Source: Candidatus Iainarchaeum sp. (GTDB lineage: Archaea > B1Sed10-29 > WALL01). Taken from it: a stretch of 64,000 nt of DNA. The DNA lies in contig JAGMCR010000002.1 in the NCBI GenBank assembly GCA_023129115.1, positions 32,001-96,000 of the forward strand, in the 5' to 3' direction. Below, piece after piece: positions 1 to 64,000 of this stretch (the stretch's first letter is position 1; each line of letters opens with the position of its first letter). Below the pieces are notes generated by a model. The model did not search any database, was not told the origin of the DNA, and saw only the letters and a program-made list of their open reading frames with translations. Position numbers and translations under genes: made by a program.

Positions 1-1158
1 GATTATGATGATTATGACTATCAGCGAGAGAACGCCGGCGCCGCCTGCCCCGCCTCCGCCTCCACCGCCACCGCCGCCAAGTTTCCTGGCGCCGAGCTGG
101 CCCTCTGCAATCATTGCCTCGAACCTGCTCGCGCCTTCTGCCTCGCCCTCTCCCGCGGCGGCAAGTAGCCTCTCGCCCTCGCCCGGCTCGGCAAGGCCTT
201 CGCCTTCTCCCGCGGCGGCGAGGAGGCCCTCGCCCTCTTCTGGCTGTTCTTCCTCTTCCGCTGGAGTTGGCTCTTCTTCTTCGGGCCTTCTGCGTGGCCT
301 CTCCGGCTCTTCTTCCGCCCGCTCTCCCGGCCGCCTCCGTGGCGGGCGCGTTGGCTCTTCTTCTCCCGGCCTTCTGCGCCTTCTTGGTGGCCTCTCCTCT
401 GCTTCTTCTTCTGGCGGCCTTCTCCTCCCCCATTCTTCGTGCCTGTTCCCGGCATCAGTTATGAGTGTCTCCAGCTCCGAGAGTATTCTCTCGCCGTCCC
501 GCGTGTGGGCTATCATGTACCTTGCGCCGACTTCTTCGTTGAGTGGGCGCGAAAGAGTTACCCCGGTAGGTGTCAGGCCCGCGTCAATAAAGTCCTTCCT
601 CGTCTTTGCCCACGTCTTAATGTCCCACTTTTTCCGCGTCTCCATAATATTCCGCGTTTCGGTGAATGAGAGGGCCCGGCTGAAGTGGTCTTTCTGTAAA
701 TCCTGGAGCCTCTCCAGCATGGAGTTGGCTTCCCCGTGGTCTTCGGTCGTGCTCGCGCGGTGGATGAGCCTCTCGACTGCGTTTTCGGCCTCCTGGAACT
801 TGGCCCCGCTCTGGTTATAGTAGTCCTCCTCCAGCACAACGCGGCCCCTGCGCCTTCTCCCCTGGTGGCCATGCCGCCCCTCGACCACCTTGATGTATGT
901 TGGCCTTAGGGACTCAATGCCCCTGTCGACGCGGACCTTCTGGGACGCCATCGCCTTCTGGTAGCCCTTGACAGCGGCCTTCCTCTGTTTTCTCGTGTAG
1001 CCCAGCGCCTTCATGAGGCTTTTCCGGTCCTTCCACTTGGGCTTGTAGGTCTTCTTGATGCCCTTTGCCTCAATCTTTTTCTGCTTTTTGTACCTTACTT
1101 CCTGAAGCTCGTAAATTGTCTTCACTTTCTTCTTGAAGAGCTCCCGAATCCTTGGCAT
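1..1158 (-). CDS. Hypothetical protein, partial (runs off the window start): basic N-terminus, R/P/E-rich low-complexity region, poly-Gly linker, start of a hydrophobic helix
   Basis: Read by hand: ATG at 1158, MPRIRELFKKK...RRRPEEEEPTPAEEE...GGGGGGGAGGAGVLSLIVIIII, open to position 1. Absent from the ORF track because no stop lies in the window. Confidence 0.75.
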   Translation of the reverse strand, partial: MPRIRELFKKKVKTIYELQEVRYKKQKKIEAKGIKKTYKPKWKDRKSLMKALGYTRKQRKAAVKGYQKAMASQKVRVDRGIESLRPTYIKVVEGRHGHQGRRRRGRVVLEEDYYNQSGAKFQEAENAVERLIHRASTTEDHGEANSMLERLQDLQKDHFSRALSFTETRNIMETRKKWDIKTWAKTRKDFIDAGLTPTGVTLSRPLNEEVGARYMIAHTRDGERILSELETLITDAGNRHEEWGRRRPPEEEAEERPPRRRRRPGEEEPTRPPRRRPGERAEEEPERPRRRPEEEEPTPAEEEEQPEEGEGLLAAAGEGEGLAEPGEGERLLAAAGEGEAEGASRFEAMIAEGQLGARKLGGGGGGGGGGAGGAGVLSLIVIIIII

Positions 1159-1255
1159 TCAAACACTGCCGGCAACCCGTTGTTGCAATTATGTTTTTTG
1201 GTGTTTTTAAGTATTCATTGCGGTGGCTGGCGCATTGCACTCATTCATCTCAATC

Positions 1256-2950
1256 TCACGGGCGGTTAATCACCGTGTTCAGGAGGTCGTACATGCCCTG
1301 GAGCGCCGTCTGGTTCCCGTCCAGCGCGTCCCTCTTGAGGTCCGCGTACTGGCCCCTCTCGGCAGTGTCCATGGTATAGCTGGCGCTTATTTCATCCATC
1401 TTGGCGATGTTCTGGCTCACCCGGTCCAGCCCCCTCGTGAGGTTCCTCGTCAGGTCGCCAATGTTCTTCTTGGCCCCGTCCAGTTCTTTTTGGTGCTTGA
1501 GCTTCTTGTCCTCCACCGTGTTGAGCGTGTCCTTCAGGTCGGCGATTGTGTCCCTGTGCGCGTTCTGCAGCTCCGGGCTCCTCGCCATCATGGCGTCGAG
1601 GTTGCTCACGACCTTCTGGTAGTGCCCGACAGCATCGTTGAGCCCTTCCCTGGAAATGTCCTTGTGGCTGCTGAACGCAGTGAGCTGGTCCATCCCCTCC
1701 TTCAGGGTGGCCAGCGCGGCATCCACGGACATCTCGTACCCCTTCCTGCCAGGAGCGCCCGGCGCAGGCAGCTTTTTCTGTATCTGCCTGATGGCCTTGT
1801 TCGCCTTCACTGCATTGTTGTGCGTCCTGCGGACCTGCCTGGCGGACTCGGCCAGGGTATGCGAGATAAGTGTCGCGGCGCCCCTAATGTTCTCCAGCTC
1901 TGCGGTCATTGCCTCGTTCTGCCTCTGGTTGTGCCTGTAAGTCTTGTGGTACCCAATCCTGCCGCCGGACTGCGACACAGTGTCCAGGAAGTCAATGAGG
2001 TTGTCGGCGCTCCGCTCCACCTTCTGAACGTGGAGGCCGGCGCGCTGGTTCATGGTCGAGCGCATCGTGTGGTAGTTCTGCATGGTCTTGATTATGTCGC
2101 GCCGCATCTCCGGCCCAAGCCGCTTTATGCTGCCGTCCTTTTCCTTGAACAAGCCGTTCAAAAGCTCAAGCGTGCCGCCCCGCTGCGCGGCCTCGTTGAG
2201 CGTGAAGTCCTTGTACTCCTCCAGCGCCTCAACGTGCTCGTCGAGCAGCGACTTCGCGTCGTAAATGTTTTCGTCGATTATCTTGATTTGGTGGCTCAGC
2301 ATCCTCACCCGGTCTGCCAGCTCGAGCCCCCTCTCGCCGGTCTGCGTCGACTTGCGCCCGCGCAAGACCTTTCTCTGCTGCGTGAGGTCCGTCCGCAGGG
2401 CCTTTTGGTCCCGCATGTAATTCTTTACCGACGCCATGTTCCTGACGTTGTTCTGGAACGAGGCGATGTTCGCCAAGTGCTGCGCGATGCCCTGGAAAGC
2501 ACCCGAGTCCATTTTCGCGATGGTCCGCAGCTGAACCTTTGTGCCATTAATGGACTGTGCCGTGTACGGGCTCGGCGCCTCGTCAGTCGCCTTCCTCTCT
2601 GTCATGAACTCAAGCAGCTTGTGGTTCTTCACCAGCTTGGCGACCTTCTGGTCAATCTTTTTCTCTTGCTTCTGGTACTCCGCTTTGTTCACGACGTACT
2701 GCCTGTAATTCTTGAGGCCGCCTTTCTTGAAGAAAGAAACGATTCTGAAGCGGTCCGGCTTTTTGACCACGTCCGTGGGGAGCCACTCCCTTGCGCCAGG
2801 CACCAGCACCAATGGCTCTGCCCCCGAAGCCACCATCATTTTATTGGTCATGGTGTGGATGTTTTCCATCTCTGGCAGGAGGCCATGCTTTCTCCTGTGC
2901 CTCTCTGCGCGGCCTTCCAAGCTGAACATTCGTTTTAGGATACGGGGCAT
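1256..2950 (-). CDS. Hypothetical coiled-coil-rich protein (564 aa)
   Basis: Long helical, charged ORF with an AT-rich promoter-like stretch near 2995-3005. Starts MPRI, like the neighbouring gene. Confidence 0.75.
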   Translation of the reverse strand: MPRILKRMFSLEGRAERHRRKHGLLPEMENIHTMTNKMMVASGAEPLVLVPGAREWLPTDVVKKPDRFRIVSFFKKGGLKNYRQYVVNKAEYQKQEKKIDQKVAKLVKNHKLLEFMTERKATDEAPSPYTAQSINGTKVQLRTIAKMDSGAFQGIAQHLANIASFQNNVRNMASVKNYMRDQKALRTDLTQQRKVLRGRKSTQTGERGLELADRVRMLSHQIKIIDENIYDAKSLLDEHVEALEEYKDFTLNEAAQRGGTLELLNGLFKEKDGSIKRLGPEMRRDIIKTMQNYHTMRSTMNQRAGLHVQKVERSADNLIDFLDTVSQSGGRIGYHKTYRHNQRQNEAMTAELENIRGAATLISHTLAESARQVRRTHNNAVKANKAIRQIQKKLPAPGAPGRKGYEMSVDAALATLKEGMDQLTAFSSHKDISREGLNDAVGHYQKVVSNLDAMMARSPELQNAHRDTIADLKDTLNTVEDKKLKHQKELDGAKKNIGDLTRNLTRGLDRVSQNIAKMDEISASYTMDTAERGQYADLKRDALDGNQTALQGMYDLLNTVINRP

Positions 2951-3065
2951 ATCAACACCTTGTAACTACTGTGCAGTGACATTATGTCCGCAATTATTAT
3001 TAAACCTTGCCATACCCATGGACGTATTGGCGATTTAAAAGGGTTTCGGTGCCCTGGCGGGCATA

Positions 3066-4181
3066 ATGCTTAATAAGGCGCCCGTGGGTAACAATGGCTT
3101 GATGAAGAGCAACTTCAAGATATTCAACGTCATGGGCATAGACATTGAGCTCCACATATCGTTCATCCTGTTCGTGCTGCTCTTCCTGATTCTTGACGTG
3201 AGCTTCCTCGTGATTTTATTGGTGCTCTTCGCCTCAATCACGCTCCACGAGCTCTCCCACTCCATAATCGGCAAATTGAACGGCATCAACGTCAAGAAAA
3301 TCGTGCTCCTGCCAATCGGCGGCATGGCCGCGATGGACGAGGTGCAAATCAAGCCGTATTCCGAGTTCAAGATGGCGATTGCAGGCCCCCTGTTCAACTT
3401 TTTATTGTGCACCTTGATTGCGCTGGCCACCCAGCTCTTCGGCCTTCCGTTCCTGCTGGGGTGGGCGGACTGGAACGCGGCGGTGGGCGGCGCCATCACT
3501 GTCCCGCTCGCGACCACCCTGTGGTCGAGCACGTTCTGGCTGAACTGGCTGCTGGGCACTTTCAACCTGTTCGTGCCCGCTATTCCCCTGGACGGCGGCC
3601 GCGTCTTCCGCTCCGCACTGGCGATGGTGACGGACTACGTGAACGCGACCAGAATCGCGACCACGGTCTCGACCGTAATCACTTTTTTCCTGTTCATCTA
3701 CGCCTTGTTCACGTACAACATACTCTTGTTGGTCATCTCTATCTTCGTCTACCTTGGCGCGGTCTCGGAATTAGAATACGCCTTGTCCAACAAATTATTG
3801 GCGCACTTCCCACTGAAGCGCATCGTGCGCGCGAACTATTTAGTCCTGAAGCCAGCCACCAAATTGGACAAGGCGATTGAGGAAATGATTAAGTCGCGGT
3901 CGCTGGTGGTGTTCACCACAATCGGCAAGCACATGGAACTGGTGAGCCTCTACGACATCCGGCACGTCCCGAAGTCGAAGTGGAAGAACACGAGCCTAAA
4001 GGAAATCGCGAACAGGGTGCGCGCCGCGGAAGTCACGGACTCGGTGACCGCAGTAATGCACTCAATGATGCGCAACGGGCTCGAGGCAATGCCCGTAATC
4101 AGCGAAGAAGAACTCGCGGGAGTCGTCTTCCGCGACGACATTAACCGAGTTTTCGAGATACTGAAAGTGAGTAATCCTTGA
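3066..4181 (+). CDS. Site-2 (M50) intramembrane metalloprotease with C-terminal CBS pair
   Basis: HELSH zinc motif, AIAGP, NLFVPAIPLDGGR, CBS-like tail (MPVI...LAGVV...DI). True start may be ~3102. Confidence 0.93.
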   Translation: MLNKAPVGNNGLMKSNFKIFNVMGIDIELHISFILFVLLFLILDVSFLVILLVLFASITLHELSHSIIGKLNGINVKKIVLLPIGGMAAMDEVQIKPYSEFKMAIAGPLFNFLLCTLIALATQLFGLPFLLGWADWNAAVGGAITVPLATTLWSSTFWLNWLLGTFNLFVPAIPLDGGRVFRSALAMVTDYVNATRIATTVSTVITFFLFIYALFTYNILLLVISIFVYLGAVSELEYALSNKLLAHFPLKRIVRANYLVLKPATKLDKAIEEMIKSRSLVVFTTIGKHMELVSLYDIRHVPKSKWKNTSLKEIANRVRAAEVTDSVTAVMHSMMRNGLEAMPVISEEELAGVVFRDDINRVFEILKVSNP

Positions 4182-4228
4182 GCAATGAGTCCAAGTGCTT
4201 CTTGATTAATGGCGCGTAGTGCTTTCCC

Positions 4229-4477
4229 TCACTGTCCGTCTTTGTGGTACAAGTCAAGGAAGACTATCGTGTCCTGGCTTTTGAGGCATAGGCAGGACAG
4301 CTTGAAGGGCGCAATGTAAACTTCCCCCGTGTTTTTTCGTGAGAAGCGCATTGGCTTTCCAACACTGGGGTCCCGCACAATCCTGGCGACCTGTTTTTTC
4401 ACCTTTTCTTTCAGGGCGTTGTCCCTTATCTTCTTGGCCCGTTTTTCAAAAACAGAGTCAGACCCAACAGTCACCAT
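4229..4477 (-). CDS. RelE/ParE-family toxin (copy 1)
   Basis: 82-aa basic protein (FEKRAKKI...PSVGKPMR...FLDLYHKD) overlapping the upstream antitoxin. Confidence 0.8.
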   Translation of the reverse strand: MVTVGSDSVFEKRAKKIRDNALKEKVKKQVARIVRDPSVGKPMRFSRKNTGEVYIAPFKLSCLCLKSQDTIVFLDLYHKDGQ

Positions 4478-4740
4478 TTTTCAAGCTCTTTCAAAAACTC
4501 TTCGCCACTCACTTTTTTGAAGCGGCCTTTTTCGTAGCGCTTGAGCGCTTCTTCCGTGCGCTCGGCGAAGCGCAGGTCTTCTCCTATGTTCTCGCCGAAG
4601 TCGCTAACGCTCTTGAGAATGAACTTGTCCCCGCTCCTGATGACGACGAACTTCTCCCCCTCCCTGAAGCCCGCGCGCATGTCGCTGGGGATAACAATCT
4701 GGCCCTTGGAACTCATCTGGGTAACGCTAATATCAGGCAT
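4471..4740 (-). CDS. AbrB/MazE/SpoVT-family antitoxin (copy 1)
   Basis: MSSKGQIVIPSDMR...GEKF swapped-hairpin motif. Confidence 0.88.
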   Translation of the reverse strand: MPDISVTQMSSKGQIVIPSDMRAGFREGEKFVVIRSGDKFILKSVSDFGENIGEDLRFAERTEEALKRYEKGRFKKVSGEEFLKELEKW

Positions 4741-4801
4741 GAGGCAAGATATGTCTTACCTCATATACAAAGTTTTCTTTTCCAAAGAAAAACTGGAGCG
4801 C

Positions 4802-5209
4802 TTATTCTTGCTGTGACGGGTCTTTGAGCTGCTCCAGCACGCTCCGGACTTGCGGCAGTCCCTGCAGATTGTGCAACCTGTCCACGAAATCCTGTTTGAG
4901 TATGCCACCGCCCTCACCAATTAATGTTACCAAGTAATTCAAACAGTACTTAGAACTAGTCTTCAAGAGCTTGTACACTTTATCCTTGTTTTCTGTATAG
5001 TCCTGATCGCCCAGATAGTTTTCCTCGTAATGCTTGCTGCTTGCAGTGGAGATCTCATCCATCAAGTCGCATAGCTCCTGCGCTTCTTTAAGGTCGATAT
5101 GCGTCCTGATTTCCTTGCTGTGGATGTAAACCGGCTTCGTGAATTTCGCGAAATTAGTAATGTCTTTCCTCAGCTGCTCTTCGTTGCCATGTCTTATTTT
5201 GAGACCCAT
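4802..5209 (-). CDS. Hypothetical protein (135 aa) lying between tRNA-Ser-derived repeats
   Basis: ORF fills the interval between repeat copies at 4796-4802 and 5247-5260. Confidence 0.6.
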   Translation of the reverse strand: MGLKIRHGNEEQLRKDITNFAKFTKPVYIHSKEIRTHIDLKEAQELCDLMDEISTASSKHYEENYLGDQDYTENKDKVYKLLKTSSKYCLNYLVTLIGEGGGILKQDFVDRLHNLQGLPQVRSVLEQLKDPSQQE

Positions 5210-5246
5210 ACATGGCTTTAGGGGCTGTGAGAATAAACAAGGATTG

Positions 5247-5260
5247 GAGCGCTAGGGGCA
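5247..5260 (-). repeat. Copy of the tRNA-Ser 3' end core (TGCCCCTAGCGCTC)
   Basis: 14/14 identical to 8152-8165. Confidence 0.9.
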
Positions 5261-5376
5261 AACCAGTATACGGAGTTGACTTTTCGACTTTGAAGTCGAT
5301 TTACCAGCCTATTTCATAAGGGGGCAAGGCAGGGGCGGGTAGCACCAAACAGGCCCATGATTGGTTTTTCGGCCAA

Positions 5377-6066
5377 TTGATTGGTTTTTGGCGTTATAGG
5401 CAACCTTTATATATTATACATGTTATGTATAATGCCATGATTAAGCTGACCGAGAAGAGGCAGGGCATAGTACTGTGGATTCTGGAGAACAGGGGCAAGC
5501 AGTGGTCTATCCACGAGCTTTGCACGAAGTTTGGCGGCCTGACGTACCCGAGCACTTATGACTTTGTCAACCAGCTTTTGGGGGCAGGGTATTTGATGAA
5601 GACCGAGGCCCGGGAGTTCACGGCAATGAATGCCCACGCACTGGTGCAGCAGCTGGCATACACGTTTCCATTAAAGGCCAAGGAGAAAAAGTGCTTCTTT
5701 GTGGTGGGGGGCATGGCAGACAAGATAAAGGTGCTCAAGAGCATCAAATTGGATTATTCGCTTACTGCGTTTGCTGCTGGCGAAGTGCTCCACCCCTATG
5801 TAAAGACAGAAAAAGTCCACGCCTATGCCCGAAAAAAAGACATTGGAAAATGGGGGGAGGAACTGGCCAGGAAAGGGGCCAGGCCTGCTTTTGAGGACGA
5901 GGCGAACCTGTTCCTGCTTCCAGTCCAAGAAGATTACTACTTCAACTTGTCCAGGAACATTCACGGCTTCAGGATAGCGCCGCTGGGCCTCGTTCTGGCT
6001 GACCTGGTTTCGATTGGGGGCCTTGGGGAAGAGCAGGCAAAGATGATTGAAGGGGCAGTGGAATGA
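5377..6066 (+). CDS. Winged-HTH protein, putative type IV TA antitoxin (AbiEi-like)
   Basis: N-terminal wHTH (WSIHELC...TYDFVNQLLGAGYL), YSLTAFAAG and VLADL motifs; coupled to a nucleotidyltransferase. Start probably ~5437. Confidence 0.6.
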   Translation: MIGFWRYRQPLYIIHVMYNAMIKLTEKRQGIVLWILENRGKQWSIHELCTKFGGLTYPSTYDFVNQLLGAGYLMKTEAREFTAMNAHALVQQLAYTFPLKAKEKKCFFVVGGMADKIKVLKSIKLDYSLTAFAAGEVLHPYVKTEKVHAYARKKDIGKWGEELARKGARPAFEDEANLFLLPVQEDYYFNLSRNIHGFRIAPLGLVLADLVSIGGLGEEQAKMIEGAVE

Positions 6067-6776
6067 TCGACGGGATTATGGCGGAGTACTCAAACAAGTG
6101 CCTGGCAGAGCTGTTCAGGCACGTGAAGCAAAAAAGCAGTATTGGCCTCATGGGCGGCTGGGCAGTCCACTACCTCTTGAAAGAAAAGGGGGTTGAGCAC
6201 ATTGGCTCTAGGGACATCGACATTTTCTTTGACCCGGAGAAGGTATCGTTTAAGAAAATCCGGGAACTGATTGAGGGGGAGGGGTTCAGGCCGCACTCGA
6301 CTTTCAGGTGGGCAAAGTTTGTCCACAGGCTTACTGGCAAGGAGATGAATAGTGCAGAGGCAACCAAAGTCCCGCAGTATGACTTGTGTGTTGTTTATGT
6401 TGATGTTGCAGCCCCACGGCACGTCGACAAAAGAGTGATGGACTTGCCTTTGTTGGAAAAAGTGTTTGAAGGGGAATCAAAATGGATTAAAGTGAATGGC
6501 ACCAAAGTCCTGGTCCCAAGCGAGAAAATAATGGCTGAGATGAAGCTGGATTCCACTGGAGAGCGGGGGGACCGGTTCAAGAAGTCCAAGGACATTGCTG
6601 ACCTGTTCATGCTGCTTTACAGCGAGCCCGGGCTGCTGGAGGCCGCCGACAAAAAATTGAGGAGAAAATTCAAGTTGGACTTAGGCGATTTTGGGACTTC
6701 TGGCAATCTAGCTGACGCTGCCAACATGTTGGGGGTGCCAGTAAGCGTAATACTGCGCGTCTTGGACAGGCTTTAG
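6063..6776 (+). CDS. Nucleotidyltransferase-fold protein, putative AbiEii-like toxin
   Basis: MGGWAV, SRDIDIF, MKL and KDIADL motifs; 4-bp overlap with the upstream gene. Confidence 0.72.
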   Translation: MIDGIMAEYSNKCLAELFRHVKQKSSIGLMGGWAVHYLLKEKGVEHIGSRDIDIFFDPEKVSFKKIRELIEGEGFRPHSTFRWAKFVHRLTGKEMNSAEATKVPQYDLCVVYVDVAAPRHVDKRVMDLPLLEKVFEGESKWIKVNGTKVLVPSEKIMAEMKLDSTGERGDRFKKSKDIADLFMLLYSEPGLLEAADKKLRRKFKLDLGDFGTSGNLADAANMLGVPVSVILRVLDRL

Positions 6777-6803
6777 TTGGAACGGCTTGGTCAGCATTTT
6801 CCC

Positions 6804-7052
6804 TCACTGTCCGTCTTTGTGGTACAAGTCAAGGAAGACTATCGTGTCCTGGCTTTTGAGGCATAGGCAGGACAGCCTGAAGGGCGCAATGTAAACTTCT
6901 CTCGTGTTTTTTCGTGAGAAGCGCATTGGCTCCCCGATTGTGGGGTCCCGCACAATCCTGGCGACCTGTTTTTTCACCTTTTCTTTCAGGGCGTTGTCCC
7001 TTATCTTCTTGGCCCGTTTTTTAAAAACAGAGTCAGACCCAACAGTCACCAT
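6804..7052 (-). CDS. RelE/ParE-family toxin (copy 2)
   Basis: Near-identical to 4229-4477. Confidence 0.8.
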   Translation of the reverse strand: MVTVGSDSVFKKRAKKIRDNALKEKVKKQVARIVRDPTIGEPMRFSRKNTREVYIAPFRLSCLCLKSQDTIVFLDLYHKDGQ

Positions 7053-7315
7053 TTTTCAAGCTCTTTCAAAAACTCTCCGCCACTCACTTTTTTGAAGCGG
7101 CCTTTTTCGTAGCGCTTGAGCGCTTCTTCCGTGCGCTCGGCGAAGCGCAGGTCTTCTCCTATGTTCTCGCCGAAGTCGCTAACGCTCTTGAGAATGAACT
7201 TGTCCCCGCTCCTGATGACGACGAACTTCTCCCCCTCCCTGAAGCCCGCGCGCATGTCGCTGGGGATAACAATCTGGCCCTTCGAACTCATTCGGGTAAC
7301 GCTAATATCAGGCAT
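7046..7315 (-). CDS. AbrB/MazE/SpoVT-family antitoxin (copy 2)
   Basis: Near-identical to 4471-4740. Confidence 0.88.
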   Translation of the reverse strand: MPDISVTRMSSKGQIVIPSDMRAGFREGEKFVVIRSGDKFILKSVSDFGENIGEDLRFAERTEEALKRYEKGRFKKVSGGEFLKELEKW

Positions 7316-7365
7316 GAGGCAAGATATGTCTTACCTCGTATACAAAGTTTTCTTTTCCAAAGAAG

Positions 7366-7384
7366 GGGTCGAGCGCTGGAGGCA
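7366..7384 (-). repeat. Copy of the tRNA-Ser 3' end plus flank
   Basis: GGGTCGAGCGCTGGAGGCA vs GGGTCGAGCGCTAGGGGCA at 8147-8165 (17/19). Confidence 0.85.
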
Positions 7385-7416
7385 AGCGTTATTAAAACGG
7401 TTTAGACCGCCGGTTG

Positions 7417-7689
7417 TCAAAAAAATTGGTTGTACCACTTTTCGTAGTCTTTGTGTTTTCCAACGAAGTAGAATCTTACTGTTTTGTTTAGCTCGAATAT
7501 TCTGTAAACAATTCTGTGTTGTCCTGTTTCGTTCACGAAGAATCTGGCTCCTTTTTTGAGGTGCCTTTTGCGCGGGTGTTCAAGAATATTTTTGATTTTC
7601 TTGGCAATCCGTTCTTTTGTTTGATTATCTAGTTTTCGGAAGTATTTCGGCCAGTCTTGATCGAATCTTTCTGTGTACATGACACTCAT
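7417..7689 (-). CDS. RelE/ParE-family toxin
   Basis: FRKLDNQTKERIAKKI...GQHRIVYRI...FVGKHK pattern. Confidence 0.85.
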   Translation of the reverse strand: MSVMYTERFDQDWPKYFRKLDNQTKERIAKKIKNILEHPRKRHLKKGARFFVNETGQHRIVYRIFELNKTVRFYFVGKHKDYEKWYNQFF

Positions 7690-7928
7690 TTCAAGTGTTT
7701 TACATATGGCCCAAGCGCTTCTTCAGCAGTCAATAGTTTTCTTTTTCCTTGTTTTATTTTTTTATCGATTCTATCGAGTTTTCTGGCGACTAGTCCTTCT
7801 TCATTGGCATGGCTTTCCCCGAAATTTATTATAGCTAATCTAATTGCTTCTGACAATGTGTTTGCATAGCCTTCCTCAACCATATCCTCCAAAATTTGCT
7901 TTGTCCTTCCTCTTAAAATAACATTCAT
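7686..7928 (-). CDS. Ribbon-helix-helix (CopG-like) antitoxin
   Basis: MNVILRG...LEDMVEEGYANTLSEAIRLAI; start moved to the ATG at 7928; 4-bp overlap with the toxin. Confidence 0.8.
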   Translation of the reverse strand: MNVILRGRTKQILEDMVEEGYANTLSEAIRLAIINFGESHANEEGLVARKLDRIDKKIKQGKRKLLTAEEALGPYVKHLK

Positions 7929-7958
7929 TACAGGCCACCAACCATTTGATGTGTGTAT

Positions 7959-7995
7959 TATGTATCGTTTATGGTTTAAATATGTATCGTTTATG
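7959..7995 (-). promoter_or_regulatory. TATA box flanked by 15-bp direct repeats; candidate autoregulatory operator of the RHH-RelE operon
   Basis: TATGTATCGTTTATG at 7959-7973 and 7981-7995 around TTTAAA. Confidence 0.55.
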
Positions 7996-8001
7996 AATAA
8001 A

Positions 8002-8014
8002 AGCGCTAGGGGCA
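8002..8014 (-). repeat. Copy of the tRNA-Ser 3' end core
   Basis: AGCGCTAGGGGCA, 13/13 identical to 8153-8165. Confidence 0.88.
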
Positions 8015-8022
8015 GTGTCATA

Positions 8023-8080
8023 ACGCCTGAAACTCAGGCGGCACGTTAGACGAGGGAGGCGCAAGGCCTCCCGGCGGCAT
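8023..8080 (-). repeat. 3' half of the structured non-coding element (family of 52496-52649)
   Basis: Reverse complement matches ~52594-52649, with a compensatory pair change in the GGGNGGC/GCCNCCC stem. Confidence 0.9.
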
Positions 8081-8154
8081 TTTCCATCGACGCTTTTCTA
8101 CCGAGCAGCCGCTGAGCAGGCAAGCGAAGTGGCTGTAACAGAAAAAGGGTCGAG

Positions 8155-8239
8155 CGCTAGGGGCAGGATTTGAACCTGCACGGGCCGAAGCCCACCGGCT
8201 CTCAAGGCCGGCGCGTTAACCGGATTCCGCCACCCTAGC
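8155..8239 (-). tRNA. tRNA-Ser(TGA)
   Basis: Acceptor GCTAGGG/CCCTAGC, anticodon arm CCGGC-CTTGAGA-GCCGG, long variable arm, T arm GCAGG-TTCAAAT-CCTGC, discriminator G; CCA not encoded. Confidence 0.97.
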
Positions 8240-8373
8240 AGCGTCTTGGGGGGAGCGCAGCTCCCCCCGCTACCCTTTCGGGAATCGCAATTCCCTTATT
8301 TCTGGCGATTTCCGAAATAAGGCGATACGAAATCGCCGAAATGGGAAGCACCCCCCCTCAGTAAAACTGTATT
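8240..8373 (+). repeat. 5' half of the structured non-coding element
   Basis: AGCGTCTTGGGGGGAGCGCAGCTCCCCCC...GGGAAG...CCCTCAGTAAAACTGTA, matching the copies at 52496 and 60647. Confidence 0.85.
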
Positions 8374-8383
8374 ACTTAAAAAA

Positions 8384-8458
8384 TGGGCCCGGTCGGATTC
8401 GAACCGACGAGCTTCTCCACGTCAAGGAGACGTCCTAACCAGGCTAGACCACGAGCCC
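8384..8458 (-). tRNA. tRNA-Val(GAC)
   Basis: Cloverleaf with anticodon arm TCTCC-TTGACGT-GGAGA; TTTATAAA box ~25 nt upstream. Confidence 0.97.
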
Positions 8459-8500
8459 ATTGCGTCGTATTTCTATCGTTTCTTTATAAAAGTGTTACAG

Positions 8501-8574
8501 TGGACCTGGCGCGATTCGAACGCGCGACTTCCCCCACGCCAAGGGGGTACTCTTCCGGACTGAGCTACAGGCCC
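8501..8574 (-). tRNA. tRNA-Ala(GGC)
   Basis: Cloverleaf, anticodon GGC, G3:U70 identity pair. Confidence 0.97.
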
Positions 8575-8617
8575 GTGGGTAACTATTTCCATAAATCTCT
8601 TTTTAAATCCGACTGTC

Positions 8618-8860
<243 letters not shown>

Positions 8861-8878
8861 TTATGGGCGGAGGTAATA

Positions 8879-10156
8879 TTAAGCTTTCTGGTCCTCAGCC
8901 CGTTTTTCCTTGGAAACTCCCCCCAAAAGACTGGCCCCAGCAGGACCTGTCCCCGGAGAACTGGCCCCGGGAGCACTAGCCCCAGGAGAACCTGTCCCAG
9001 AAGAACTGGGGGGGACGCCAGTTGGCGTCCCCCCGGTTGGAGTCTTAGCTGCAGTGGTTGGCGTCCCCCCGGTTGGAGCCTTAGCTGCAGGAGTTGGGGT
9101 TGCCCCGGTTGGAGCCTTAGCTGCAGGAGTTGGGGTTGCCCCGGTTGGAGCCTTAGCTGCTCCGGTTGGGGCCTTGGCCGCGGGGGTTGGAGCCTTTGCT
9201 GCTTCGGCTGGAGCCTTGGCCGCGGGGGTTGGAGCCTTTGCTGCGGGCGGCTTCGGTGCGGGGGGCTTGGCTTCTTCTTTCGGAGCTGGCGCGGGTGGCT
9301 TTGCCTCTTCCTTCTTCGGCGCGGGCTTCGGCTTCTCTTGCTTCGGCGCCTTCTTCGTGCCCGTCAAGTCCCGCCTCTTCTTCGGCCTCAGCAGCCCCAG
9401 AATCGCGTCAAGCAGCCCCGGCTTCTTCGCCTCAATCATGGGCGGCGGAGCCCCAATCAGCTTGGCAGCCAGGTTGATTACCGCCGTGCCCCCGAGCGAA
9501 GTCGGGTGCTTCAGCACCACGGGCGTGCCCTCCAGCGAGCACTCGCGGAACTGTGGGTCCTCTGGAATCACCGCAAGCACCTCGGTCTGGAGCGCCTTCT
9601 GGATTTCCTTGGAAGTCATTTCCTGCTTCATGTCCTTGTACATCTCGACGACCACGCCAGTGATGTCGAGGCCGAGCCTCCGCTCGGCAATCATGATTAG
9701 CTTCAGTGCATCCGCGACGGCAATGGACTCCGCCATCGTCACCACAAGCACTTCGGTCGCGCCGTGCAGGCTGGCAAGCACGTCGTTCCCAATCCCGGCC
9801 GCGGTGTCTAGCAGGACTATGTCGGCCTGCTCCGCCAGCTCCTTGATGACGTCAGCCAATTTCTCGTCGTCCACGCGCCTGAACTTCTCGATGGAAAGCC
9901 CCGCCGGCACGAACCTAATGCCGCCAGGCCCGTCATAAATCGCGTCCGCCAGCGACGCCTCTCCCGCGAGCACGTCCTGGAGCGTGATTGGCCTGCCCTC
10001 CATGCCGAGCATGAGCCCGAGGTTGGCCATCTGCAGGTCAGTGTCGACCACAAGGACTCTCTTGCCCATCTTGGCGAGCGCGACGCCGAGGTTTGCGGCT
10101 AGGGAAGTCTTCCCGACCCCGCCCTTGCCCGACGCAATCGCGATAATCCGCGTCAT
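8879..10156 (-). CDS. minD: MinD-family ATPase with a long P/A/K/T-rich repetitive C-terminal tail
   Basis: ASGKGGVGKT deviant Walker A, VDTDL, LLDTAAG, IPEDP; tail of TPAAKAPTG repeats. Confidence 0.9.
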   Translation of the reverse strand: MTRIIAIASGKGGVGKTSLAANLGVALAKMGKRVLVVDTDLQMANLGLMLGMEGRPITLQDVLAGEASLADAIYDGPGGIRFVPAGLSIEKFRRVDDEKLADVIKELAEQADIVLLDTAAGIGNDVLASLHGATEVLVVTMAESIAVADALKLIMIAERRLGLDITGVVVEMYKDMKQEMTSKEIQKALQTEVLAVIPEDPQFRECSLEGTPVVLKHPTSLGGTAVINLAAKLIGAPPPMIEAKKPGLLDAILGLLRPKKRRDLTGTKKAPKQEKPKPAPKKEEAKPPAPAPKEEAKPPAPKPPAAKAPTPAAKAPAEAAKAPTPAAKAPTGAAKAPTGATPTPAAKAPTGATPTPAAKAPTGGTPTTAAKTPTGGTPTGVPPSSSGTGSPGASAPGASSPGTGPAGASLLGGVSKEKRAEDQKA

Positions 10157-10611
10157 GAATTGTCTCCCTTGTGTATCTTGCGCATGAGCGCCCTCATCTC
10201 AATGGGCGAGACATTGCCCATTGCCTCGACAACAACGAGCGAGCCGTTGTCGGGGCAGACTACATGAGTGCTTTTCTCGCCCTTTATTAATAAGTATTTC
10301 GCGTCAGGGATCTCCTTGAGGACCGAATCGTAAATGCTTTTCTCGGGCTGGATGTCCTTCCTCCCGCTCTCGGCTACCACGGAGCCGTCCCTGTTCGCGA
10401 GCACGATTGAGGAAAGCGTGAAGTCGTCCGCCAGCTTGCTGAAGTACTGCCCCGTCATCGCCGGCTTGACGAACCGCGTCTCGCCCGGGTAAAGCATCTC
10501 CCGCAGCAGAGCCATCCTCTCCTGCCGCTCGTCCTCCAGGCTCTTCTTGCCAATGAGCTTGCGAAAGGTGTTCCTCACCACCCAATCAATGTTCCACGGC
10601 TTGAGTCTCAT
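10153..10611 (-). CDS. Hypothetical protein, possibly roadblock/profilin-like fold
   Basis: SIVLANRDGSVVAES pattern; translationally coupled to minD. Confidence 0.55.
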   Translation of the reverse strand: MRLKPWNIDWVVRNTFRKLIGKKSLEDERQERMALLREMLYPGETRFVKPAMTGQYFSKLADDFTLSSIVLANRDGSVVAESGRKDIQPEKSIYDSVLKEIPDAKYLLIKGEKSTHVVCPDNGSLVVVEAMGNVSPIEMRALMRKIHKGDNS

Positions 10612-10615
10612 CGGT

Positions 10616-11383
10616 TCATGTCTCCTTCAGAAGCAGTTTCTTTAGCTTTTCGGCCTGCTGGTTGAGCTCCTCAAGCTCCTGTGTGGTCTCGGTGTCCAGC
10701 TCTTTGTCGACCAGCGCCTCCACCTTTTCCGGCGGCTTCATGTCCTCGACCAGCGGCTTTTCGGTCGGCTCCTCGCGCGGCGGCACGGGCTCCTTGGGCT
10801 TTTCCCCCGAGAGGTAGCCCTTGACCTTGTCCGCGACCTTGTCGGCCGCCCCCGCCGCCGGCACAGCCGACTCGACGCTTGCCTTTATGTCGGCGTAATT
10901 GTCTATCCTGATTTCCTCGAGCCCGTGCTCCGCGAGCACGCTCTTGGGCTTCTTGGGCAAGGCAGCCAATTCCTGCCTCTCGAACTCCTCGGAATACGCG
11001 ACCGGGACCATGCCCTCGAACGACCGGAGCGGAATCCGCTCCAGCAGCAGGATGTTCTCGTTGAATATCTTGAGCAGCTCGAGCTGCTGCGCCGTGAGGG
11101 TGTACGAGTCGTACACGCCATTCTTTGCGACGATGGCGTTGACCACGCGCTTAAGGGCCTCGCCAGCGGCGTGCTCCTTGCCGAACGCGAGGTACGCGTA
11201 GTGCGCGCCGAGGATGCCGCCGGACTCAATGACGAGCAAGCCGTCCTCGAGGCCGCGCTCCCCGCTAGTTGTGACGCAGAAGTAGCCCGTCTTGTTGGCG
11301 TCCATGAACGAGATTATGTCGCGGACCGCCTCTCCCGACAGGGCCTTGCCGGCGATTTCCTGGGCGCCAAGCGGTATGTTCAC
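10616..11383 (-). CDS. DUF2226-like protein (minD-associated)
   Basis: MNIPLG...TGYFCVT...GLEDGLLVIESGGILGAHY pattern and position in the minD operon. Confidence 0.6.
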   Translation of the reverse strand: MNIPLGAQEIAGKALSGEAVRDIISFMDANKTGYFCVTTSGERGLEDGLLVIESGGILGAHYAYLAFGKEHAAGEALKRVVNAIVAKNGVYDSYTLTAQQLELLKIFNENILLLERIPLRSFEGMVPVAYSEEFERQELAALPKKPKSVLAEHGLEEIRIDNYADIKASVESAVPAAGAADKVADKVKGYLSGEKPKEPVPPREEPTEKPLVEDMKPPEKVEALVDKELDTETTQELEELNQQAEKLKKLLLKET

Positions 11384-11386
11384 TTT

Positions 11387-11842
11387 TCACTCACCGTCTA
11401 TCCTTCCAATCATAATCACTTTGTCGGCCGTGTTCCTGAGGGCAGTGGAAAACCCCGGCTCGACGCCGAGCACGATGGTCTCCTTGCCCTTGAGCTTTGC
11501 CTTCTGGAGCACGGGCTGGAAGTCCGCGTCCCTCGTCATGAGCGCGAGTATGTCGATGGACGAGTTGTACACGAGGTCGATGGCCTCGACGGCCATGGTC
11601 ACGTCCACGTCAGTGCTCGTTATCACGGGCTCGAACCCCTGGTTGGTCACGGCCTCTATCAGCTTGTCTGGCGCGTACTGGTCCAGAAAAACTTTGCAGA
11701 CCTTGACCTGGCCGTATGGCTTGAGCTTGTTCTTCATGTCGAACAGGTTGACGTTGAACTCCTTCCGTAGAATGTTTGGCCCGTCCACGAGCACGCCAAT
11801 ATGCTTGTGGGTAATCCTGTGCAAGCCAAGCTTGCTCCTCAC
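11387..11842 (-). CDS. NYN-domain protein (TIGR00288-like)
   Basis: VLVDGPNILRKEF, DVDV, TRDADFQP, GFSTAL. Confidence 0.9.
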   Translation of the reverse strand: MRSKLGLHRITHKHIGVLVDGPNILRKEFNVNLFDMKNKLKPYGQVKVCKVFLDQYAPDKLIEAVTNQGFEPVITSTDVDVTMAVEAIDLVYNSSIDILALMTRDADFQPVLQKAKLKGKETIVLGVEPGFSTALRNTADKVIMIGRIDGE

Positions 11843-11869
11843 TTCTTCAAATACAATAATAATCGCCGC

Positions 11870-12628
11870 CTACACGGTTCTGGCCGGGACAGCAAAAAAA
11901 CGCAGTGCGTTCTCAAAGATGTAATCCGTCGCATCGACTTCTTTCAAGGTCGACACCAAAGCAACAATATCACGAACGAAGAACGGCTCGTTGCGCTTGC
12001 CCCTCATTGGACAATTATAGGGGCTGTCTGTCTCGACTAAGGTATATTCTAGAGGAAGCAGCTTAATAAGCCTTTTGTCCTTGCTCCCCGTGCACAGGCT
12101 TATATAAAAGCCGTGGTCCAGGCACTCCTGCGCCTCTTCCCCGCTGCCAGAAAAGTGGTGCATCATCACCCTGTCAGGGCGCTTTTTGCCAATAATTTTC
12201 AATAAGTCTGGCATTGCGTCGCGGCAGTGGACCACCAGCGGCTTCTTCAGCTCCTCTGCCAGCGCGATGAACTTCTTGAACACTTCTTTCTGCCTTTCCC
12301 TGCCCTTGCCGGCGGGGGTCCAGTGGTAGTCCAGCCCGACCTCGCCGATTGCGGTGATGTCGTCGCGGTGCTCTTTAATCAACTCAATAAAGTTGTCGAC
12401 GTCTTTGTCGCCCATCTTTGCCGCGAGCGGCGGCGCGAGCCCGAGCGAGGCCTTGATGAACGCGGGGTGCTCGTGGTGCATCTCGAGCGTGGCAGTGTTT
12501 CCCGAGAAATCGACTCCCGAATTAACAACGAAGTCCACTGCCTTCTTGTTCCGCTCGATGACTTCCTCGCGGTCCTTCTCGAACCGCTTGTCCTCGAGGT
12601 GGCAGTGGCAGTCCACTAGTGGCATCAA
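11870..12628 (-). CDS. tatD: TatD-family hydrolase/DNase
   Basis: DCHCHL, IGEVGLDY, VVHCRDA, ETDSPY, NEP. Confidence 0.95.
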   Translation of the reverse strand: MMPLVDCHCHLEDKRFEKDREEVIERNKKAVDFVVNSGVDFSGNTATLEMHHEHPAFIKASLGLAPPLAAKMGDKDVDNFIELIKEHRDDITAIGEVGLDYHWTPAGKGRERQKEVFKKFIALAEELKKPLVVHCRDAMPDLLKIIGKKRPDRVMMHHFSGSGEEAQECLDHGFYISLCTGSKDKRLIKLLPLEYTLVETDSPYNCPMRGKRNEPFFVRDIVALVSTLKEVDATDYIFENALRFFAVPARTV

Positions 12629-12659
12629 GTTAAAAAAGGTTAAACTCTATTTAACCATT

Positions 12660-13655
12660 GTGCAGAAAAAGCAGCTTTTTTCAACGTTTTTCGTCGGGCT
12701 CCTCGTGTTCGCGGTAATCGTCTGGGTGCTCGGGCCGGCAGAGATGTGGGCACAGCTCTCTGCGATGAGGCCAGAATTCCTTTTGCTGGCGCTGGGCCTG
12801 CAGCTCCTGGTAATGGCCGCCATGGCGTACCGGTGGTCAATCTTCATCAAGGCCACGGGCCACAAGGCCGGGTTCGGCAGCGTGCTCCTGATGACGCTGG
12901 CGGGCACTGCCTTGAACAACATCACGCCCAGCTCGCGAATGGGCGGCGAGCCGCTCCGCGCGTATTTACTGAAGAAGCGGCACGGCGCGCGCACCAGCAC
13001 GGGCCTCGCCACGGTCGTCATCGAGAAAATCGCTGACATGACCGCGTTCTCCATAATCACGGTCCTCGCCATCTTCTACGCGTTCTATTACCTCAACGTC
13101 CCCGGCCATACGGTCCTGCTCCTCGTGCTCTCGTTCTTCTTCACCACGGGCGTGATGGCCGCCCTGGTCTACGTCACGCTCCGCCGCAAAATCAAGGCCA
13201 AGTGGATTGTGGGCTTGATTGACAAGTACCAACACTTGTCCGAGAAGTTCCCCCTGGTCTCGTACTACCGGGACAAGATGGACGACTCGCTCGCGAATTA
13301 TTACGACTCCGCGGCGCGCATCGCGAAGAAGCGCGTCATAGTCAAGGCAATCCTTGCGTCGCTTTTGTATTGGGCCCTGGAGATATCCCGCGCGTACGTG
13401 CTTTTTCTGGCGTTCGGCGTGAACGTCCCGATTGCCGTAATCGCGGCGGTCTACGTGATTGCAAATATTGTGGCCTCGCTGCCGCTGCCGCCGGGCACGC
13501 TTGAGGCGACAATGATAATTATTTATTCGAGCACTGCGATTAACACGGTAACTGCGGGTGCAGTCACGCTCATTGACCGCCTGATTTCGTTTTGGCTGGT
13601 CATTATCGCCGGCCTGCCGGTCGCGTGGCACCTCGGGCTGACAAGCAAGAAGTGA
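12660..13655 (+). CDS. UPF0104 / lysylphosphatidylglycerol-synthase TM-domain (flippase-like) membrane protein
   Basis: RW...NNITPSSRMGGEPLR...EKIAD, many TM helices; start set to the GTG at 12660. Confidence 0.88.
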   Translation: MQKKQLFSTFFVGLLVFAVIVWVLGPAEMWAQLSAMRPEFLLLALGLQLLVMAAMAYRWSIFIKATGHKAGFGSVLLMTLAGTALNNITPSSRMGGEPLRAYLLKKRHGARTSTGLATVVIEKIADMTAFSIITVLAIFYAFYYLNVPGHTVLLLVLSFFFTTGVMAALVYVTLRRKIKAKWIVGLIDKYQHLSEKFPLVSYYRDKMDDSLANYYDSAARIAKKRVIVKAILASLLYWALEISRAYVLFLAFGVNVPIAVIAAVYVIANIVASLPLPPGTLEATMIIIYSSTAINTVTAGAVTLIDRLISFWLVIIAGLPVAWHLGLTSKK

Positions 13656-14202
13656 CATCCAACCCGCATTTTTCCAAAAGCTCTTTTGTTATTTCTTCTC
13701 TGTCGTCGGATAGGTCAAACAGTTCGTCGTGCACATAGGTGTTCCCGTCGTAATACAATATTGTCAGGACATTTGCTTCTTTTGCTTGCCCCACTGCTGG
13801 GGCGTAGTCGCTGTCACCGCTAACAAGGACTGCTGTGTCGATTTTTCCTGTCCAGCTCAGCTTGACAAGGTCTATGGCAAGAAGGATGTCCACCCCCTTC
13901 TGTTGAAAGGGCTTGTCTTGTTGGCTTGTTTTCTTGAGGTGGCCCCATCGGGTCACGAACTTTGGTAATCTCTCCAGTTTCTTCCTGAACTTGTATTTTT
14001 TTGAGTACCTCTCTCTTTCTTTTTCAGTCGGTGGGTTACTCTGGAACGGCATGCAATCGTAGACATACGTCCTAAACCTTTTCCCCCCTTGTTTTCTACA
14101 GAGTTCTTCTGAAAACTGCAGGTAATCTACTCGAGGGACCCCCAGGTTACGGCATGCCTTTTCAAAATAGGCATTATCGATAAAGACTCCAATCCTCTCC
14201 AT
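13603..14202 (-). CDS. NYN-domain (LabA/DUF88) protein
   Basis: VFIDNAY, QQKGVDILLAID, LVSGDSDY. Confidence 0.9.
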   Translation of the reverse strand: MERIGVFIDNAYFEKACRNLGVPRVDYLQFSEELCRKQGGKRFRTYVYDCMPFQSNPPTEKERERYSKKYKFRKKLERLPKFVTRWGHLKKTSQQDKPFQQKGVDILLAIDLVKLSWTGKIDTAVLVSGDSDYAPAVGQAKEANVLTILYYDGNTYVHDELFDLSDDREEITKELLEKCGLDVTSCLSARGATRPAGRR

Positions 14203-14389
14203 TTATTTCCTCTCCCACATAGTTTAACTACCGTTCCTGGCGGCCCAAATAAGCCGGGGAACGGCAGCGAATATGGTAAATATTAATTGGGGTTTTTTGT
14301 TTATAAGCATTGTGATTTTCTTGACGATGTATTAGACTAAAGCCTTTTATTTGAGTTAGGAGTAATCCAAGCCAACGAGGGGTAATCAC

Positions 14390-14773
14390 ATGGCTGGAAA
14401 GACAATTGGAATGGTCAAGGACCTGAAAAAAGGAAAGTACGTGCTTATTGACGACGTGCCGTGCAAGGTAGTCGACATCCAGACGTCGAAGCCCGGGAAG
14501 CACGGCGCCGCCAAGGCGCGGGTGACGGCAATCGGTGTTTTTGACGGCTCGAAAAAGCAATTGCTCAAGCCCATGGACGCCAACTGCGAGATTCCGATGG
14601 TTGACCGCCGCAAGGGCCAGGTCATCGCGGACCTCGGCGACAACATCCAGCTCATGGACATGGAGACGTACGAGACGTTCGAGATGAAGAAGCCAACGGA
14701 CATCGCCGTGGAAACGGGCGCAGAAGTCGAGTACATGGACGTCATGGGCCAGAAAATGATTACGAGGAAATGA
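14390..14773 (+). CDS. eif5a: Translation factor aIF5A
   Basis: SKPGKHGAAK hypusination motif; QLMDMETYETFE. Confidence 0.97.
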   Translation: MAGKTIGMVKDLKKGKYVLIDDVPCKVVDIQTSKPGKHGAAKARVTAIGVFDGSKKQLLKPMDANCEIPMVDRRKGQVIADLGDNIQLMDMETYETFEMKKPTDIAVETGAEVEYMDVMGQKMITRK

Positions 14774-14797
14774 GCCCAAACCTTTATTAGATTTGAG

Positions 14798-15193
14798 TTG
14801 CATAATGCTAGCGGTGAGACTGTGGAGAAATTTCGGGTAAGAAGGCAGTTCAAGAAAAATAGGATTAGTGTTACAATACACCAAATGGAGTATGAGAAAG
14901 ATACTACTGGCAAGAAAAAGTTCTCCAAGACCTTCAAGCTGAAGAGTGTTGATGGGAGGCACATCGACGCGATTACAAGCGCTATCGAGGAGGAGGGGGT
15001 TGGCCCGGGGCCATCGGCAAAGCTCTTTTTTCACTTGACTTCCCTGGAAGTCAGAACCCAAGTTAATGAAGCAATAAAAAACGGGGAGATAGCCATGGAG
15101 CACAAATTCTTTCTCTTTAGGAAACCCCTGGTGTTTTCGCTAAGGGGCAAATATTCCGAGCTGATAAAGGAATACCAAAGCAAGCAGAAATAG
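14798..15193 (+). CDS. Hypothetical basic protein
   Basis: ORF fills the intergenic space; no recognised motif. Confidence 0.5.
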   Translation: MHNASGETVEKFRVRRQFKKNRISVTIHQMEYEKDTTGKKKFSKTFKLKSVDGRHIDAITSAIEEEGVGPGPSAKLFFHLTSLEVRTQVNEAIKNGEIAMEHKFFLFRKPLVFSLRGKYSELIKEYQSKQK

Positions 15194-15232
15194 GTTCGCG
15201 CGGGAAATGAGTTAAATACCCCCTTTTCTTAA

Positions 15233-16201
15233 TTGGTTTTGATGCACGCAATCAAGGCAAGGAACGTAGTCAAGGTCTATGACGATCCAAGCGGCCGCGT
15301 AAAAGCACTGGACGGCGTTTCTTTCGAGGTCGACAAAGGCGAAATCTTTGGGCTCTTGGGCCCAAACGGCGCTGGAAAAAGCACGCTCATAAACATGATT
15401 ACCGGGCTTATTTCTTCGACGAGTGGCAACATAAAGATTTTTGGGAAGGACGTGGCCACAGACTGGTACAGTGTCAAGGAAATGACTGGCACGTGCTTCG
15501 GCTTCGCGAGATTCATTTATTTCATGACCGGCCGTGAAAACTTGAGGTTCTTCGGTTACTTGTATGATATGAGTGACCACGAAATTGACAAGCGAATTGA
15601 CGAGCTCGCCCAAACGCTTCGGCTTTCGGAAATCGATTCGCGGGCCGGCACCTATTCCTCCGGGATGACCCAGAAGCTCTCGCTCATGAAAGGCCTCTTG
15701 CACAACCCCAAGCTCTTGCTGGTGGACGAGCTGACGGTTGGGCTCGATGTCGACGCGGCGATGAACGTACGGAATGTCTTCAGGCAGGTCCAGCGCGACG
15801 AGGGCACCACGGTTTTGCTCACCACGCATTACATGCAGGAGGCGAACGACCTTTGCAACCGAATAGCGCTGATAAGCAAGGGCAAGCTATACGCGCTGGA
15901 CACCCCAAAAAAGCTGAAGCGCCTGGCGAGGGACTATGACGTCATCGAAATCACCCTCAAGCAAGCAAAAAAAGCCGAGGCAATTGTGCGGCGGCAGAAG
16001 GGCGTCCTCGACGTCTTCGTCGGCAAGGACAGGCTCGTGGCCAAGGTATCGTCTTCAGAAAAAAGCCTCCAGCCAGTCATTGGCGGGCTGCTGAAAAAAG
16101 GGTTTATGTTCACCAACCTCAAGGTCAGGAAGCCCATGCTGGAAGAAGTCTTCTTGTCACTGACCGGCCAAAGCCTTGGGGGTGAGTGGCACGAATTTTA
16201 A
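15233..16201 (+). CDS. ABC exporter ATP-binding subunit (DrrA/CcmA-like)
   Basis: GPNGAGKS, YSSGM, LLVDE, TTHYM. Confidence 0.95.
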   Translation: MVLMHAIKARNVVKVYDDPSGRVKALDGVSFEVDKGEIFGLLGPNGAGKSTLINMITGLISSTSGNIKIFGKDVATDWYSVKEMTGTCFGFARFIYFMTGRENLRFFGYLYDMSDHEIDKRIDELAQTLRLSEIDSRAGTYSSGMTQKLSLMKGLLHNPKLLLVDELTVGLDVDAAMNVRNVFRQVQRDEGTTVLLTTHYMQEANDLCNRIALISKGKLYALDTPKKLKRLARDYDVIEITLKQAKKAEAIVRRQKGVLDVFVGKDRLVAKVSSSEKSLQPVIGGLLKKGFMFTNLKVRKPMLEEVFLSLTGQSLGGEWHEF

Positions 16202-16955
16202 TACCGTGAAGGCCTTTGCTTACCGGCTTATCGCCAACTTCTGGAAACAGAAGATGTACATATTCGCCGAGGTATTGTTCTGGCCCCTAATGTTTTTGGT
16301 CGCGTTTGGGCTGTTGATAAAGACGTTTTCGGCCGACCCCACAGTGATTAATTACATTCTCGCGGCGTCAATAACCTGGCGCATAACCACGGTCTTCCAG
16401 CAGTCAGTGAATATGGGGTTCCTCCTTGACTACTGGAACGAGACCATGCGCCAGACCTGGGTCGCGCCGTTCCACCTCAAGGAATACGTAATCGGGAACA
16501 GCATGCTGGGCCTGCTTTCCGGCTCGGTCACGTTCCTGGTGTCGCTGGTCGTGGCGTGGCTGGCGTTTGGGTTCAGCTACCAGCCGCTGTGGCTCTTTGT
16601 GCTTACAATTGTAATAATGGCGGTGTGGGGGTGCGTGATTGGCGTCCTCATTCTTGCGACAACTGTTCGCGTTGGGGAAGGCGCCACACGCCTCGCGTGG
16701 GTCATCACAGACATAATCGTGCTGTTGAGTGGCGTGTTTTACCCAATCACGATGCTGCCCGTGCCAATCCAGTTCGTCAGCCACTTCCTGCCGTCCACGT
16801 TCCTGTTCCAAATGCTGCGCGTGCACTCCTTCAGCCCGGTGCTCATGGCCGGGTCAGCTGTAATGGTGGTGGCCTACCTCGTCCTGGGGATGGCGCTGCT
16901 GAGGTACAGCGTGAACCACGCCAAGAAAGTCGGCAGGCTCGTGAGGTTCTACTGA
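16176..16955 (+). CDS. ABC-2 type permease
   Basis: Six TM helices, LSGVFYPITMLP. Confidence 0.9.
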   Translation: MGVSGTNFNTVKAFAYRLIANFWKQKMYIFAEVLFWPLMFLVAFGLLIKTFSADPTVINYILAASITWRITTVFQQSVNMGFLLDYWNETMRQTWVAPFHLKEYVIGNSMLGLLSGSVTFLVSLVVAWLAFGFSYQPLWLFVLTIVIMAVWGCVIGVLILATTVRVGEGATRLAWVITDIIVLLSGVFYPITMLPVPIQFVSHFLPSTFLFQMLRVHSFSPVLMAGSAVMVVAYLVLGMALLRYSVNHAKKVGRLVRFY

Positions 16956-17500
16956 TGAAAAAAACACGCCCCGAGCACCAGCCCGGCTTTGAGTTCCGCC
17001 CCGGGGAATACGAGTCCCCTGGCATGAAGCGAATGCAGGAACAGCTCACGCTCCGGGCAATCGAATTGTTGGGAATCGACTCCGGCCGAGTCATCGACAT
17101 TGGCTGCGGCACCGGCTACTCCACCCAAGTGCTTGCGGACACTGGCTTCGACGTCGTCGGCATCGACCCCAACCAAGAAATGGTCGAGAGGGCCAACGAA
17201 AGAAAACTAGCGTGTTCCGTGGGCTCGTTCGAGGAAATCCCCTTTCCCGACCATTCCTTCGACGCCGCCGTCTCCATTTCCACGCTGCAGTGGGTCGAGG
17301 ACTACCGCGCCGCCGCCAAAGAAGTGAGCCGCGTGCTGAAGTACTCCGCAAAAGCAGTGTTCCAGTTCTACCCCGAGTCAGAAGAAGACGCCATGAAGAC
17401 CGCGAAGGCATTCGCCCGCGAGGGCTTCAAGGCCGAGCTCGCGATAGACAACCCAGACAACCCAAAGAAAAAGAAAGTGTTTCTTGTCCTCGAACGCTAA
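16955..17500 (+). CDS. Class I SAM methyltransferase, Bud23/WBSCR22-like
   Basis: RPEH, Q..LTLRAIELL, IDIGCGTG, FDAAVSISTLQW, AVFQFYPE, KKKKVFLVL; start at the ATG overlapping the permease stop. Confidence 0.8.
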   Translation: MKKTRPEHQPGFEFRPGEYESPGMKRMQEQLTLRAIELLGIDSGRVIDIGCGTGYSTQVLADTGFDVVGIDPNQEMVERANERKLACSVGSFEEIPFPDHSFDAAVSISTLQWVEDYRAAAKEVSRVLKYSAKAVFQFYPESEEDAMKTAKAFAREGFKAELAIDNPDNPKKKKVFLVLER

Positions 17501-17544
17501 CAATTTTATACTGCAAGCGCCTTAACCCCCATGGGGAGAGAGTT

Positions 17545-17961
17545 GTGCGCCTGTACATAGACACCAACGTGCCGATTAGCCTGGTCACTGGCGAGTTCGG
17601 GAAAAACTATGAATTCATGGAAGAGAGAGTTAGAAGATTTCTTTCTGTGTGCGAAGAAGAAAAGCATACACTCATAATCTCTGACTGGATGACGAAAGAG
17701 CTTGAAGGAGTTAAGCCCCATTGTTCTAATTGGATTCAAGACTTTGCTGCTGAAAACATTATTGAATACGTTGAACTTACAAGAGAAGACAGCCTAAAGG
17801 CCAAAACGATATCTAATGCAAAAGGCATCCATTACTCCGACGCTCGGCATGTTCAGCTAGCGTTAAAGTCAAAGGCCGACGCAATAATAACGTGGGACAC
17901 CAAAGACTTCCAAAAAGTGAGTGACCTAATAACCGTGATGACGCCCGAACAGTTTATATGA
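17545..17961 (+). CDS. PIN-domain (VapC-like) ribonuclease
   Basis: LYIDTNV...DARHVQLA...IITWDTKDF; start at GTG 17545. Confidence 0.9.
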   Translation: MRLYIDTNVPISLVTGEFGKNYEFMEERVRRFLSVCEEEKHTLIISDWMTKELEGVKPHCSNWIQDFAAENIIEYVELTREDSLKAKTISNAKGIHYSDARHVQLALKSKADAIITWDTKDFQKVSDLITVMTPEQFI

Positions 17962-18241
17962 AGCCCTTTTCCCGGTCGAACTCCTCAGCAAGTTTGTCCT
18001 TGTAGTCCTTGTCAAACATCGCCCTCTCCAAGTCCTCGAGAGTAACACCCTCTTTCTTGAGCCTATCAGCCCACTTCTTTGCTACTGCATCCCATCTCCT
18101 CATACGCAGCTGAATCGCTTTTTCCCTCATTGCGTCACGCACTGCCTCGGAAACATTGGAGTACAGTTTACTCTGCTCTACTAATTCTTCAAACTCCTTC
18201 TTGAAAACAGGGTCAAGGCGGATTGTATAGCTCTGCTGCAT
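17954..18241 (-). CDS. Ribbon-helix-helix (CopG-like) protein, convergent with the PIN gene
   Basis: YTIRLDP...EELVEQSKLYSNVSEAVRDAMRE. Confidence 0.8.
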   Translation of the reverse strand: MQQSYTIRLDPVFKKEFEELVEQSKLYSNVSEAVRDAMREKAIQLRMRRWDAVAKKWADRLKKEGVTLEDLERAMFDKDYKDKLAEEFDREKGFI

Positions 18242-18296
18242 GTATTTACATTGTACATACAACTGGTATTTAAATCATGCTGCTAAAAACCACCCC

Positions 18297-19064
18297 ATGC
18301 TCCGCAAAAACCGATTGATATGGGAAAACCTCTACGAATTAAGCGAGGCCGAGGTAGTCCTGCTTGGAGTGCCGTTCGACGGCACGTGCACCGGCCTGCC
18401 AGGCGCGCGCCTTGCCCCGTCACGCATCCGCGAGGACTTCGACTTGTTCGTCGCAGGCCACGAAAAGGGCATCGGGGACCTCGGCGACGTGAAGCTCTAT
18501 GACGCCGGCGACGTGGACGTGGTGCACGGCTCGCCCGAAGACACTTTTGACCGAGTCGTGGAAGCGGTGCGCGAAATCCGCGACGAGACAAAAGCCCCAA
18601 TTATTACACTCGGCGGAGACCATTCTATCACTCTCCCCATCGTTTCCGCGCTCGCCGAGCTCGAAAAGTTCGGCTACGTGTGCTACGACGCGCACCTAGA
18701 CCTGCTTGATGACTTCAACGGCTACCCCAATAGCCACACGTGCGTGAACCGCCGCGTGATGGAAGTCGTCAAGGACGTCGAAATCGTGGGCGCGCGCGCC
18801 GGCAGCAAGGAAGAGTGGGCAGTAGCCAAGAAGCTGAGGCCAGTGAAGGGCAAGTGCTACGTAAGCATTGACGTGGACGTGCTCTCCGCAGTGCCCACGG
18901 GCACGCCGGTCCCGAGCGGCATGCAATTCCGCGACCTATGGACAAAAATAAGCAAGCGAAAAATTGTCGCTGCCGACATAATGGAGTACAACCCGTTGGT
19001 TGGCCACTCCACTGTCCCAGCCGAGCTCTTGAAGCGCCTCATCCTCAAGACGGGTAGAACATGA
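18297..19064 (+). CDS. speB: Agmatinase (ureohydrolase/arginase family)
   Basis: GVPFD, GGDHSIT, DAHLD, SIDVDVL, GTP, EYNP. Confidence 0.85.
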   Translation: MLRKNRLIWENLYELSEAEVVLLGVPFDGTCTGLPGARLAPSRIREDFDLFVAGHEKGIGDLGDVKLYDAGDVDVVHGSPEDTFDRVVEAVREIRDETKAPIITLGGDHSITLPIVSALAELEKFGYVCYDAHLDLLDDFNGYPNSHTCVNRRVMEVVKDVEIVGARAGSKEEWAVAKKLRPVKGKCYVSIDVDVLSAVPTGTPVPSGMQFRDLWTKISKRKIVAADIMEYNPLVGHSTVPAELLKRLILKTGRT

Positions 19065-19341
19065 CCACGCACTGGCCACTCGCGCACGCGAAATAGCCCT
19101 GCCCGCAGTCCACAGTGTTTGGCCTGCAGTCCAGGGTACAGGCGACGTCAGTGCAGTTCGGGGCGTTCAAAGTGTTCACCGAGCTGGTTGGGTGGCAGCA
19201 CTGCTCTGCGACGCAGTCCGCGTCGATTGTGCACATGCGCTTGTCGTCAGCTCCGCCTAGGCCTGCATTGATGTCTGCTGTTGGTGGAGTAAGGCACCCA
19301 ACAAGCATTGCCGCAAGAAGCACGGCAAGGATTGGTCTCAT
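19045..19341 (-). CDS. Small Cys-rich secreted or lipoprotein
   Basis: Signal with LVGC lipobox-like motif; CTIDADC...CCHP...CTLDC. Confidence 0.7.
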   Translation of the reverse strand: MRPILAVLLAAMLVGCLTPPTADINAGLGGADDKRMCTIDADCVAEQCCHPTSSVNTLNAPNCTDVACTLDCRPNTVDCGQGYFACASGQCVVMFYPS

Positions 19342-19374
19342 GAAAAAAAAGACGCCGAGGACGCATAAATAACT

Positions 19375-19497
19375 TTACTTTATCCTGTGCACCTTGCCGC
19401 ATTCGTCGCAAATGAGGTATTCCTTTCCCCTGCTGGCAATCGGATAAAGCGCAGTCGAGCCGCATGACTTGCATTCTTCAATCTTTTTGTCTACCAT
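19375..19497 (-). CDS. Small zinc-ribbon protein (40 aa)
   Basis: Read by hand: MVDKKIEECKSCGSTALYPIASRGKEYLICDECGKVHRIK (two CxxC); below the ORF-track cutoff. Confidence 0.7.
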   Translation of the reverse strand: MVDKKIEECKSCGSTALYPIASRGKEYLICDECGKVHRIK

Positions 19498-19571
19498 AGA
19501 AGTGCTCCCCTTCCCTTTAGAAGTTCCCCCCATACTATAGCTTATGTCTTAACACGTATAAAAGGCTATGT

Positions 19572-20243
19572 TTAAACAACCAGTTTGCCGTACGCGCACA
19601 GTTTGTTCAAAAAGCACTCCCCGCACTTCGGCCGATTCGCCGGGCAGACTCGCTGGCCGTGCTTCACGAGCCAGTCATTGATGCCGAGCCAATACTTTTT
19701 TGGGACGATGGCGCGGAGTGCACGCTCTGTCTGCTCCGGAGTCTTCGTTTCCACCCAGCCAAGCAAATTGCTAATCCTGTGCACGTGAGTGTCCACGCAC
19801 ATCGCCGGAATCCCGAACGCGTAAACAAGAGTGCAGTTCGCGGTTTTCCTCCCAACGCCAGGCAGTTCGACCAGGCCACTGATTGTTTTGGGTATTCCGG
19901 TCTTTTCCACGCGTTTCGCCAGCCCAATAACATTCCTTGCCTTGGTCTTGTACATCCCAACCGGTTTAATTAGCTTCTCGACCTCAGCCACAGAGGCCTT
20001 TGCCAGTTTCTTTGCTGTTGGGTAGTTGGCAAACAATTGCTTCGCGGCTTTGGCAGTGTTGACGTCCCTGGTTCGGGCGGACAACGCAGTAGCTACCACT
20101 GTTTGAAAAGGAGTCCAGTGTTTTACAACGGCTTTCAACCCACCGTAATGCCGCTCCAGCAGCCGGCAAGCGGCGGCTATTTCTTCTTCTTTTTCTTTGC
20201 CGCTTTTTTGGCCGGCTTTTTCTTTGTTCCGCATCCACCGCAT
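19572..20243 (-). CDS. nth: Endonuclease III
   Basis: HhH motif LPGVGRKTAN, VDTHVHR, C-x6-C-x2-C-x5-C Fe-S motif. Confidence 0.95.
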   Translation of the reverse strand: MRWMRNKEKAGQKSGKEKEEEIAAACRLLERHYGGLKAVVKHWTPFQTVVATALSARTRDVNTAKAAKQLFANYPTAKKLAKASVAEVEKLIKPVGMYKTKARNVIGLAKRVEKTGIPKTISGLVELPGVGRKTANCTLVYAFGIPAMCVDTHVHRISNLLGWVETKTPEQTERALRAIVPKKYWLGINDWLVKHGQRVCPANRPKCGECFLNKLCAYGKLVV

Positions 20244-20278
20244 GGCATAACCTCATCAAACACAAAACCAGTATTTAA

Positions 20279-20797
20279 TTACTTATCTTCGGCAACGTCG
20301 ACCACTGTTCCATGCGAAAACTTCGTAATTTCGGACGGGGCCAGCTTCAAGCCCACACACGGCGAGCCCGCCGAGCCAACGACCCACTCTTTTTCCAAGA
20401 GCTTCTCGTCGATGAACACCGGAATATCCGGCGGCACAGTCAAGGCGTCTACTCCCCCCGGCAGTCTGCCGAATAAGTCCTGGAGTTCATCACGCCTCGC
20501 CATCCGCACTTCCTTGAAATGAGCAGTTCTTTGGAGCTTTTTCATGCTGATGCGCACTTCACCAGAAGCAATAACCACTAAAGGCCGCCCCCTGGAAACA
20601 AAACACAAGCACTTAAGCACGTTGTCGGCAGAGCCGCTGTAAAGGTCAAGGTGTGACTGTAGGTTTGTTATTGGATGATCCGGATGCGCAATGAGTTTCG
20701 CGTCCATGTTGTTCATTTTCACAAACTCGAAGACCTTCTTCACGTTTTCTTCCCCAGGCACTCCAGCAAAATCTTGTTCTGAAGTGATTTCTTTCAT
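20279..20797 (-). CDS. YbaK/EbsC aminoacyl-tRNA editing domain protein
   Basis: VLKCL, GRLPGGV, GSAG; directly downstream of metG. Confidence 0.85.
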   Translation of the reverse strand: MKEITSEQDFAGVPGEENVKKVFEFVKMNNMDAKLIAHPDHPITNLQSHLDLYSGSADNVLKCLCFVSRGRPLVVIASGEVRISMKKLQRTAHFKEVRMARRDELQDLFGRLPGGVDALTVPPDIPVFIDEKLLEKEWVVGSAGSPCVGLKLAPSEITKFSHGTVVDVAEDK

Positions 20798-22752
20798 TCA
20801 ATCACGCTGCCTGGCTTTGCGTCCTTGTCAGGAACAAGCACTTGCCAGTCCGGCCCAGCAGCCAGAATCATCCCCTGTGATTCAACACCGCGGAGTTTCT
20901 TTGGTTCGAGGTTAGCGAGATACAACACTTTTTTGCCCTGGAGCGCTTTGGGTGCATAATTCTCTGCAAGCCCAGCCATAACCGTCCGCTCTCCCAACTC
21001 ACCAACGTCGAGCACGACCTTGTAAAGCTTGTCGCTCTTTTCAACGCGCTCCGCGCTCTTTACCTCAGCAATTCTTAAGTCCATTTTTTTGAAGTCCTCG
21101 TATTTCACGTAACTCACTTCCTCTTTTTTTCCGCCGAAGCGCTCCTCGTAATCCTTAACGCCGTCCAGCTTCGTGAACAGCGGCTTTGACTCGCCCAATG
21201 GGCCATTAACCGTAATCTCCGCAGCGTCTTCCCAACGCAACTCTTTCTCGCCAAGCAGCGCACGAATCTTCTTTGCGTCACCCGGGATGAACGGCTCCAA
21301 AAGAATGCTTGCGGACCGGCACACTGCAAGCGAAAGGTACAGCGTGTTCGCCCGCACGGCCTCGTTCTTCCACGGCTCCTGCTCGTTCAAGTACGCGTTG
21401 CCGTCCCGGACCAATGCAACAGCGCGCTTCAGCGCCTCGCGCAAGTGCGCCTTCTCCAATTCCTCCGCCACACTCGCCGGCGCCGCCTTGATTTTTTCGA
21501 TTAATTCCTTGTCCTTCGCGGTCCATTCCCCGTGCTCGGGCACTCCATCGAAGTACTTCTTGTTGAGCACGAGCGTCCGGTGCACGAAGTTCCCAACGAC
21601 GTCCGCCAATTCATTAACGCTTTTTTGGAACTGCTCCCATGTGAAGTCCGAGTCGTGCGTCTCCGGAGCCATTTGGATTAGTGCGTACCGCCACTGCGAC
21701 GCCGTGAACGGCAGGGACTGGCAGTCCTCCAGAGTCACGCCAACGCCCCTGCTCTTCGAGAACTTCCTGCCCTCGTAGTTAAGGTACTCTGCCCCGACGA
21801 CGTTGTATGGCAGGATGAACTCCTTCGTGCCCATTAGCATGGCTGGAAAAATAATCGTGTGGAACGGGATGTTGTCCTTGCCAAGGAAGTGCACGAGCCG
21901 CACGTCTTCCGCGGTCCACCAGTCGTGCCAGTGCTTACCGGTTTCGCCCGGCGCGTCTTTTGTTATAGCTATATATGCCACAGGTGCGTCAAACCACACA
22001 TACAGAATCTTGTCCTCGTAGCCCTTGAGCGGCACTTTCACGCCCCACTTCAAATCGCGGGTAATGCACCGCGGCTTCAGGTCGCCGACGAGCGAGACCG
22101 CCCAGTTAAGCACGTTGGGCGCCCAAAACTTTTTGGTGCCAAGCCACTCCTTCAGCTCCGGCGCGAACTTCGGCAGGTCAAGGAACAAGTGCTTGCTCGT
22201 GCGCAGCACGGCCCCACCGCCGCACACAACACACTTCGGCTCCTTCAATTCCTTTGGCTCCTGCAGCTTGCCGCACGAGTCGCACTGGTCCGCGTTGGTC
22301 TCTTCGCCGCACTTTGGGCACAGTCCCTTGACGTACCTGTCCGGCAGGAACCGCTTGCATTTGTCACAATACAGCTGCTCGACTTCTTGCTCGAAGACGT
22401 TTCCCGCGTCGTAGTTCTTCTTGAATATGTATTGGGTGAGCTCGTGGTTTGACGGGCTGGAAGTCCGCCCGAAGTTAGTGAATTCTATATCAAACCACTC
22501 GTAGTCCACCTTGTGCAGCGCGTGGTATTCCTCGCACCACTTTTCCGGCGTGACGCCGGCCTTCTCGGCGGCCAGTTCCGTCGCAGTGCCGTGCTCGTCG
22601 GTCCCGCAGATGTAAATCACTTCGTGGCCCTGCAGACTCAAATAGCGCGTGTAAATGTCCGGCGGCAGCAGACTGCCGATTAAGTGGCCGAGGTGCGGCC
22701 TGGAATTCACGTAAGGCAGTGCAGAAGTTACCAAATAACGGAAATTAACCAC
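20794..22752 (-). CDS. metG: Methionyl-tRNA synthetase with C-terminal tRNA-binding OB domain
   Basis: SALPYVN, HLGH, GTDEHG, Zn knuckles, GKDNIPFH, KFSKS, SQGMIL; start set to GTG 22752. Confidence 0.97.
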   Translation of the reverse strand: MVNFRYLVTSALPYVNSRPHLGHLIGSLLPPDIYTRYLSLQGHEVIYICGTDEHGTATELAAEKAGVTPEKWCEEYHALHKVDYEWFDIEFTNFGRTSSPSNHELTQYIFKKNYDAGNVFEQEVEQLYCDKCKRFLPDRYVKGLCPKCGEETNADQCDSCGKLQEPKELKEPKCVVCGGGAVLRTSKHLFLDLPKFAPELKEWLGTKKFWAPNVLNWAVSLVGDLKPRCITRDLKWGVKVPLKGYEDKILYVWFDAPVAYIAITKDAPGETGKHWHDWWTAEDVRLVHFLGKDNIPFHTIIFPAMLMGTKEFILPYNVVGAEYLNYEGRKFSKSRGVGVTLEDCQSLPFTASQWRYALIQMAPETHDSDFTWEQFQKSVNELADVVGNFVHRTLVLNKKYFDGVPEHGEWTAKDKELIEKIKAAPASVAEELEKAHLREALKRAVALVRDGNAYLNEQEPWKNEAVRANTLYLSLAVCRSASILLEPFIPGDAKKIRALLGEKELRWEDAAEITVNGPLGESKPLFTKLDGVKDYEERFGGKKEEVSYVKYEDFKKMDLRIAEVKSAERVEKSDKLYKVVLDVGELGERTVMAGLAENYAPKALQGKKVLYLANLEPKKLRGVESQGMILAAGPDWQVLVPDKDAKPGSVIE

Positions 22753-22780
22753 CTTTTGGAGGATATGAAAACGAGTGTTT

Positions 22781-22996
22781 TTAAAGCCAGCCCTTGTTCC
22801 GCAGCAGAATCCGCAGCACCACTGCCTCCATCGCCACGACCACGACGAAGAGCAGCGCAATCACCGACGCCAAAAACTCGACAGTGGCCTCGCCAATGGC
22901 CAGCCCAGTCACAGTCACCAGCAGTACCAAAAAAGCCGTCGCTGCCAGCCCCTTCATGAGGCTCTTCTCCCGCCGCGTCGAGCCCTTGGGATACAT
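22781..22996 (-). CDS. Small two-TM membrane protein
   Basis: Two hydrophobic helices; fills the gap between metG and the transporter. Confidence 0.55.
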   Translation of the reverse strand: MYPKGSTRREKSLMKGLAATAFLVLLVTVTGLAIGEATVEFLASVIALLFVVVVAMEAVVLRILLRNKGWL

Positions 22997-23026
22997 AGCC
23001 CCTCCCTACGGCGGCTGGGTTTTTAT

Positions 23027-24667
23027 ATGCCGCTCCCGAAATTATATTCGGTGTTTGATTCCATTGTCCCATTTGCATTAGGCCTATCCCTATTCCTGTA
23101 CGGGATAATCACGCTTAGTGGCGACCTCCAAAAGTTCGCGGGCAGCAAGGCAAGCGAGTACCTCCAGAAGGCGGCCGCCAACCCGTGGAGCGGCGCCTTC
23201 GTGGGAATGCTCGTCACCATGGTAATCCAGTCCAGCAGCGCCACCACAGTCATCGTCGTGAGCCTCGTGGACGCCGGGCTCCTGAGCTTCGTGCAGTCCC
23301 TCGGCATAATGTTCGGCGCCAACATCGGCACCACCATCACCGCCCAAATCGTCGCGCTCAAGGCCACGGCCCTCGCGCCCTTCTTCATAATAATCGGCTT
23401 CCTCCTCTCGACATTCACCAAGGGGCGGAACCGATTCATCGGCAACGCACTGTTCAGCCTCGGCATACTCTTCCTCGGCCTCGACTTCATGGGCCAGGGC
23501 ATCGCCCCAATAAAGTCCGACCCCGGCATCGCGAGCAGCCTGATGCTGCTCGACAATCCCCTGTACGCCCTCGCGCTGGCAGCAATATTCACTGGCATTG
23601 TCCAGTCCAGCAGCGTCACCACGAGCCTCATAGTCCTCATGGGAATGCAAGGGCTCCTGAACATCGGCCAGGCAATCCCAATGATAATCGGCGCCAACGT
23701 CGGCACCACCGTCACCGTAATGCTTGCGTCCACACGCCTCGGCCGCAACTCGAAGCGCGCGGCAATCGGCCACTTAATGTTCAACGCACTAGGCGCATTG
23801 CTGTTCATTCCATTCATGGGGCTACTCGCCCAGGTAGCGGCTGCGACCGCCGGCTCAACCGCCATGCAAATCGCGAACGCCCACACAATCTTCAATGTGG
23901 TCACGGCAGTCGCCGCGCTGCTGCTCATAAAGCCCTTCAGCGCTATGCTCATGCGGCTAATCCCACAAAGCGAAGAAGCAGAAGAGCACCGCGCCGTCCA
24001 CCTCAAGGAGCACGCGGGAGAGCCGTTCGTCGCGCTGGAACTGGTGGAGAAAGAGCTGCTCCGCCAGGGCAAAATCGTCCTCAAGATGCTCGACAAGGGA
24101 TACGCCACAATGTTCGAGCGCAACGAAAAGAAAATCCGCGAGGTCCAGAAGCTCGAGAACCTCGTGAACCACCTCCAGAAAGAAATCACCAACGCCCTTA
24201 TCAAGTCGTCCCGCCGCGAGCTCAGCAAGTACGACGCCCAGCGCGTCGCCGCCTACTCCAGAATGACCAACGAGATAGAGCGTGTCGGCGACCTGGCGAT
24301 GCACCTTGGCGGCGTCGCGCAGCGGTTGATTGACGAGGACACCAAGTTCTCGGCCCACGCGAAGAAAGACCTGGAAAAAATACACTCGCTATCGTTCGAG
24401 AGCTTCGAAAAAGCAGTGTCGCTCATCGAAAAGTACGACCGCGGCGCCTGCGACGAAGTCGTCCGCATCGAGGAGACCGTGGACTCGTTCATGCCGCGGC
24501 TCCACTCCGCGCACATGGGCCGCATGTGTGAGGGCCTGTGCAAGCCAGCCGCTGGCCAGGCTTACCCCGGCGTAATCCACATCCTGGAGCGCATTTCTGA
24601 CCACGCCAAGAACATCGCCCAAAAGACCAAGGCCCTCGAAAAAGCGCGGAAGCGCAACGGGAAGTGA
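23027..24667 (+). CDS. Na/Pi cotransporter family protein with PhoU-like domains
   Basis: QSSS twice, GANIGTT/GANVGTT, ERVGD/ERISDH. Confidence 0.93.
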   Translation: MPLPKLYSVFDSIVPFALGLSLFLYGIITLSGDLQKFAGSKASEYLQKAAANPWSGAFVGMLVTMVIQSSSATTVIVVSLVDAGLLSFVQSLGIMFGANIGTTITAQIVALKATALAPFFIIIGFLLSTFTKGRNRFIGNALFSLGILFLGLDFMGQGIAPIKSDPGIASSLMLLDNPLYALALAAIFTGIVQSSSVTTSLIVLMGMQGLLNIGQAIPMIIGANVGTTVTVMLASTRLGRNSKRAAIGHLMFNALGALLFIPFMGLLAQVAAATAGSTAMQIANAHTIFNVVTAVAALLLIKPFSAMLMRLIPQSEEAEEHRAVHLKEHAGEPFVALELVEKELLRQGKIVLKMLDKGYATMFERNEKKIREVQKLENLVNHLQKEITNALIKSSRRELSKYDAQRVAAYSRMTNEIERVGDLAMHLGGVAQRLIDEDTKFSAHAKKDLEKIHSLSFESFEKAVSLIEKYDRGACDEVVRIEETVDSFMPRLHSAHMGRMCEGLCKPAAGQAYPGVIHILERISDHAKNIAQKTKALEKARKRNGK

Positions 24668-24672
24668 CCGAT

Positions 24673-25761
24673 ATGGCGATAAAAAAGCTAGTCGCACTCA
24701 ACGCAGCGTTCACAGCGGCAGTCGGCCTCGGCTGGACGCTCTTCGTGCCCTACCTAGTGTCACTCGGCTACTCCTACCTCGACGTCATGCTGTTCTTCGC
24801 GGCGTTTTTCTCGTCTGCTCTCTTCGTTATGTTGTTCACGAGGAACTGGAAAATCAAGAACTACCTCACCCTCGGGCTTGGCACCCGCGCCCTGACTTTC
24901 CTCGCCGTCACTCAGGTCTCCCACCACTTCCACCTCTTCCTTGTCGCCATAATTTACTCGTTCATCATGACTGACTTTTGGGTCGTCTACAACTCACTCG
25001 TCGAAAAACAGACGACGAAGCACAACCGTGCGTTCACCAACAGCATTGTGATGGGCGCGGGCTTATTTGTGAACATAATCGCCCCGGTCGCCGCGGGGGT
25101 AATCGCGAGCCAGTACGGGTTCCACTGGGCGTTTGCCGCCGGCTTCCTCGCGATGCTGCCCACAATTTACCTTGCCCGGGGCCTCGGCGAAAAGCGCAGG
25201 CGCATAGACCTCTTCCCCGCACTTAAGTCCAACAAGCGCGTCCAGGAAATCATTTTCCTCGAGGGCTTCGCCCACGGCGCGTCATGGATTATTCCCATGG
25301 TCGTGACGCTCCAGTTCGTCACCGGCGTCGTGGAGTTCGGCGCGTTCTTTGCCTACCTCGCGCTCGCTGGAGCGGTTAGCGCATTGTTCCTGGGCAAGAA
25401 AAGCGACAAGGACGGCAACCGCGGGAGATACATAACGCCGGTCATGGTCTTCAGCGGCATAGCCCTCGCCGCCGCCGGATTCGCTGACTCCCTGCTCTTC
25501 TGGGCGGTTGCGATGGGCGCCAGCCGCTTCGTCGACAGCATAAAGTGGCCGTTCACGTGGACACTCATAACAGAGTCAGCCAAGACCATTGAGGAAGGCA
25601 TGCTCGTGCGCGAGTTCTGGCTCAACTCCGGCAGGATGGCCTCAATAATGGTGACAGTCGCGTGCCTCGCCTTCTTCGGCAGCGTGCAGTACGGGCTCGT
25701 CTTCGGCGGCGCAGCAGCCATGCTCTTCCCCGTCGCAATGAAGCTCAGGAAACTCGGATAA
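24673..25761 (+). CDS. MFS-type transporter
   Basis: About 12 TM helices, GKKSDKDGNR loop. Confidence 0.8.
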   Translation: MAIKKLVALNAAFTAAVGLGWTLFVPYLVSLGYSYLDVMLFFAAFFSSALFVMLFTRNWKIKNYLTLGLGTRALTFLAVTQVSHHFHLFLVAIIYSFIMTDFWVVYNSLVEKQTTKHNRAFTNSIVMGAGLFVNIIAPVAAGVIASQYGFHWAFAAGFLAMLPTIYLARGLGEKRRRIDLFPALKSNKRVQEIIFLEGFAHGASWIIPMVVTLQFVTGVVEFGAFFAYLALAGAVSALFLGKKSDKDGNRGRYITPVMVFSGIALAAAGFADSLLFWAVAMGASRFVDSIKWPFTWTLITESAKTIEEGMLVREFWLNSGRMASIMVTVACLAFFGSVQYGLVFGGAAAMLFPVAMKLRKLG

Positions 25762-27310
25762 CGCCAGGATAAACTTCCTCGAACTGCGCGAGCGCCGGGT
25801 AAAACCCCAGCTTTTTCTCGCGCTCCCCAACAAAAACGTAGTCGACATTGTTCTCCAGCAACAGCTCCCGCAATCGCCCTCCGTCACTCTCGCCGGTGAT
25901 TTGCTTCACCACCCCCCGATTGTCAAGCCCGTGGTACTGCACGCCGTAGTGCCCGCCGTAAAGAATCCTCCGGTGCGCCAAATACGGCACGCGCGGGAAC
26001 AAAGACCACTCCTCAAGGAAAATCGCGTCCTGCGGCGTGTTTTCCCTCGCCCACTCCAGCGCCGCCAGCTCCGAAGGCGCCGCCTGCCCGTATTGGTTTC
26101 CAGTGTACACGCCAACAAGCGCGACCGACGAAATGCACAGCAGCCCGGCGATGAGCACGCGTGGCGCATTGTCCAGACGAGGGCTCGCGAGCACCGCGAG
26201 CGGCAATGCCGCGTAAACCAAAAACCTGTACCCGTTCTGCGTCAGTGGAATCGCCACGAACAATGCCAATGCAATCCCCAGCCACGAAAGCAATGCGAGC
26301 AGCTCCGTCTTCCTGTTCCGCCACGCCAGCGCACCGAGCGGCAGCACTGTCAATGCAATCGTCGGCAATGCCTCGGGCCGAAACCCGAACGCCATGTGGC
26401 TTCCGCTCACCGACAGGAGCGGGAGCAGGAACGGAATCCCTAGCGCCATCCACGGCAGGAACCTAGGCTTTTTCCTGTTGATTGCGTGGTGCAGGAGAAT
26501 GGCACCGACCAGCACTGCCGCGGTCTGCAAGTGATAGCCGGCCAGCACCGCAAGCGTCACTCCCAACAGCTTATCCTGCTTCTTGAGGAAAAGGAACAGC
26601 GCGAACGCCATCAAGCCGAGTCCAATCGCCTGCGGCTGCGGCAAAAAGAAGAACAGCAGCGTGGGGTCGAACTTGAACCCCAGCGGCGCAAAGATTATTT
26701 CCTGGAACCCGGTGCCGAGCACCCAGCTCCCGCCCGCCAGGAGCATGAACAGCGCGCCGGCCCGCATGCCGCTCCTGAACAGCTTTTCGCCAACGAGATA
26801 GACCGACAAAAACAGCGCCAGCGCGGCCAGCGGAATCGCCGCCATCCCGGCCTCGCCGAGCAGCACGGTGAACAGCCAGTTGCCATTGATTGTGTGCCCC
26901 GGCGTGTAGCTGTCCTCTGGCGGGAACTGCGGCGACAGCCTGTACCACTCCGCGTTCGACATGTGCCACACCGCGTCTCCCGCGTGCGTCGGGTGCACCG
27001 CGGGCCCGGCGTACTGCAAGAGCACCAGCGCGACCAGCAATGCAAACACAAGCCCAACCGCGAGCGCCATTTTGTCCCTTTTCCCAATCGTTAGCCTCCC
27101 GCCCTTTCGGTAGAGCAGGTAGGCGACAAAAAACCCGAGTGGAACTACTGGCGCAAGGCCCATTGGCCTCGCCAACATCGCGGCGAACGGCAGCACAACC
27201 ATCGAGAGCGCGATGGACGCGGCCACGAGCTCGGCCAGCGAAAACTCTTTCCTCATCCGCGAATACAGCACAAGCCCCGGCACAATCAGCAGCGCGAGCG
27301 ACAGCATCAC
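25745..27310 (-). CDS. Multi-pass membrane protein, possible GT-C-fold glycosyltransferase
   Basis: Many TM helices, GDAVWH loop, C-terminal LEWARENTP...NVDYVFVGERE domain. Confidence 0.6.
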   Translation of the reverse strand: MMLSLALLIVPGLVLYSRMRKEFSLAELVAASIALSMVVLPFAAMLARPMGLAPVVPLGFFVAYLLYRKGGRLTIGKRDKMALAVGLVFALLVALVLLQYAGPAVHPTHAGDAVWHMSNAEWYRLSPQFPPEDSYTPGHTINGNWLFTVLLGEAGMAAIPLAALALFLSVYLVGEKLFRSGMRAGALFMLLAGGSWVLGTGFQEIIFAPLGFKFDPTLLFFFLPQPQAIGLGLMAFALFLFLKKQDKLLGVTLAVLAGYHLQTAAVLVGAILLHHAINRKKPRFLPWMALGIPFLLPLLSVSGSHMAFGFRPEALPTIALTVLPLGALAWRNRKTELLALLSWLGIALALFVAIPLTQNGYRFLVYAALPLAVLASPRLDNAPRVLIAGLLCISSVALVGVYTGNQYGQAAPSELAALEWARENTPQDAIFLEEWSLFPRVPYLAHRRILYGGHYGVQYHGLDNRGVVKQITGESDGGRLRELLLENNVDYVFVGEREKKLGFYPALAQFEEVYPGVIRVS

Positions 27311-27362
27311 TCATGTTACCGCGCCGGTGCTTTTAAATACCCCCGGCGAGTTATGCCCACCG

Positions 27363-28586
27363 ATGCGCTACGAGGACTACGTAGACACGCGCCACAAGCC
27401 CAGCCGCAGCGAAATGACCTGCGACTTTTACGCCGAGGGCGTGAGGGGCGTCAAGCCAAAGTGGCTCGCCGGAGGAATCGCTGCAGAAAGCTCGACCGGC
27501 ACATGGACAGAGCTCACGACCGAGAAGCCCTACATGAAAAAATTGGCAGCCCGGGTCTACAAAATCAAGAAGAGCGGGCGCGGCATGGACATAAGCATCG
27601 CCTACCCCCCCGAACTGTTCGAGGAAAACAACATGCCCAACATCCTGAGCAGCGTCGCCGGGAATATCTACGGGCTCAAGGAAGTCCGCTACCTCCGCAT
27701 GAACGGCCTCCGCCTCCCGAAAAAATTGGCCAAGTCCTTCAAGGGCCCCAAGTTCGGCATCAAGGGCGTCCAAAAAACGTTCGGCAAAAAAACGCCGCTC
27801 GTGGGCACAATCGTAAAGCCCAAGCTTGGCCTGCGCACCGCGGACCACGCCAAGGTCGCGTACGAGGCATGGGTCGGCGGGTGCGACGTCGTGAAGGACG
27901 ACGAGAACCTGAGCGGCCAGTCGTTCAACCGCGCCAAGAAGCGGATTGAAACGACTGTGAAATACAAGCGCCGCGCCGAAAAAGAGACGGGCGAGCGCAA
28001 GGGATACATGTTCAACGTCACTGCCGAGACCTTCGAGATGCTGAAGCGCACTAACATGGCGGCCGACCTGCGCAACGAGTACGTCATGATTGACATTCTT
28101 ACCGAGGGCTGGGGCGCGCTGCAGACCCTGCGCGACCATTCCCGGGGCCGCATAATCCACGCGCACCGCGCGGGCCACGCCGCCATAACAAAGCTGCCGT
28201 ACCACGGCATGTCCATGCCAGTGATTTGCACTATTTCCCGCACCATTGGCGTGGACCAATTGCACGTCGGCACGGCGGTCGGGAAAATGGGCGAGGACAA
28301 GCGGGAGGTCCTTGAGAACATCGCGGCGTGCAAGGAAAAGTACCACGGCATAAGGCCCGTGATGCCCGTCGCCTCCGGCGGCCTCAACCCGCTGCATGTC
28401 CCCGCGCTCTACAAGATATTCGGCAACGAAGTCATCATACAAATGGGCGGCGGAATACATGGCCATCCGTGGGGCACGCGCGCCGGGGCAAAGGCCGCCC
28501 GCGACGCACTCGACGCCGTGGTCCAGGGCAGGAGCATTCGCAATTATTCGAAGGAGCTTGACGAGGCAATCAGGAAGTGGGGATAA
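27363..28586 (+). CDS. rbcL: Form III (archaeal-type) RuBisCO large subunit
   Basis: AAESSTGTW, KPKLGL, KDDENL, HAHRAGHAA, GTAVGKM, SGG, GGGIHGHP. Confidence 0.95.
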   Translation: MRYEDYVDTRHKPSRSEMTCDFYAEGVRGVKPKWLAGGIAAESSTGTWTELTTEKPYMKKLAARVYKIKKSGRGMDISIAYPPELFEENNMPNILSSVAGNIYGLKEVRYLRMNGLRLPKKLAKSFKGPKFGIKGVQKTFGKKTPLVGTIVKPKLGLRTADHAKVAYEAWVGGCDVVKDDENLSGQSFNRAKKRIETTVKYKRRAEKETGERKGYMFNVTAETFEMLKRTNMAADLRNEYVMIDILTEGWGALQTLRDHSRGRIIHAHRAGHAAITKLPYHGMSMPVICTISRTIGVDQLHVGTAVGKMGEDKREVLENIAACKEKYHGIRPVMPVASGGLNPLHVPALYKIFGNEVIIQMGGGIHGHPWGTRAGAKAARDALDAVVQGRSIRNYSKELDEAIRKWG

Positions 28587-29035
28587 TGGAAGACCTTGAC
28601 TTTGGTGAGAGCATGAGCATGCCAAAACTGAATTTCGACGTAAAAAAAATTGGGGTTGCGCTGGTGGGCCTTATCGTGCTGTTTGCCCTCGTCTACCTGG
28701 CGATGGGCGTGCTGAACCAGCCGCCGGTGTCGCTGCAGTTCAAAGACACCGAGATAAGCCCGGGCCAGGCCACTGTGCTGACGGTCGTCGTCGTAAACAC
28801 GGGCGAGGAAGACGCGGCCGGCGTCACCATCCAAATAGTGCCGGAGAGCGTGGTGCTTACCGTCACTGACCCCGTGAGGACCGAGCCCATCATCGGCTCC
28901 AAGGCGAAGAGGGAGTTCGAGTTCGCCGTGACCGTTGGTCCCGACGCGACGCCTGGGACCTACAAGGTAACAGCCAAGGTGGACAACCTCATCGATGGCG
29001 AGCAGGAAGCCAGGGCTTACCTAGAAGTAGGGTGA
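28586..29035 (+). CDS. Membrane-anchored Ig-like (CARDB/NEW3-like) protein
   Basis: N-terminal TM helix, VVNTGEEDA, PDATPGTYKV. Confidence 0.7.
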   Translation: MEDLDFGESMSMPKLNFDVKKIGVALVGLIVLFALVYLAMGVLNQPPVSLQFKDTEISPGQATVLTVVVVNTGEEDAAGVTIQIVPESVVLTVTDPVRTEPIIGSKAKREFEFAVTVGPDATPGTYKVTAKVDNLIDGEQEARAYLEVG

Positions 29036-29037
29036 AT

Positions 29038-29358
29038 TCACTCGCTGTCCTCGATTTCTTTTTCGACCCAGCGGCGGGCCTTGCCTATGTCGATGGCAAT
29101 GGTGATGTCAAGCGCGTTTTCGTTGTTCAGGATTATCTCGTCAATCACGCCGGTCCTGCTTATGATTAGCGGGCTTGGGAGCATCTGGCCCTCCCTGACG
29201 CCCATGACCTTTTTTGCCATTCCCCTCATTAGCAGTGCCGCGCACTCGTCACAAATCTTGAACTTGTTGACGGGAGAATCAGCGCCGTGCTCCTGGATAA
29301 ACCAATTTTGTTTCGGCTCCTTAGCTTTTTTGCAGAGCCCGCAAAACACCATCCGCAT
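29038..29358 (-). CDS. Hypothetical protein with two CxxC motifs
   Basis: CGLC...CDEC. Confidence 0.6.
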   Translation of the reverse strand: MRMVFCGLCKKAKEPKQNWFIQEHGADSPVNKFKICDECAALLMRGMAKKVMGVREGQMLPSPLIISRTGVIDEIILNNENALDITIAIDIGKARRWVEKEIEDSE

Positions 29359-29385
29359 CTATAACGCAGTTAGGGTATTTAAGTG

Positions 29386-30603
29386 TTATATTGGTTCGGC
29401 TTTGACGTAAAAGAGCTTCAGCGAGACTTCCTGGCTGAGGTCTCTCTCTATGCGCTGCTTCAAGCGGTCGCGGAACCCCTCCGGCGGCGTGATGAACGAA
29501 ACAATCTTTAGGTCGACCCTGAGGGGGCTGTACCTTATGTCCAGCTGCTCCACTTCACCGCCCACACTCGCGGCCTCGGCCGCCACCGTTGCAGTGATTA
29601 TGGTCTCAATCTGCGACTGCTCGTAGGAGATGAGGCTCGTGTAGACGAACGGTATGCTCAGCATGAACAGCATGAGGGCGGCGACCTTGAGGTGCGTCGA
29701 GAAAAACTTCTTTTCCTGCTTTTTCGGCGCCACGCCGTACGCGTAGAACACGACGGCGCTCCCGATGTCGATGCTGATTATGTTGACGAGCAGCACGAGG
29801 AGAGTTGTTGCGGCGACCGTGAAGTCGACGATTCCAAAGAACGCGAAGAACACGTTGATGGAAAGCGCCGCGACCGGTGGCATCAGCGACACCGCAATGG
29901 CGACGCCGGCCAGGGCCTCGTTCAGGTCCGTCAGGAGCGAGACCGCAGCGATTATCCCCGAGATGAACGCGACGCCTATCGTGAGCAGGCTGAGCTGGCT
30001 AATCCCAAGCAGGATTGGGGACGGCTGGCTCGCCGGCAGCAGGAACATGGAAAAGAACACGACTATGCACGAGAGCAGCAGCCCGATTGTAAGCGCGGAC
30101 GCGCCGCGCCAGAACATCAGCACGTCGCCCGTGACTGTCCCGAGCGACGACGTAGTGATTGGCCTCAGCAATGGCGCGATTATCATGGCGCCGATGACCA
30201 CGATGGGGCTGTCCTGCAGCAAGCCAAACGCGGCCAGCAATCCCGACAGCACGCAGAGAATGATGTACGTCATGTCTATTGACGATGACTCGTACGCATG
30301 CGCCTTTAATTCCTCGACCGGGACCCGCCTCTCTTCCTTCCCCTCTTTCTCGACCTGCGCGAAGGGCTCCTCGGCCTTCCAAATCCGTATGTCGGGCTGG
30401 ATGTGCTTCTTGTCCTCGTACTCCGAAATGCTCTTGATTATCGCGTCCACGGCGCTTTCCTTGGCCGTTATTGAGACGAGTTCGCGGTTGATGCCGGGGC
30501 CGTGCGACTCCAGAATTATGACGTCGCTTGCGCCGGCCTTTTCCGCGCGGAAGGCGACCCATTTGCCCTTGCCCTTGGGCACAGCCACCTCTATTTTCCT
30601 CAT
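29386..30603 (-). CDS. TIGR00341/DUF389 membrane protein
   Basis: VVIGAMIIAPLL, AGVAIAVSLMPP. Confidence 0.9.
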   Translation of the reverse strand: MRKIEVAVPKGKGKWVAFRAEKAGASDVIILESHGPGINRELVSITAKESAVDAIIKSISEYEDKKHIQPDIRIWKAEEPFAQVEKEGKEERRVPVEELKAHAYESSSIDMTYIILCVLSGLLAAFGLLQDSPIVVIGAMIIAPLLRPITTSSLGTVTGDVLMFWRGASALTIGLLLSCIVVFFSMFLLPASQPSPILLGISQLSLLTIGVAFISGIIAAVSLLTDLNEALAGVAIAVSLMPPVAALSINVFFAFFGIVDFTVAATTLLVLLVNIISIDIGSAVVFYAYGVAPKKQEKKFFSTHLKVAALMLFMLSIPFVYTSLISYEQSQIETIITATVAAEAASVGGEVEQLDIRYSPLRVDLKIVSFITPPEGFRDRLKQRIERDLSQEVSLKLFYVKAEPI

Positions 30604-30636
30604 TGCAGCAGAATAACCATCAGCGGTTTAAAAGCC

Positions 30637-32469
30637 TTATTGCTTGAAGAACTCGCCCACGCAGTACGCTGGGTCCCTCGTCAGCACCAAGTCCATGTCC
30701 TGGGGGAAGCACTTGGCGTAATTCGCCCACTTGAACCGCTCGTCCAGGAACACAATCGCGCCCCGGTCGTCCTCGTTCCGGATTACCCTTCCCGCGGCCT
30801 GAATCGCCCTGTTCATCGCGGGGTACAAGTACCCGTAGTTCCACCCCGCGCCGAACTTGTACTCGTAGTACTCGACCAGCGCCTGCGTCTCGAGCCCCCA
30901 CTCCGCGAGCGGCACCCCCACGACCACGGCAGCCATCAAGTCCCTCCCGGGATAGTCGATGCCTTCTGCGAAAGACCCCCCGGCCACCGCGCACAACACG
31001 GCCCCGAAGTGCCTGCTCTCCCGGAACTGCGCGAGCAACTGCGCCGCCTGTGTTGGCGTGCTCCTCTCCTTCTGCGAGTAAACGGGCTTGTTGGGCTTGA
31101 AATTGAACAAGACTTCCCTCATCACGCGGTACGACGGGAAGAAAACAGCAACATTCCCAGGCACCGTGTCCACTACTTTCGTTACTTCGCCGGCAATCTT
31201 CTGGTACTGCTCGTCGCTCCGCTTCGCGTACCTCGTCGTCACGGAATCGCTAATAATGTTAACCCGGTTCTCCCTCGGGAACGGCGACTCGTACTGCCGC
31301 ATTTCGGTCCTCTCCTCCTCGAACCCAAGCAAGTCCTTGTACATCTCGAGTGGCGTTAATGTCCCGCTCATCGCAATTACCGAGTGCGCTTCCTTAAGGA
31401 TGCCCCCCGTGGCGACTCCCGCGTCCATGCAGTTGTGGTGCACTCCCCGCGCGTTGCTCATGCGCAAATACTCCTGTGACTCGACGGGCCACATCGAGAG
31501 GAACGAGTGAATCGCGAGGCACGCCGACCGCATCCTGTTTGTGGTCTCCAAATAGTCATTGCCGAGCGCCTTCAATTCCTCAAGGTCGTCCTCGTCCCAT
31601 GTTGGCAAGGCATTTTGCTTAATCACTTGCGGCTCTTTCTTCGCGAGTGCCTCGGTATCGCGCTTCAATTTCTCAAGCTTTTTCTTCAGTGGCGACTTCA
31701 GCAACCCTGCTTCTTTTATCGCCCTCTTGAGCGTGAACGGCGCCAGCGAGTGGCTGAGTATGCTCCTTATCCTCTCGCTTGCGTTCTGTGCCTCGTCAAC
31801 AATGATTATGGAGTCCTCGAGCTTTTTGCCGACTTTTTTCATGAACGCCCCGGCGATGTGGGGGTACAGCACGTGAAAATAGTCGCACACGATGACGCTG
31901 CTCTGCCTCGCGATTTGCATTGCGGTCTCGTACGCGCAGAGCGCGTGCTTTTTCCCGCCGTACTTGAACTCGGCGCATTCCTGGACGAGCTCGTTGTTGC
32001 TCTTGACCGTGCCATAGTTTTCCATTATCTTTTGCAGCGCCAGTCCCGCGGCGTCCTTCTGCCGCTTTGTGTTCCCCTTCGCATTATTATAATACTGGCA
32101 CGCCTCGTTCTTCCTGCGCCTCGCACAAATTTCGTAAAAGCTGTGGTGGTCTGCTGCCTCAAGAATCGGGTCGACGCAAGTGTACTTCCTGCCCACAATA
32201 TCCGCGGCCGTGAACTGCAGCTTGTTTTTCTCGGCGAGCGCCTTTATTTCGTCGACAGCGATTTTGTGCTGGCTGATTTTTGGCGTAAGGAAAAAAACGG
32301 CTTTATTTTCCTCTAATGCATAAGTAATCGCCGGGGAAAGAACGGCAGCCGTCTTGCCAATTCCCGTCGGGGCGTGCACAAGCAAGTGCTTCCGCTCGCT
32401 GACGCACTTGTAGACGTCGCCTATCATCTCTTTCTGGTGCGGCCGTGGCCGCTCGTGCGAAAAGAACAT
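30637..32469 (-). CDS. xpd: XPD/Rad3-family Fe-S DNA helicase
   Basis: APTGIGKT, Fe-S cysteines, DEAQ, SGTL, EGIDY, QAAGRVIR. Confidence 0.93.
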   Translation of the reverse strand: MFFSHERPRPHQKEMIGDVYKCVSERKHLLVHAPTGIGKTAAVLSPAITYALEENKAVFFLTPKISQHKIAVDEIKALAEKNKLQFTAADIVGRKYTCVDPILEAADHHSFYEICARRRKNEACQYYNNAKGNTKRQKDAAGLALQKIMENYGTVKSNNELVQECAEFKYGGKKHALCAYETAMQIARQSSVIVCDYFHVLYPHIAGAFMKKVGKKLEDSIIIVDEAQNASERIRSILSHSLAPFTLKRAIKEAGLLKSPLKKKLEKLKRDTEALAKKEPQVIKQNALPTWDEDDLEELKALGNDYLETTNRMRSACLAIHSFLSMWPVESQEYLRMSNARGVHHNCMDAGVATGGILKEAHSVIAMSGTLTPLEMYKDLLGFEEERTEMRQYESPFPRENRVNIISDSVTTRYAKRSDEQYQKIAGEVTKVVDTVPGNVAVFFPSYRVMREVLFNFKPNKPVYSQKERSTPTQAAQLLAQFRESRHFGAVLCAVAGGSFAEGIDYPGRDLMAAVVVGVPLAEWGLETQALVEYYEYKFGAGWNYGYLYPAMNRAIQAAGRVIRNEDDRGAIVFLDERFKWANYAKCFPQDMDLVLTRDPAYCVGEFFKQ

Positions 32470-32563
32470 TGCTCCCCACTAATTATACTCCATTAGCATA
32501 TAAAAGCCAGTAGTTACGGCTTGCCGAGAAAGCTTTTAAACCCCGCGGGCAATAATTATTCAG

Positions 32564-33169
32564 GTGGTTTTGGTGGAGAAAGACGAGCGCCGGGAAATGG
32601 AAAACAGGTTCCTTACATTGCACATAATCGACATGCTGCACGAGGCCGAACGCGACAAGAAACAGGAGCCTTTTGTCGAGGAGGTCCTGGAGCGCATGGC
32701 TTCGCTCGGCAAGATGGCGGACAGGCCCCGCAGCATGAGTGTGAATGAGATGTTTTACCATGCCCTGAATGGCATGACTGCGGAGGGAAAGGAAAACGAC
32801 CCACACTTCAGGAAGGCAGCGGTTATGTTCAACGACCTCTTCCAGAGGACGCCAAAAATTGAGAGCGGCATAAACTACTGGAGCGACAAAGACCTCGAGG
32901 AAAAGTTCAACGAAAAGCATGCGGACGTCAAGGAAAAAATGCCCAAAATGGCCGAGGGCCCCTATCAAAACTGGAGCCCCCAAATTGAGGGGCACTTGGA
33001 CCGGATTTATGCCCGGGCGAAAAAGCACGGATTGTACGGCCACAGCCAGGCGTTCCACAAGGCATTCGTCGGCACGCTGAAGGAAGTCGGCAAGGCAAAC
33101 GTCAGCGGCGGCTGGAAGCCAAAAGTATCAAAGCCAAAAGTCATTCCCAAGTCCCACGCCAAGAAGTAA
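32564..33169 (+). CDS. Hypothetical protein
   Basis: 201-aa ORF with RBS-like AGGTGG and an upstream TTTTAAA box. Confidence 0.65.
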   Translation: MVLVEKDERREMENRFLTLHIIDMLHEAERDKKQEPFVEEVLERMASLGKMADRPRSMSVNEMFYHALNGMTAEGKENDPHFRKAAVMFNDLFQRTPKIESGINYWSDKDLEEKFNEKHADVKEKMPKMAEGPYQNWSPQIEGHLDRIYARAKKHGLYGHSQAFHKAFVGTLKEVGKANVSGGWKPKVSKPKVIPKSHAKK

Positions 33170-33326
33170 CATACTTCCTGAACACTTCCCTGCTCAAAAC
33201 TCAAACAAGTCCCTCGCGTCACTCCAGTCTTTGAGGGCGTGCTTCTTCGGGTACTCCCCCCACTCTTTGTTTGCCTCCAAGCAACTGCTGGCGGCACTCG
33301 GCGTGTATTCTCGCATTACACGACAC

Positions 33327-33680
33327 CTACGCAACGACTTCCACGACGAATTCTTTGGGGTCCTTCACCCGCAACTCTACTTCAGTGGCCTTCGTGAGGT
33401 GGAGTGTCCTGGCTATGTCAGCCGGAATCCGGAGAACAAGCGACCTGCCGCTCTCGCTCAAGTGCCTCCGCAGGCTCACTTGCTGCAGGTGAATTCCCTC
33501 CATCAACTTGTCAACCTTCTTCATCTGCTCAGGTGTGAAAAGCTCCTGCTTGCACTTAGGGCAATACTGGACTTCCACGTCCCTCAAAATAACTTTCCCG
33601 TCGTAAAAATCAACCGTGGTTTTGGAACTAACCAATTCACCGTTGCACACGGGGCATTTCTCACTCCACTTCTTTTTCAT
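33327..33680 (-). CDS. YgiT/MqsA-type Zn-finger fused to an AbrB-like domain; putative antitoxin
   Basis: CPVC...CPKC followed by SGRSLVLRIP. Confidence 0.8.
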   Translation of the reverse strand: MKKKWSEKCPVCNGELVSSKTTVDFYDGKVILRDVEVQYCPKCKQELFTPEQMKKVDKLMEGIHLQQVSLRRHLSESGRSLVLRIPADIARTLHLTKATEVELRVKDPKEFVVEVVA

Positions 33681-33945
33681 AAGCCTCCCTTTCCCATCTC
33701 TTGCTTTCCCAACAACTCTTGATGACCAACACTTTTTTCACGAGCACACTCAACGTCAAACACTTCTGGCCCAGCTTGCACACGGTCCGGACCTTGCTGC
33801 CGTCCTGCGAATCCGGGAATGAAACACCTTTCACCAAAGCATTCTTGACGTCACTCTGCGTGAAATTCCGTTCCTTCAGCCGCTTCAGGGCATGACGCGT
33901 GATGAAAAACCTGCCCTGTCTTGCCAAGCGCCCGATTTCATCCAT
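33661..33945 (-). CDS. DUF4258-like putative toxin
   Basis: ITRHALKRLKERNFTQSDV. Confidence 0.75.
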   Translation of the reverse strand: MDEIGRLARQGRFFITRHALKRLKERNFTQSDVKNALVKGVSFPDSQDGSKVRTVCKLGQKCLTLSVLVKKVLVIKSCWESKRWEREAYEKEVE

Positions 33946-34025
33946 TTTTCATCACACAATGTTATTACAAATGGTGTATAAAAAGCTTTTGCTCAAAAAC
34001 TATTTATATGCGTTTGCATATAACA

Positions 34026-34310
34026 ATGGATATGGCGAAGACTGCTGTTTTGCCTCCCATCAAAATTGGGAGGCAGATGCTTGAGAGGCTTGACGAGCTC
34101 GTGGAAAAAGGGAGCTACAGGAGCCGGAGCGACGCGGTCAGGCACGCGATTGCGTTTATTGTGCGGGACTACGAGGCTTCTATGAAGGTGAGGGAAGAGG
34201 CAGTGCAGATGGTCAGGAAAGCAAGGAAAGAGATTGACGAGGAGTGCTTGAAGGAAGCCGGCGGCGACGAAGAAAAGGCCTGGGAAATTTTTATCAAGAA
34301 ATACACCTAA
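34026..34310 (+). CDS. Ribbon-helix-helix (CopG-like) protein
   Basis: LERLDELVEKGSYRSRSDAVRHAI. Confidence 0.85.
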   Translation: MDMAKTAVLPPIKIGRQMLERLDELVEKGSYRSRSDAVRHAIAFIVRDYEASMKVREEAVQMVRKARKEIDEECLKEAGGDEEKAWEIFIKKYT

Positions 34311-34396
34311 ACAAGCTCTTCCAACAGTTTTGTTTTCATTTCTGAGAACGCGGCCTCGTACAATGCATTGTCGTCAGTGACAAAATCCCCCACCAC
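34307..34396 (-). pseudogene. Possible C-terminal remnant of a PIN-domain gene, convergent with the RHH gene
   Basis: Read by hand: VVGDFVTDDNALYEAAFSEMKTKLLEELV* resembles the PIN 'hhTxD' terminus. Confidence 0.4.
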
Positions 34397-34464
34397 CGTT
34401 TACCACTACATATTCACAAAGCTATCGATTTTGTAGTGGTAAATCCCCTTAAATAAAGAAAAGC

Positions 34465-35664
34465 CTACGCATTGACGAGGTATTTCCTCATTACTTCGCG
34501 AGACCTGAAGCGATGCAATAATTCTGAATGTGGCTCCCAACCGTGTTTCAGGGGCGTTCTCGTGCTTATCTCTTCCAACATCTCTTTCAAAGTGGCAAAC
34601 TTCGTTGGTTTGGTGGTTATTGTATTCCTGACTGTTTCGCGTATTACCCAAACCCCAACCGGCGTCCAATAATCCGGAGTAATCTCCCTGAACACAATCA
34701 CGCCCGCCTGCCGCTTGATTTTCTTCAAGTGCTCCAATACCCCGAGCCGCGCCGCGTAATACGCGCCCGTAACGCTGTCCGCGTACTTCTTCCGGCCCTC
34801 GTACGGCTCCCAGTCCCTCGCGAACTCGGGGTCCGCCGTGCTGTCCAGCCAAATGTTCCCCGGCATCCACGCCTCCACGTTCTCGAAACACCAATTCCCC
34901 GGGACTAGTAATACTTCAAAATGGTTCCCGAGGTACGTGCTCGCGAACAGCAAGTGCTCGTCCAGCTCCCGGAACTCTTTCACTTCCTCAATCATCTGCT
35001 TGCCAATCGTGTCGTCCGTCGCAGTGATGCTCCACCGCGTCGGCACCATTTTCTTGTCAATCCCAAGCAACCCAACCGACATAATCTTGGACAACTGGCT
35101 GACCGCCACGTCCTTGTCGTACATTTTCTGGATTTGCTCCGCCGCCTTCAATTCGTCGCTCACGACGGCGTCGACTTTTCGCGGAATCCTCGCGTTCTCC
35201 GTGGTCCGGAACTTTTCGAGCACACCGGTCTGGCCGAACGGCGCGCTCGTCGAGTCAAAAGAAGGCATCGCGCTTACCCGCGAGAACGTTGCTTCGGTGT
35301 CCACGGCGCGCACGCTCATCGAAATGTCCTGCATCTCCATTAAATCGCGAGAAGGATTAGTCGCGTAGACAGAAAGCGGCTCCTTCGTCCGCACCAAGCG
35401 GTACCGCATCTCCACGAGCTTCTCAAGGGGCGTGCCGTACCACTCCTCGGGCGAGTCGCTCACGTGCCCATAAGGCGAAATCATGGGCCCCGCCTGCACG
35501 CGTGGGTAGCCGTACCTCCCCACAAACACGCTCGGCGACTCGCCGGAAACCTCTTTTTTAATAGGCTTCAATTTCCCGAGCGCCTTGGCCTTCTCCACGC
35601 GCGGGCACACTGGCTTGCCGCACAAAAACCGAGTCCCCTTGCACTTGACACAAAGACTCTGCAC
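34465..35664 (-). CDS. nreA: Nre-family archaeal DNA repair protein
   Basis: LCVKCKG...LCGKPVCP, SVFVGRYGYP, VPTRWSITATD, GAYYAARL, PVGVWVIRE. Confidence 0.9.
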   Translation of the reverse strand: MQSLCVKCKGTRFLCGKPVCPRVEKAKALGKLKPIKKEVSGESPSVFVGRYGYPRVQAGPMISPYGHVSDSPEEWYGTPLEKLVEMRYRLVRTKEPLSVYATNPSRDLMEMQDISMSVRAVDTEATFSRVSAMPSFDSTSAPFGQTGVLEKFRTTENARIPRKVDAVVSDELKAAEQIQKMYDKDVAVSQLSKIMSVGLLGIDKKMVPTRWSITATDDTIGKQMIEEVKEFRELDEHLLFASTYLGNHFEVLLVPGNWCFENVEAWMPGNIWLDSTADPEFARDWEPYEGRKKYADSVTGAYYAARLGVLEHLKKIKRQAGVIVFREITPDYWTPVGVWVIRETVRNTITTKPTKFATLKEMLEEISTRTPLKHGWEPHSELLHRFRSREVMRKYLVNA

Positions 35665-35720
35665 ACTATCCGTTACGAAGGGCTGAATAAAAAAGCCCCC
35701 GGCTGTGGCTTGCCGAGGAG

Positions 35721-37238
35721 TTAGGGGCAGGTCCCCGACTGCGGCACCGTGCACTTGGCAGACGTGTACGTGTTCGATGAGCCCATTTGCGTGCCAGTGC
35801 AGTCAAAGTCCCACGAGTCCCACGCGCCACTGCTGCAGACCCTATTGTTGTTCAGCGTATTCGGCGGGCCACCGATAAAGATGCCGTACCAGTTGCTCTG
35901 CAGTACGTTGTCACTGTACGTGTTGCCGCCGGCGCGGTCCTCCACGCCCATTTGGTTGTGGTCTATGTTGTTGAGGCGCAGTGTCCCACCACTACTCCCC
36001 GCTCCAATCACGACGCCGGCGTTCCCGGAGTTCATGATGTCATTGTCGTCCAGCCGGAAATTTGGCACGCTTTCCAGCCGGATGCCATAAATATTATGCA
36101 TCGTGAACGAGTTGTGCATGAACTGTGGGCCCACTGCACCCGTCACGTAAGCACCGATTTGGTTGTTCGCGAAATTGCTGTCCTCCACCCGGGCATTGTT
36201 CCCCTGGATGTACACGCCGTAGTTGAACGACGTAACCACGCAATTCTTTATCCGGGCATTGGCGGCGCCACCCGTCACATATATCCCATTCCCCCCGCCA
36301 GAGCCACTCAGCTGCTTGTTGTTGCAGTTCAGCGTCGCGCCGCTGGACCCGCCCCCAAACCTAACGCCGTCCCCCGCAGTGCACGCCAGGTTGCTCGAAA
36401 GCGTGTAGTACCCGCCAGTTGTTATCTCGTACCCACACTCGCCAATAAGCAAGTGGCACATCCCACTGATTTCGACACCACACTCCGAATCGTCGCAGTC
36501 CGTGTCGCCGTCGCAGTCATTGTCCTTCCCGTCGAAGCACGTTTCTCCCGCCCCCATGCCCTCCGCAGCGCCGGGGTTGATTGCTGGGTCCGTGTCGTCG
36601 CAGTCCACGTCGCTCGTGTATCCATCGTCGTCGTTGTCGACGGGCACTTCGCACGCCGGGTGCGTGCTGCAGTCTTCTGTGTCTGCGCAGTCGATTTTGC
36701 CGTCGCAGTCATTGTCCTTTTCGTCCGTGCATACTTCTGTCGCGCCGGGGTGCACTGCTGAGTCACTGTCGTCGCAGTCTTTCTGCGGGTAAGTGCATTC
36801 ACCAGAGGCCGGGTCGCCGTAGCCGTCCCCGTCATTGTCACTGCACTCCTCTGGCTCCATTTCGCCGCTGACGCCCTCGACATAGTAGCTGCTCCCCCCT
36901 ATGTAGACGTCGTGCTTTTCGCCGCTCGCGTCAGTAAGCGAGCCCACGCGCTTGGCAGTGCCGGGAATGCTGTCCAGGCTCAATACGTGGCTGTCCCCTC
37001 CCTTTACCAGCTCGGCCGGCAGCGAGCCAGGGTCGTCGGCACTGAAGGGCGCGGAGTAAGACACGAGCTCCACCCCGTTCGTGGCGAACGTGTACTTGTC
37101 TTCTTCAACAACAGCCGCCGTCTTCGGCGCAGCCATTAGGGTGTTCGCAACAACCACGACGACTACGGCAATCGCGAGAATAGCCGCCAGTATTAGTAAA
37201 TATTCGAGAGAACCCTGTGCCTTTTTCATGCTTGCCAC
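35721..37238 (-). CDS. Class III signal-peptide (pilin-like) surface protein with Ca-binding DxDxDG/DCDD repeats and a parallel beta-helix
   Basis: KKAQGSLEYLLILAAIL, DCDD..PGA.E.C..DNDCDG twice, PbH1-like repeats. Confidence 0.85.
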   Translation of the reverse strand: MASMKKAQGSLEYLLILAAILAIAVVVVVVANTLMAAPKTAAVVEEDKYTFATNGVELVSYSAPFSADDPGSLPAELVKGGDSHVLSLDSIPGTAKRVGSLTDASGEKHDVYIGGSSYYVEGVSGEMEPEECSDNDGDGYGDPASGECTYPQKDCDDSDSAVHPGATEVCTDEKDNDCDGKIDCADTEDCSTHPACEVPVDNDDDGYTSDVDCDDTDPAINPGAAEGMGAGETCFDGKDNDCDGDTDCDDSECGVEISGMCHLLIGECGYEITTGGYYTLSSNLACTAGDGVRFGGGSSGATLNCNNKQLSGSGGGNGIYVTGGAANARIKNCVVTSFNYGVYIQGNNARVEDSNFANNQIGAYVTGAVGPQFMHNSFTMHNIYGIRLESVPNFRLDDNDIMNSGNAGVVIGAGSSGGTLRLNNIDHNQMGVEDRAGGNTYSDNVLQSNWYGIFIGGPPNTLNNNRVCSSGAWDSWDFDCTGTQMGSSNTYTSAKCTVPQSGTCP

Positions 37239-37292
37239 CCTAGGTTATCACTACTGAAAATAACTATATAACCCTTGGGGGTGGGTTAGGGC

Positions 37293-40200
37293 TCAGGCCC
37301 AGCACGCTTCTATGGGGCAGCACGCGTCGTCGATGCACGGCATCCACTTCCCGCACGCCGCAGCCCCGCCTATTGGGTCGTAGCACTGCGTCATGTCAAG
37401 GCCCTGGCACTGGCTGCCCCACGAGCAGGAACACTCCTCGAGCATATACCAGCAGCCCCCTATCGGCATGCACGTGGGATTGGCACAAGTCTCGGTGTTC
37501 ACCGTGCAGTCCACGAACCCCGGCTCAAGGCACGAGTCCGCGTCAAAGTCCCCGCACGCACTGTAACCAGTTTTGGTAGGGTTGCAGTACCTTGGGTCGT
37601 TAAGCGTGCACTCGTCACTGCAGTCTTCCACGCATTGGCCGTTCAGGCATTTCTCGCCCGCCCGGCATGTTGCTCCTATCGCCCACTCATAGCAGCCGTC
37701 GTCATTGTAGTCGCCGCACACCGTAGTTACGGTTTGGCTGGCACAGCCTCTCTCGCCCACTGAGCACTCGTCCTGGCAAGGCTCCTCCTTGCAGCTTCCG
37801 CCGCAGTGGTCGTATCCACAGCCCGTGCTTATGGTGTCGTAGCACTCGAGGCTGGGGTCCGCGTTACAGGCGCTGGCCATATTGCCGAATAGGGCAGCAC
37901 ATGTAGCCCCTTGCAGGCACATCGTGACAGGTCCACTGGTAGTATCATACTTGTAGTATGCAATCGGTATATTGGGATAATAGTCCCTCGACTCACTGCA
38001 TGTGATGCATCCAGGGTCATAGTCGCAGTCGCACCAGCCAGTCCCGCAGCCGCCGGTTGTGGAGTCATAACATTCTGTCCCGACCCAGCAGTCCCCGGCT
38101 TCCATGATTATGTCGCAAGCCGTGTTACCGCACTTCCACGGCTCTCCGTAGTCAGACGTCAGCCACGCCGGCGTCCCCGTTTGCTTCAGGCACGCCTCAC
38201 ACTGCGACGTACATTTTGATTGGACACACGTGTAGCCCGGGTCACAGTCAGCATCACTGTCGCACCCTATGCCTGTGCAGTAGTCCTCGTCGCACCCGGT
38301 GGCATTGTCGTAGCATGTCCAGTGCAGCATTGGCCCGCCCCCGGGCGGGAACTCCCAGCACGCCGCGTCCTCTTTGCAGCTCCTGATTTCCCCACTCGCG
38401 TCACAGATGAAGCCCAGCCCGCTGTCGACGTACACGCCACTCTTGCCGTACACACAGCTCGTGCACGCGTCTGGGTAAATGCACTCGCCCGAGGAGCACA
38501 CTTGGCCCATCCCGCACGCCGTTTGCGTGCCGCCCCAGTCCGTGCAGCCGTCACTGTCGCTGTCGGCGCACACTACATAGCTGTCGCCGACGCACTTCTT
38601 CGTGTTCAGCGTGCACGCGTCCTCGCATGGCGTCGCCTGGTACACGCACTCGCCGTCTATGCACTTGTAATTCTCGCCGCACACGCTCAGCTGTGCCCAC
38701 TCCTTGCAGCCGTCCTCGTCAATGTCCATGCAGAGGTTCAGGTGCGTGAGGTTCACGCACTTGTTGGCAGTGCACTCGTCCTCGCACGGGACACAGTACC
38801 CCGCATCGCAGTCCTTCTTACTCTCCACACAGTTCTCTGCCAGAGTGCCGCAGCACGTTATCGCCAGGCCGCCGGAGCACACCCTCGCGTCCTTGGCCTT
38901 CCCGTCGCACTCCTTGTAGAAGTTCTTGCACACAGACTCGCACTCCGCGTGGCAGATGCCGTCGCCCTTCGTGCAGTCGGTCTGGCACGCCGTGGAGGAC
39001 ACGCACGCTCCGTCCACGCAAGTCTCGCCGCTCCCACAGAAAGTTGTGTCCCCCCACTCATAGCACCCGTCGTCATTGTAGTCGGCGCACACGGAGTAGC
39101 CAGTGGCCTCGGCCTCGCACCTCTTCGCGCCGTTGGTGCACTCGCTCGTGCACTCTTCCACGCACGCGCCGCCCTCGCACACTTCTCCTTCCCCGCAGTA
39201 AACAGCGGGCCCCCACTCGTAGCAAATGTCTTCGTCGTAGTCGCCGCACACATAGTATGCATTTGTATCGGGAACGCATTCCTTCGCGCCTTTCGGAGTG
39301 CACTGGTCGCTGCAGTCATCTGCGACGCACACGCCGCCGCTGCAGTCCTTTCCGGTGCCGCAGTCGGTCTCGCCGCCCCACTCAAGGCAGTCGTCCTCGT
39401 CGTAGTCGCCGCACACCTCGTACGCCGTGAAGCCGCTCGTGCACCGCTTGCTGCCCTCCGGGGAGCAGTCGTTGATGCAGCACGGGCCACAATCGTCCTC
39501 GCAGCTCTCGCAGGTCTCGAAGCCATTGCACATGCCGTCCCCGCAGTAGTCCGTGACGCACGCCCCGCAGTCCGCCACGCATGAGTCGCAGTCCTCTCCG
39601 CCCTCGGTGTCGCACACCCCGTCGCCGCAGTGCTCTTCCCCGCACTCGCCGCAGTCCTCCGGGCACGTGCTGCAGTACTCTTCTGCCGCCGCGCTGCACA
39701 CTCCGTTGCCACAGAACTCTCCAGGGCAGTCGCCGCAGTCCTCCGGGCACGTGGTGCAGTCCTCTTCGTCGCCGCACTCCCCGTCGCCGCAGTGCTCCAC
39801 CGCGCACGGCCCGCAGTCCTTGGCGCAAATCTCGCAGTCCTCGTCGTCGCCGCACACGTGGTTGCCGCAGAATTCTTCGTCGGCCTCTCCGCAGTCCCCG
39901 GGGCAGCTCTCCTTGTCCTCTCCAGTGTTGCACGTGCCGTCGCCGCACACGGGCTTCTTGTCTATGTGGAACTTTCTGGTCCTGCCCCCACCGCCTCCTC
40001 CGGCGGGCGGGAAGGAGTGGTAGACCTTGTAGGTGTCCCCGCTCGCGTCATGGATTTCGCCGACTTCTTCGGCGTCGGAGGGCGGCGCCGAAACGTCAAA
40101 AAAGTAGTCTTGCCCGCCTATCTCGAGCTTTGTTGGTGCCGTGCCCATGGGGTCCCTTGGGTTGTACGGCTCGTCGTACCCAATTACGTTGATGCCCTTG

Positions 40201-40349
40201 AGGGCGAGGGCAGTGATGTCTGCCTTGATTACTGCCTCTTCTGTTGGCGCACCCATCAATGAGTTCAGCACCAAAACAATTACTACCCCGATTGCCAGGA
40301 TAGCGGCGAGAATCATAAGGTATTCAAGAGAGCCTTGCCCACGCTTCAT
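37293..40349 (-). CDS. Class III signal-peptide Cys-rich repeat surface protein
   Basis: MKRGQGSLEYLMILAAIL; tandem CG(D/N)GxC...CPEDC repeats, then C.DY..DGC.EWG repeats. Confidence 0.85.
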   Translation of the reverse strand: MKRGQGSLEYLMILAAILAIGVVIVLVLNSLMGAPTEEAVIKADITALALKGINVIGYDEPYNPRDPMGTAPTKLEIGGQDYFFDVSAPPSDAEEVGEIHDASGDTYKVYHSFPPAGGGGGGRTRKFHIDKKPVCGDGTCNTGEDKESCPGDCGEADEEFCGNHVCGDDEDCEICAKDCGPCAVEHCGDGECGDEEDCTTCPEDCGDCPGEFCGNGVCSAAAEEYCSTCPEDCGECGEEHCGDGVCDTEGGEDCDSCVADCGACVTDYCGDGMCNGFETCESCEDDCGPCCINDCSPEGSKRCTSGFTAYEVCGDYDEDDCLEWGGETDCGTGKDCSGGVCVADDCSDQCTPKGAKECVPDTNAYYVCGDYDEDICYEWGPAVYCGEGEVCEGGACVEECTSECTNGAKRCEAEATGYSVCADYNDDGCYEWGDTTFCGSGETCVDGACVSSTACQTDCTKGDGICHAECESVCKNFYKECDGKAKDARVCSGGLAITCCGTLAENCVESKKDCDAGYCVPCEDECTANKCVNLTHLNLCMDIDEDGCKEWAQLSVCGENYKCIDGECVYQATPCEDACTLNTKKCVGDSYVVCADSDSDGCTDWGGTQTACGMGQVCSSGECIYPDACTSCVYGKSGVYVDSGLGFICDASGEIRSCKEDAACWEFPPGGGPMLHWTCYDNATGCDEDYCTGIGCDSDADCDPGYTCVQSKCTSQCEACLKQTGTPAWLTSDYGEPWKCGNTACDIIMEAGDCWVGTECYDSTTGGCGTGWCDCDYDPGCITCSESRDYYPNIPIAYYKYDTTSGPVTMCLQGATCAALFGNMASACNADPSLECYDTISTGCGYDHCGGSCKEEPCQDECSVGERGCASQTVTTVCGDYNDDGCYEWAIGATCRAGEKCLNGQCVEDCSDECTLNDPRYCNPTKTGYSACGDFDADSCLEPGFVDCTVNTETCANPTCMPIGGCWYMLEECSCSWGSQCQGLDMTQCYDPIGGAAACGKWMPCIDDACCPIEACWA

Positions 40350-40396
40350 AAAACAACACCGTCCCCTTATACCAGTCATTAGGAATATATAAGGAT

Positions 40397-41140
40397 ATGG
40401 CGGCAATGATTATATTCTTTCCCGCAAATAACAATGGCGTGCCAAGAGTCGAGCAGCGCGGCAGGGAGCTATGGGTATCCATCCCAGAGGACGTAGCCAA
40501 AGCCCTCTCGGTCAATGAAGGGGACGCCCTGTCCTTTGAGCTCTTGGACAACGAATTAGCCGGAGTCCGCAAGGCCCACGCCGTTGCCGACGACGAGCTC
40601 TCGGTCCTCAAAAAATTGAACGAGGTCAAGTTCGCGCAGCGCACCAAGGACAAGGTCCGCTCAATCCTCTCCGACCCCGAGCAAAAGGCACTCGGCAAGC
40701 TCGTGAAGAAGGGCGCTGTCCAGTTCTACGAGGGCGGCAAGTACAAGGACAACGGCGTTTACTCCATTTCCCGCGACTACTACTCGTTCATTTCCAGCCA
40801 GCCAAAGAAGGCCACCAGCCCGCTGGGCCAGCAAAAATACCTGGTGACCCAGTCGCTTGACCAGGCCAGGGACATTCTCTCCAAACTCAAAAACGAGGTC
40901 AAGAGCGGCGGCGTAGTGAGCGTGCGCGGATTCGACAAAAAAGTCTACATCACCACGCGCGACGCCGTTGACACCGTGGGCAGCAAGATTGTTTCTGCCT
41001 TGGGTGCCCGGGAAAAACCTTTGGCGGAAATCGCGTCGGCGTGCGGCGAGGAAGAGGGGCTTGTGCGGACGGTGCTCGAAATCCTGCGCGAGTCGGGCGA
41101 AGTAATTGAGAAGCGCGAGGCGGTGTACGCGCTTGCCTAG
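40397..41140 (+). CDS. Hypothetical DNA-binding-like protein (AbrB-like N-terminus, wHTH-like C-terminus)
   Basis: VSIPEDVAKALSVNEGD; LAEIASACG...LEILRESGEV. Confidence 0.6.
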   Translation: MAAMIIFFPANNNGVPRVEQRGRELWVSIPEDVAKALSVNEGDALSFELLDNELAGVRKAHAVADDELSVLKKLNEVKFAQRTKDKVRSILSDPEQKALGKLVKKGAVQFYEGGKYKDNGVYSISRDYYSFISSQPKKATSPLGQQKYLVTQSLDQARDILSKLKNEVKSGGVVSVRGFDKKVYITTRDAVDTVGSKIVSALGAREKPLAEIASACGEEEGLVRTVLEILRESGEVIEKREAVYALA

Positions 41141-41513
41141 CCCTGTCCTAATCCCTGTCCTCACGGGCCTGGAGTGGAAAAAGTCGTTCCTCCTCGAGGC
41201 CGCGGGCCAGTCGTCCCTCGCAGTCGTTGTCTACTTAATCGACCAATCCTCTGGCTTGACGGCGTTGGAGATGCAGGCGGAGATGGACGACAAGGAAGCG
41301 CTATTGAAGGAAATCGACGAAACCCTGCACTCAATCGGCAGGCGCTCAAAGATTTACAACGAGTGGGGCTCGCTCAAGGAAAAAATCCCGTTGATTGCCC
41401 AGCGCGAGAAAGTAAAGGAAATCGCTGTGCTCAAGCGCGGCAAAATGGCAGAAAAAGAAATAGAGGAAATAAAGTCGCTCGGCATTCCCGTGCGGGAAGT
41501 CGAGGCGTACTAA
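41106..41513 (+). CDS. Hypothetical protein, possibly universal-stress-protein-like
   Basis: VLIPV...VVVYLID...EWGS...IAQREKVKEIAV pattern. Confidence 0.5.
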   Translation: MRSARRCTRLPSPVLIPVLTGLEWKKSFLLEAAGQSSLAVVVYLIDQSSGLTALEMQAEMDDKEALLKEIDETLHSIGRRSKIYNEWGSLKEKIPLIAQREKVKEIAVLKRGKMAEKEIEEIKSLGIPVREVEAY

Positions 41514-41728
41514 ACGCTCGCTTTCTTTACGAGGCCCTCGAAAGGGTTTTTTCCGTTTATCAGTGCTTCCAGAGCCCTCGCCGTTTCCGAGTAACGCTCT
41601 TTCTTTGACTCTATGAAGCCCCGCTCCCCAGTGGTTTCATTTTTATAGATGAGCCGGGGAATCTCGGGGTGGTCTTCGTGGTGCCATCCCTCTGGCAAAG
41701 GCTTTGTCCTGACCCTCTTCCTAATCAT
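41510..41728 (-). CDS. Small hypothetical protein
   Basis: 72-aa ORF divergent from the next gene, with an AT-rich promoter between them. Confidence 0.5.
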   Translation of the reverse strand: MIRKRVRTKPLPEGWHHEDHPEIPRLIYKNETTGERGFIESKKERYSETARALEALINGKNPFEGLVKKASV

Positions 41729-41785
41729 GTATCAATTTTTGCAACCCTTTCTTTAAAAAGCTTTTATTGCCGTGGCTTCAAAACA

Positions 41786-42298
41786 ATGGCTATGCCCAAA
41801 ACACCCGAGGAAAAGCTTGGTGGGATAAACCACCACGAGTTCAAGCATTTTGCGGACGAGATTGTCCGCCCCAAGGCACCACTCGAGCAAAAGCTGCTCT
41901 CGTTGGCAATGCACGTCCAGAAAAAAATGCGGTACGACAACAAAAGCATTGAAGTGCCGTTGATTTCCGCGTACGGCCACTGGGGCGTGGGCGACTGCTT
42001 CCAGCAGGCCGGGGCACTCGTCGGCCTGCTCCGCTCGCAAGGAATAACCGCCGAGCTCACGGAAAACCCAAAAAGCGGGCACGCCAGCGTTGGAGTCCCG
42101 CACGAGAGCGGCAACGTCACAATCAACTACTACAAGGACAACGAAATCGGCATCCGCACCCCAGAGCTGTCGTGGAGGAGGACCAAGCACGGCAACGTAA
42201 CCGTCAGGAAGCGGGGAGAAACAAAAGAAATCCTTTCTGTCGAGAGCAGCCACCCACTCGACCAATTACTAAAAAAATTCTTCGGGGCGAAACAGTGA
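41786..42298 (+). CDS. Transglutaminase-like domain protein
   Basis: GDCFQQAGALVGLLRSQGI...GHA. Confidence 0.65.
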   Translation: MAMPKTPEEKLGGINHHEFKHFADEIVRPKAPLEQKLLSLAMHVQKKMRYDNKSIEVPLISAYGHWGVGDCFQQAGALVGLLRSQGITAELTENPKSGHASVGVPHESGNVTINYYKDNEIGIRTPELSWRRTKHGNVTVRKRGETKEILSVESSHPLDQLLKKFFGAKQ

Positions 42299-42837
42299 AA
42301 GACCTGGACTTTTTTTCGGAGGTCGGGAAGCTGAAGGAAGTGCCGCGCACGGGTTGGGCGCTCCGCGGCGTCGAAAACCCCGAGACCGTCACGGACCACG
42401 CGTACCGCGTGGCGGTGATGGCGCTGCACTACTGCAAGCAAAATACTCTCCGCTGCGTCGGCATGGCCCTCGTGCACGACCTGCCCGAAGTAATCACGGG
42501 CGACGTGGCGGTCCGCGCCAACGAAAAAGACCAGGAGATTCCAAGCGCCGAAAAAGCGGAACAAGAAAAAGCGGCGGCCAAGAAGCTCTTCGAGCCCCAG
42601 CCCGAAATGTATTCCCTGTGGCTCGAGTACTTCGAAAACAAAACGCCCGGGGCCAGGCTCGTGCACGACCTGGACAAAGTCGAGATGCTGCTGCAGGCAC
42701 TGGAGTACACGCGCGACAAGCGCACGAGCGAGGACCTAGAGGAATTCTTCGAGTCGACCGAGCCACGCATGCAGACGGACAAGGGCCGCGAGCTCTGGAG
42801 CGAAATAAGGCGCCGCTACCTCGAAGCCTGCAAATAG
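42295..42837 (+). CDS. HD-domain hydrolase (YfbR/HDDC2-like 5'-deoxynucleotidase)
   Basis: LKEVPRTGW, ETVTDH, VHDLPEVITGD, DLDKVEM. Confidence 0.9.
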   Translation: MKDLDFFSEVGKLKEVPRTGWALRGVENPETVTDHAYRVAVMALHYCKQNTLRCVGMALVHDLPEVITGDVAVRANEKDQEIPSAEKAEQEKAAAKKLFEPQPEMYSLWLEYFENKTPGARLVHDLDKVEMLLQALEYTRDKRTSEDLEEFFESTEPRMQTDKGRELWSEIRRRYLEACK

Positions 42838-42871
42838 CTTTTTAAATACTTAAACGAAAATGTTCATTCAC

Positions 42872-42944
42872 GCCTCGGTAGCTCAGCCGGTAGAGCGGCA
42901 GTCTCGTAAACTGCAGGTCGGGGGTTCAATTCCCTCCCGAGGCT
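42872..42944 (+). tRNA. tRNA-Thr(CGT)
   Basis: Acceptor GCCTCGG/CCGAGGC, anticodon arm GCAGT-CTCGTAA-ACTGC, T arm GGGGG-TTCAATT-CCCTC, discriminator U; TTTAAATA upstream. Confidence 0.97.
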
Positions 42945-43060
42945 CTGACCCTACGGTAGTAGAGCCTGCACCATAAAATTGTTGATGATTGCCTATAACG
43001 CTTTCGTTGCAGCCCTAACTCCTTGAATTTCCTAGGAAATCCGCGGAAACTGGAGGACGC

Positions 43061-43279
43061 TTAATAGAATTCTTCTTTTGGCTTTCCAGTCTGCTTGATT
43101 ATGTGCTTTATCACAAAAACAGTTATGGTTGTGTGGTGCGGCACTCACGTTGTCAACACTTTTTTCTTTGACACTTGTTTCTTGTAAGTGATGTGCTTGC
43201 TGGACCTGGCTTTCTTGAGGCCATTGTCCTTGAGTATGCCCTCGACCTTACGCCTTGACAGCTGGCGAAGCCCTGCCAT
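43061..43279 (-). pseudogene. hicA: HicA-family toxin pseudogene
   Basis: Read by hand: MAGLRQLSRRKVEGILKDNG...SSKHITY...VLTT*VPHH...IIKQTG; in-frame TGA at 43145-43147. Confidence 0.75.
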
Positions 43280-43345
43280 GATGGGCAACCTCCGGCAAAG
43301 AAATGGGTATGCTACTCAATGAAACAGAAACCGACATCATTGTTT

Positions 43346-43525
43346 TTAGGGTGTGGGCTTGGGTGTGTCCGGGTCTTTCATATACTCGTTAACCAATTCC
43401 GCCATATTTTCCTTTACCTCTTTCTCGGTTTTTCCTTGTGTGGCCACGTCAAGAACAGGGCAAGAAGCCACAAACCACTTATCCTCTTTAGTAACGATTA
43501 TTGGTAAAGGAATAGCTTGTTTCAC
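43346..43525 (-). pseudogene. hicB: HicB-family antitoxin, probably truncated by frameshift
   Basis: Read by hand: IVTKEDKWFVASCPVLDVATQGKTEKEVKENMAELV; stops at 59 aa while another frame continues to overlap the hicA start. Confidence 0.75.
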
Positions 43526-43596
43526 TGAAAATCACCCTCTGAAATAGGTTATCAAACCCGCGCTATTTAAAAGTATCCGCAAAAAAGAGGTGCTCC

Positions 43597-44250
43597 TTGG
43601 TCCTGCCAAAGTTATTAAAGAACCCCACACAATATTCTAGCGTGCCTGGAGATATCATCCCTGAAAAGAAGACTAAGACACAAAAAGCGATTAGGGCACT
43701 CTTTGCTTTTGGTGAGAAGCAGCGGGAGCTACCTTACGTTAAGACCAGCCGTCCAGGACACTTGGTTGCGCGGAGTATGAAGCGTGCTAACGAGCTGGTT
43801 GAACAAGCAACAACTATTTGGGAAGAAACGAAGGACAAGGAACAAAGCGGCAGGATTGGGCCGTGGGGAAGTGGGTTTAAGATAATTTACCCACAGGATT
43901 CTCGCCTTAGGGGTGAAGTGTTCCATGAGCTGAAGAGGATAACCCGCGACCTGAAAAGGGCGAGTTCGCAAAAACTTTCTGAAGAAGAACTGCAGGAGGA
44001 AGCTGCGCGGCTCAAGAATTTTTATACTCGGGGAATTCCATCCGGTCGCACGCCCGAAGCCGAGGCGAAGGCAGACGCTATGCTCACAGACGAAGAGAAA
44101 GCAATCCTAGGGGAACTCGGTTTGGACGAGGACAAGTACAACGAGCACGTCCAACACCTCGCCAGCGCCCTGGAGTCTTCACACGAGGACCTTTACGAGC
44201 TGATGGTACACCTTATAAAAGAAGGAAAAGAGGTAAAGCTGCTCAAATAA
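43597..44250 (+). CDS. Hypothetical protein
   Basis: 217-aa ORF with TTTAAA box and GAGGTG RBS upstream. Confidence 0.65.
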   Translation: MVLPKLLKNPTQYSSVPGDIIPEKKTKTQKAIRALFAFGEKQRELPYVKTSRPGHLVARSMKRANELVEQATTIWEETKDKEQSGRIGPWGSGFKIIYPQDSRLRGEVFHELKRITRDLKRASSQKLSEEELQEEAARLKNFYTRGIPSGRTPEAEAKADAMLTDEEKAILGELGLDEDKYNEHVQHLASALESSHEDLYELMVHLIKEGKEVKLLK

Positions 44251-44328
44251 CTCTTTTATGTGCAGACCCTCAATATAGTGTAAAAGCCCCACCCCGTTTT
44301 TTAAAGAATCCCGCACAACATTCTAACA

Positions 44329-44796
44329 ATGGCAAGAACACCTCAATGGATCAAAAACCTGGGCGGTCACGCAGGCGAGTTATACGTCGCGGCTGAACTA
44401 TCTAAACGTGGAATACCCAATGCATTGCTCCCCGAGAACTTTTCTGACGATGATATTTTGATTGCGCAGAAAGATGGAAGTGAAATTGGCTATATCCAAG
44501 TAAAGTCCTGTCACCCAAATCGTTCCGACTCCTTCATTCTTCGCTACACTGAAGAAGAGTGGACAAAAGCAAAAAGTAACGAGTACGTGGTTTTAGTGTA
44601 CTTGGGGACTCCCGAAGAAAACGAATCCCCACGTTATTGGATAACAACAAAGAAAAAAATGGGAAAAGCATGTGTTGAACACGGGGCACACGGAACCAAA
44701 AACTGGGAACGCCGCTTTTGGATGAAGACTATGGAATCAGACTACAAAAAATGGGAGAATAATTGGGGGCTCTTTAAGAAGTACCTTCCTAAGTGA
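44329..44796 (+). CDS. PD-(D/E)XK-fold nuclease-like protein
   Basis: AGELYVAAEL...DDILI...IQVKS. Confidence 0.8.
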   Translation: MARTPQWIKNLGGHAGELYVAAELSKRGIPNALLPENFSDDDILIAQKDGSEIGYIQVKSCHPNRSDSFILRYTEEEWTKAKSNEYVVLVYLGTPEENESPRYWITTKKKMGKACVEHGAHGTKNWERRFWMKTMESDYKKWENNWGLFKKYLPK

Positions 44797-44820
44797 TTAA
44801 AAAAAAATGGAGAGATTCGT

Positions 44821-45453
44821 TTGAAGAAAATTAGTGTATCTGAACTGACTTTTGCGCAAATACGCGCAGCCTCCAAAGAGTTCAGAAAGCGCGAGGAGAG
44901 GGATTCAATATACAAAATCACTACAAAGCTCGTGAACGAGGCATGGGCCAAGAAAGGCAAGGGATTCACTCTCGCCGATGCCATTAGCGTGCTACTACTC
45001 GTTTGGAACCAGGGGTTCTACCGCTACGGAAGACTCAACTTCACTAAGTTCGATAAAGCTATCAAGAAGAACAAGCCACTACTGGCAAAGTTTAGGAAGC
45101 GAAAAATCGCAAGCTTCACAGCAAAGGATGAAACAACAATCAAGAAGCTATTCAACGATTTACTTGAGGCCACGTCCATCAAAACGAGGAAACAGAAGAA
45201 AAAGATGGTCAGCCCAGTCAGCGTTGCCAAAGCACTCCACATGATGGCTCCCAGATTCTTCCCGTTATGGGACGGAGCCATCGCCGTTGGATGGGGCTGT
45301 CGATTCAACCGGGACAACGCTGCTGACAAGTACCTGAAGTTCATGAGGCAAAACAAGGAACTGATGGGAAAATACAGTGGCCGCGGGCTAACCTTAAAAA
45401 TGATTGATGAATGTAGTTACGCAATATACACCGCGGGATGGTATCCACGATAG
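44821..45453 (+). CDS. Hypothetical basic protein, possibly nucleic-acid modifying
   Basis: LLVWN...SVAKALHMMAPRFFPLWD motif; its 3' end is duplicated at 52323. Confidence 0.6.
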   Translation: MKKISVSELTFAQIRAASKEFRKREERDSIYKITTKLVNEAWAKKGKGFTLADAISVLLLVWNQGFYRYGRLNFTKFDKAIKKNKPLLAKFRKRKIASFTAKDETTIKKLFNDLLEATSIKTRKQKKKMVSPVSVAKALHMMAPRFFPLWDGAIAVGWGCRFNRDNAADKYLKFMRQNKELMGKYSGRGLTLKMIDECSYAIYTAGWYPR

Positions 45454-45611
45454 ACAGGTCATTTCCTAGGAACTTCCGCGGAAATGAGGTGTGTGAGGGG
45501 CAAAAACCCGTGTAGGCTCTACAGCCGTACGACTTGTTCCCTCCCGAGGCTCTGTATCTCTGGTGCCAGAGCGCAAGCTAAATCATTCTTTTTTTTGTGC
45601 ACTTGCCTTTG

Positions 45612-46208
45612 CTAAAGCGACTTCGCGAACTTGTCCGAGGTGGTCATCTTTGCGTACAGCGGCAGTATGTCCATCATCGCGTCGTAGTTGCTGTCGGTGA
45701 AGCCGCTGGTCGCGTCCTTCAGAAGGGTCACGTTGTATCCCTTGTTGGCCGCGCGCTTAACAGTCGTTGCGATGACGTGCTCGGTGCACTGCCCGCTGAT
45801 ATATACGTGGTCGACTCCGGCCGAACGCAGTACTAAATCGAGGTCGGTTCCCTCGAAGCCGTCAGAGCCGTAGTTGATGACGATTACATCGTCTTTCTTG
45901 GGCTCGAGCTCCTTGATGACCTTGGCATCCCAGCTGCCCACCAAAGCTTTGTTCGCGTCTTTGGCTCCCTGCATGAGGGGGTAGTACTGGTTCTTGGGCA
46001 TTTCAGGATAGCCTGGTCTCCACGCGATGTTGACGAAGACGGTCAGCATCTTCTTCCTTCGGGCTGCGGAAAGCGCCTTCTTCGCCTTGGGTATTGACTT
46101 GTTCTTCTTGATTTGGGGGTACAGCATCTTGCCCCAAACGCCTTTGGGGTGGGCCACACCGTTTTGCCAGTGTAGCATTAGCAAAGCAGATTTTTTGACA
46201 TTAACCAT
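45612..46208 (-). CDS. Isochorismatase-family (cysteine hydrolase fold) protein
   Basis: GFEGTDLDLVLRSAGV, ISGQCTE, GYNVTLLKDATS. Confidence 0.88.
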   Translation of the reverse strand: MVNVKKSALLMLHWQNGVAHPKGVWGKMLYPQIKKNKSIPKAKKALSAARRKKMLTVFVNIAWRPGYPEMPKNQYYPLMQGAKDANKALVGSWDAKVIKELEPKKDDVIVINYGSDGFEGTDLDLVLRSAGVDHVYISGQCTEHVIATTVKRAANKGYNVTLLKDATSGFTDSNYDAMMDILPLYAKMTTSDKFAKSL

Positions 46209-46259
46209 GATAATTCACCGAAAGCAAACAAGCTTCCGTGCAATAAAAACGTTTCGGTT

Positions 46260-46284
46260 GGGGTTCAATTCCCTCCCGAGGCTC
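46260..46284 (+). repeat. Longest tRNA-Thr 3' copy (25 bp, att-like), directly upstream of the integrase
   Basis: GGGGTTCAATTCCCTCCCGAGGCTC identical to 42921-42945. Confidence 0.95.
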
Positions 46285-46359
46285 CATTACTGCGTCAAGG
46301 AGCCCCTGCTCAATTCCGCACCAGTCTATAAATAGTCCTTTGAGCAGAGCCTCGGAGGC

Positions 46360-47529
46360 ATGAGGACTGACCCTTACAACACCGGCACGAAGCTAGTGAA
46401 TTGCCTTGAGCGGGTTAGGCAATCGCTTGACCTATGTAAAGCCAACAAGCGGCTGATTCTTGAGTTCCACGCCGAGGCCGTTGCCCGTGGCTTGTCGGAA
46501 AAGCGGTGCCTTAAGTACGTGAGTACTCTCCGCAACCTCGGAACCCAACTTGGAAAGCCCTTTAACAAGGCGGACAAGCACGACATCATTCGCTTGCTCT
46601 CTTGGCTTGAGTCAACCGCGTACAAGGAGTGGACGAAGCACGACTACAAAGTCATTCTGAAATCGTTTTACAAGTGGCTGAACGGTGGAGAAGAGTATCC
46701 AAAGGTTGTTTCGTGGGTAAAAACAGGGATGAAGAACGGCAACCACATGCTGCCCGAGGAATTGCTGACCGAGGAAGACGTGCGTGCTTTAGTTGAAGCG
46801 TGTACGAACCCGCGCGACAAAGCTTTTGTCCTCACGTTGTACGAGAGTGGCTGCCGAATAAGCGAGCTGCTGACGTTGCAGGTAAAGAGCGTGAGGTTTG
46901 ACGAGCACGGCTCAATCTTGCGAGTGACTGGGAAGACCGGTGACAGGCGCGTGAGGGTGATTTCCGCGGCTCCGGCAATCGCGTTGTGGCTCGACAACCA
47001 CCCCACAAGGAAAGGGCACTTGTTTTGCTCCTTGGATGGGACGGGCATCAACTACTCGACCGCTAACGTGCTGTTAAGGAGGCTTGCTAAGAAGGCAGGC
47101 ATTACGAAGCGTGTTAATCCGCACGGTTTCCGCCACGCCCGGGCCACGTCGCTCGCGAACAAGCTCACAGAAGCCCAAATGAAGGAGTTCTTTGGTTGGG
47201 CTCAAAGTAGCGAGATGGCGGCTGTGTACGTCCACTTGTTGGGGCGGGACGTGGACGATGCCCTGCTAAGCATTTACGGCGTGAAGCCACCCGAGGACGC
47301 TCGCAAGGAGCGTTTCGTGCCTAGGGCTTGTCCCAGGTGCAAGGAGACTAATTCTCCTGCTAGTAAATACTGTTGCAGGTGTGGCAGTGCGCTCGACCTC
47401 GCAACAGCGCTAGAGGCTGATGACAAGCACAAGGAAGCCGATGCATTGATGAACGAGCTCATCAAAGACGACAGGATAAAAGCGCTTCTATTGGAGCGGT
47501 TGGTTGCCATCCAAGCAGAGAATCATTAA
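46360..47529 (+). CDS. Tyrosine recombinase/integrase with C-terminal Zn ribbon (SNJ2-like archaeal family)
   Basis: ESGCRISE (R), GKTG (K), HGFRH (HxxR), FGW, VYVH (Y), CPRC...CCRC; catalytic set intact. Confidence 0.95.
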   Translation: MRTDPYNTGTKLVNCLERVRQSLDLCKANKRLILEFHAEAVARGLSEKRCLKYVSTLRNLGTQLGKPFNKADKHDIIRLLSWLESTAYKEWTKHDYKVILKSFYKWLNGGEEYPKVVSWVKTGMKNGNHMLPEELLTEEDVRALVEACTNPRDKAFVLTLYESGCRISELLTLQVKSVRFDEHGSILRVTGKTGDRRVRVISAAPAIALWLDNHPTRKGHLFCSLDGTGINYSTANVLLRRLAKKAGITKRVNPHGFRHARATSLANKLTEAQMKEFFGWAQSSEMAAVYVHLLGRDVDDALLSIYGVKPPEDARKERFVPRACPRCKETNSPASKYCCRCGSALDLATALEADDKHKEADALMNELIKDDRIKALLLERLVAIQAENH

Positions 47530-47996
47530 CCTTTTCGTTTGAGGTTGTTGTATATATTGAGTGGTTCAGCGCTCAAATTCTCGCGTTCCTGGCCTTGGTT
47601 CAACTGATTTTTTAGGAATTCAATAGCTGCCAAGTAGCTCATCGGGAGCGCATCAGAAGTGTTTTCTCCCCCTGTTCAGGAATCCACATTACGAAAAAAT
47701 TCGGATTTGAGAATGTTGTATTCTCTCTTGTATTAATGGGGCAGTTTTCGGTGCGGATTCTAAGGCGTTGCTAGTGATTGACCATTGTGTAATTAGGATT
47801 CTAATTATTCAGAAAGTAGGGGTTGTGTGAAGCTCGGGGGTGAATACTGACCCTGATGAGGGTTCTGCATTACGAAAAAATTGGGATTCGGAAGTTGGCC
47901 TCCTTTTAGTGATAGAAAATGGATTTGGCCTTAGTTCACGTTTAAACATAGGTTTTTATTTGAGGACTGCTTTTTTGGCTAAGGAGCGGATTGCTG

Positions 47997-48665
47997 ATGA
48001 CTGATACTTTAGTTGATGTTTTGCTGATGCCGAACATTATGGCACTATGGGTTCCAATAATCATAGCGGCCGCCTTAGTAATCCTAATGGGATTGGTTGT
48101 CCGCCACAAAAAAGTTTCTATATCTAAGTCTAAAAAATCGCCAGATAACAAAAAAGTTGCTTTCAGATCACTTGTGATTGTTGCAGTACTATCGTTGGTA
48201 TTTTTCTTTGTTGAACCCCAGATAATAAAAGGTCTCTCCACACCACTTTTAACAATCCCATTTAGTGTTGTCCCCGCTCTTCTACTCGGATTATTTTACA
48301 CTGGACTTCAATACACTCCCATAGAAATCAAATCAGACAAGAAGAAAGCGACGCTAACAGTTGATTTTATTACTATTAATCTATGCGCACTCTTCGCATT
48401 CTTGACATTGTTTAACTTCTCTCCTTATTTCCCCGGCGCGTTCACTAGCACGAGCAACATAGCAATCATTTTCATAATTGCGTTGGTACAGACTTTTTTG
48501 TTCTCGCTGATTGTGTTCGCTTCGGAAAAAGTAAAATTCATCAGACTAAAAAATTTCCTTGGGATTCCAAATTGGCTGATATGTGTTATACTCTTTATCC
48601 TGCCTTGGTTGTTTTTGATGTATGAAAAAGCTATCCCAGTGGTGGGTGGCCTCAGGACCCTATAA
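47997..48665 (+). CDS. Multi-pass membrane protein
   Basis: About six hydrophobic helices; AT-rich DNA. Confidence 0.7.
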   Translation: MTDTLVDVLLMPNIMALWVPIIIAAALVILMGLVVRHKKVSISKSKKSPDNKKVAFRSLVIVAVLSLVFFFVEPQIIKGLSTPLLTIPFSVVPALLLGLFYTGLQYTPIEIKSDKKKATLTVDFITINLCALFAFLTLFNFSPYFPGAFTSTSNIAIIFIIALVQTFLFSLIVFASEKVKFIRLKNFLGIPNWLICVILFILPWLFLMYEKAIPVVGGLRTL

Positions 48666-48756
48666 TCAAAAATGCCTAAATCGGCATTTGTTTAAACGTT
48701 TGGACGATATGTATTTATTCTGCAAGCGCTTTTTGTTTGAGTCGGGGTGTTCTTCA

Positions 48757-51570
48757 ATGAAGCGAATGTTAGATGCATCTAAGGGCTCAGTTATAGTGGT
48801 GGTTTTTATCCTACTCTTAATTGTTGGGGTTTATGCGTTTGCTCCGTGTCCTGTTTCTCCACCAGTAAACGAAGGTGACCCACTGCCAATACCTTGCTTT
48901 GAAGAAGGTATGTGCATGGGTGGTTGTTGCTGCTATGATGGTTATCTTCTTCTCGAAAGGAATACTACTGAAGAACAGCCCAGCGCGATTACAGGTATGA
49001 TGGTAGCAACCGCACCTTTAGAAGGCAATGCAATTGAGCCCCACAAAGTGGTTAGTTTGGTTGGTTTTGAAGGCTATGACAAGAATAGGGACAAGGTTGC
49101 GGATTCCATGCAGAACGGTGTTTACTTAGAGGGCGCTACAAAAGAACTATTCACTGTTGCTTTTGACCACAAACCAACAGAAGAAGACAAAAAACTGGTT
49201 AGAGATATGGGTGGGGAGGTTGTTTACGATTTCTCATTGATTTACGCTTTAACAGTTAGGATACAACCAACCAAAATAACTGAGTATGCAGCAGCCAATC
49301 CACATGTAGTTATCGTGAGTGACCCCCGTGTAACTAGATCACTGAAGATATACCGCACAGCAAAAGTAGTTCGTGTTCGACCTCTAGTTTGGGAAACCTA
49401 TGGCTACAATGGTAGCGGGGAAGTAGTCACAGTAATGGATAGTGGCGTAGATGACTCCCACGCAGATTTACAAGGCAAAATAAAAAACTGGATGGACTGC
49501 AATCCTGCAGGATGCACTACTATTGGTCAGACACTGCATGACAACGTGGGCCATGGAACGAGTATTGCGGGGATTATTGTGGGGTCTGGGACGCAGGTGG
49601 GTGGTTCTAGTGGAGTAGCCACAGTGAACATTATGATTCATAGCCGGTTTACGGGCGAAGGCGGAGAAGTATGGGGTGGCTATTTTTCAGTGGATACTGA
49701 TGATAACACCCATTCCATTGACGGAACCCTTAATTGGGAGGCGGCTGACGGGCAGGACAATTACACAATAAAAGTAACCAACTCTACAGGGCTACCAAAC
49801 GGTGTTATTGGGGACGAAACTTCCGATTCAGACCCCTTAACCTTAACCACCAACTCATTCACAGAAACCAGTGAAATCCAGTACAAGTTTTACGTTAGCG
49901 CAGAGAGTGGCAATGCACATAACAGCACTGATGAAGCCTATTTCGCGCAAATGAGTACACCTATTGAATCGGTGGGGGATAGTTATAACCTCATGAGGGG
50001 ACTGGCACCAGGTAGCGAGCTTGTTTCCGTGAAAGTTGTGCCAGATGATAATGACATAGCTCATTTATGGACTATGAATAATGCCTATGATTGGATTGGG
50101 TCTAATTCTGAATCAGATGGCGTTAAAGTGGTTTCCATTAGTTTGGGTGGGACAACCGCTGACCCTATTGAATCAAAAGTCATTAGTAACACGATAGACA
50201 AAGGGGTTCTGCCCGTTGCAGCAACAGGTAATGATAACGGTGTTATCGACTACCCTGCTAGGTATCCTGAAGTGCTTGCTGTGGGGGCGATTGACAGCGA
50301 TGGAGACGTGGCGGATTACAGTAATTACGGGAACTCAAGTGAAGGCTCTGAAAAATGGCCCGATGTTGTTGCTCCCGGTGGGTCAAGCTGGTTCACTTAT
50401 GAAAAATACCCTGTTTTAACACTCGACACAAACGACGCTGAGTGTGTGACGAACACAGGCCTAACTACATGCGAAAGTTTCTCTGAAGAATACACTAATG
50501 ACTCCATCTATGCGTACGGTACTTCCATGGCTGTCCCCCACGTATCCGCGATAGCTGCCTTGATTGCTGAGGCGAAGGGGAGTTGGACTTACAACTCTTC
50601 TACTGACCCGTTGTGGGTAAAAATGGTTATTTCGATGACGGCTTGGGAGACCAACGAAACCAACCGTGGTTCTAAAGACATCTATGAAGGCTATGGAGTA
50701 GTCGCTGCCGACGCGGCAATCGAAGCGGTTATCTTCAACCACACGCTTGGGGACATTGAGTCAGATACTTTTGGCTCGGGATTGACTGACAAGAAGGTGT
50801 GGGCCCGCGAAGTTTCGCCGGGAGACAAGGAAATTGATTTCACGCTGGTGGTGCCAAGCGGCGCGGACTACGACCTCTACCTTTACAACAATACTCCTGA
50901 CCAGTACGGCCAGCCACAGATACTGGACAATTCGACAACTGCTGCGACCGGCGGCACAGAAAGCATTACCTACAACTTTTCGGCGAGTCAGGAAGCGTAT
51001 TTGGTGGTGAAGTGGGTCAGCGGTAACGGAGCATTTACTTTGTCTAGTGTGGAAGACAAGGACAAAATGAGTTTGATTCAGGGTTGGAACCAGTTTTCGT
51101 TCCCGAAGCTTCCGGCGAACAAGACTGTGGCCAACGTGTTCTCTTCAATTAGTGGTAGTTATGACCGGATAGATGATTACATCGCTAACAACAAGTCGTG
51201 GCGGATTTACGACGTAGCTGCAATTGGCTATTCCATGACGTTAAGCAACATTGAGGGGGGCAGGTCTTATCGCATTCATATGAACCAGGCCGACACAATT
51301 GAGTTCAGCGGCACGGACGTGGCGCCAATCAATATCTCGCTTTATGAGGGCTGGAATTGGCTCGCTTGGCCAGGCGAGACGGAGGCAATCGCCAGTGCGT
51401 TGAGCTCAATCGACGGGAGCTACAACAGAATAGATGAACTCTACGCTGGGGAGTGGGAAATTTATGATAGCTCCATCCCCGATGAGTACGACCAATCCCT
51501 GGACTACATGAAAAGAGGCAGAGGGTACGTAATTCTCATGAACTCTAACGACACACTCGAGGTGAATTAG
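48757..51570 (+). CDS. Secreted S8 (subtilisin-like) serine protease with PPC-like and C-terminal repeat domains
   Basis: VMDSGVD, HGTSIAG, ATGN, GTSMAVPHV; N-terminal TM helix; two L..GWN repeats. Confidence 0.93.
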   Translation: MKRMLDASKGSVIVVVFILLLIVGVYAFAPCPVSPPVNEGDPLPIPCFEEGMCMGGCCCYDGYLLLERNTTEEQPSAITGMMVATAPLEGNAIEPHKVVSLVGFEGYDKNRDKVADSMQNGVYLEGATKELFTVAFDHKPTEEDKKLVRDMGGEVVYDFSLIYALTVRIQPTKITEYAAANPHVVIVSDPRVTRSLKIYRTAKVVRVRPLVWETYGYNGSGEVVTVMDSGVDDSHADLQGKIKNWMDCNPAGCTTIGQTLHDNVGHGTSIAGIIVGSGTQVGGSSGVATVNIMIHSRFTGEGGEVWGGYFSVDTDDNTHSIDGTLNWEAADGQDNYTIKVTNSTGLPNGVIGDETSDSDPLTLTTNSFTETSEIQYKFYVSAESGNAHNSTDEAYFAQMSTPIESVGDSYNLMRGLAPGSELVSVKVVPDDNDIAHLWTMNNAYDWIGSNSESDGVKVVSISLGGTTADPIESKVISNTIDKGVLPVAATGNDNGVIDYPARYPEVLAVGAIDSDGDVADYSNYGNSSEGSEKWPDVVAPGGSSWFTYEKYPVLTLDTNDAECVTNTGLTTCESFSEEYTNDSIYAYGTSMAVPHVSAIAALIAEAKGSWTYNSSTDPLWVKMVISMTAWETNETNRGSKDIYEGYGVVAADAAIEAVIFNHTLGDIESDTFGSGLTDKKVWAREVSPGDKEIDFTLVVPSGADYDLYLYNNTPDQYGQPQILDNSTTAATGGTESITYNFSASQEAYLVVKWVSGNGAFTLSSVEDKDKMSLIQGWNQFSFPKLPANKTVANVFSSISGSYDRIDDYIANNKSWRIYDVAAIGYSMTLSNIEGGRSYRIHMNQADTIEFSGTDVAPINISLYEGWNWLAWPGETEAIASALSSIDGSYNRIDELYAGEWEIYDSSIPDEYDQSLDYMKRGRGYVILMNSNDTLEVN

Positions 51571-51690
51571 AGGGGGATACTTGACCTGGTCAAGCTGTCC
51601 TCCCGGGGCTCTGACCCTACGGTAGTAGAGCCTGCACCAAACTATTTATAGAACTTTGAGCAGAAGCCCTTGCGATGGGCAGGATAAACC

Positions 51691-52260
51691 TCATTCAAAA
51701 TGGTGTTTATGCTTTTCGAGTTTTTTCATGCGTTTCTTGTTTAGGTGAATTGTTTCTTTGGTTGCGCGGCTTTGGCGCTCGACTTCGAACGCGGTTATTC
51801 CAAGGTCGTGGGCCTCACACGCTGTTTTGATTGCACTGGCTGCTTGGACTATGTCTTCTCTTCGTGTTGACGGGTTTTGTTTTTTGTCTTCATTAAGTAT
51901 ATCAATTGCGAGGTCAATTGTTTTGTTTGGCAGCCCTAACCTCTTGCCTTGTTTTTGGATGATTTCTTGGGGAGTTGGAGTAGCTATGCCCGTAGCCTTG
52001 CGGAAGTCCTCGATGTCTTCTAGGCTTAGATTAATGGAGTTATCGGCGGCTCTGAAGTTGTACCTGCCAATTTCCATCCCCTGGTTTTGGCCCGCAACCC
52101 AACTTATTAAGCTCGCTTTTTTCACTGGCTCCGCATTGTACGCAATAACCTCTTTTTTCTTCCTGAGCCTCTCGACTTCTTTTACGAGTGCATCTTCTGC
52201 CTCGCCGGGAAAAACACGCAGCCGCCTTACTTTTTCCAAGATTTGGTCCATTTTAGACAT
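51691..52260 (-). CDS. Protein with a single TFB/TFIIB-like cyclin repeat
   Basis: PQEII...RLGLP...AIDIL...AASAI..AC......T..EV......TKETI resembles the second TFB repeat; no Zn ribbon. Confidence 0.55.
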   Translation of the reverse strand: MSKMDQILEKVRRLRVFPGEAEDALVKEVERLRKKKEVIAYNAEPVKKASLISWVAGQNQGMEIGRYNFRAADNSINLSLEDIEDFRKATGIATPTPQEIIQKQGKRLGLPNKTIDLAIDILNEDKKQNPSTRREDIVQAASAIKTACEAHDLGITAFEVERQSRATKETIHLNKKRMKKLEKHKHHFE

Positions 52261-52322
52261 AACAACAAATGACTCAGTTCTAAAATAAAAACCTTTTTAT
52301 CCCTCTTAGAGTTATGTGCAAA

Positions 52323-52495
52323 GCCGTGGGCTAACCTTAAAAATGGTTGATGAGTGTAGTTACGCAGTATACACCGCGGGATGGTATCCATGATAGACAG
52401 GTCATTTCCTAGGAAGTTCCGCGGAAATGAGGTGTGTGAGGGGCAAAAAGCGGTGCAGGCTCTATAGCCGTACGAGCTGTTCCCTCCCGAGGCTC
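52323..52495 (+). repeat. 173-bp duplicate of 45380-45552 (ORF tail, right end and core)
   Basis: Ungapped alignment with scattered substitutions. Confidence 0.95.
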
Positions 52496-52649
52496 AGCGT
52501 CCTGGGGGGCGCAGCCCCCCACGAAGCCCATGACGTTGACACAAGTCAACGTCCAGTCCACGGGAAGAGTCCCCTCAGTAATACTGTACTAGCTGCTGCC
52601 GGGCGGCCTTGCGCCGCCCTCGTCTAACGTGCCGCCTGAGTTTCAGGCG
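52496..52649 (+). repeat. Structured non-coding element, full copy (ORF-less cassette)
   Basis: Hairpins GGGGGC-GCA-GCCCCC, GACGTTGAC-ACAA-GTCAACGTC, GGGCGGC-CTTGC-GCCGCCC and CGCCTGA-GTT-TCAGGCG, between two cores. Confidence 0.9.
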
Positions 52650-52661
52650 CTCCCGAGGCTC

Positions 52662-52831
52662 AGCGTCCTGGGGGGCGCAGCCCCCCACTACCCCGGGAAG
52701 CGCCCCCCCAGGTGAGTGGGTAAGAGCTCGCTTCCGCTCGCGGTTTTTGTCTCTGGGAATCGCAGATTCCCAAGCCTAACGTGCTGTACCGTGAATCCCA
52801 ACGGATTTGCGGTTGTCCTGAGTTTCAGGCG
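52662..52831 (+). repeat. Structured non-coding element, variant copy
   Basis: Same AGCGTCCTGGGGGGCGCAGCCCCCC start, CTAACGTGC motif and CCTGAGTTTCAGGCG end; different internal hairpins. Confidence 0.88.
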
Positions 52832-53101
52832 CTCCCGAGGCTCTGACCCTACGGTAGCAGAGCCCGCTTCACCCCAAGCATGAGGCCGGACTTGCGCATA
52901 AGCTTCCTAGGGGTTTGTGGGGTTTGGGCCAATAAATTTATCAGGTTGTGGCATTCCTCGCTGAAGTATTGTCCCGCTGTCACTAAAAAACCCGTCCATT
53001 CCCTACAATAACGCTTAAAATATTGCCGTGGGGCGCATTCAGTCACGTTTATAAACTATAACATGTTAGATATATCGGTACCGATATTAAAAGGTTTTGT
53101 T

Positions 53102-53599
53102 ATGAACTTGTTTGCTAGGGGCTTGCTGAAAATTTATGTCTTGTACATGGCCAAACAGGGTTCCATTTCAGGCAGTGATGTTGCCAAGAGCATAAGCGCT
53201 GCCACAGACGGGCGGTGGAAGCCGAGCTTTGGCTCGATTTACCCGCTGCTGGGGAGGTTTGAGGAAGATGGCCTGCTGTGCCAGGAGGCTAGGAAGGGAA
53301 AGCAGGTCTTTTACTCACTCACCAAGAAGGGTGTGAAAGAGTTCGAGAGGCAGAGGGAAAAATACATTGCCGAGTACGAGGACAACCTCGGGACGCTGTT
53401 CCCCCTGGTCTTCCAGCTGGCGCAGTTCGAGGCCGACAAAGAGCTGCAAGACGCCGTCACGAACCTGAACCAAGTGTTCGCGAAATACAAGAAATACTTG
53501 TTCAACCTGGAGCTAAACGAAAAAGTGGAGAAAAGAAAGCGCATAATCAAGGACTTGTCCGCCACCCTTTCGGACCACATGAGCAAGCTGGAGAAGTGA
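53102..53599 (+). CDS. PadR-family transcriptional regulator
   Basis: WKPSFGSIYPLL...KQVFYSLTKKG. Confidence 0.9.
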   Translation: MNLFARGLLKIYVLYMAKQGSISGSDVAKSISAATDGRWKPSFGSIYPLLGRFEEDGLLCQEARKGKQVFYSLTKKGVKEFERQREKYIAEYEDNLGTLFPLVFQLAQFEADKELQDAVTNLNQVFAKYKKYLFNLELNEKVEKRKRIIKDLSATLSDHMSKLEK

Positions 53600-53603
53600 T
53601 GTT

Positions 53604-54926
53604 ATGGAAAAATACGACGCAATTGTTGTGGGGTGTGGCATAAGCGGGCTGCTCGCGGGCCTTGCGCTTGCCAAGGAAGGAAAGAGTGTGCTAATGCTCG
53701 AGAAGGAAGACAAAGTTGGTGGCGCGTGCAGGTCTTACGACGTTGACGGCTTCGTGGTCGACACCGGGCCGCATGTGATTACTGGGCGGGGGAATGGGCC
53801 AACCCAATTGCTGATAGACAAGTATTTTGACGTGGTGCCGAAGTTCATTGAGAGCAGAAAATATTTCCTGCGGTTTGACGGCAAGTTATACGCTTTCCCT
53901 TGGACGATTCCGGCTTGGCTATCGTTCCCACCGTTCTCAGTCGAAGACAGGCTCATCATTGTCCAGGTGATGTTCAAGTTGTTGGCAGACTATGCCTCTG
54001 GCAAAGGCTTGGGGGATAAAGTGGTGTCTGATTACACGGCGGGCCATGAGCTCTCGGGAAGGGCGCTGCAGTTCATTGATTGCATGTGCCTGTTTTTGAC
54101 GGGCGTTTGCATGGAGGAAACGCCCGTGAGCCGAATCCTTTCCGGGGGAAGGAGCAAAAACAAGACAAAAGCGGAAAAAATAAAAGAGATTTTGGTTGAA
54201 AACGGGAAGACCCATTACTATCCGCGTGGGGGGATCCAAACTATTGTTAACTCTGTATTGCAGTCCCTCCCGAAGAACGCCGGGATTCACAAGAGCGAAG
54301 AAGCAACCAAAATCGTGGTCAGTGGCGGGCGTGTTTCTGGTGTCGCCACGGACAAAGGCGAGTACGCCACGAAGGTAGTGGTTTACGCTGGACCGAACAA
54401 GCTCCTTCCCGGCTTGGTGGAACTGCCCCAAGAGTACATCCAAAAATTCAGGGGCTTGAAGCAAGCGAGGACGCTGACGCTGTGGCTCGGGCTAAATAAA
54501 AAATACTTCGCAGAAGTTGGGACAGAGCTTTGGACCGAAACAAAAAAGCCTTGCTGGGCCGTCCCAACATCCAATTTTGATTCTGCACTCGCCCCGACGG
54601 GGAAGCACTTGGTGGGCTTCGGCTTCGTGCTCGCGGAAGATGAGCAGGTGACCGACGACAACATTGACGACTATGTCAAAGTAGTCGAGGAAGTGTTCCC
54701 GGGCATAAGGGAACACATCGAGATGACCCATTACCAAGTGCTGGTTGCCGAGCAGGCAGCCAACGCAAAAGACAATTTCTTCAGCGGGGTCAAGCTGCCG
54801 GTCGATGGGCTGTACGCGGTCGGCACTGACGTCGACAGGCGGAGCATGGGCGTGACGAGGGCCGCGTACTCCGTAGTCTCGTTGATTGAAGCCCTAAAAC
54901 AAGGCGGTTTTGTTACGAAGGTGTGA
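53604..54926 (+). CDS. Phytoene-dehydrogenase-family FAD oxidoreductase
   Basis: GCGISG, VGGAC, VDTGPH, YPRGGIQ, LAPTGKHL, GLYAVG. Confidence 0.88.
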   Translation: MEKYDAIVVGCGISGLLAGLALAKEGKSVLMLEKEDKVGGACRSYDVDGFVVDTGPHVITGRGNGPTQLLIDKYFDVVPKFIESRKYFLRFDGKLYAFPWTIPAWLSFPPFSVEDRLIIVQVMFKLLADYASGKGLGDKVVSDYTAGHELSGRALQFIDCMCLFLTGVCMEETPVSRILSGGRSKNKTKAEKIKEILVENGKTHYYPRGGIQTIVNSVLQSLPKNAGIHKSEEATKIVVSGGRVSGVATDKGEYATKVVVYAGPNKLLPGLVELPQEYIQKFRGLKQARTLTLWLGLNKKYFAEVGTELWTETKKPCWAVPTSNFDSALAPTGKHLVGFGFVLAEDEQVTDDNIDDYVKVVEEVFPGIREHIEMTHYQVLVAEQAANAKDNFFSGVKLPVDGLYAVGTDVDRRSMGVTRAAYSVVSLIEALKQGGFVTKV

Positions 54927-54930
54927 AAAA

Positions 54931-56028
54931 ATGAAGTACAAAAAAATAGTTTTCCCGCGGGACGGTGCCGCCCATGACAACGTTATTGAGTGGTGGTACT
55001 TTAACGGGCACCTGAAGGACGGGAATGGCAATGGGTATGCCTTCATGGACTGCCTGTTCAAGGCAAAGCCCAAAGAAGTGAAACTTCCTTTTTTGAAAAA
55101 GATTCCACTCAAAAACGCTTATTTCGCCCACTCCCTTTTGTCTGACATCAAGGACAACGTGTTTTATTCAAGCGTGCAGCCCCTGAGCATACTCTCGAGG
55201 GACAGCTTTTCAAAGCCCTTGTTTTTCGTGAATTACTCCCACCCCTCTTTGGGCGGCTACCTGAATTACGAAATCGAGGAGATTGACGGGTTCAAGTATA
55301 GAATCAAGTCCGAGTTCTTTGACTTGACCTTGAGCTCGACCAAGAAGCCGCTGCTTGAGGGCGGGCGCGGGTTCATTGACTTGAATTCAAAGCAAACGTT
55401 TTACTACTCGCTGACAAACCTCGAGACAGAGGGATACGTCACTGTCAACGGCAAGCGAATCAAGGTAAAAGGCAAGTCCTGGATGGACCACCAGTGGGCC
55501 GACGTCCCGTACTCGAAGGACAAGTGGAGCTGGTTTTCAATCCAATTGGACAACAACACGGAAATGGTTTGCTTTGAGTATGGCGACAAGAAAAAGAAGA
55601 CTTATCTCGCGAGCATTTCGTACGCGAACGGAAGGGTCGCCCACGCCAGTGACTTATCACTAACCCCATTAGGCCAGGTATGGGAGAGCAAGAGAACTGG
55701 CGCCAAGTATCCCCTTTCATGGAGGATTCAAGTCCCGTCAAAAAGAATTGACCTCGTGGTGAGCCCCTTAATGAAAGAACAGGAAATAATTTTTGGGCCA
55801 ATCAACTACTGGGAGGGGCCGTTAAAAGTAACGGGAAAAGTGAACAACAAAAAAGTGGCTGGAAAAGGATTTTCAGAGCTTGTCGGCTACCCGACAACAA
55901 AGTCTTTTGTTGAGTTTTATGAGCCAGAACTAAGGAAAATCGAGAAAATAGTTAAAAGAGACTTAAGCGAATGGGTGGGTCATACGATTAGTGGAAAGCC
56001 GGGGTTTGCCGCGGATCGCAGGAAGTGA
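54931..56028 (+). CDS. CrtC/AttH lipocalin-like hydratase family protein
   Basis: H...IEWWYFNGHL, YYSLT, WMDHQW, WSWFSIQL, YWEG. Confidence 0.85.
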   Translation: MKYKKIVFPRDGAAHDNVIEWWYFNGHLKDGNGNGYAFMDCLFKAKPKEVKLPFLKKIPLKNAYFAHSLLSDIKDNVFYSSVQPLSILSRDSFSKPLFFVNYSHPSLGGYLNYEIEEIDGFKYRIKSEFFDLTLSSTKKPLLEGGRGFIDLNSKQTFYYSLTNLETEGYVTVNGKRIKVKGKSWMDHQWADVPYSKDKWSWFSIQLDNNTEMVCFEYGDKKKKTYLASISYANGRVAHASDLSLTPLGQVWESKRTGAKYPLSWRIQVPSKRIDLVVSPLMKEQEIIFGPINYWEGPLKVTGKVNNKKVAGKGFSELVGYPTTKSFVEFYEPELRKIEKIVKRDLSEWVGHTISGKPGFAADRRK

Positions 56029-56034
56029 GGTTGT

Positions 56035-56868
56035 TTGGGCTTTGGTGGTTTCTTGCTTCACTTGCGGCCGCTGTCGTGGCCACTTGTCGCACTGCAAGTC
56101 TTGACGGGGTTCGTGCTCGCCGGCGGCAACACTGTCTCTCTTGAGGTCTTGTTAGGTTTCTTTGTCATCGTTGTCTGTATGAACGGGGGAACACTGGCGT
56201 TCAACTCTTACTTCGACAGGGACGGTGGAAATGTGGGGTGGCTGGACAACCCACCCAAAACAACTAAGCAAACATATTACTTGTCGCTCGCGCTGATGGT
56301 ATTTGGTGTGCTCGCCGCCTTGCTGGTGTCCCATGAATTTTTCTATTTGGCTTCCGCATCTTTCGTTGTTAGCGTTGCTTATTCACATCCTTGGTTCAGG
56401 CTCAAGTCGGTGCCACTGGCAGACGCCATTTGTAGTGGCGTGGGTTACGGGGTGCTCATGTTTCTTGGGGGTTGGGTACTCGCGTCACCAGTCTTGACTG
56501 CCAAGGCCGGGGTCGTGTGCGTGGGAATGTTCCTGGCGTTCATGGCTGGGGTTCCATTGACCCAAATATATCAAATGCGTGAAGACAAAAAGAGGGGTGA
56601 TAGGACCACTGCATTGGCCTTGGGACCGGACAAATCAAAGTGGATGTTTTACTTCTTTGGCACGCTTTCTGTAGCCGTGTTGTTGTTTGCTGTTATGGAG
56701 GGGTTCTTGGGGAAACTTGCGCTACTGGCGGGCGTGCCTTTATTCTGGCTGGCGTTACAAGTACGGAACATCAAATCATTCAAGCACAAGCAAAAAGTTT
56801 ATGAGGCATACGTCGTGGTTGTTGTTGTGGATGTGGTTATCATTCTTTCAGAACTCGTTCCAGTGTAA
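56035..56868 (+). CDS. UbiA-family prenyltransferase
   Basis: LRP, FNSYFDRD, YSHPWFRLK, EDKKRGDRT. Confidence 0.88.
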   Translation: MGFGGFLLHLRPLSWPLVALQVLTGFVLAGGNTVSLEVLLGFFVIVVCMNGGTLAFNSYFDRDGGNVGWLDNPPKTTKQTYYLSLALMVFGVLAALLVSHEFFYLASASFVVSVAYSHPWFRLKSVPLADAICSGVGYGVLMFLGGWVLASPVLTAKAGVVCVGMFLAFMAGVPLTQIYQMREDKKRGDRTTALALGPDKSKWMFYFFGTLSVAVLLFAVMEGFLGKLALLAGVPLFWLALQVRNIKSFKHKQKVYEAYVVVVVVDVVIILSELVPV

Positions 56869-57002
56869 CACACCCCCTTTCCGCGGAAGCTTCCCCGGAA
56901 ATGACTTGGGTGTGGCTGATTTTGGGCGCAGGCTCTAGAGCCATACGAGCTGTTCTCCCCCGAGCTCTTTTATACTTCTTTTGACTAAAATTGTTTACTC
57001 TT

Positions 57003-58058
57003 ATGCATACACAAGAGCTTGTCACACGGCTTGAGGATGCGGAGAAAGCCGTTTCTGGGTACGGGGGGCAAAGGCTGTTGCTAATCAGCCAGTACTACGG
57101 CGCCCAAATGGATTTCGTCGATAGGATAGAGGCGGGCGTTGAGAGGGGCAAGAGGCTGATGAGTGCGGACATTGTTGTCAGAAGAAAGCATGCCATGAGC
57201 CAGCAGAAGATTTTCAAGAGGATGGCGCAGTTTTTCAAGCAAGTCGATGGCTCATACAAAAAAGGGGACATCAAGGACAAGGAGGGCCGTGTGTTCGCCC
57301 GCGCCTATGACAAGGCGGTCCACGGCCATTTTGCCAAGGTACGGGAGATTCTTTCAGAGGTAGAGGGCATGGCCGTGGTATACACGGAATTTGTTGGGCT
57401 TGAGGAAGAAGCAAAAAGGCAAAAGAAAAAGTTGGGGAAAAGGAAGGCGTCCATCCATGCATTGCTCGAGGAAGCGGGCTCGGTAAAGCCGCTTGATGGC
57501 GATTACGTGAAAAAGCATGGGGAAGTGCTTCGGAGCCTGGAGAAAGCCAAGGGGCTTAGGGCGGAGTACATACAAAAAATTCGTGGCAAGAGTGTTATGG
57601 AGTACGTGGCAATGCTGAAAAACAAGGATTTGGTCAAGGTGGGCTTTCCAGGCGCGGACCCTGCTGACATCACCAAATTCTTGAATGCTTATCCAGAGCT
57701 CTCAAAGGCAACGCCGGAGAAACTGCTTGAATATCGTTCCTGGACAGACGGGAAGCTAAAGCACACAATCCCGGAGACCAAGAGGTTCAGGAGCATGATG
57801 CAGGAGTATGGCTCTTGGCTGGAACGCCTTGAGCACCTTGAGTCATTGGGGTTCATGGTTGTTAGGAACGTGGAGGACGCGAAGAGGCTCGCGCCATTAT
57901 TCAGGGGGACCGAGGCCGGTGGCGTGCTGTCAAGCCTTAGCGGGCTTGGGGATTACTGGATGGCGCCCCCCAAAGGCGCACCAGTCAGGGACACACCAAA
58001 GCTAAAAAAAGAGCTTTCCGAGATAGGCAGGGAACTGGCGCTTCTGGAAGGCGTTTAG
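57003..58058 (+). CDS. Hypothetical helical protein (single-gene cassette)
   Basis: ORF fills the interval between cores at 56954 and 58066. Confidence 0.7.
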   Translation: MHTQELVTRLEDAEKAVSGYGGQRLLLISQYYGAQMDFVDRIEAGVERGKRLMSADIVVRRKHAMSQQKIFKRMAQFFKQVDGSYKKGDIKDKEGRVFARAYDKAVHGHFAKVREILSEVEGMAVVYTEFVGLEEEAKRQKKKLGKRKASIHALLEEAGSVKPLDGDYVKKHGEVLRSLEKAKGLRAEYIQKIRGKSVMEYVAMLKNKDLVKVGFPGADPADITKFLNAYPELSKATPEKLLEYRSWTDGKLKHTIPETKRFRSMMQEYGSWLERLEHLESLGFMVVRNVEDAKRLAPLFRGTEAGGVLSSLSGLGDYWMAPPKGAPVRDTPKLKKELSEIGRELALLEGV

Positions 58059-58130
58059 GCCCAATCCCTCCCGGGGCTTTCCGGGGGAGGTGGGCAACGC
58101 AAAGCTTAAATATTAGAAATGCGTACTATA

Positions 58131-58237
58131 GGGCGCTGTAGGTTTGAGAGGTTGTGAACCGCAAGGCTTGCAACGAATTATGTCCCGAAAGTGGCATAAG
58201 GGCCGTGTAGAAAATAGCTCTTAAACCTGTAGCACTT
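58131..58237 (+). ncRNA. Putative structured small RNA (three-way junction)
   Basis: BRE/TATA-like CGCAAAGCTTAAATAT at 58098-58113; closing stem GCTGTAGGTTTGAGAG/CTCTTAAACCTGTAGC with G-U pairs; two hairpins capped by GCAA and GAAA; T-rich tract downstream. Confidence 0.65.
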
Positions 58238-58462
58238 CAGCGCTTTCTGTTGTTTCAACTGTGTATGGACCTTAGTTCTCACGCTTCATTTCCGCGGAAC
58301 TTCCTAGCCGCAGGATTTATAGCCGTACGAGCTGTTCCCTCCCGAGGCTCTCAGACCACGTCAAGGAGCCCCCGCTCAATTCCGCACCGGTTTACATGCC
58401 TGTTTATAAAGGTTTACGATATATCGTACACCTTTATATAATAGTTCAAACACCGATTAAGC

Positions 58463-59653
58463 ATGGAGCTAGGACTCTGGAAGGTTGTGGAGCAATGGAA
58501 TTACTGGAAGGAAAAGCCAGAAACCGGTATTCCCAGGGACGTGACCGCAGAGGCAATGGAGTTCTTTAAAGGCAGCGAAGCGCTTTATTTTTTTGGCCCG
58601 CGGCGAGCCGGGAAAACATTTGTTTGCATGCAGCTGCTGTCAAAGCTGTCAAAGAAGCACGGGAAGAAATCTTGCTTGTACGTGAACTTTGAGGAGCCTG
58701 CTCTTGCCGGGAACCTGCGCACGGAATTCATAGAAGAAATCGTTGTAGAATTCAAAAAAGTGCATGGGAAGTGGCCTCGCTTCGTTTTCCTTGACGAAGT
58801 CCAGAACGTTAAAGGCTGGGAGCGCTGGGTCCGCGGAGCAGTGGACAGGAAACGGTTCAAGGTTTTTGTCACTGGATCTTCTGCGAAACTCTTGAGTTCA
58901 GAGTTCTCCACTTCTCTTGGGGGGAGGGGGATAGGCTTTCTGGTATTGCCGTTTTCCTTTAGCGAGTTTAGGCGTGCAAAACCAAAAGCGGGGCTCAAGG
59001 AGTACCTTGAGATTGGGGGCTATCCAGCGGTTGTACTGGAAAAAAACGAGCGCAAGCGCAGGAGGATGCTGGAAGAGTATTTTGACACTGCCATCATGAG
59101 GGATATAGTGGCTAGGCACGACGTGAGAGACGTGCCAACATTAAGAACGCTTGCCGTTTACTTACTGACAAATTCTGGAAAGCGCTTCAGCTACAATAAG
59201 CTTCGGGCAATGACACATCTCTCTTTTGACGCGCTTAGGCAGTACCTGTCATATCTTGAGGACGCATTAGTGGTTTTCCAAGTACCGTATTTTTCGTACT
59301 CCATGAAAAAAGCGCTTGAAAAGCCCCGCAAGTACTATGCTTATGACCTTGGGCTGCAGGGAGCTGTATCAAAGTCGTTTAGTCCGGACTGGGGAAGAAA
59401 AGCCGAGAACGCGGTTGCAATAGAGCTGGTTCGGCGAAGAAAAGAAATTCAATACTACTCAAACAAGTTTGAAGTCGATTTCATAATAAAAGAAGGAACA
59501 AAGATAAAGCCGGTAAATGTCTGCTACTCAGAGAAACCACCGCAAAGGGAAACAAAAAGCCTTGAAGAGTTTTCCAAAAAACACAAGTCAGAACCCCCTC
59601 TGTTGCTTTGCGGGAAGGATAACATCTTGAAGTGGCTGAAAACAAACCAATGA
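58463..59653 (+). CDS. AAA+ ATPase (AAA_14 + DUF4143 type)
   Basis: GPRRAGKT, FLDEVQ, VTGSS, GGYP, KYYAYDLG, EVDF. Confidence 0.92.
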   Translation: MELGLWKVVEQWNYWKEKPETGIPRDVTAEAMEFFKGSEALYFFGPRRAGKTFVCMQLLSKLSKKHGKKSCLYVNFEEPALAGNLRTEFIEEIVVEFKKVHGKWPRFVFLDEVQNVKGWERWVRGAVDRKRFKVFVTGSSAKLLSSEFSTSLGGRGIGFLVLPFSFSEFRRAKPKAGLKEYLEIGGYPAVVLEKNERKRRRMLEEYFDTAIMRDIVARHDVRDVPTLRTLAVYLLTNSGKRFSYNKLRAMTHLSFDALRQYLSYLEDALVVFQVPYFSYSMKKALEKPRKYYAYDLGLQGAVSKSFSPDWGRKAENAVAIELVRRRKEIQYYSNKFEVDFIIKEGTKIKPVNVCYSEKPPQRETKSLEEFSKKHKSEPPLLLCGKDNILKWLKTNQ

Positions 59654-59695
59654 AAAAATGCTCCTTGACGTGGCCAAGCCGCCCTCCCGGGGCTC

Positions 59696-59722
59696 AGCGT
59701 CCTGGGGGGCGCAGCCCCCCCA
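59696..59722 (+). repeat. 5' fragment of the structured element serving as the left end of the DNase cassette
   Basis: AGCGTCCTGGGGGGCGCAGCCCCCC directly after the core. Confidence 0.85.
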
Positions 59723-59776
59723 CTGGGCGGTTCGGCACGCGCGGGGTTTATTAACCTTCTTTTCGTTGGCTGTGCA

Positions 59777-60607
59777 ATGAAGCGCGTTGCCCTGCCCATA
59801 CTGCTGCTCTTGCTTGTTGGCTGCATTGGCACGCCTTCTCCACCAGCCGGCCAGTGCTCTGGCCCCACTGTCTCAATCGCGACGTTCAACATACAAGTCT
59901 TCGGGCAAGCAAAAATGGGCGACCCGGAAGCCGTGGACTCGCTCGTGGGCATAGCCACACGGTTTGACATCGTCGCCATCCAAGAGGTCCGCGACGCAAG
60001 CGAGACCACTGTCCCGCGCTTCGTCAGCGAAATCAACTCACGCAACCACTCCTACGCGTACGTAATAAGCGAGCGGCTCGGCTCCACGTCGTCAAAAGAG
60101 CAGTACGCCTTTGTCTACAACACAGAAACAATCTCGTTCGAAAACTTTTCGTACCTCGTCAACGACACCGTGTTCGAGCGCCCGCCGTTCGTCGCAAAGT
60201 TCAGGGCAGGAGAGTTTGATTTTTTCCTCGTGAACACGCACGTGAAGCCGGAGAAGGGGCGCACCGCCAGCGAGATAAAAGCGCTTGCCGGCGCGGTCAC
60301 TGAAGACGAGGACTACATAATCCTGGGCGACTTCAATGCCGACTGCTCTTACCTCGACGAAAAAACGCTTTCCTCCCTCTTGCCCGGGCTGGACATAATC
60401 GTTTCCAACGAAGACGATACCACAGTGGGCGCGTCCGACTGCACGTACGACAGGATAGCCATCACGCCACGAACGCGTGAGGACTACTCAAGCTACGGAG
60501 TGTACTTGTTCGACAAAGAGCTTGGGCTGGACAGCACGCAAGCAAAAAGCGTGTCAGACCATTACCCCGTGTACGCAGAGTTTTACATTTCGTGCGACAC
60601 CGATTGA
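59777..60607 (+). CDS. DNase I-like (EEP) extracellular lipoprotein nuclease
   Basis: LVGC lipobox-like motif, TFNIQVFG, IQEVRD, KEQY, LGDFNADC, YDRI, SDHYPV. Confidence 0.92.
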   Translation: MKRVALPILLLLLVGCIGTPSPPAGQCSGPTVSIATFNIQVFGQAKMGDPEAVDSLVGIATRFDIVAIQEVRDASETTVPRFVSEINSRNHSYAYVISERLGSTSSKEQYAFVYNTETISFENFSYLVNDTVFERPPFVAKFRAGEFDFFLVNTHVKPEKGRTASEIKALAGAVTEDEDYIILGDFNADCSYLDEKTLSSLLPGLDIIVSNEDDTTVGASDCTYDRIAITPRTREDYSSYGVYLFDKELGLDSTQAKSVSDHYPVYAEFYISCDTD

Positions 60608-60646
60608 TGGGCTCCAAGAAGTGAATCCCTCCCAAGGCTCCATCTC

Positions 60647-60837
60647 AGCGTCCTTAGGGGGAGCGCAGCTCCCCCTGGCCCAGACGAACAACAACCGAAC
60701 ATCCTGTGGGGGATGTCCGGTATCCTGCGGGATGTACGTCATACCCTGGGAAGCCTCACCCCCTCAGTAATCCTGTACTAATCTGTCTCTTGGGGCCTTG
60801 TGCCCCAAAGCCTAACGTGCCAGCTGAGTTTCAGCTG
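60647..60837 (+). repeat. Structured non-coding element, third full copy
   Basis: AGCGTCC...GGGGGAGC-GCA-GCTCCCCC...CCCTCAGTAATCCTGTACTA...TTGGGGC-CTTGT-GCCCCAA...CTAACGTGC CAGCTGA-GTT-TCAGCTG. Confidence 0.88.
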
Positions 60838-60944
60838 AATCCCTCCCGAGGCTCTCATTCTATGGTAGTAGAGCCTGCGCCAAAGTGTCTTGCAAGTTGA
60901 TTAGCAGCAAAAGCCTGACACAATTTTCCGAGCTTGGAACACTT

Positions 60945-62864
60945 CTATTTGGAGTCTCCTAGCACTTGGTGGTAAAAGTTGGACTCCCGGGCCAGTGCAT
61001 CCACTTCGTTTTTCTTGACCCTAAAGCCGTGTGTTTCGCCTTCGTATTCCACGTATTCGTGCCTCACTCCTTTTTCTTCCAGTGCCCGAACCACTTCCCT
61101 GGAGCACTCGGGGGTGACAACCTTGTCATCACTACCCTGGAAAAGAATCATGGGGTTTTTCAACGCTTCCAAGTGATAAATGGGAGAACGGTCTTTGAAC
61201 ACCTCTCTTCCCTTGGAAAGTGTTGTTCCCACCAGGTTTTCAATGTACCGTGACTCGAATTTGTGAATTTGTTCTTCTAAAGTGATTAGGTTGCCGATGC
61301 CGTAGTAACTAGCTCCCACTGCAAACAAGTCAGGATACTGGGTCATCATCCTTTGCACTAGGTACCCTCCTGCACTCCCTCCCCTGATGGCAACCCTGGA
61401 CCCATCTACTTGTCCCTTTTTTATCAAGTGCTTCACGGCGTTGGCCACGTCCTCGGCGTCAACCACGCCCCAGGAGGATGGGAGCTTGTCCCTGTACTTC
61501 CTGCCGTAGCCCGTGCTTCCCCGGTAGTCCACGTCCACCACGGCAAAGCCGGACGAAGTCCAGAATTGCGTGACAAAGGAAAACGAGGCGTGGGTATTGC
61601 TCGTGGGGCCTCCATGCGCCACTACCAACAACGGCGGTTTTTCTCCCTCCATGGGCAGGTATCCGCTGTTTTTAGGGGGGTAAAAAAAGGCGTGTGCCTG
61701 TTCTCCGCCTCCAGTGGAGTAAGTTATGAACTGGGGGAGGGAAACGTCTTCCGGCTTCATTTCCAGCGAAGAACCCTCCCTTAACACATCCAGCTTCTTG
61801 GACTCCATGCCAAAGGCGTACACGCTGGCAACGCTGGTACTGCTGGCCCCAACGAAAAATATGCTGCCTTCCTTGTCTGTTTTCAGGTGGTGGTACGTGT
61901 TCAGACCTGTTTCCACGCGTGACACAGATTTGTCTTCAGGGTCAACAAATACCAAGTGCTCTGTTCCTTCTTTGGTCATCACGGCTACTATCCTGCCGTC
62001 GGGAAGGAAGTCGTAAGTGCTCTGCCCGAAGGCCCACAACGGCCTGCCGAACTCGGCTTGTTCACAGGTAATCCTATTCACTTCGCCGTCCCAAGCGTAC
62101 AGGTTCCACCAATTCTCAGGCGAAAAAGGGTCTTCCGCCACCCTGTCCTTGGCATAATACAGCTTGTCCTCTTGGTTGAAGCGGGGCAGGCAAATAGCGC
62201 AGTCTTTCCCCCCCTCCACTTTTTTTACGTCACGGACGCTGTCCTTCCTCCACTTGCCCATCATTAACTCCGTGCCATCCCACGGCATGTTGGGATGGTT
62301 CCACTGGAGCCACGCCACGTATTTTCCCGAAGGCGAAAAGACAGGACTAGCATAGAAATCGCTGCCCCGGGCAACGATGCGGGGCTCCACCGCTTTTTCA
62401 GAACGCGCGTCCAGCACGGCTAGAAGATTCTCGTTTTCCTTGTCTCCGCACTCTTTTTCGTAGACAAACAAAAGGCTTTTTCCGTCAGGGCTTACTGTGA
62501 GCGAGGCATACTTACCCAAGGACCCGTCTTTGTTTGTTGGGGGGGTGAGGGGCCTGGCTGCAGAAGAGCTTGGGGGTTGATGGTAAATGCGTTGGTCCTG
62601 GAAGTTGGAGAAGTAAACATTCCCCCCAAAAACCGCGTACGCTCCTCCACCGTACTCGTGAACCCTGTTCCTGGCGCTGAAACCAGGGGGGGTGACGTCC
62701 CCCCTGTTTTTGGAGACTACTACGCAACGCCCGCCTTCGGCCGGCCGCATTTCCAGCCAGTAGGCGTCACTGCCGTCGGTTTGAATCTCGCTCAGTCTGA
62801 CCACGTCAGAAAATACTTGCTGGGGGGAAATGGCGGACTGCCATTGAAGAAACGGTTTTTGCAT
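60945..62864 (-). CDS. S9 prolyl oligopeptidase-family peptidase
   Basis: HGGP, DYRGSTGYG, GGSAGG, QGSDD, ETHGF. Confidence 0.93.
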   Translation of the reverse strand: MQKPFLQWQSAISPQQVFSDVVRLSEIQTDGSDAYWLEMRPAEGGRCVVVSKNRGDVTPPGFSARNRVHEYGGGAYAVFGGNVYFSNFQDQRIYHQPPSSSAARPLTPPTNKDGSLGKYASLTVSPDGKSLLFVYEKECGDKENENLLAVLDARSEKAVEPRIVARGSDFYASPVFSPSGKYVAWLQWNHPNMPWDGTELMMGKWRKDSVRDVKKVEGGKDCAICLPRFNQEDKLYYAKDRVAEDPFSPENWWNLYAWDGEVNRITCEQAEFGRPLWAFGQSTYDFLPDGRIVAVMTKEGTEHLVFVDPEDKSVSRVETGLNTYHHLKTDKEGSIFFVGASSTSVASVYAFGMESKKLDVLREGSSLEMKPEDVSLPQFITYSTGGGEQAHAFFYPPKNSGYLPMEGEKPPLLVVAHGGPTSNTHASFSFVTQFWTSSGFAVVDVDYRGSTGYGRKYRDKLPSSWGVVDAEDVANAVKHLIKKGQVDGSRVAIRGGSAGGYLVQRMMTQYPDLFAVGASYYGIGNLITLEEQIHKFESRYIENLVGTTLSKGREVFKDRSPIYHLEALKNPMILFQGSDDKVVTPECSREVVRALEEKGVRHEYVEYEGETHGFRVKKNEVDALARESNFYHQVLGDSK

Positions 62865-63060
62865 TTTTCTCACCGGTATACTACATCCCTCGAAAACACA
62901 TTTATAATTTAGTCTTCCGGAATATAATGGTGGGGTACTCCTTAGCCTAGCCAAGCAGCCCTCCCGAGGCTTCTATCTATTAACGCCTCAAAAAAGCCAT
63001 AAATCCTAACCGCACGCCACTGTTCTTATCATCTTTGTGCCCTCGTGCTAGACATTACCC

Positions 63061-63945
63061 CTATCCACACTGTACCTTCCGCTCGTCGTATCCCATAGCG
63101 ACCCCATCAACAAAGATGCTGGCGTCTACGTGCATTGTTTTGAAAGCTGAAGTAATGATGTACATGACCGGAGTTGTGTGGGTCCAAGAAGTGGTTTCTG
63201 CATCGCCTTTGTTGCGGATGCAGCGTTCCACGCCATACTCGCTTGTGACTGTCCATGCGCCACAGTCCACAGCATCCTCGGGCCACACATATGGGGGCGT
63301 AAGGCTGCTGCCAACCGGCCCGGTCGCAGTCCCTGCAGAAGTTATCTGTATGTCGGCCCAGCCATATTTATCCTCGTTGGTAAAGGTGCACGTCAGGGAG
63401 GTGACCTTTACGTCGGCTGTTACATCCAGGATTGCTGTTGGAGTAGGGGTTGGTGTTGGAGTGGAAGTTGGCGTTGCTGTTGGAGTGGGAGTCGGTTCTT
63501 TTTCAGGCTTCACTATTACAGTAGTGCTCTGGCATTTTTCTGTTGTGCCGTCATTGGCGCATACTCCGAACGTGTAGGTTCCCTCAGTTATCGGCGTGCC
63601 CCTCAAGAGCCCGTTGAGCTCCAGCGCCATCCCAGTCGGCACGAAACCTGCGCCGAATTCAACAGTGAAGAAATACGGCGGATTGCCTCCAATGGGGTTT
63701 GTCGTCTCTCCTGCAAGCCCCCCGCATGTCGCGCCGGACCTTGCAGAGTCTGGCTCACAGAAAGGGTGTGGGGGATAAGGAACGCCGGCTCTGGCATCAG
63801 GAAGCTTGGGAAGCACGGTGAACGTGAGCTCTTCCTCCGGAATCTCCTCGCCGGATTGGGTGCAGCCGCTGGTAAGGACTAACCCGAACACAAGTAGTGC
63901 CCCAAAAAGCACGAACAGCGCTGGATTCTTGCCCATAGCCCCCAT
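63061..63945 (-). CDS. Secreted or lipoprotein with a putative Ig domain and PT-rich linker
   Basis: TSGC lipobox-like motif, GGNPPYFF...PTGMAL...GTP...GTYTF, PTPTPT linker. Confidence 0.8.
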   Translation of the reverse strand: MGAMGKNPALFVLFGALLVFGLVLTSGCTQSGEEIPEEELTFTVLPKLPDARAGVPYPPHPFCEPDSARSGATCGGLAGETTNPIGGNPPYFFTVEFGAGFVPTGMALELNGLLRGTPITEGTYTFGVCANDGTTEKCQSTTVIVKPEKEPTPTPTATPTSTPTPTPTPTAILDVTADVKVTSLTCTFTNEDKYGWADIQITSAGTATGPVGSSLTPPYVWPEDAVDCGAWTVTSEYGVERCIRNKGDAETTSWTHTTPVMYIITSAFKTMHVDASIFVDGVAMGYDERKVQCG

Positions 63946-64000
63946 TAATGCACTGCCGCATTATAAACCTTCCCCAAGCTTTTCAACCGAACAAACCGCA

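Follow-up and report, generated by a model that had tools for sequence, protein, structure and literature searches.

The region behind tRNA-Ser(TGA) in the window (the whole 64-kb stretch of DNA analysed here) raises the question of how several short gene cassettes could have been lined up at a single tRNA gene, when a Pfam search of 4223-8165 detects no integrase domain among them, just as a previous reading made from the sequence only had stated. We consider it probable that positions 4182-8153 form an array in which five small integrative units accreted in tandem, through tyrosine-integrase recombination at an attachment site in the 3′ end of tRNA-Ser(TGA), and we read this array as a known kind, the integrase-less integrative mini-elements, in an unusually cassette-like and toxin-antitoxin-rich form.

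Repeated copies of the tRNA-Ser 3′ end

The tRNA-Ser(TGA) gene, the 3′ end of which constitutes the putative attachment core, occupies 8154-8239 on the minus strand (ARAGORN; Rfam tRNA, 62.2 bits over 8155-8239). We searched the 64-kb window with the 14-mer TGCCCCTAGCGCTC, representing the tRNA-Ser 3′ end plus 2 nt. With up to two mismatches allowed, it yielded four matches, all on the minus strand, at 8152-8165 (the tRNA itself), 8001-8014, 7371-7384 and 5247-5260, as compared with a mean of 0.53 in shuffled sequences, none of which (0/100) reached four; at three mismatches, there were 12 matches with 7.0 expected, and the additional ones are therefore read as noise. The downstream recurrence of the core noticed in the sequence-only reading is thus confirmed far above shuffles, with the first copy starting at 8001 and not 8002.

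Core copy 2 (8001-8014, minus strand; 13/14, one mismatch) closes unit 1 distally and, in comparison with the same-genus genome G002, marks the left edge of an insertion. Copy 3 (core 7371-7384, minus strand; 12/14, two mismatches) continues through 7365 with GACCCC, and this flank, GACCC(C), is also present after tRNA-Ser itself, while copy 4 (5247-5260, minus strand) is exact at 14/14. A remnant, the truncated copy of the sequence-only reading, lies at 4796-4802 (minus strand; GAGCGCT, reverse complement AGCGCTC); at 7 nt it is not significant alone, but it has the same offset from its AbrB-ParE cassette as the 7371-7384 copy. Given the degeneration of core copies 3 and 5, the array could now be inactive.

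Content of the units

The core copies set off five units in the order previously described: unit 1 is non-coding, unit 2 holds a ParE pair, unit 3 joins an AbrB-ParE with a wHTH-nucleotidyltransferase pair, unit 4 is an orphan ORF, and unit 5 repeats the AbrB-ParE pair. Unit 1 (8015-8153, minus strand) contains no ORF in the ORF list and folds at -53.2 kcal/mol (z = -2.86; 1/200 shuffles folds equally well). It is composed of module 1 (~8080-8153, minus strand: CCCTTTTTCTGTTAC, a hairpin and GGTAGAAAAGCGTCGATGGAAAA) and module 2 (~8023-8084, minus strand: hairpin A, GTCTAACGTGCC and hairpin B). The GACCC that follows tRNA-Ser opens a repeat with 17 copies genome-wide, identified by the 11-mer CCTTTTTCTGT with which module 1 begins. 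Module 2, with 53 nhmmer matches and covarying pairs in hairpin A, represents a family of structured repeats that follow many tRNAs. Both modules recur genome-wide next to tRNA ends and gene ends that have been displaced, and a unit is also found behind tRNA-Ser(TGA) of G002. Unit 1 is free of cargo and consists of the two repeat modules only, which we take to be conserved arms of elements of this kind.

Unit 2 carries an 88-aa putative antitoxin (7686-7952, minus strand), assigned this role by its position, and its stop codon overlaps the start of a ParE/RelE-family toxin gene (7417-7689, minus strand; PF05016, ParE_toxin, E = 1.4e-8, 35.7 bits against a cut-off of 23; TIGR02385 weak). The toxin half of the RHH-RelE pair proposed earlier is therefore borne out above the cut-off, but the 88-aa protein matches no family in Pfam (even at E ≤ 5) or NCBIfam, and its RHH label derives from position and sequence reading.

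Unit 3 combines two gene pairs with no core between them. Unit 3a (6798-7365, minus strand), recognised by Pfam and by alignment as copy B of a duplicated cassette, codes for an AbrB/MazE-like antitoxin (7046-7315, minus strand; MazE/AbrB, 24.6 bits, cut-off 24.7) and a ParE-like toxin (6804-7052, minus strand; Pfam, below cut-off). Unit 3b, on the opposite strand (5437-6776, plus), codes for a wHTH protein (5437-6066, plus) and a nucleotidyltransferase (6063-6776, plus), which may represent an AbiEi/AbiEii-like pair, to judge from weak matches of AbiEi and AbiEii/NTP_transf_5 type, all below the Pfam cut-off (PF09952, E = 0.0086; PF08843, E = 0.0047; PF14907, E = 0.003). Unit 4 is an orphan 135-aa ORF from the ORF list (4802-5209, minus strand) with no family in Pfam or NCBIfam, and unit 5 (4223-4790, minus strand) is copy A of the AbrB-ParE cassette, aligning with copy B over ~570 nt (4223-4790 vs 6798-7365) and comprising an AbrB antitoxin (4471-4740, minus strand; MazE/AbrB, 24.3 bits, cut-off 24.7) and a ParE-like toxin (4229-4477, minus strand; Pfam, below cut-off). 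An M50 protease/CBS gene (3066-4181, plus strand; PF02163, PF00571) marks the chromosomal boundary of the array. Genes of the array are found on both strands, apparently with their own promoters.

Related cassettes and an empty site in other genomes

In G002, the order is tRNA-Ser, a small unit, a tRNA-tail copy and the M50 gene, with the M50 stop codon 1 nt from the distal core copy. Window positions 4179-3070 match G002 L013:1934-3042 at 82%, while 4180-7997 are missing, with the gap exactly at the core copy. G002 also lacks the whole tRNA-Thr array described below, and carries a three-unit array at tRNA-Ser(GCT). An unrelated cassette of that array has only a 45-nt distal arm plus core in common with unit 2 (82%), including ~30 nt of the arm before core copy 3 (7385-7415).

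Homologues of unit 3a with 71-80% nucleotide identity, bounded by Ser-type cores, are present in G003, G006 and G009. Among the five copies, homology extends from a Ser-type core and T-rich hairpin to 6-40 nt past the toxin stop, and in G006 and G009 another Ser-type core comes after the cassette; in G003, the cassette lies inside a tRNA-Ser(GCT) array, yet the core before it is of the Ser(TGA) type. All three cassettes of the G006 tRNA-Ser array have homologues in the present genome (71-74% nucleotide identity), one of them, present twice, in the Ser array and the other two in the Thr array, and this homology fills the intervals between cores. In several genomes, the AbrB-ParE pair acts as a separate cassette with repeats at its borders. 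Most loci of more distant AbrB antitoxin relatives lack flanking repeats; those of ≥16 nt were found at 8/42 metagenome and 2/22 genome loci (42 of 45 metagenome and 22 of 25 genome loci found were analysed). Between hosts, repeat length ranges from 11 to at least 45 nt.

Proposed origin of the recombination activity

The only tyrosine recombinase of the assembly (1.25 Mb, 88.6% complete) is a XerA-like protein with a C-terminal zinc ribbon (46360-47529, plus strand; single PF00589 match), located inside the tRNA-Thr array directly behind a 25-nt tRNA-Thr copy. Within the class, 8/31 genomes carry the integrase, and its identity to the version in another genus is 85%, indicating that it is mobile. 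In the same-genus genome G001, an intact tRNA-Ser(GCT) is followed after ~35 nt by a homologue with ~44% identity, cut by the contig end, indicating that Ser-associated integrases of the same family exist in the lineage. A search for further integrases, as the sequence-only reading had advised, returned only 46360-47529: PF00589 and tblastn with both integrases detected neither a whole or fragmentary integrase in or near the Ser array nor a second one in the assembly. G002, G003 and G006 (84-92% complete) have tRNA-Ser arrays, with no PF00589 match or other tyrosine recombinase detected.

Behind the anatomy observed at the Ser locus we infer the following steps. Each unit would have entered, or been kept, by site-specific recombination through a tyrosine integrase, with the tRNA from T-loop to 3′ end as the identity block; each integration would have restored the tRNA while adding a displaced tail copy at the distal end of the unit. 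The integrase, absent from all units, would have been supplied in trans or lost, and was most likely a tRNA-Ser-specific enzyme of the XerA-like zinc-ribbon family, which is represented here in the Thr array and in G001 behind tRNA-Ser(GCT). The surviving cargo consists mostly of toxin-antitoxin pairs, and addiction may have made it resistant to deletion.

It was previously proposed that one trans-acting system services both tRNAs. Indeed, tRNA-Thr(CGT) (42872-42945, plus strand; ARAGORN) heads a larger array, in which a 13-mer search with up to two mismatches located 15 further copies of its 3′ end at 45539-72097 in window coordinates, 12 of them inside the window, and the view of the Ser array as a second array built alike is upheld by the repeated 3′-end copies at both tRNAs and by cassettes common to both across genomes. 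The resident integrase could act in trans on both sites, perhaps on tRNA T-arms generally: it is the sole tyrosine recombinase of the assembly, G002, which has no integrase, is also without the Ser(TGA) cassettes and the Thr array, module-2 units directly adjoin core copies at Ser and Thr alike, and both tRNAs share the T-loop GGTTCAAWTCC. We regard this as possible but rather unlikely. The composite motif TTTCCGCGG / TTCCTAGGAAAT, which by our count occurs 8 times in the Thr array, at the boundaries of units, is found nowhere in the Ser array, and neither are the inverted arms GGCTCTAYAGCCG of the Thr array. The likeness of core and flank between the Ser and Thr sites, on which the proposal had drawn, is ordinary, as 215/666 tRNA pairs score at least as high over the last 14 nt, 77/666 over the 10-nt flank and 74/666 over both together. 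Moreover, the three-unit tRNA-Ser(GCT) array of G002 exists without any integrase, a second integrase may be unassembled in the 88.6% complete genome, and a separate Ser integrase, named beforehand as evidence against a shared system, has a counterpart in the G001 homologue, but none in the present assembly. Of the earlier proposal, the like construction of the two arrays is supported, the special likeness of the two sites is not.

The accretion reading, for its part, does not easily explain with one specific integrase per tRNA why the module-2 arm is found behind at least ten different tRNAs. The pattern is not confined to two tRNAs: 11 of all 38 are followed within 450 nt by an exact copy (≥12 nt) of their own 3′ end, with duplicated lengths of 13-19 nt; the copies start at or just after the T-loop (A)ATC in most cases, and run to the 3′ end in all. 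The T-loop start, reportedly the classical position for tRNA-targeting integrases, speaks for the accretion reading.

The locus could also have formed with no mobile units, if a single, larger integrated element underwent local duplication of segments and then decayed, the core copies being leftovers without present use. The AbrB-ParE pair is duplicated within 2.6 kb, with the first 300 nt (4223-4522 vs 6798-7097) 96% identical, two cores are degenerate, and no joints were found in contigs of three runs, although contigs cannot show rare forms. We consider such an origin improbable, as there is no tandem A-X-A-X pattern, each copy stands directly behind its own core, the cassette is core-bounded in three other genomes behind different tRNA-Ser genes, and the block missing from G002 ends exactly at a core copy. 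Least probable of all are transposon-like (casposon-derived or MITE-like) units with tail copies as target-site duplications: the small non-coding units are short and numerous, and one source (PMC6563490) describes casposons as inserting at tRNA or gene 3′ ends, forming tandem arrays and duplicating ~14-15 bp, similar to the lengths seen behind tRNAs, but Cas1, serine recombinase and Y1 transposase were not found in the assembly, no terminal inverted repeats were seen in the units inspected by eye, and repeat length varies between hosts. Where module-1 units lie in protein-gene ends, the duplicated ends differ synonymously only (5/5 differences at C5:81158 and 2/2 at C16:17835), which is not predicted by fresh target duplication; because all seven are synonymous, as expected if the gene end was brought from a diverged host, these duplications are element-borne and do not stem from a staggered cut.

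Comparison with known systems

The CIMEs of streptococcal ICE accretion resemble the present units: they are att-flanked, lack recombination genes of their own, are stacked alongside an integrase-bearing element, and are presumably moved in trans. They differ in being bacterial and in having the integrase-bearing partner at the same site, while the Ser site has none, and the present arrays reach five (Ser) and ~15 (Thr) units. Acinetobacter plasmid pdif modules are also small, often carry toxin-antitoxin pairs and have at their borders the sites of a Xer-type recombinase encoded elsewhere, but pdif sites are dif-like and form inverted pairs, in contrast to the direct tRNA-tail copies seen here, and 4/5 relatives tested here are without any Xer-type recombinase. 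Integron arrays, reportedly known from archaea as well as from chromosomal superintegrons, share with the present array short, mostly single-function cassettes between repeated recombination sites; a single trans-acting tyrosine recombinase per array and toxin-antitoxin cassettes that stabilise it are further points of likeness. Unlike integrons, however, the Ser array has no intI/attI platform beside it, its repeat is a tRNA tail where integrons have an attC hairpin with paired R''/R' boxes (an apparent pairing in unit 1 is not conserved among other copies), and its genes occupy both strands under what appear to be separate promoters.

Tandem arrays of integrated elements at archaeal tRNA genes are said to have been described early on in connection with "gene capture". 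According to two later accounts (Krupovic et al. 2019, PMC6563490; Badel et al. 2021, PMC8371274), such elements lie between direct repeats of the 3′ portion of the tRNA, one att site is re-used in tandem, integrase genes are frequently lost after integration, and toxin-antitoxin cargo is common, all of which is seen or proposed here. The present units differ in being very small (0.14-2.1 kb), all without an integrase, and in several cases limited to one toxin-antitoxin pair, and the same small core-bounded cassettes recur in other genomes, behind other tRNA genes.

The tRNA-Ser(TGA) array and its unoccupied site

The tRNA-Ser(TGA) gene lies at 8154-8239 on the minus strand, adjoining tRNA-Val and tRNA-Ala, and heads an array of five units (the Ser array, 4182-8153). 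The window corresponds to C12:32001-96000 of the assembly. A search with the 14-mer TGCCCCTAGCGCTC, comprising the last 12 nt of this tRNA and 2 flanking nt, returned four matches with no more than two mismatches, namely the tRNA itself (8152-8165) and downstream copies at 8001-8014, 7371-7384 and 5247-5260. Every one of them lies on the minus strand; 0.53 matches were expected, and none of 100 shuffles reached four, so that the recurrence of the tRNA-Ser 3′ core proposed in the sequence-only reading is borne out. When three mismatches were allowed, eight extra scattered matches appeared, and the total of 12 versus 7.0 expected is about what chance would give. A 7-nt core remnant at 4796-4802 is not significant by itself; it has the same offset from its copy of the AbrB-ParE cassette as the core at 7371-7384 has from the other copy. 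Inserted DNA is thus surrounded by same-strand direct repeats of the tRNA 3′ part, as in tRNA-targeting elements.

Most of the gene content that had been read from the sequence was recovered by ORF and Pfam searches: a ParE/RelE toxin, a duplicated AbrB-ParE pair, a wHTH-nucleotidyltransferase pair and an orphan ORF. The toxin of unit 2 (7417-7689) scores 35.7 bits against PF05016, above the cut-off of 23, and overlaps by 4 nt the small gene upstream of it (7686-7952), which is the arrangement of a type II toxin-antitoxin pair; the family search gave no identification for the antitoxin fold of 7686-7952, leaving its earlier labelling as RHH unconfirmed. The two AbrB/MazE-like plus ParE-like pairs are about 96% identical and score just short of the cut-off for MazE_antitoxin (24.3 and 24.6 bits, cut-off 24.7) and below that for the ParE-like family (22.7 and 25.4 bits, cut-off 28), and this gene pair is kept in 45 metagenome and 25 genome loci. 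The wHTH and nucleotidyltransferase genes (5437-6776), which lie on the strand opposite to the other genes, have weak AbiE-like scores (17.3 bits against AbiEii and 16.9 bits against AbiEi, with cut-offs of 22.5 and 21), and blastp gave no match between them and the clear AbiEi/AbiEii pairs found elsewhere in this genome and in the relative G006. As the initial reading had it, there is no integrase domain within 4182-8153 (Pfam), and therefore no integrase gene next to the att site inside the element; the Ser units are non-autonomous, and at best non-autonomous members of tRNA-targeting elements.

An unoccupied site was found in G002, a genome of the same genus, in which Lsm, tRNA-Ala, tRNA-Val and tRNA-Ser(TGA) are followed, in this order, by a small non-coding unit (about 160 nt) and a tRNA-tail copy of 17 nt; the M50 protease gene that borders the far end of the Ser array has its stop codon 1 nt further on. 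Positions 8243-7998 align to G002 L013:1668-1934, and 4179-3070 to L013:1934-3042, while 4180-7997 has no counterpart, the core copy in G002 abutting the M50 stop codon. All four cargo-bearing units therefore constitute one present/absent block, cut exactly at a core copy, which may have been gained in the genome studied (1.25 Mb in 19 contigs) or lost in G002 via recombination between cores. In G001, also of the same genus, tRNA-Ser(TGA) is followed only by module 1, a structured repeat described below. The spacing between tRNA-Val and tRNA-Ser(TGA) is about 785 bp in G002 (C11, L013:884-1672) versus 144 bp here. Tandem integration at tRNA genes is textbook knowledge, and the basic kind of arrangement is known; from its anatomy and the empty site, the Ser array belongs with tandem insertions that an integrase makes at a tRNA att site.

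Tail copies and structured modules at other tRNA genes

Among the 38 tRNAs called by ARAGORN, 11 (Gly-GCC, Glu-CTC, Leu-TAA, Ser-CGA, Ser-GCT, Arg-TCT, Ser-TGA, Val-TAC, His-GTG, Asn-GTT and Glu-TTC) have 12 nt or more of their own 3′ end repeated exactly, on the same strand, within the 450 nt downstream. In most of these the repeat begins at the (A)ATC of the T-loop or immediately beyond it, and in every case it reaches the tRNA end. The intervening unit is closed in 10 of the 11, all except His, by the same element, module 2, as read by eye from the sequences, so that downstream 3′-end repeats, first described at tRNA-Ser and tRNA-Thr, are not confined to these two genes.

Module 2 consists of hairpin A, a linker (A/T)(A/C)G(C/T)CTAACGTGCC, also given as GYCTAACGTGCC, and hairpin B. 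There are 53 copies in the genome (nhmmer), 24 of them within 3 kb of a tRNA, and those near a tRNA usually end 2-12 nt before the copy of its tail; in the window they are found at 8023-8084, 52590-52649 and 60780-60838. Hairpin A contains covarying pairs in 36 near-full-length distinct copies, one position being AU in 10, GC in 15 and CG in 11, with all 36 paired. Matches were also obtained in G002 and G001. Module 2 has no Rfam match, and an Rfam search of 3900-8700 at E ≤ 1 yielded three tRNAs and one weak plastid-family match far below threshold, with no family for unit 1.

Unit 1 of the Ser array is made up of module 1 and module 2. Module 1 (about 8080-8153) has the form CCCTTTTTCTGTTAC, a variable hairpin and GAACGGTGGAAAAGCGTTGATGGAAAA, and its opening 11-mer, CCTTTTTCTGT, is present in 17 places in the genome, behind tRNAs and between genes. 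The likeness that had been noticed between the sequences following tRNA-Ser and tRNA-Thr loses its force here, the GACCC after tRNA-Ser being the start of this 17-place repeat. Module 1 may be a terminator/insulator or an element arm. A related form is found behind tRNA-Ser in both G001 and the relative G003. Directly 5′ of tRNA-Ser(TGA), at 8240-8360, there is also a GC-rich hairpin repeat (CAGCGTCCTGGGGGGCGCAGCCCCCC and variants), which recurs behind tRNA-Gly(TCC), Arg(TCT) and Val(TAC) and within the tRNA-Thr array.

The tRNA-Thr(CGT) and tRNA-Ser(GCT) arrays

The array behind tRNA-Thr(CGT) (the Thr array) spans about 30 kb, from 42946 to 64000 and on to C12:104097 of the same contig, and tRNA-Thr(CGT) has 15 further core copies between window positions 45539 and 72097. 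It contains a single integrase and varied cargo: an isochorismatase, a subtilase, a PadR regulator with carotenoid genes, an AAA/DUF4143 ATPase, an S9 peptidase and a clear AbiEi/AbiEii pair. The label HicAB for the pair at 43145-43525 was unsupported at family thresholds (PHD_like, E = 0.001; UPF0150, E = 0.065), and we refer to it as a small toxin-antitoxin-like pair. The cores are flanked by inverted, TIR-like arms of the form GGCTCTAYAGCCG, and a composite TTTCCGCGG / TTCCTAGGAAAT motif marks eight unit boundaries, is found nowhere in the Ser array, and is also present beside Ser-type cores in G003 and in another relative, G009. Three cores of the Thr array are of the tRNA-Thr(TGT) type. 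The whole array is absent from G002, with no copies in 19 kb and synteny resuming at C12:104923.

A third array, behind tRNA-Ser(GCT) on contig C5 (C5:9151-13334, L044), has four further cores over 4 kb and carries genes for an ATPase, a 186-aa protein, a membrane protein and a 320-aa protein. At the same tRNA, G002 has a different array of three units and no integrase. The first G002 unit matches a unit of G003 from core to core (77% over 498 nt), and the second has in common with unit 2 of the Ser array only a 45-nt distal arm and the core. We found no distal arm common to all Ser cassettes, only module 2 and this one 45-nt arm being recurrent.

Cassettes shared among genomes

The AbrB-ParE cassette has homologues with 71-80% nucleotide identity in G003, G006 and G009. 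In an alignment of five copies, homology starts with the last bases of a Ser-type core (AGCGCTC), followed by a T-rich hairpin and a promoter-like box, and ends 6-40 nt past the toxin stop codon. In G006 and G009 another Ser-type core comes next after the cassette. In G003 the cassette resides in a tRNA-Ser(GCT) array, yet it is preceded by a core of the Ser(TGA) type. The G006 array comprises three units parted by Ser-type cores, with AbrB-ParE, a small toxin-antitoxin-like pair and AbiEi/AbiEii, and all three have 71-74% homologues on contig C12 of the genome studied, the homology filling the intervals between cores; the first has its homologue in the Ser array, and the second and third have theirs in the Thr array (window 43059-43554 and C12:96955-98257). 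At the head of the G006 array we noticed by eye a probable tRNA-Ser(GCT) gene (C2, about 9843-9609; L029, minus strand), called by neither ARAGORN nor Rfam. It has two interruptions, one of about 88 nt at position 37/38 and one of about 62 nt in the T-loop, the latter a possible intron or insertion.

The AbrB antitoxin also has more distant relatives, in records that carry the labels Micrarchaeota, Woesearchaeota, Nanoarchaeota, Methanosarcinales/ANME and others. A minority of these loci are tightly flanked by other direct repeats, either a 16-17-nt ATAACTTACGGATTTA or 40-45 nt of a gene end. Direct repeats of at least 16 nt were seen in 8 of 42 metagenome loci and 2 of 22 genome loci analysed, and several of these positive loci may derive from one repeatedly sampled population; the remainder have nothing beyond chance length.

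Integrases

The resident integrase of the Thr array (46360-47529), directly behind the longest (25-nt) tRNA-Thr copy, is the sole PF00589 match in the assembly. Its best NCBIfam model is archaeal XerA, at 131 bits versus an equivalog cut-off of 220, and it has an extra C-terminal zinc ribbon. It occurs in 8 of 31 genomes of the class and is 85% identical in G005, a genome of another genus, indicating that it is mobile rather than a housekeeping Xer. In G001, an intact tRNA-Ser(GCT) is followed, after about 35 nt, by the start of a homologue that is 44% identical across 226 residues and truncated at the end of the contig. G001 also has another integrase-like N-terminus behind tRNA-Thr(CGT), as well as two partial tRNA-Thr 5′-like copies upstream of that tRNA (C5, L014:7738-7972).

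Of the other integrases that were to be looked for elsewhere in the genome, none came to light in the assembly: besides the single profile match, tblastn with the resident or the G001 integrase gave nothing further except a 29-residue fragment farther along the Thr array. PF00589 has no match in four of the five relatives tested (G002, G003, G006 and G009), so that XerA is also absent there; all compared genomes are metagenome-assembled and 84-98% complete, and absence of a gene means that it was not found in the assembled part. An IMG/VR scan with the integrase, a single-protein query that reaches close relatives only, returned no relatives.

Origin and movement of the Ser units

Some module 1 units sit in the ends of protein genes, between imperfect duplications of the gene end of 20-35 nt. 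At C5:81158 (C5:81124-81260) both copies encode EKDHVLVVCK, and all five differences are synonymous; at C16:17835 (C16:17811-17975) both encode RDWLFK, and the two differences are likewise synonymous; a third duplication is identical over 25 nt. Purely synonymous differences would not fit a duplication made by a staggered cut in which the unused copy then decayed, and are expected if the element carries its own version of the target end from a diverged host. An element-borne version of this kind is characteristic of integrase att sites, and PMC6563490 gives a comparable example.

As to which enzyme served the Ser site, a Ser-specific relative of the integrase, now absent or unassembled, is the more likely candidate, given the Ser-linked homologue in G001, the lack of Thr-type arms in the Ser array and the unremarkable similarity of the Ser and Thr sites. 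By the same evidence, the proposal that one trans-acting system services both tRNAs, with the resident integrase of the Thr array acting on the Ser site, appears unlikely.

The units themselves may be true mobile cassettes, as argued by the recurrence of conserved boundaries, the two near-identical copies behind separate cores, the isoacceptor-foreign cores within arrays and the one arm common to unrelated cargo. Against a currently active system stand the degeneracy of some cores and the lack of an integrase in most relatives, and the units may alternatively be addiction-stabilised leftovers. Contigs of three runs from one cold-seep study hold the stretch and contain no joints; because contigs break at repeats and drop rare forms, they say nothing on excision.

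A more far-reaching reading, which we consider doubtful, is that tRNA tails are the recombination sites of an integron-like system in which cassettes are shuffled by XerA-like zinc-ribbon integrases that transient elements provide in trans. Each short cassette (a toxin-antitoxin pair, a single gene, or an empty arm-only unit) would carry a tRNA-tail core and a short structured arm, and would move between arrays of different tRNA genes and between genomes. The 53-copy module 2 would be the arm read by the recombinase, which would explain why the same arm lies beside displaced tails of at least 10 different tRNAs. Integrons have an IntI-type integrase and attI at the array head, whereas there is no recombinase next to tRNA-Ser, and the resident integrase reaches only 46.8 bits against TIGR02249 (cut-off 265); their attC hairpins have R''/L''/L'/R' boxes, whereas the Ser cassette ends differ in sequence. 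An attC-like nature of module 2 was rejected for want of conserved R''/R' pairing: by eye, other copies lack the GTCTAAC...GTTA-T-GAC pairing of unit 1. A casposon or casposon-derived MITE is unlikely, no Cas1 having been found in the assembly (no PF01867 match, with the control positive in 7 of 14 known genomes) and no terminal inverted repeats having been seen in the units inspected by eye. No serine recombinase or Y1 transposase was found in the assembly, which does contain four TnpB/Cas12f-like ORFs (C13:134192, C3:79611, C3:10561 and C3:102282).

What is unusual in these arrays is their grain and reach. The units are 140 bp to 2 kb long and devoid of a recombinase, many being a single toxin-antitoxin pair, and the same units, bounded by tRNA tails, recur across genera and behind a variety of tRNA genes. 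A tyrosine recombinase is lacking altogether from most of these genomes. If moved in trans, the units would make up a platform for cassette exchange, akin to integrons or pdif modules, that uses tRNA genes for docking and operates in archaea with reduced genomes, for which the closest public records carry the label Micrarchaeota. They would also offer a concrete route for the spread of toxin-antitoxin and defence genes among co-resident archaea, as suggested by the AbrB antitoxin relatives in Woesearchaeota, Nanoarchaeota and ANME/Methanosarcinales records. Even as decay products, the array would show addiction modules outliving the elements that brought them. In the literature covered, mainly passages of openly available articles, we found no description of tRNA-tail-bounded toxin-antitoxin cassette arrays in DPANN-type archaea.

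The tRNA-Ser tail is also repeated exactly over 12 nt, together with a T-loop-like lead-in (TTCAACCAAGCCCCTAGCGCT), at C12:19028-19039 (window about -12970; L033:5028-5039), on the same strand and 21 kb downstream of tRNA-Ser, between an epimerase gene and ComF/DprA-like genes; this further copy may represent an old island boundary.

Follow-up and report, generated by a model that had tools for sequence, protein, structure and literature searches.

The window analysed here, a stretch of 64,000 nucleotides, carries a tRNA-Thr(CGT) gene that anchors an array of direct repeats (Table 1). The repeated core comprises the last 13 nt of this tRNA and one flank base. Searching the 64-kb window with the 14-nt query CCCTCCCGAGGCTC, with no more than 2 mismatches, gave 13 matches, every one on the + strand; the shuffle expectation is 0.65 with a maximum of 4, and 13 was reached in none of 100 shuffles. 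The copies are intergenic and in a single orientation behind tRNA-Thr, as a sequence-only reading of the region had described. All of the 14 copies that it listed have been accepted, but three of its coordinates were wrong by 1–2 nt. The fourteenth, at 56954, is degenerate and falls outside the 2-mismatch threshold, and is included because it is preceded by an a' tail that is also found at three good copies (family D3).

Four further copies are present past the end of the window, at window-equivalent positions 66402 (3 mismatches, with an a' tail), 67201, 71055, and 72097, giving 18 core copies and about 17 bounded units over ~30 kb, until about 72916. GC is 0.43–0.54 within the array and 0.55–0.64 upstream. 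In the whole genome (1.25 Mb, 19 contigs) there are 16 core matches with no more than 1 mismatch, of which 13 are in the array, two share a locus on contig C13, and the remaining one is the end of tRNA-Thr(GGT). Since 13 of the 16 sit in the array, the core is not equally frequent across the genome and the enrichment at tRNA-Thr(CGT) anticipated from the window alone is borne out.

Table 1. Features of the array, in window coordinates. Ends of units are given by family, as head/tail.
Feature	Coordinates	Strand	Remarks
tRNA-Thr(CGT)	42872..42945	+	array anchor; Rfam tRNA 70.7 bits; first core copy starts at 42932
Unit 1	42946..45538	+	A/a'; three ORFs without recognised family (217, 155, 210 aa)
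Paired 10-nt palindromes TTCCTAGGAA + TTCCGCGGAA	45463..45483	.	a' arm
Core copy	45539..45552	+	0 mismatches; a' tail before
Unit 2	45553..46270	+	isochorismatase-family gene, minus strand
Core copy	46271..46284	+	0 mismatches; T-arm-like ggttggggttcaatt before
Unit 3	46285..51597	+	C/c'; integrase, 224-aa ORF, 982-aa S8 subtilase
Tyrosine integrase, 389 aa	46360..47529	+	inside unit 3; C-terminal CxxC...CxxC zinc ribbon
Core copy TCCTCCCGGGGCTC	51598..51611	+	c' tail before
Unit 4	51612..52481	+	A/a'; TFIIB-repeat ORF, minus strand
Core copy	52482..52495	+	0 mismatches
Unit 5	52496..52647	+	B/b'; 152 bp; no ORF
Core copy CGCTCCCGAGGCTC	52648..52661	+	12-nt repeat
Unit 6	52662..52829	+	B/b'; 168 bp; no ORF
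Core copy CGCTCCCGAGGCTC	52830..52843	+	from core search, no more than 2 mismatches
Unit 7	52844..56953	+	A/a'; PadR regulator, FAD amine-oxidase-type desaturase, CrtC-like hydratase, UbiA prenyltransferase
Degenerate core TCTCCCCCGAGCTC	56954..56967	+	a' tail before
Unit 8	56968..58065	+	DUF7118 protein; no recognised end family
Core copy CCCTCCCGGGGCTT	58066..58079	+	within short palindrome
Unit 9	58080..58336	+	257 bp; a' tail only
Core copy	58337..58350	+	0 mismatches
Unit 10	58351..59681	+	C/c'; AAA_14/DUF4143 ATPase
Core copy CCCTCCCGGGGCTC	59682..59695	+	c' tail before
Unit 11	59696..60626	+	B head; endonuclease/exonuclease/phosphatase-family protein
Core copy CCCTCCCAAGGCTC	60627..60640	+	from core search, no more than 2 mismatches
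Unit 12	60641..60840	+	B/b'; 200 bp; no ORF
Core copy	60841..60854	+	0 mismatches
Unit 13	60855..62958	+	discordant ends (A head, c' tail); S9 prolyl-oligopeptidase-family gene, minus strand
Core copy CCCTCCCGAGGCTT	62959..62972	+	c' tail before
Unit 14 (start)	62973..64000	+	extends to window-equivalent 66401; 294-aa ORF, DUF1295, AbiEi/AbiEii pair

The units range from 0.15 to 5.3 kb and many are a single gene, a single operon, or without an ORF. The cargo genes, which include defence or toxin-antitoxin candidates, hydrolases, and what appears to be a carotenoid (bacterioruberin-like) operon in unit 7, are on both strands, and the unit heads bear their own TATA-like boxes. The ATPase of unit 10 has a match (4e-95) to PDC-S01, a candidate defence family of PADLOC. 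In unit 1, the stretch 43059–43554 is 68–78% conserved in five other genomes and has a small minus-strand ORF that is weakly antitoxin-like, the PHD_like match (E 0.0011) being below the cut-off. The core at 58066 is identical to the end, plus one base, of the same genome's tRNA-Thr(TGT), which ends CCCTCCCGGGGCT+T; units 8 and 9 may be one unit. The repeat at 52648 is 12 nt because its first two bases (CG) are part of the b' tail.

Unit ends and the probable site of strand exchange

Three families of ends can be recognised, A/a', B/b', and C/c', in each of which head and tail form inverted repeats on either side of the tRNA copy. Head and tail match in 9 of 17 units (1, 3, 4, 5, 6, 7, 10, 12, and 16), and a concordant recognised pair is absent from the other 8. 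The a', b', and c' tails have a (C/G)AGCTG box in common, adjoining the core, and the A and C heads are alignable, with common ACG and GAGCC blocks. Unit 2 ends on the right in a longer piece of tRNA (T arm and 3' end) rather than in an a', b', or c' tail, which points to another element type and a second recombinase type, with the crossover placed closer to the 5' side of the tRNA. The palindromes of the a' arm recur at 43029, 52406, 52417, 56879, and 58290; these 7 matches, against 0.32 expected, are exclusively in A/a' units and are candidates for protein-binding arm sites.

Core position 9 is a G after the c' tails of units 3 and 10 and an A in the left cores of both units. In the relative G005, an 85%-identical integrase element ends with a c' tail, TCCTCCCGGGGCTT, and a native-like flank, and shows, after its own c' tail, the same core variant as the 51598 copy. 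Position 14 is C where an A, B, or C head follows and T where the flank is of another kind. That the core variants track the neighbouring unit end is predicted by an attP × attB exchange with the crossover to the right of position 9. At the B element behind tRNA-Thr(GGT) only AGGCTT is repeated, which matches a 6–7 bp overlap in the same place. To judge from the sequences, the core variants fit a site-specific recombination whose crossover is within the last 5–6 nt of the tRNA, and do not fit target-site duplication.

The integrase

The whole genome has a single PF00589 match, the integrase of unit 3, which bears out the observation that no other unit carries one. This integrase is Xer-like and sits between two core copies, 3.4 kb from the tRNA. 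Columns R166, K192, H255, R258, W280, and Y290, taken here to be the catalytic set of a tyrosine integrase, are invariant across 28 homologues, and the enzyme looks functional. Identification as IntI was rejected, as it scores 46.8 bits on the IntI model, where the cut-off is 265, and has no IntI-specific domain.

A 107-bp stretch of the 5' region of the integrase survives in unit 16 (96% identity), which indicates that some of the units, at least, have arisen by decay of autonomous elements. Integrase-type promoter stretches are present in the heads of units 4 (81% identity to 46318–46348) and 18, and also in one unit of the relative G004. Among distant homologues of the integrase, an aragorn-based test found a duplicated tRNA end at only 2 of 77 loci. 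A 16-nt repeat occurs 4–5 times in a Micrarchaeota genome whose integrase is 49% identical; inverted repeats flank each copy, and the last copy precedes the integrase gene by 138 nt.

Relatives

In the congener G002, the interval from the HD gene and tRNA-Thr(CGT) to DUF1003 is 5.4 kb of unrelated DNA in which no core copy was found, which supports the proposal that cassette content changes between relatives. Small tRNA-Thr arrays are present in G001, G003, G004, and G009. G004, which is 98% complete, has 4 core copies inside 3 kb and no PF00589 match. Indeed, no tyrosine recombinase was found in 10 of the 13 genomes of the order, some of them with arrays, which would suggest that the units may be fossils rather than mobilizable. 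A search of 40 relatives found no array cassettes with the same ends elsewhere, the matches being only to the integrase, the toxin-antitoxin-like stretch, part of the carotenoid operon, and B elements.

Probable serial integration at tRNA-Thr(CGT)

The array is probably a ~30-kb hypervariable island, generated as small elements integrated serially and site-specifically at the 3' end of tRNA-Thr(CGT); later, many of these elements decayed or were miniaturised. The attP of an element would consist of a left arm (the tail), the last 12–14 nt of a tRNA-Thr, and a right arm (the head), the arms being imperfect inverted repeats. On integration the intact tRNA would be joined to the head and the tail-plus-core junction pushed to the far side of the element, and repetition of this event would generate all 18 core copies and the 17 units that they bound. 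The strands would most likely be exchanged in the last 5–6 nt of the tRNA (about GGCTY). Unit 3 alone encodes an intact Xer-like tyrosine integrase, the others being non-autonomous, like cis-mobilizable elements, and presumably movable only in trans by the integrase of unit 3 or one from outside. In favour of this reading are the one-strand enrichment of the core, the matched ends, the core variants, the short overlap behind tRNA-Thr(GGT), the functional-looking integrase, the signs of decay, the alignable A and C heads, the arrays of relatives, the turnover in G002, and the GC contrast. Against it are the 8 units with no concordant pair of ends, the right end of unit 2, the low count of duplicated tRNA ends (2 of 77 loci) among distant homologues, the genomes with arrays but no tyrosine recombinase, and the uniform depth and lack of excision junctions in the Logan contigs.

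The end structure supports the earlier view that the core copies record repeated insertion at the tRNA end, and it is likewise supported that most units are without a recombinase. One recombinase may not have stacked all of the units, in view of the three end families, the deviant end of unit 2, and the integrase remnant in unit 16.

Alternative explanations

Tiny B elements are present 3' of 13 of the 38 tRNAs and of the 23S rRNA gene. Unit 6 has a 94%-identical copy behind tRNA-Glu(CTC) (C4:7050-7222) and unit 12 a 90%-identical one behind another tRNA (C14:11337-11533), where the flanking repeat is that of this other tRNA; such 90%-identical elements bear the repeat of whichever tRNA precedes them, and behind the 23S rRNA the repeat measures about 33 nt. 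As far as sequence comparison goes, an element-borne core does not account for the B units, which counts against serial site-specific integration. These elements favour a casposon-like transposon, in which elements with terminal inverted repeats would insert at the tRNA 3' end and duplicate 13–15 nt of target each time, as do the inverted repeats at the unit ends, the 14-nt repeat, and the tRNA 3' end as target; duplications of 14 bp and 35 bp, and tandem casposons parted by a common duplication, are described in the available part of PMC4779613. Such a transposon is nonetheless highly unlikely here, with Cas1 in none of the 13 genomes of the order, G000 included, and with C/c' flanking repeats that show, in two units and once more in G005, the same difference at the same position, which duplication does not predict. 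The repeat pair on C14 also differs, by two adjacent bases.

The source is a metagenome-assembled genome, and its Logan unitigs are interrupted at A heads, a' tails, and B elements, as would suit an artefact in which alternative alleles or strains with common junction repeats were joined into one array, but this is hardly credible. The Logan contigs of run X1, which is the probable source of the assembly and not independent data, tile 42600–62599 with the unit order unchanged and break only within repeats common to several units, the core copies at 45539, 46271, 56954, 58066, 59682, and 60627 being spanned by single contigs. Depth is 18.5–24 in 28 of 30 bins, against 19.2 on the 33.7-kb chromosomal contig ending in the tRNA, and the two higher bins (53 and 43.7) contain B repeats; each block is at ~1x chromosomal depth (18.5–21.3), where alternative alleles would give fractional depths. 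The common junction repeats are shorter than the read length, and a scrambled assembly would not yield concordant ends in nine units. This uniform depth also means that there is no detectable unit loss in the sampled population, and no excision or circle junctions were seen in the Logan contigs, from which rare variants are dropped, the sole joints being repeat-induced. Shuffling junctions, which an active integron-like platform might show, were not found there either. Such a platform, as proposed in the sequence-only reading, with one recombinase capturing, excising, and reshuffling purpose-built non-autonomous cassettes at the tRNA, would suit the single integrase of the genome, the many small units, the common box in the tails and homologous A and C heads, and a locus content wholly unlike that of the congener. 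It is unlikely, however, given the remnant in unit 16, which represents decay of autonomous elements, and the lack of cassettes with the same ends in the 40 relatives. Nor is the locus functionally an integron, as the sequence-only reading had it, because genes are on both strands with their own TATA-like boxes in the units, and the integrase is not IntI and lies inside a unit rather than being a platform gene.

Comparison with known systems

By analogy, the closest precedents are the tandem islands and cis-mobilizable arrays at Dehalococcoides ssrA and the tycheposon islands. In the available part of PMC3146451, more than a dozen ssrA repeats bound tandem islands, some without an integration module, which makes the premise that such islands are a few large units, each with an integrase, too narrow. 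As in the array, the islands lie downstream of a stable-RNA gene and between direct repeats of its 3' end, a conserved element-side motif that is not alignable with the gene is directly upstream of each repeat, islands without an integration module are read as cis-mobilizable, and content varies by strain. Unlike the ssrA islands, the array has an archaeal tyrosine (Xer-like) enzyme, units of 0.15–5.3 kb, three inverted-repeat end families, and an integrase kept in only 1 of 17 units.

Tycheposons carry replication-type genes (helicase, primase), for which there is no Pfam or PHROG match in the array. The available part of the work on the Prochlorococcus tycheposon islands (10.1101/2020.12.28.424599), where helicase and primase are named in a figure legend, describes tyrosine-recombinase elements at tRNA genes with adaptive cargo, only a partial tRNA copy between successive integrations, and scattered degenerate remnants and extra partial tRNAs, all as seen here, with 1–2 elements per genome on average as against 17 units at one site. 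Tandem integration of archaeal elements at one locus, with integrase genes lost afterwards, is likewise described in the available part of the review PMC8371274, a part with no case of the unit number or small unit size of the array; the terms DPANN, zinc, and Micrarchaeota do not occur in the text of the review.

With casposons at tRNA genes, as the available part of PMC4779613 presents them, the array shares terminal inverted repeats, flanking repeats of 14 nt that derive from the 3'-distal part of the tRNA, and tandem copies with one repeat in common; unlike casposons, no Cas1 or PolB-type element was found, and the C/c' core variants argue for an element-borne site. With integrons, including those of archaea in the available part of 10.1101/2022.02.06.479319, it shares short units, a recurring recombination site, and a nearby tyrosine recombinase. 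Unlike integrons, it has no IntI-specific domain or model match and no platform gene bearing attI, its site is a tRNA end with inverted arms and not one folded attC, and its genes are in mixed orientation with their own TATA-like boxes. The array would be an unusually fine-grained case of known foreign-gene accumulation, and not a new kind of integron.

The array behind tRNA-Thr(CGT)

The core, a 14-nt repeat consisting of the last 13 nt of tRNA-Thr(CGT) and one flanking base (CCCTCCCGAGGCTC), is present 13 times in the 64-kb window at up to 2 mismatches, always on the plus strand and from 42932 to 62959. Shuffled sequence would be expected to give 0.65 matches, and none of 100 shuffles reaches 13. 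The tRNA itself supplies the first copy, at its 3' end, and a degenerate fourteenth copy is preceded by the same a' tail that precedes three good copies. With four more copies beyond the window there are 18 in all, bounding 17 units, so the series described in the sequence-only reading is recovered and extended. In the whole source genome (1.25 Mb in 19 contigs, 88.6% complete, the window being C12:32001-96000) there are 16 matches with no more than 1 mismatch, 13 of them in the array, two at one locus on contig C13, and one at the end of tRNA-Thr(GGT). The core is not evenly spread through the genome, and it is concentrated at this tRNA, as that reading supposed. The GC content is 0.43-0.54 inside the array and 0.55-0.64 upstream, and an Rfam search of 42000-64000 at E up to 1 matched the tRNA alone.

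In the congener G002, an ortholog of the HD-domain gene (73% identity) is followed by tRNA-Thr(CGT) and then by 5.4 kb of unrelated DNA without a core copy, before synteny resumes at the DUF1003 gene (81% identity). These breakpoints give a variable interval of about 30 kb in the source genome against 5.4 kb in the congener; the content behind this tRNA does differ between relatives, another point that the sequence-only reading had raised.

The interval 42600-62599 is tiled by eight Logan contigs of the probable source run, in the order assembled and with 27-nt overlaps, at depths of 16.4-21.3 compared with 19.2 for the flanking 33.7-kb contig. The breaks between them are in A heads, a' tails, the integrase promoter repeat, and B elements, and the copies at 45539, 46271, 56954, 58066, 59682, and 60627 are crossed by single contigs. 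The same units are present at low depth in two further runs. No clean core-to-core skip or circle junction was found in the Logan contigs of these three runs of one study, contigs being unable to show rare forms, and the joints listed in them are short-sided or lie within repeats.

Unit ends and cargo

From the 60 nt on either side of every core copy, three families of heads (left ends A, B, and C) and matching tails (right ends a', b', and c') can be recognised. Head and tail of family A form imperfect inverted repeats, those of family C have the inverted hexamer GTCAAG/CTTGAC in common, and in family B the head is a G-rich hairpin and the tail two hairpins around the motif CCTAACGTGCC. The ends are concordant in nine of the 17 units (Table) and discordant in unit 13; the remaining units have one recognised end or none. 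The A and C heads can be aligned, with invariant ACG and GAGCC blocks, and a (C/G)AGCTG box 0-4 nt from the core is common to all three tails. The palindromes TTCCTAGGAA and TTCCGCGGAA are found 38-76 nt inside the tail, with one instance close to a head; there are 7 matches against 0.32 expected, all of them within A/a' units.

No replication, capsid, or conjugation families are present among the array proteins scanned. Searches of the array with PHROGs and PADLOC likewise found no virus or plasmid hallmarks, the matches being limited to the integrase, a protease, PDC-S01, and AbiE. One A/a' unit of this DPANN genome is a carotenoid-type operon (Table). Homologues of its genes are present in the relative G003 at 75-85% DNA identity, with 3.8 kb inserted between them. 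The 11.8 kb fetched around them contains no core copy, and the contig ends within the operon, so this locus lends no support to the operon having moved as a cassette. Contig C13 has an isolated A-type unit of about 0.8 kb, distant from any called tRNA, that carries a 105-aa ORF and adjoins glmS. It is flanked by a T-arm-like fragment and a core on one side and by a second core on the other.

Table. Features of the tRNA-Thr array and of related loci. Positions are those of the window or its equivalent unless a contig of the source genome (C), a relative (G), or a fetched locus (L) is named.
Feature	Position	Ends	Content
tRNA-Thr(CGT)	42872-42945		3' end is the first core copy; Rfam tRNA, 70.7 bits
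Unit 1		A/a'	ORFs of unknown family; small ORF, weakly antitoxin-like
Unit 2			isochorismatase
Unit 3	between cores 46271 and 51598	C/c'	integrase; 224-aa ORF; S8 subtilase
Unit 4		A/a'	TFIIB-repeat protein
Unit 5		B/b'	
Unit 6	52662-52829	B/b'	
Unit 7	genes at 53063-56868	A/a'	PadR and three carotenoid-type enzymes: FAD desaturase, CrtC-like hydratase, UbiA prenyltransferase
Unit 8			DUF7118
Unit 10		C/c'	AAA_14/DUF4143 ATPase, matching PADLOC candidate family PDC-S01
Unit 11			EEP-family nuclease
Unit 12	60641-60840	B/b'	
Unit 13		A/c'	S9 peptidase
Unit 14			AbiEi/AbiEii
Unit 16		C/c'	
b' modules, examples	52576-52650; 60764-60838		
Degenerate core	56954		
Cores beyond the window	66402; 67201; 71055; 72097		
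DUF1003 gene	C12:104916 (72916)		synteny with G002 resumes
tRNA-Ser(TGA)	8154-8239, minus		
tRNA-Ser(TGA) array	5249-8239		3'-end copies at 8003-8015 and, with 1 mismatch, ~5249-5261
Solitary A-type unit	C13:142767-143620 (L002)	A-type	105-aa ORF
23S rRNA array	C7:67275-73145 (L088)	b' tails	four units
23S rRNA array of G002	G002:C6 (L134)	b' tails	
Copy of unit 12	C14:11337-11533		
Copy of unit 6	C4:7050-7222		
Intron-bearing tRNA	C14 ~11166-11339		CCA encoded
Ends at tRNA-Ser 5' ends	metagenome contigs L103 (968) and L105 (1168), C4:39279-39303, G001 L087:878		b' tails or inverted B heads
b' tail with tRNA-Asp end	C2:5045, minus		tRNA-Asp itself at C4:25283
TnpB-like genes (PF07282)	C13:134192-134389; C3:10561; C3:79611; C3:102282		

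The integrase and its traces

The integrase gene in unit 3 lies 3.4 kb from the tRNA and encodes a protein of 389 aa with a double CxxC at the C terminus. It is the sole match to PF00589 (5e-24) in the source genome, where no serine recombinase, IS110 transposase, or Cas1 was found. The best curated model is that of archaeal XerA (NF040815), at 131 bits against a cut-off of 220, and the spacing of K192 to H255 is 63 residues, which we take to be short and Xer-like. A housekeeping Xer or archaeal XerA was considered and rejected, given the score below cut-off, a homologue in just 3 of the 13 genomes of the order, and a gene inside a unit bounded by att-type repeats. PF00589 is absent from 10 of these 13 genomes, including ones that are 96% and 98% complete, which argues against a housekeeping role for the integrase, and from gene content the lineage appears to be without XerA.

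The family of the integrase is large: of 8000 candidates scored, 2062 match at E up to 0.001. Among the 120 best of these 2062, most are 45-55% identical to the integrase, with named sources including Micrarchaeota and Burarchaeum; the nearest named homologue is labelled Candidatus Diapherotrites, and Bathyarchaeia and other archaea are also represented among 77 genome loci.

A 107-bp stretch of unit 16 is 96% identical to the promoter and 5' end of the integrase gene, and the promoter-like stretch recurs in a unit of the relative G004 and in two heads of the array, those of units 4 and 18. G008, a genome without a PF00589 match, also has integrase remnants, as does G009, where they follow a core copy. 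At least some of the units without an integrase therefore come from integrase-bearing ones. In unit 4, the integrase-type promoter is followed by a 51-aa ORF, which was ruled out as an integrase fragment (E 2.6).

Thr-end copies, two to four and near one another, are present in G001, G003, G004, and G009; the four in G004 lie within 3 kb and have A-like heads and a'-like tails, without a recombinase. In a Micrarchaeota genome with an integrase 49% identical, there are 4-5 copies of a 16-nt repeat, each between the inverted repeats GGCTCAGGTTGC and GCAACCTGAGCC and the last of them 138 nt upstream of the integrase gene. Inverted arms at a short core, together with stacked units of small size, thus recur in company with this integrase family. 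A duplicated tRNA end was found at 2 of the 77 integrase-homologue loci in the stricter, aragorn-based test. A k-mer screen found a 13-mer at least 3 times at 8 of the 77, one of four inspected being clearly of array type. The pattern of core and A head had no match in viral contigs or in metagenome contigs.

Probable position of the exchange

In units 3 and 10, position 9 of the left core is A, and the right core, after the c' tail, has G there. In the relative G005, which has an integrase 85% identical, the element ends in a c' tail and TCCTCCCGGGGCTT, followed by a TATA-rich flank, and tRNA-Thr(TGT) of the source genome ends in CCCTCCCGGGGCT, followed by T. Together these indicate that the C/c' elements bring their own core, fitted to tRNA-Thr(TGT). 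Insertion of such an element into tRNA-Thr(CGT), with the exchange to the right of position 9, would generate exactly the junctions observed. Had the repeats around the C/c' elements arisen by duplication of the target, the identical substitution would be needed three times, in units 3 and 10 and in G005, and we consider this origin very improbable. For the C family, the core variants settle the choice in favour of recombination over duplication.

Position 14 of the core is C before A, B, and C heads and T before other flanks, and the CG variant found after b' tails belongs to the tail. Behind tRNA-Thr(GGT), a B element repeats AGGCTT alone. Taken with the position 9 variants, these would locate the exchange within the final 5-6 nt of the tRNA; tRNA-integrating integrases have reportedly been divided into sublocation classes (Williams, in 2002). 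The right end of unit 2 is a 30-nt tRNA fragment including the T arm, which points to an element whose attP was longer and whose exchange lay more to the 5' side within the tRNA. This implies, on the evidence of the unit ends, that more than one type of recombinase has acted at the tRNA-Thr site.

B elements at other stable RNA genes

Of the 38 tRNAs in the source genome, 13 are followed, within 5 kb and on the same strand, by a repeat of their last 13 nt (17 copies in all, on contigs C2, C4, C5, C12, C13, C15, and C18), compared with 1, 0, and 2 for three control placements, and most of these copies come after a b' tail. After removal of one false match there are 23 b' modules in this genome; 11 of them lie 3' of a tRNA at a distance of no more than 300 nt, two belong to the Thr array, and three to an array behind the 23S rRNA gene.

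The b' tail is a module of about 55 nt comprising a covarying hairpin, CCTAACGTGCC, and the hairpin AGCTGAGTTTCAGCT. The shape of the first hairpin is kept across about ten different stem sequences, and the second has compensatory variants; 3 of the 23 copies have G.U pairs there, confined to the sense strand, which makes the fold more stable on that strand. The copies were folded one by one; RNAalifold on a MAFFT alignment of 20 modules returned no consensus structure, and the module has no match in Rfam. Among 41 genomes the tail pattern is restricted to the genus (18 in the source genome, 20 in G002, 2 in G001, none in 38 others). It has no match in viral contigs, and a looser pattern matched 16 metagenome contigs, about 10 of them true modules by eye.

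Behind the 23S rRNA gene is a stack of four units with b' tails, each 1.1-1.9 kb in size. Between them lies a repeat, about 33 nt long, that comes from the 3' flank of the 23S gene; at this locus Rfam matched LSU rRNA alone. A similar b'-tailed array with the same anchor is present in G002. Behind an intron-bearing tRNA there is a copy of unit 12 (90% identity) whose flanking 15-nt repeat, with two mismatches, is that of the local tRNA, and behind tRNA-Glu(CTC) there is a copy of unit 6 (94%). The repeat of a B element may be copied from its target or, alternatively, internal parts may have been swapped between resident B copies by way of their conserved ends. Searches for Cas1, serine recombinase, IS110 transposase, and TnpB neighbours found no enzyme for the B elements.

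The intron-bearing tRNA is not called by aragorn at default settings, and at a lowered threshold is called as tRNA-Gln(TTG) with an 81-nt intron. Behind tRNA-Ser(TGA) in the window is a 137-bp B-type element with a b' tail, in a second small array (GC 0.47-0.50) where the last 13-14 nt of the tRNA are copied. The 5' ends of tRNA-Ser genes, too, are abutted by b' tails or inverted B heads, and in G001 a second type of integrase (42% identity) lies 42 nt after tRNA-Ser(GCT). A near copy of the tRNA-Asp 3' end comes after a b' tail on contig C2, the tRNA itself being on C4. Four TnpB-like genes are present, none adjoining a b' module.

Comparison with known systems

The sequence-only reading had the array as functionally an integron, which it does not appear to be. 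The integrase scores far below the cut-offs of the IntI models (46.8 bits against 265 for TIGR02249, 37.4 against 435 for NF011946) and, in its short K192-H255 spacing, resembles Xer proteins rather than IntI, which has an extra domain around patch III; its gene is within a unit rather than on a fixed platform with attI outside the cassettes. Nor are the units promoterless and read one way from a Pc. The genes for the isochorismatase, the TFIIB-like protein, the S9 peptidase, and the small ORF of unit 1 are on the minus strand, so that both strands are used, and the heads carry TATA-like boxes of their own, such as TATAAATA 26-33 nt before the integrase ATG. Integron cassettes each end in an attC recognised by its folded structure; in A and C units the inverted repeats flank the core on both sides, so that a hairpin could arise only where a unit is circular or adjoins one of its own kind, and the b' tail has two hairpins, the first of them covarying.

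Casposons would be expected to bring Cas1 (PF01867), which has no match in the source genome or in any of 13 genomes of the order, the control being positive in 7 of 14 known genomes. They would also leave identical flanking repeats, which the C/c' units, with left and right cores differing at position 9 in units 3 and 10, do not have. Tycheposons are tRNA-anchored elements defined by a replication module beside a tyrosine recombinase, and the array proteins that were scanned include no helicase, primase, or polymerase family.

Two features of a tandem array of integrative or cis-mobilizable elements, built by accretion, are present: direct repeats of the target gene 3' end bound the units, at least one unit has a recombinase (1 PF00589 match), and others have att-type ends without one, nine units having concordant ends. 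The account of Dehalococcoides in PMC3146451 includes multiple tandem islands downstream of ssrA, bounded by a 20-bp repeat present over a dozen times, with a 15-bp conserved motif upstream of each repeat that cannot be aligned with ssrA; islands without an integration module are read there as cis-mobilizable elements. For tycheposons, a partial tRNA is described as separating successive integrations, with remnants scattered (10.1101/2020.12.28.424599), and a review of archaeal tyrosine recombinases records both tandem integration and integrase loss (PMC8371274). The general kind of array is therefore already known. The tRNA-Thr array differs from these in being finer-grained, with 17 units of 0.15-5.3 kb at one site, in having three inverted-repeat end families, in keeping a single surviving integrase, and in being hosted by a DPANN lineage without Xer. 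Among the titles searched, there was no prior description of such arrays in DPANN.

The array is thus probably a serially built, tRNA-anchored stack arising from site-specific integration, with units that are mostly non-autonomous or decayed, and not an integron; more than one enzyme may have run it. A much broader reading, which we rate as unlikely, would have the array as the largest outlet of a genus-wide system of capture at the 3' ends of stable RNA genes, with the partner recognised by shape (inverted arms or the two-hairpin b' module), the flanking repeat derived from the target, and the reaction run by the Xer-like integrase or by a not-yet-recognised enzyme. If true, recognition by shape would let mini-elements of 90-94% identity sit behind different tRNAs and 23S rRNA, and the system would be either a non-IntI functional analogue of the integron working at tRNA ends or a Cas1-less, casposon-like inserter.

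Implications

The genomes of DPANN archaea are tiny, and these archaea are believed to rely on gene exchange; to our knowledge, their gene uptake is poorly known. About 2.4% of this 1.25-Mb genome is in one tRNA-anchored stack that includes defence candidates, hydrolases, and a pigment operon. If the single integrase acts on the ends of other units, non-autonomous units down to 150 bp could move, and the array would then be a simple model of cassette-style gene capture outside integrons. The B elements could prove to be more novel than the stack itself, and may reveal how an element retargets between tRNA genes.

Follow-up and report, generated by a model that had tools for sequence, protein, structure and literature searches.

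A tandem array of units bounded by copies of the tRNA-Thr(CGT) 3' end in a Candidatus Iainarchaeum genome, with inverted repeats at the ends of some units

The gene for tRNA-Thr(CGT) in this Candidatus Iainarchaeum genome is directly followed by a 28-kb tandem array of 15 units (K1-K15), every one of which is bordered by direct copies of the last 10-24 nt of that tRNA gene; the first 21 kb of the array (42933-64000) lie within the window, the 64,000-nucleotide stretch of DNA analysed here. The array contains a single integrase gene, a relative has the corresponding site empty, and the inverted repeats of two families (A and B) found at the ends of some units are statistically real. We cautiously favour the view that integrative elements targeting the tRNA gene, most of them devoid of an integrase (CIME- or tycheposon-like), have accumulated here in tandem, and that the A and B repeats are attP arms. 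An earlier note on this DNA had drawn attention to the unit ends and proposed that they fold a hairpin around the core; its observation is partly confirmed and its interpretation partly supported, and the end sequences and core copies that it quoted were all found in place.

The array and its integrase

Direct copies of the core behind the tRNA gene number 16, 14 of them within the window and two past its end [Table 1]. Searching for CCTCCCGAGGCTC with at most two mismatches returned 14 matches in the window against 1.97 expected and a maximum of 5 in 100 shuffles, 13 of the 14 lying on the + strand between 42933 and 62972. A congener (G002, same genus) has the orthologous HD-domain gene and tRNA-Thr(CGT) without the array, and no further core copy is found in the 38 kb downstream of its tRNA gene. 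As in CIMEs, direct repeats of a tRNA 3' end border the units and the intact tRNA stands at one end; tandem integration at one site, loss of the integrase after integration and CIMEs themselves are published phenomena (PMC8371274; PMC5704250; bioRxiv 10.1101/2020.12.28.424599). Most units hold one to four genes or none, with minus-strand genes in K2, K4 and K13. A Pfam scan of 17 ORFs (three without a family) from 11 coding units in the window, K14 and K15 lying past its end, revealed no Rep, relaxase, rolling-circle, conjugation or filamentous/ssDNA-phage gene. We note that the order of the units depends on the assembly having crossed repeats of 28-170 bp, and that the public unitigs break exactly there.

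The integrase is carried by the third unit, K3 (46285-51611), and is the only match to PF00589 in the genome (88.6% complete). It aligns with positions 3-168 of the 172 of this profile (5e-24), its ORF is uninterrupted, and what we take to be the catalytic motifs were recognised in the translation by eye, rather than assigned residue by residue in an alignment; judged from its sequence, the enzyme looks intact. Its best model is archaeal XerA (131 bits, under the cut-off of 220), and no N-terminal arm-binding domain is recognisable. Identity with the integron integrase IntI was considered and rejected, the score against TIGR02249 being 46.8 bits for a cut-off of 265 and the match to the IntI4 structure spanning residues 135-199 only. 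The gene starts 75 nt after a core. Among 34 loci encoding related integrases in other archaea (L058-L091; 25-84% identity), 14 show the integrase gene behind a tRNA gene of the same orientation, the distance to its start being 42-266 nt and the tRNAs various. A search of five further genomes of the same family yielded integrase matches in two, both K3-like, leaving the K3 type as the only one found in this set of six genomes. Given that the search turned up no integrase specific to family A in any of them, one integrase may serve arms of differing sequence.

Table 1. Features of the array and of the adjoining tRNA gene (positions in the window unless given as C12, the same genome past the window).
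Feature	Position	Strand	Evidence
tRNA-Thr(CGT), chromosomal attachment site, 3' end is the repeated core	42872..42945	+	ARAGORN; Rfam tRNA 70.7 bits
Core c0, tRNA 3' end, CCTCCCGAGGCTC	42933..42945	+	
Left arm A of K1	42946..42973	+	
Double palindrome TTTCCTAGGAA-TTCCGCGGAAA, K1 right arm; candidate accessory-protein site	45462..45484	+	
Right arm A of K1	45509..45539	+	
Core c1, exact; closes K1	45540..45552	+	
Core c2, exact, tRNA identity reaching 24 nt; closes K2	46272..46284	+	
Left arm B of K3 (integrase unit)	46290..46322	+	
Tyrosine recombinase, 389 aa, XerA-like, C-terminal CxxC...CxxC zinc ribbon	46360..47529	+	PF00589
Right arm B variant of K3, contains CTTGAC-CTG-GTCAAG	51576..51598	+	
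Core c3, 1 mismatch (GGGG variant, also in tRNA-Thr(TGT)); closes K3	51599..51611	+	
Left arm A of K4, then TATA-like block common to integrase upstream region	51612..51639	+	
Double palindrome TTTCCTAGGAA-TTCCGCGGAAA, K4 right arm; candidate accessory-protein site	52405..52427	+	
Right arm A of K4; 13-bp perfect + 6-bp inverted repeat with 51612-51639	52452..52482	+	
Core c4; closes K4	52483..52495	+	
Left end C of K5, local G6/C6 hairpin	52496..52520	+	
Right end C of K5, local hairpin GCCTGA-GTT-TCAGGC	52624..52649	+	
Core c5, identity over CCCGAGGCTC only; closes K5	52649..52661	+	
Left end C of K6	52662..52686	+	
Right-end C hairpin of K6	52817..52829	+	
Core c6; closes K6	52831..52843	+	
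Left arm A variant of K7, 4 differences	52844..52871	+	
Right arm A2 of K7	56925..56955	+	
Core c7, degenerate (CTCCCCCGAGCTC); closes K7	56955..56967	+	
Core c8, 2 mismatches; closes K8	58067..58079	+	
Right arm A variant of K9	58307..58337	+	
Core c9; closes K9	58338..58350	+	
Left arm B of K10; first 14 nt (58356-58369) a perfect inverted repeat	58356..58388	+	
Right arm B of K10 (inverted repeat 59660-59673)	59660..59682	+	
Core c10; closes K10	59683..59695	+	
Left end C of K11	59696..59720	+	
Core c11; closes K11	60628..60640	+	
Right end C of K12, hairpin variant AGCTGA-GTT-TCAGCT	60812..60837	+	
Core c12; closes K12	60842..60854	+	
Left arm A2 of K13, 5 differences; perfect partner of K7 right arm	60855..60882	+	
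Right arm B of K13, degenerate	62937..62959	+	
Core c13; closes K13	62960..62972	+	
Two more cores past the window	C12:99202 and C12:103056		

Complementary ends and junction folds

The paired inverted repeats that the earlier note ascribed to the cassette ends are present in four of the 15 units, two of family A (K1 and K4) and two of family B (K10 and, less strongly, K3), whose cognate right and left ends are significantly complementary; they are missing from the other 11. Compared with 300 shuffles of the left arm, the DNA duplex energies of the cognate arms (-18.7, -22.2 and -20.7 kcal/mol in K1, K4 and K10, respectively) were equalled by none, that of K3 (-15.3 kcal/mol) gave p=0.003, and the remaining units gave p=0.13-0.93. 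A local-alignment test on 80-nt arms returned p=0.000 for K1, K4 and K10, 0.025 for K3 and at least 0.135 for the others. The long bulged stem predicted for the circular junction was likewise recovered in families A and B, where in-silico junctions fold far more stably than shuffled controls (z-scores of -5.5 for K10, -4.9 for K4, -3.7 for K1 and -2.7 for K3), and not in family C. The best pairing overall is between units, joining the right end of K7 to the left end of K13 (-23.4 kcal/mol), with K8-K12 in between, as later insertions into a once-contiguous junction would give.

The left arms of families A and B are homologous, and all eight that were aligned share an invariant GAGCC, the inverse of the GGCTC of the core, 17-21 nt past the core. 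Those of K1 and K4 are identical (28/28), and K4 also has some 170 bp of the right end of K1, including the 3' end of a gene, so that K4 looks like a derivative. K1, K4 and K10 keep both matched ends without encoding a recombinase. The repeats start 5-10 nt inside the unit ends and are roughly centred on the core, which forms the middle of the would-be palindrome, their distance from it varying by element (0-4, 5-10 or 28-34 nt). Four sequence families, independent of one another (A, A2, B and the outside element L080), have perfect repeats of 13-17 bp. Double-sided changes at three positions distinguish the A1, A2 and G004 copies of family A, and where the best duplexes depart from Watson-Crick pairing, G·T falls 12 times on the tRNA-sense (top) strand and twice on the other, a small count that partly reflects common descent and owes five of the 12 to one G/T-rich element. 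Seven outside elements from other archaea, each with a related integrase and both att copies, bear on the note's proposal that differing sequences preserve one architecture: a core-centred repeat of unrelated sequence is present in three (L080, L083 and L059) and marginal in a fourth, and three have no significant repeat. Since 11 of the 15 units and three of the seven outside elements do without it, the repeat is not required for residence in the array.

Family C is a different kind of thing. Its ends CAGGCGCT and AGCGTCCTG flank the core at 52649-52661, around which a third stem had been proposed; none exists, the bases thought to pair across the core forming instead a local hairpin of the right arm. 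Inter-arm pairing is absent from family C junctions (z close to 0), which fold as two local hairpins, one per arm, and it is the right-arm hairpin that shows covariation. The units are non-coding miniature elements of 166-214 bp with a hairpin at either end, and as a miniature repeat the family is spread over the whole genus, next to many tRNA genes, the own 3' end of each tRNA being repeated. This last property, together with direct repeats around inverted repeats and an insertion point at a tRNA 3' end, would suit transposons with terminal inverted repeats whose core is a target-site duplication, as in a casposon-like insertion at tRNA 3' ends. We regard this as highly improbable, and for families A and B as largely refuted: no Cas1 and no Y1 transposase was found in the genome, the direct repeats vary between 10 and 24 nt within the array, the inverted repeats start inside the ends rather than at them, and the array encodes a tyrosine integrase whose family is associated with tRNA genes.

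Possible roles of the A and B repeats

We infer that proteins bind the A and B repeats as duplex DNA, and that an integrase acting in trans mobilises the units which lack one. Suggestive of duplex sites are the homology of the left arms with their invariant GAGCC, the double palindrome TTTCCTAGGAA-TTCCGCGGAAA of family A, which is of a type typical of protein sites, and the predicted K4 hairpin itself, in which about half of the core, where exchange must occur, is left unpaired. Against this, if one integrase serves unlike arms, the long repeats are less likely to be sites that it recognises by sequence; the varying distance between repeat and core fits poorly with a fixed protein geometry, and the double-sided changes and the strand excess of G·T are easier to understand from base pairing than from protein binding. 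Nor did the assembled contigs of three runs show an excision product or a trustworthy circle or deletion joint at the cores.

The double-sided changes and the G·T excess also speak for the hairpin of the earlier note, into which the right arm, core and left arm of the excised unit, or of one strand of it, would fold. The recombinase would then read this shape and not a sequence, as IntI does on attC or XerCD on CTXphi attP(+), and cassettes whose ends are unrelated could share a single integrase. The stability of the four junction folds (2.7-5.5 SD below shuffles), the core-centred repeats of unrelated sequence in outside elements and the presence of the K3-type integrase alone in this family of genomes point the same way. 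In known folded substrates of this type, the cleavage sites are located in the duplex stem, whereas the 12-nt loop of the K4 fold takes up CCTCCCGA, eight of the core's 13 bases, and GGCTC alone is paired. In the array itself, all 14 contiguous junctions lack self-complementarity: the energies between their arms are -4.2 to -13.1 kcal/mol, compared with a mean of -8.9 and an SD of 3.4 for unrelated pairs, with -18.7 to -23.4 kcal/mol for the significant A and B pairings other than K3, and with -15.3 for K3. Hairpins of this kind would not be available for excision from the array. Family C and eight other units lack an inter-arm stem, the G·T count is subject to the restrictions given above, and the genes of the scanned units give no hint of a single-stranded stage. 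The proposed likeness to attC and CTXphi attP thus fails on their defining features, and we consider a hairpin substrate quite improbable.

The repeats might instead act elsewhere than in recombination. One option is an RNA hairpin specific to the circle (retroregulation resembling that by lambda sib), made only when the ends join, directly upstream of the integrase promoter; another is slippage, a recombinase-independent precise deletion between direct cores with the ends paired in single-stranded DNA, akin to the precise excision of Tn10/Tn5. The G·T excess lies on the sense strand of both tRNA and integrase, and the joined arms would stand immediately upstream of the integrase gene in K3 and in relatives. 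Slippage deletion uses inverted repeats nested inside direct repeats, which is the order found here. On the other hand, no listed RNA run contains the stretch, archaeal termination does not depend on hairpins, slippage would account for loss and not for insertion, and units without repeats persist equally in the array, making either option rather improbable. Unlikely as well is that the repeats are historical leftovers of no present function, arising for instance by palindromic duplication at att formation, and the units inert integration debris. The 11 units without repeats, the many degenerate ends (K7 left, K13 right and core c7) and a sequencing depth that is even over all units (17-21x in the likely source run) would agree with such debris. 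Perfect repeats in four independent families, their symmetry about the core, the double-sided changes and the identical 28-nt left arms of K1 and K4 speak against it.

Known systems and the assembly of the array

The closest parallels are accretions at tRNA genes. In streptococcal ICE/IME/CIME composites, which form at the 3' end of a tRNA or protein gene, decayed units likewise keep attL and attR after losing the integrase, and chimeric internal att sites and composite structures at a tRNA 3' end are described (PMC5704250). The present array differs in its archaeal (DPANN-type) host, its 15 units, the absence of conjugation genes from the scanned units and a lineage with no other detected tyrosine recombinase; long inverted repeats symmetric about the core do not figure in the CIME description available from that source (PMC5704250). 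Prochlorococcus tycheposons are also cargo elements that integrate at tRNA genes by tyrosine recombinases, and their islands show neighbours split only by a partial tRNA copy, scattered remnants with extra partial tRNAs, and accessory-metabolism cargo (bioRxiv 10.1101/2020.12.28.424599). The likeness is functional only, as tycheposons are cyanobacterial and defined by their own integrase and replication modules whereas most units here have no mobility gene; the available account of tycheposons makes no mention of an inverted-repeat architecture (bioRxiv 10.1101/2020.12.28.424599).

With integrons, reported also from archaea (bioRxiv 10.1101/2022.02.06.479319), the region has in common that its cassettes are small, mostly of one gene and arrayed, that the recombination point is associated with imperfect palindromes which differ in sequence, and that the recombinase has an XerA/IntI-like fold. 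An attC site is contiguous in the array with crossover at its edge, whereas here the palindrome is split across the unit with the core central and about half looped out; the integrase, located within the array, has no IntI features, both strands carry genes, and the anchor is a tRNA gene rather than attI. Neither IntI, nor a contiguous attC with outer R' box crossover, nor an end-placed intI/attI with the co-oriented, mostly promoterless cassettes of an integron was found. In CTXphi attP(+) and other Xer-using elements, two inverted segments similarly fold into a recombination site for a Xer-like recombinase. The CTXphi genome is single-stranded, and folding of its attP restores a duplex site resembling dif, cleaved within the stem; in the present case nothing in the scanned units points to a single-stranded stage, integration is directed at a tRNA 3' end, and the K4 fold does not form a duplex site of the CTXphi type, the core bases CCTCCCGA lying in its loop. 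A complex attP of the lambda type also has a short core identical to the tRNA and extended arms with repeated motifs on both sides, the arms of such heterobivalent integrases being needed on the element side only (PMC8371274). The K3 enzyme departs from lambda integrase in having a C-terminal zinc ribbon and no recognisable arm-binding domain at its N terminus, and the arm repeats differ in being long, nearly perfect and symmetric.

Under the accretion with duplex arms that we favour, elements would have entered one after another through tyrosine-recombinase crossover inside the last 10-24 nt of tRNA-Thr(CGT), and would then have decayed, recombined or been deleted, leaving the 15 core-bounded units. 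The subterminal inverted repeats would represent the P and P' arms of attP in two related element families, A and B, lying roughly symmetrically around the crossover core in the excised circle; the integrase or an accessory factor would bind them in pairs, as duplex DNA, and so assemble the recombination complex at the core. An integrase is still encoded by K3 alone, and the other units, flanked by att sites and devoid of one, could move only with an integrase provided in trans or inside a composite.

Organization and cargo of the tRNA-Thr(CGT) array

The last 13 nt of tRNA-Thr(CGT), CCTCCCGAGGCTC, recur on the same strand downstream of the gene: allowing up to two mismatches, the window holds 14 matches, where 1.97 would be expected and 100 shuffles gave at most 5; 13 of the matches fall within 42933-62972 [Table]. 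The series of these direct copies of the tRNA 3' end (cores) runs beyond the window to a total of 16 cores, which delimit 15 units (K1-K15; 166-5327 bp) over 28 kb, the unit limits being set by the core alone and the unit order being that of an assembly through short repeats at which the public unitigs break. The cores are identical to the tRNA over 10 nt (K5, K6) to 24 nt (K2). In a genome of the same genus, the HD-domain orthologue and tRNA-Thr(CGT) are present and the 38 kb downstream contain zero further core copies; comparison of the two loci indicates that the array is an insertion. A more distant relative (G005) has a right unit end of family B and a core ~5 kb downstream of its integrase gene, and then the TTTTATATT flank with which the array also ends. 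The array fits a scheme in which tRNA-targeting integrative elements would accrete in tandem and then decay to att-flanked units devoid of integrase, as set out for bacterial CIMEs in a section of PMC5704250; part of a preprint on Prochlorococcus describes comparable tRNA-island accretion (bioRxiv 10.1101/2020.12.28.424599), and archaeal accretion is sketched in outline in a passage of PMC8371274.

A matrix of all right arms (unit ends) against all left arms makes the family structure visible, and its best match joins K7-right with K13-left (-23.4 kcal/mol), between which lie K8-K12. In our reading, further units inserted later at the core of what would formerly have been a contiguous junction of two units of the A2 subfamily of family A. 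Three public DNA runs of one study, and no listed RNA run, contain the stretch; in the DNA runs' assembled contigs no credible excision or circle joint was found, the sides of the candidates being 20-33 nt long or family C repeats, and a joint 43600 -> 51585 in run X3 (side 56 nt) starts off-core and is counted as neither. In run X3 the contigs part directly past two cores (42944 and 46287), which hints only weakly that related strains have other neighbours there. A transposon reading of the units was rejected, Cas1 and Y1 transposase being absent from the genome; four TnpB-like ORFs are located elsewhere in it. A permissive Rfam search of 42000-64000 returned tRNA only.

Three cores have a GGGG variant that matches tRNA-Thr(TGT) of the same genome and not tRNA-Thr(CGT), and their units may once have been resident at, or adapted to, this other Thr tRNA. 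A junction of family A right arm, core and family B left arm was seen three times, twice in the array and once in another genus, which suggests either that this order is preferred or that A and B form a composite unit moving as one. A second small set, of three Thr-type cores, has a family A left arm, a degenerate right arm and no adjoining tRNA gene by ARAGORN, and may represent a displaced or decayed array.

Unit genes occur on both strands. The cargo of K7, whose flavoprotein is of the amine-oxidase/phytoene-desaturase type and whose CrtC-like protein has two lipocalin domains, is predicted to be a carotenoid-modification-like set on a mobile unit of a DPANN-type genome. Two small neighbouring ORFs of K1 may form an addiction module on the cassette: the 59-aa ORF has sub-threshold antitoxin-like Pfam matches only (PHD_like, 19.6 bits; UPF0150, 13.6 bits), and the 47-aa ORF, which we take to be HicA-like in appearance, has zero Pfam matches. 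The 189-aa ORF of K4 matches one TFIIB cyclin repeat with a score at the cut-off (23.7 bits) and is a putative partial homologue of transcription factor B. In a related genome (G004), a family A unit with no integrase contains two overlapping ORFs, presumably resembling an AbiE-type antitoxin/nucleotidyltransferase pair.

Table. Features of the array, its cargo and related elements (window positions unless a contig is named; C-numbers without a genome are contigs of the same genome)
Feature	Location	Content
tRNA-Thr(CGT)	42872-42945	
Degenerate core copy	56955	
Cores beyond the window	C12:99202, C12:103056	
GGGG-variant cores	51599, 58067, 59683	
tRNA-Thr(TGT)	C4:21358-21430	
A-core-B junctions	58307-58390; C12:99170-99240; L244 (G003:C123)	
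Second Thr-type core set	C13:141287-143619, minus strand	
K1		three ORFs, one with sub-threshold DUF6308 match; weak antitoxin-like small ORF
K1 small ORF pair	43145-43525, minus strand	59 aa, 47 aa
K2		isochorismatase
K3		integrase; membrane protein; 982-aa subtilase
K3 integrase	46360-47529	389 aa
K4		TFIIB-repeat fragment
K4 ORF	51691-52260, minus strand	189 aa
K5, K6, K9, K12		non-coding
K7	53063-56868 (gene set)	PadR; amine-oxidase-type flavoprotein; CrtC-like protein; UbiA prenyltransferase
K8		DUF7118
K10		AAA_14/DUF4143 ATPase
K11		endonuclease/exonuclease/phosphatase-family protein
K13		S9 peptidase
Family A double palindrome	45462-45484, 52405-52427	partial copies at 43039, 56879, 58290
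Family A unit L243	G004:C12:15495-18508	ORFs 1692-2189 (165 aa), 2171-2932 (253 aa)
Arms of G004 family A unit	near G004:C12:16982-17008 (left); G004:C12:19543-19570 (right)	
Family C in window	52496-52843, 60641-60854	
Right-end modules (examples)	52624-52649, 60812-60837	
tRNA-adjoining miniature elements (examples)	C2:19404-19741, C5:68761-69031, C4:6895-7222, C12:40022-40270	
tRNA 5'-side inserts	L057 (G001:C5); L056 (G004:C17:1-250)	

Complementary arms in families A and B

The earlier note had proposed that paired unit ends fold a hairpin around the core, like integron attC or CTXphi attP, and the end sequences that it quoted were all recovered in place. Circular junctions were rebuilt in silico from 35 nt of the right end, the core and 35 nt of the left end, and were folded with DNA parameters; against 200 dinucleotide shuffles, whole-junction z-scores were -5.5 for K10, -4.9 for K4, -3.7 for K1, -2.9 for K12, -2.7 for K3 and -2.2 for K5, and between -1.3 and +1.4 for the other units. 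Fold stability in the family C units (K5, K6, K12) is that of two local hairpins, their inter-arm duplex being at shuffle level (z ~0, p=0.44-0.56), and the pairing across the core proposed for this family is not supported, CAGGCG being the 3' strand of the local right-end hairpin. None of 300 shuffles gave an inter-arm duplex as good as those of K1, K4 and K10 (K3, p=0.003), and local alignment of 80-nt arms, with mononucleotide shuffles of the left arm, gave p=0.000 for K1, K4 and K10, 0.025 for K3 and at least 0.135 for the other 11 units. The two tests agree; the inverted-repeat observation is therefore limited to 4 of the 15 units, all of families A or B.

Seven elements of other archaea, each with a related integrase and both att copies within reach, were aligned in the same way, also with mononucleotide shuffles. 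The result was p=0.000 for L080 (17-bp perfect repeat, separated from the core by 28 and 32 nt), 0.023 for L083, 0.037 for L059 (where the att pair used may bound the neighbouring unit, not the integrase-bearing one), 0.077 for L066 and at least 0.3 for L075, L089 and L061. Spacing between repeat and core is similar on both sides where a repeat is present (10/6, 9/5, 28/32, 0/4, 9/8 and 8/2 nt). Families A and B are known only from this genome and, as single sites, from three relatives (G003, G004, G005). Flanks were unrelated in all 4 IMG/VR matches to the family A right-arm pattern and in all 23 matches of a 21-nt degenerate right-arm pattern to JGI metagenome contigs; the left-arm pattern of family A, with >117 IMG/VR matches, is too unspecific.

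The inverted repeats are most readily read as the two arms, P and P', of an attP. We favour, with modest confidence, the view that these arms work as duplex sites. The eight aligned left arms of families A and B have a homologous layout with an invariant GAGCC, the inverse of core GGCTC, at 17-21 nt past the core; after this motif, K3, K4 and the G004 unit share a TATA-like block, which in K3 lies upstream of the integrase gene. Family A arms contain a double palindrome TTTCCTAGGAA-TTCCGCGGAAA, present in full or in part at five sites, and the K3 right arm has CTTGAC-CTG-GTCAAG, with a third GTCAAG in its left arm. Cleavage by tyrosine recombinases requires duplex half-sites, and in attC and CTXphi attP(+) the cleavage points are located in the stem, whereas the core bases CCTCCCGA of the predicted K4 hairpin lie within a 12-nt loop. 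This looping-out of the core, the conservation of GAGCC and the lack of complementarity at all 14 junctions truly contiguous in the array (-4.2 to -13.1 kcal/mol) make it improbable that the arms work as a folded strand, an idea that stays alive because six related genomes contain no second integrase and because changes in the arms are compensated. Relative to K4, the K7-right/K13-left pair has T:A -> C:G in a 13-bp helix and G:C -> A:T in a second helix, both compensated, and one family A pair is G:C in the G004 unit, C:G in K1, T·G in K4 and G·G in A2. Counted over the best duplex of each of eight pairs (K1, K3, K4, K10, K7R/K13L, L080, L083, L066), G·T occurs 12 times on the tRNA-sense strand vs 2 on the other; this small count partly reflects common descent, and 5 of the 12 come from a single G/T-rich element. 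The remaining likelihood goes to other roles for the repeats, or none.

The integrase and its relatives

The 389-aa product of K3 is the sole Phage_integrase match in the genome (88.6% complete). It is XerA-like, scoring 131 bits against the XerA model (below the equivalog cut-off of 220) and far under integron-integrase models; its closest solved structures are archaeal XerA, and its C-terminus carries a CxxC...CxxC segment with a weak double-zinc-ribbon match. Such a gene is present in 2 of 5 other genomes of the family, both K3-like, and in none of the contigs of G004 (98% complete); the G005 integrase is 84-85% identical. A PF00589 survey of the six family genomes (G000-G005) placed element-borne integrases in G000 and G005, a fragment in G001 and none in G002, G003 and G004, and no chromosomal XerA-type recombinase was found in the six. 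Relatives at 25-84% identity, mostly 38-54%, occur on public contigs titled Iainarchaeum, Micrarchaeota, Aenigmatarchaeota, Undinarchaeota, Thermococci, Archaeoglobus, Hydrothermarchaeota and Methanococcoides, and the gene starts 42-266 nt past a same-strand tRNA gene of varying identity in 14 of 34 examined loci; the integrase clade is therefore widespread among archaea and tied to tRNA genes. A search for att sites around the related integrase of one complete genome (G033) found no flanking repeats that were convincing, nor any tRNA within 19 kb. Weak binding of XerA to stem-looped att sites is mentioned in a passage of PMC8371274; a term search in the paper that it cites did not trace the statement.

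Family C miniature elements and implications

Family C is different in kind from families A and B. Its 25-nt left end and right-end hairpin are present on many contigs of the genome, often directly 3' of a tRNA gene and followed by a copy of that tRNA's 3' end; a downstream copy of the last 13 nt (at most one mismatch) accompanies 13 of the 38 tRNA genes, 10 of these within 300 nt. Among 13 genomes searched within the order, three have the family, all of the same genus. These non-coding elements consist of a few hairpin modules in shuffled combination, identical end modules being paired with differing tRNA cores, a mix that is not well explained by a fixed attP core or a fixed-length target duplication. 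The right-end module, CTAACGTGCC plus hairpin, forms a hairpin of at least 6 bp (6-8 bp) in 25 of 44 copies. The hairpin has 12 sequence variants, among which pair changes are compensated and T·G pairs recur on one strand; this suggests that selection acts on the structure, as RNA or as a single strand, in tRNA trailers. Rfam gave zero family matches to these modules within the window.

Short elements were also found upstream of tRNA-Thr in G001 and G004, flanked by repeats of the tRNA 5' end (in G004, 41 nt comprising the 5' end and upstream region); insertion in this lineage therefore takes place on the tRNA 5' side as well. ARAGORN run without intron mode did not detect the tRNA-Thr gene of G004, which suggests that this gene is interrupted by an intron.

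A broader proposal, which we consider a long shot, is that of a tRNA-anchored archaeal analogue of the integron, where one XerA-like zinc-ribbon integrase would move integrase-less cassettes by hairpin shape and GGCTC/GAGCC. Cassette ends differing in sequence would fold on the tRNA-sense strand with the core at the hairpin tip, the integrase would be the lineage's only tyrosine recombinase, and hairpin-ended miniature elements would reach many tRNA genes by way of the same machinery.

DPANN archaea, whose genomes are very small, have few documented ways to acquire genes. In this 1.25-Mb genome, 28 kb of accessory genes are stacked behind one tRNA gene, among them a subtilase, an S9 peptidase, a carotenoid-type gene set, a nuclease, an isochorismatase and a toxin-antitoxin-like pair; the stack is entirely absent in a close relative. 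The array shows that a store of cassettes can be built up in a DPANN genome by accretion at a tRNA gene, with a single integrase. If symmetric arms are needed, they would provide a simple recombination site for an integrase family widespread among uncultured archaea; if the arms function as folded single strands, cassette capture guided by structure would extend beyond integrons.
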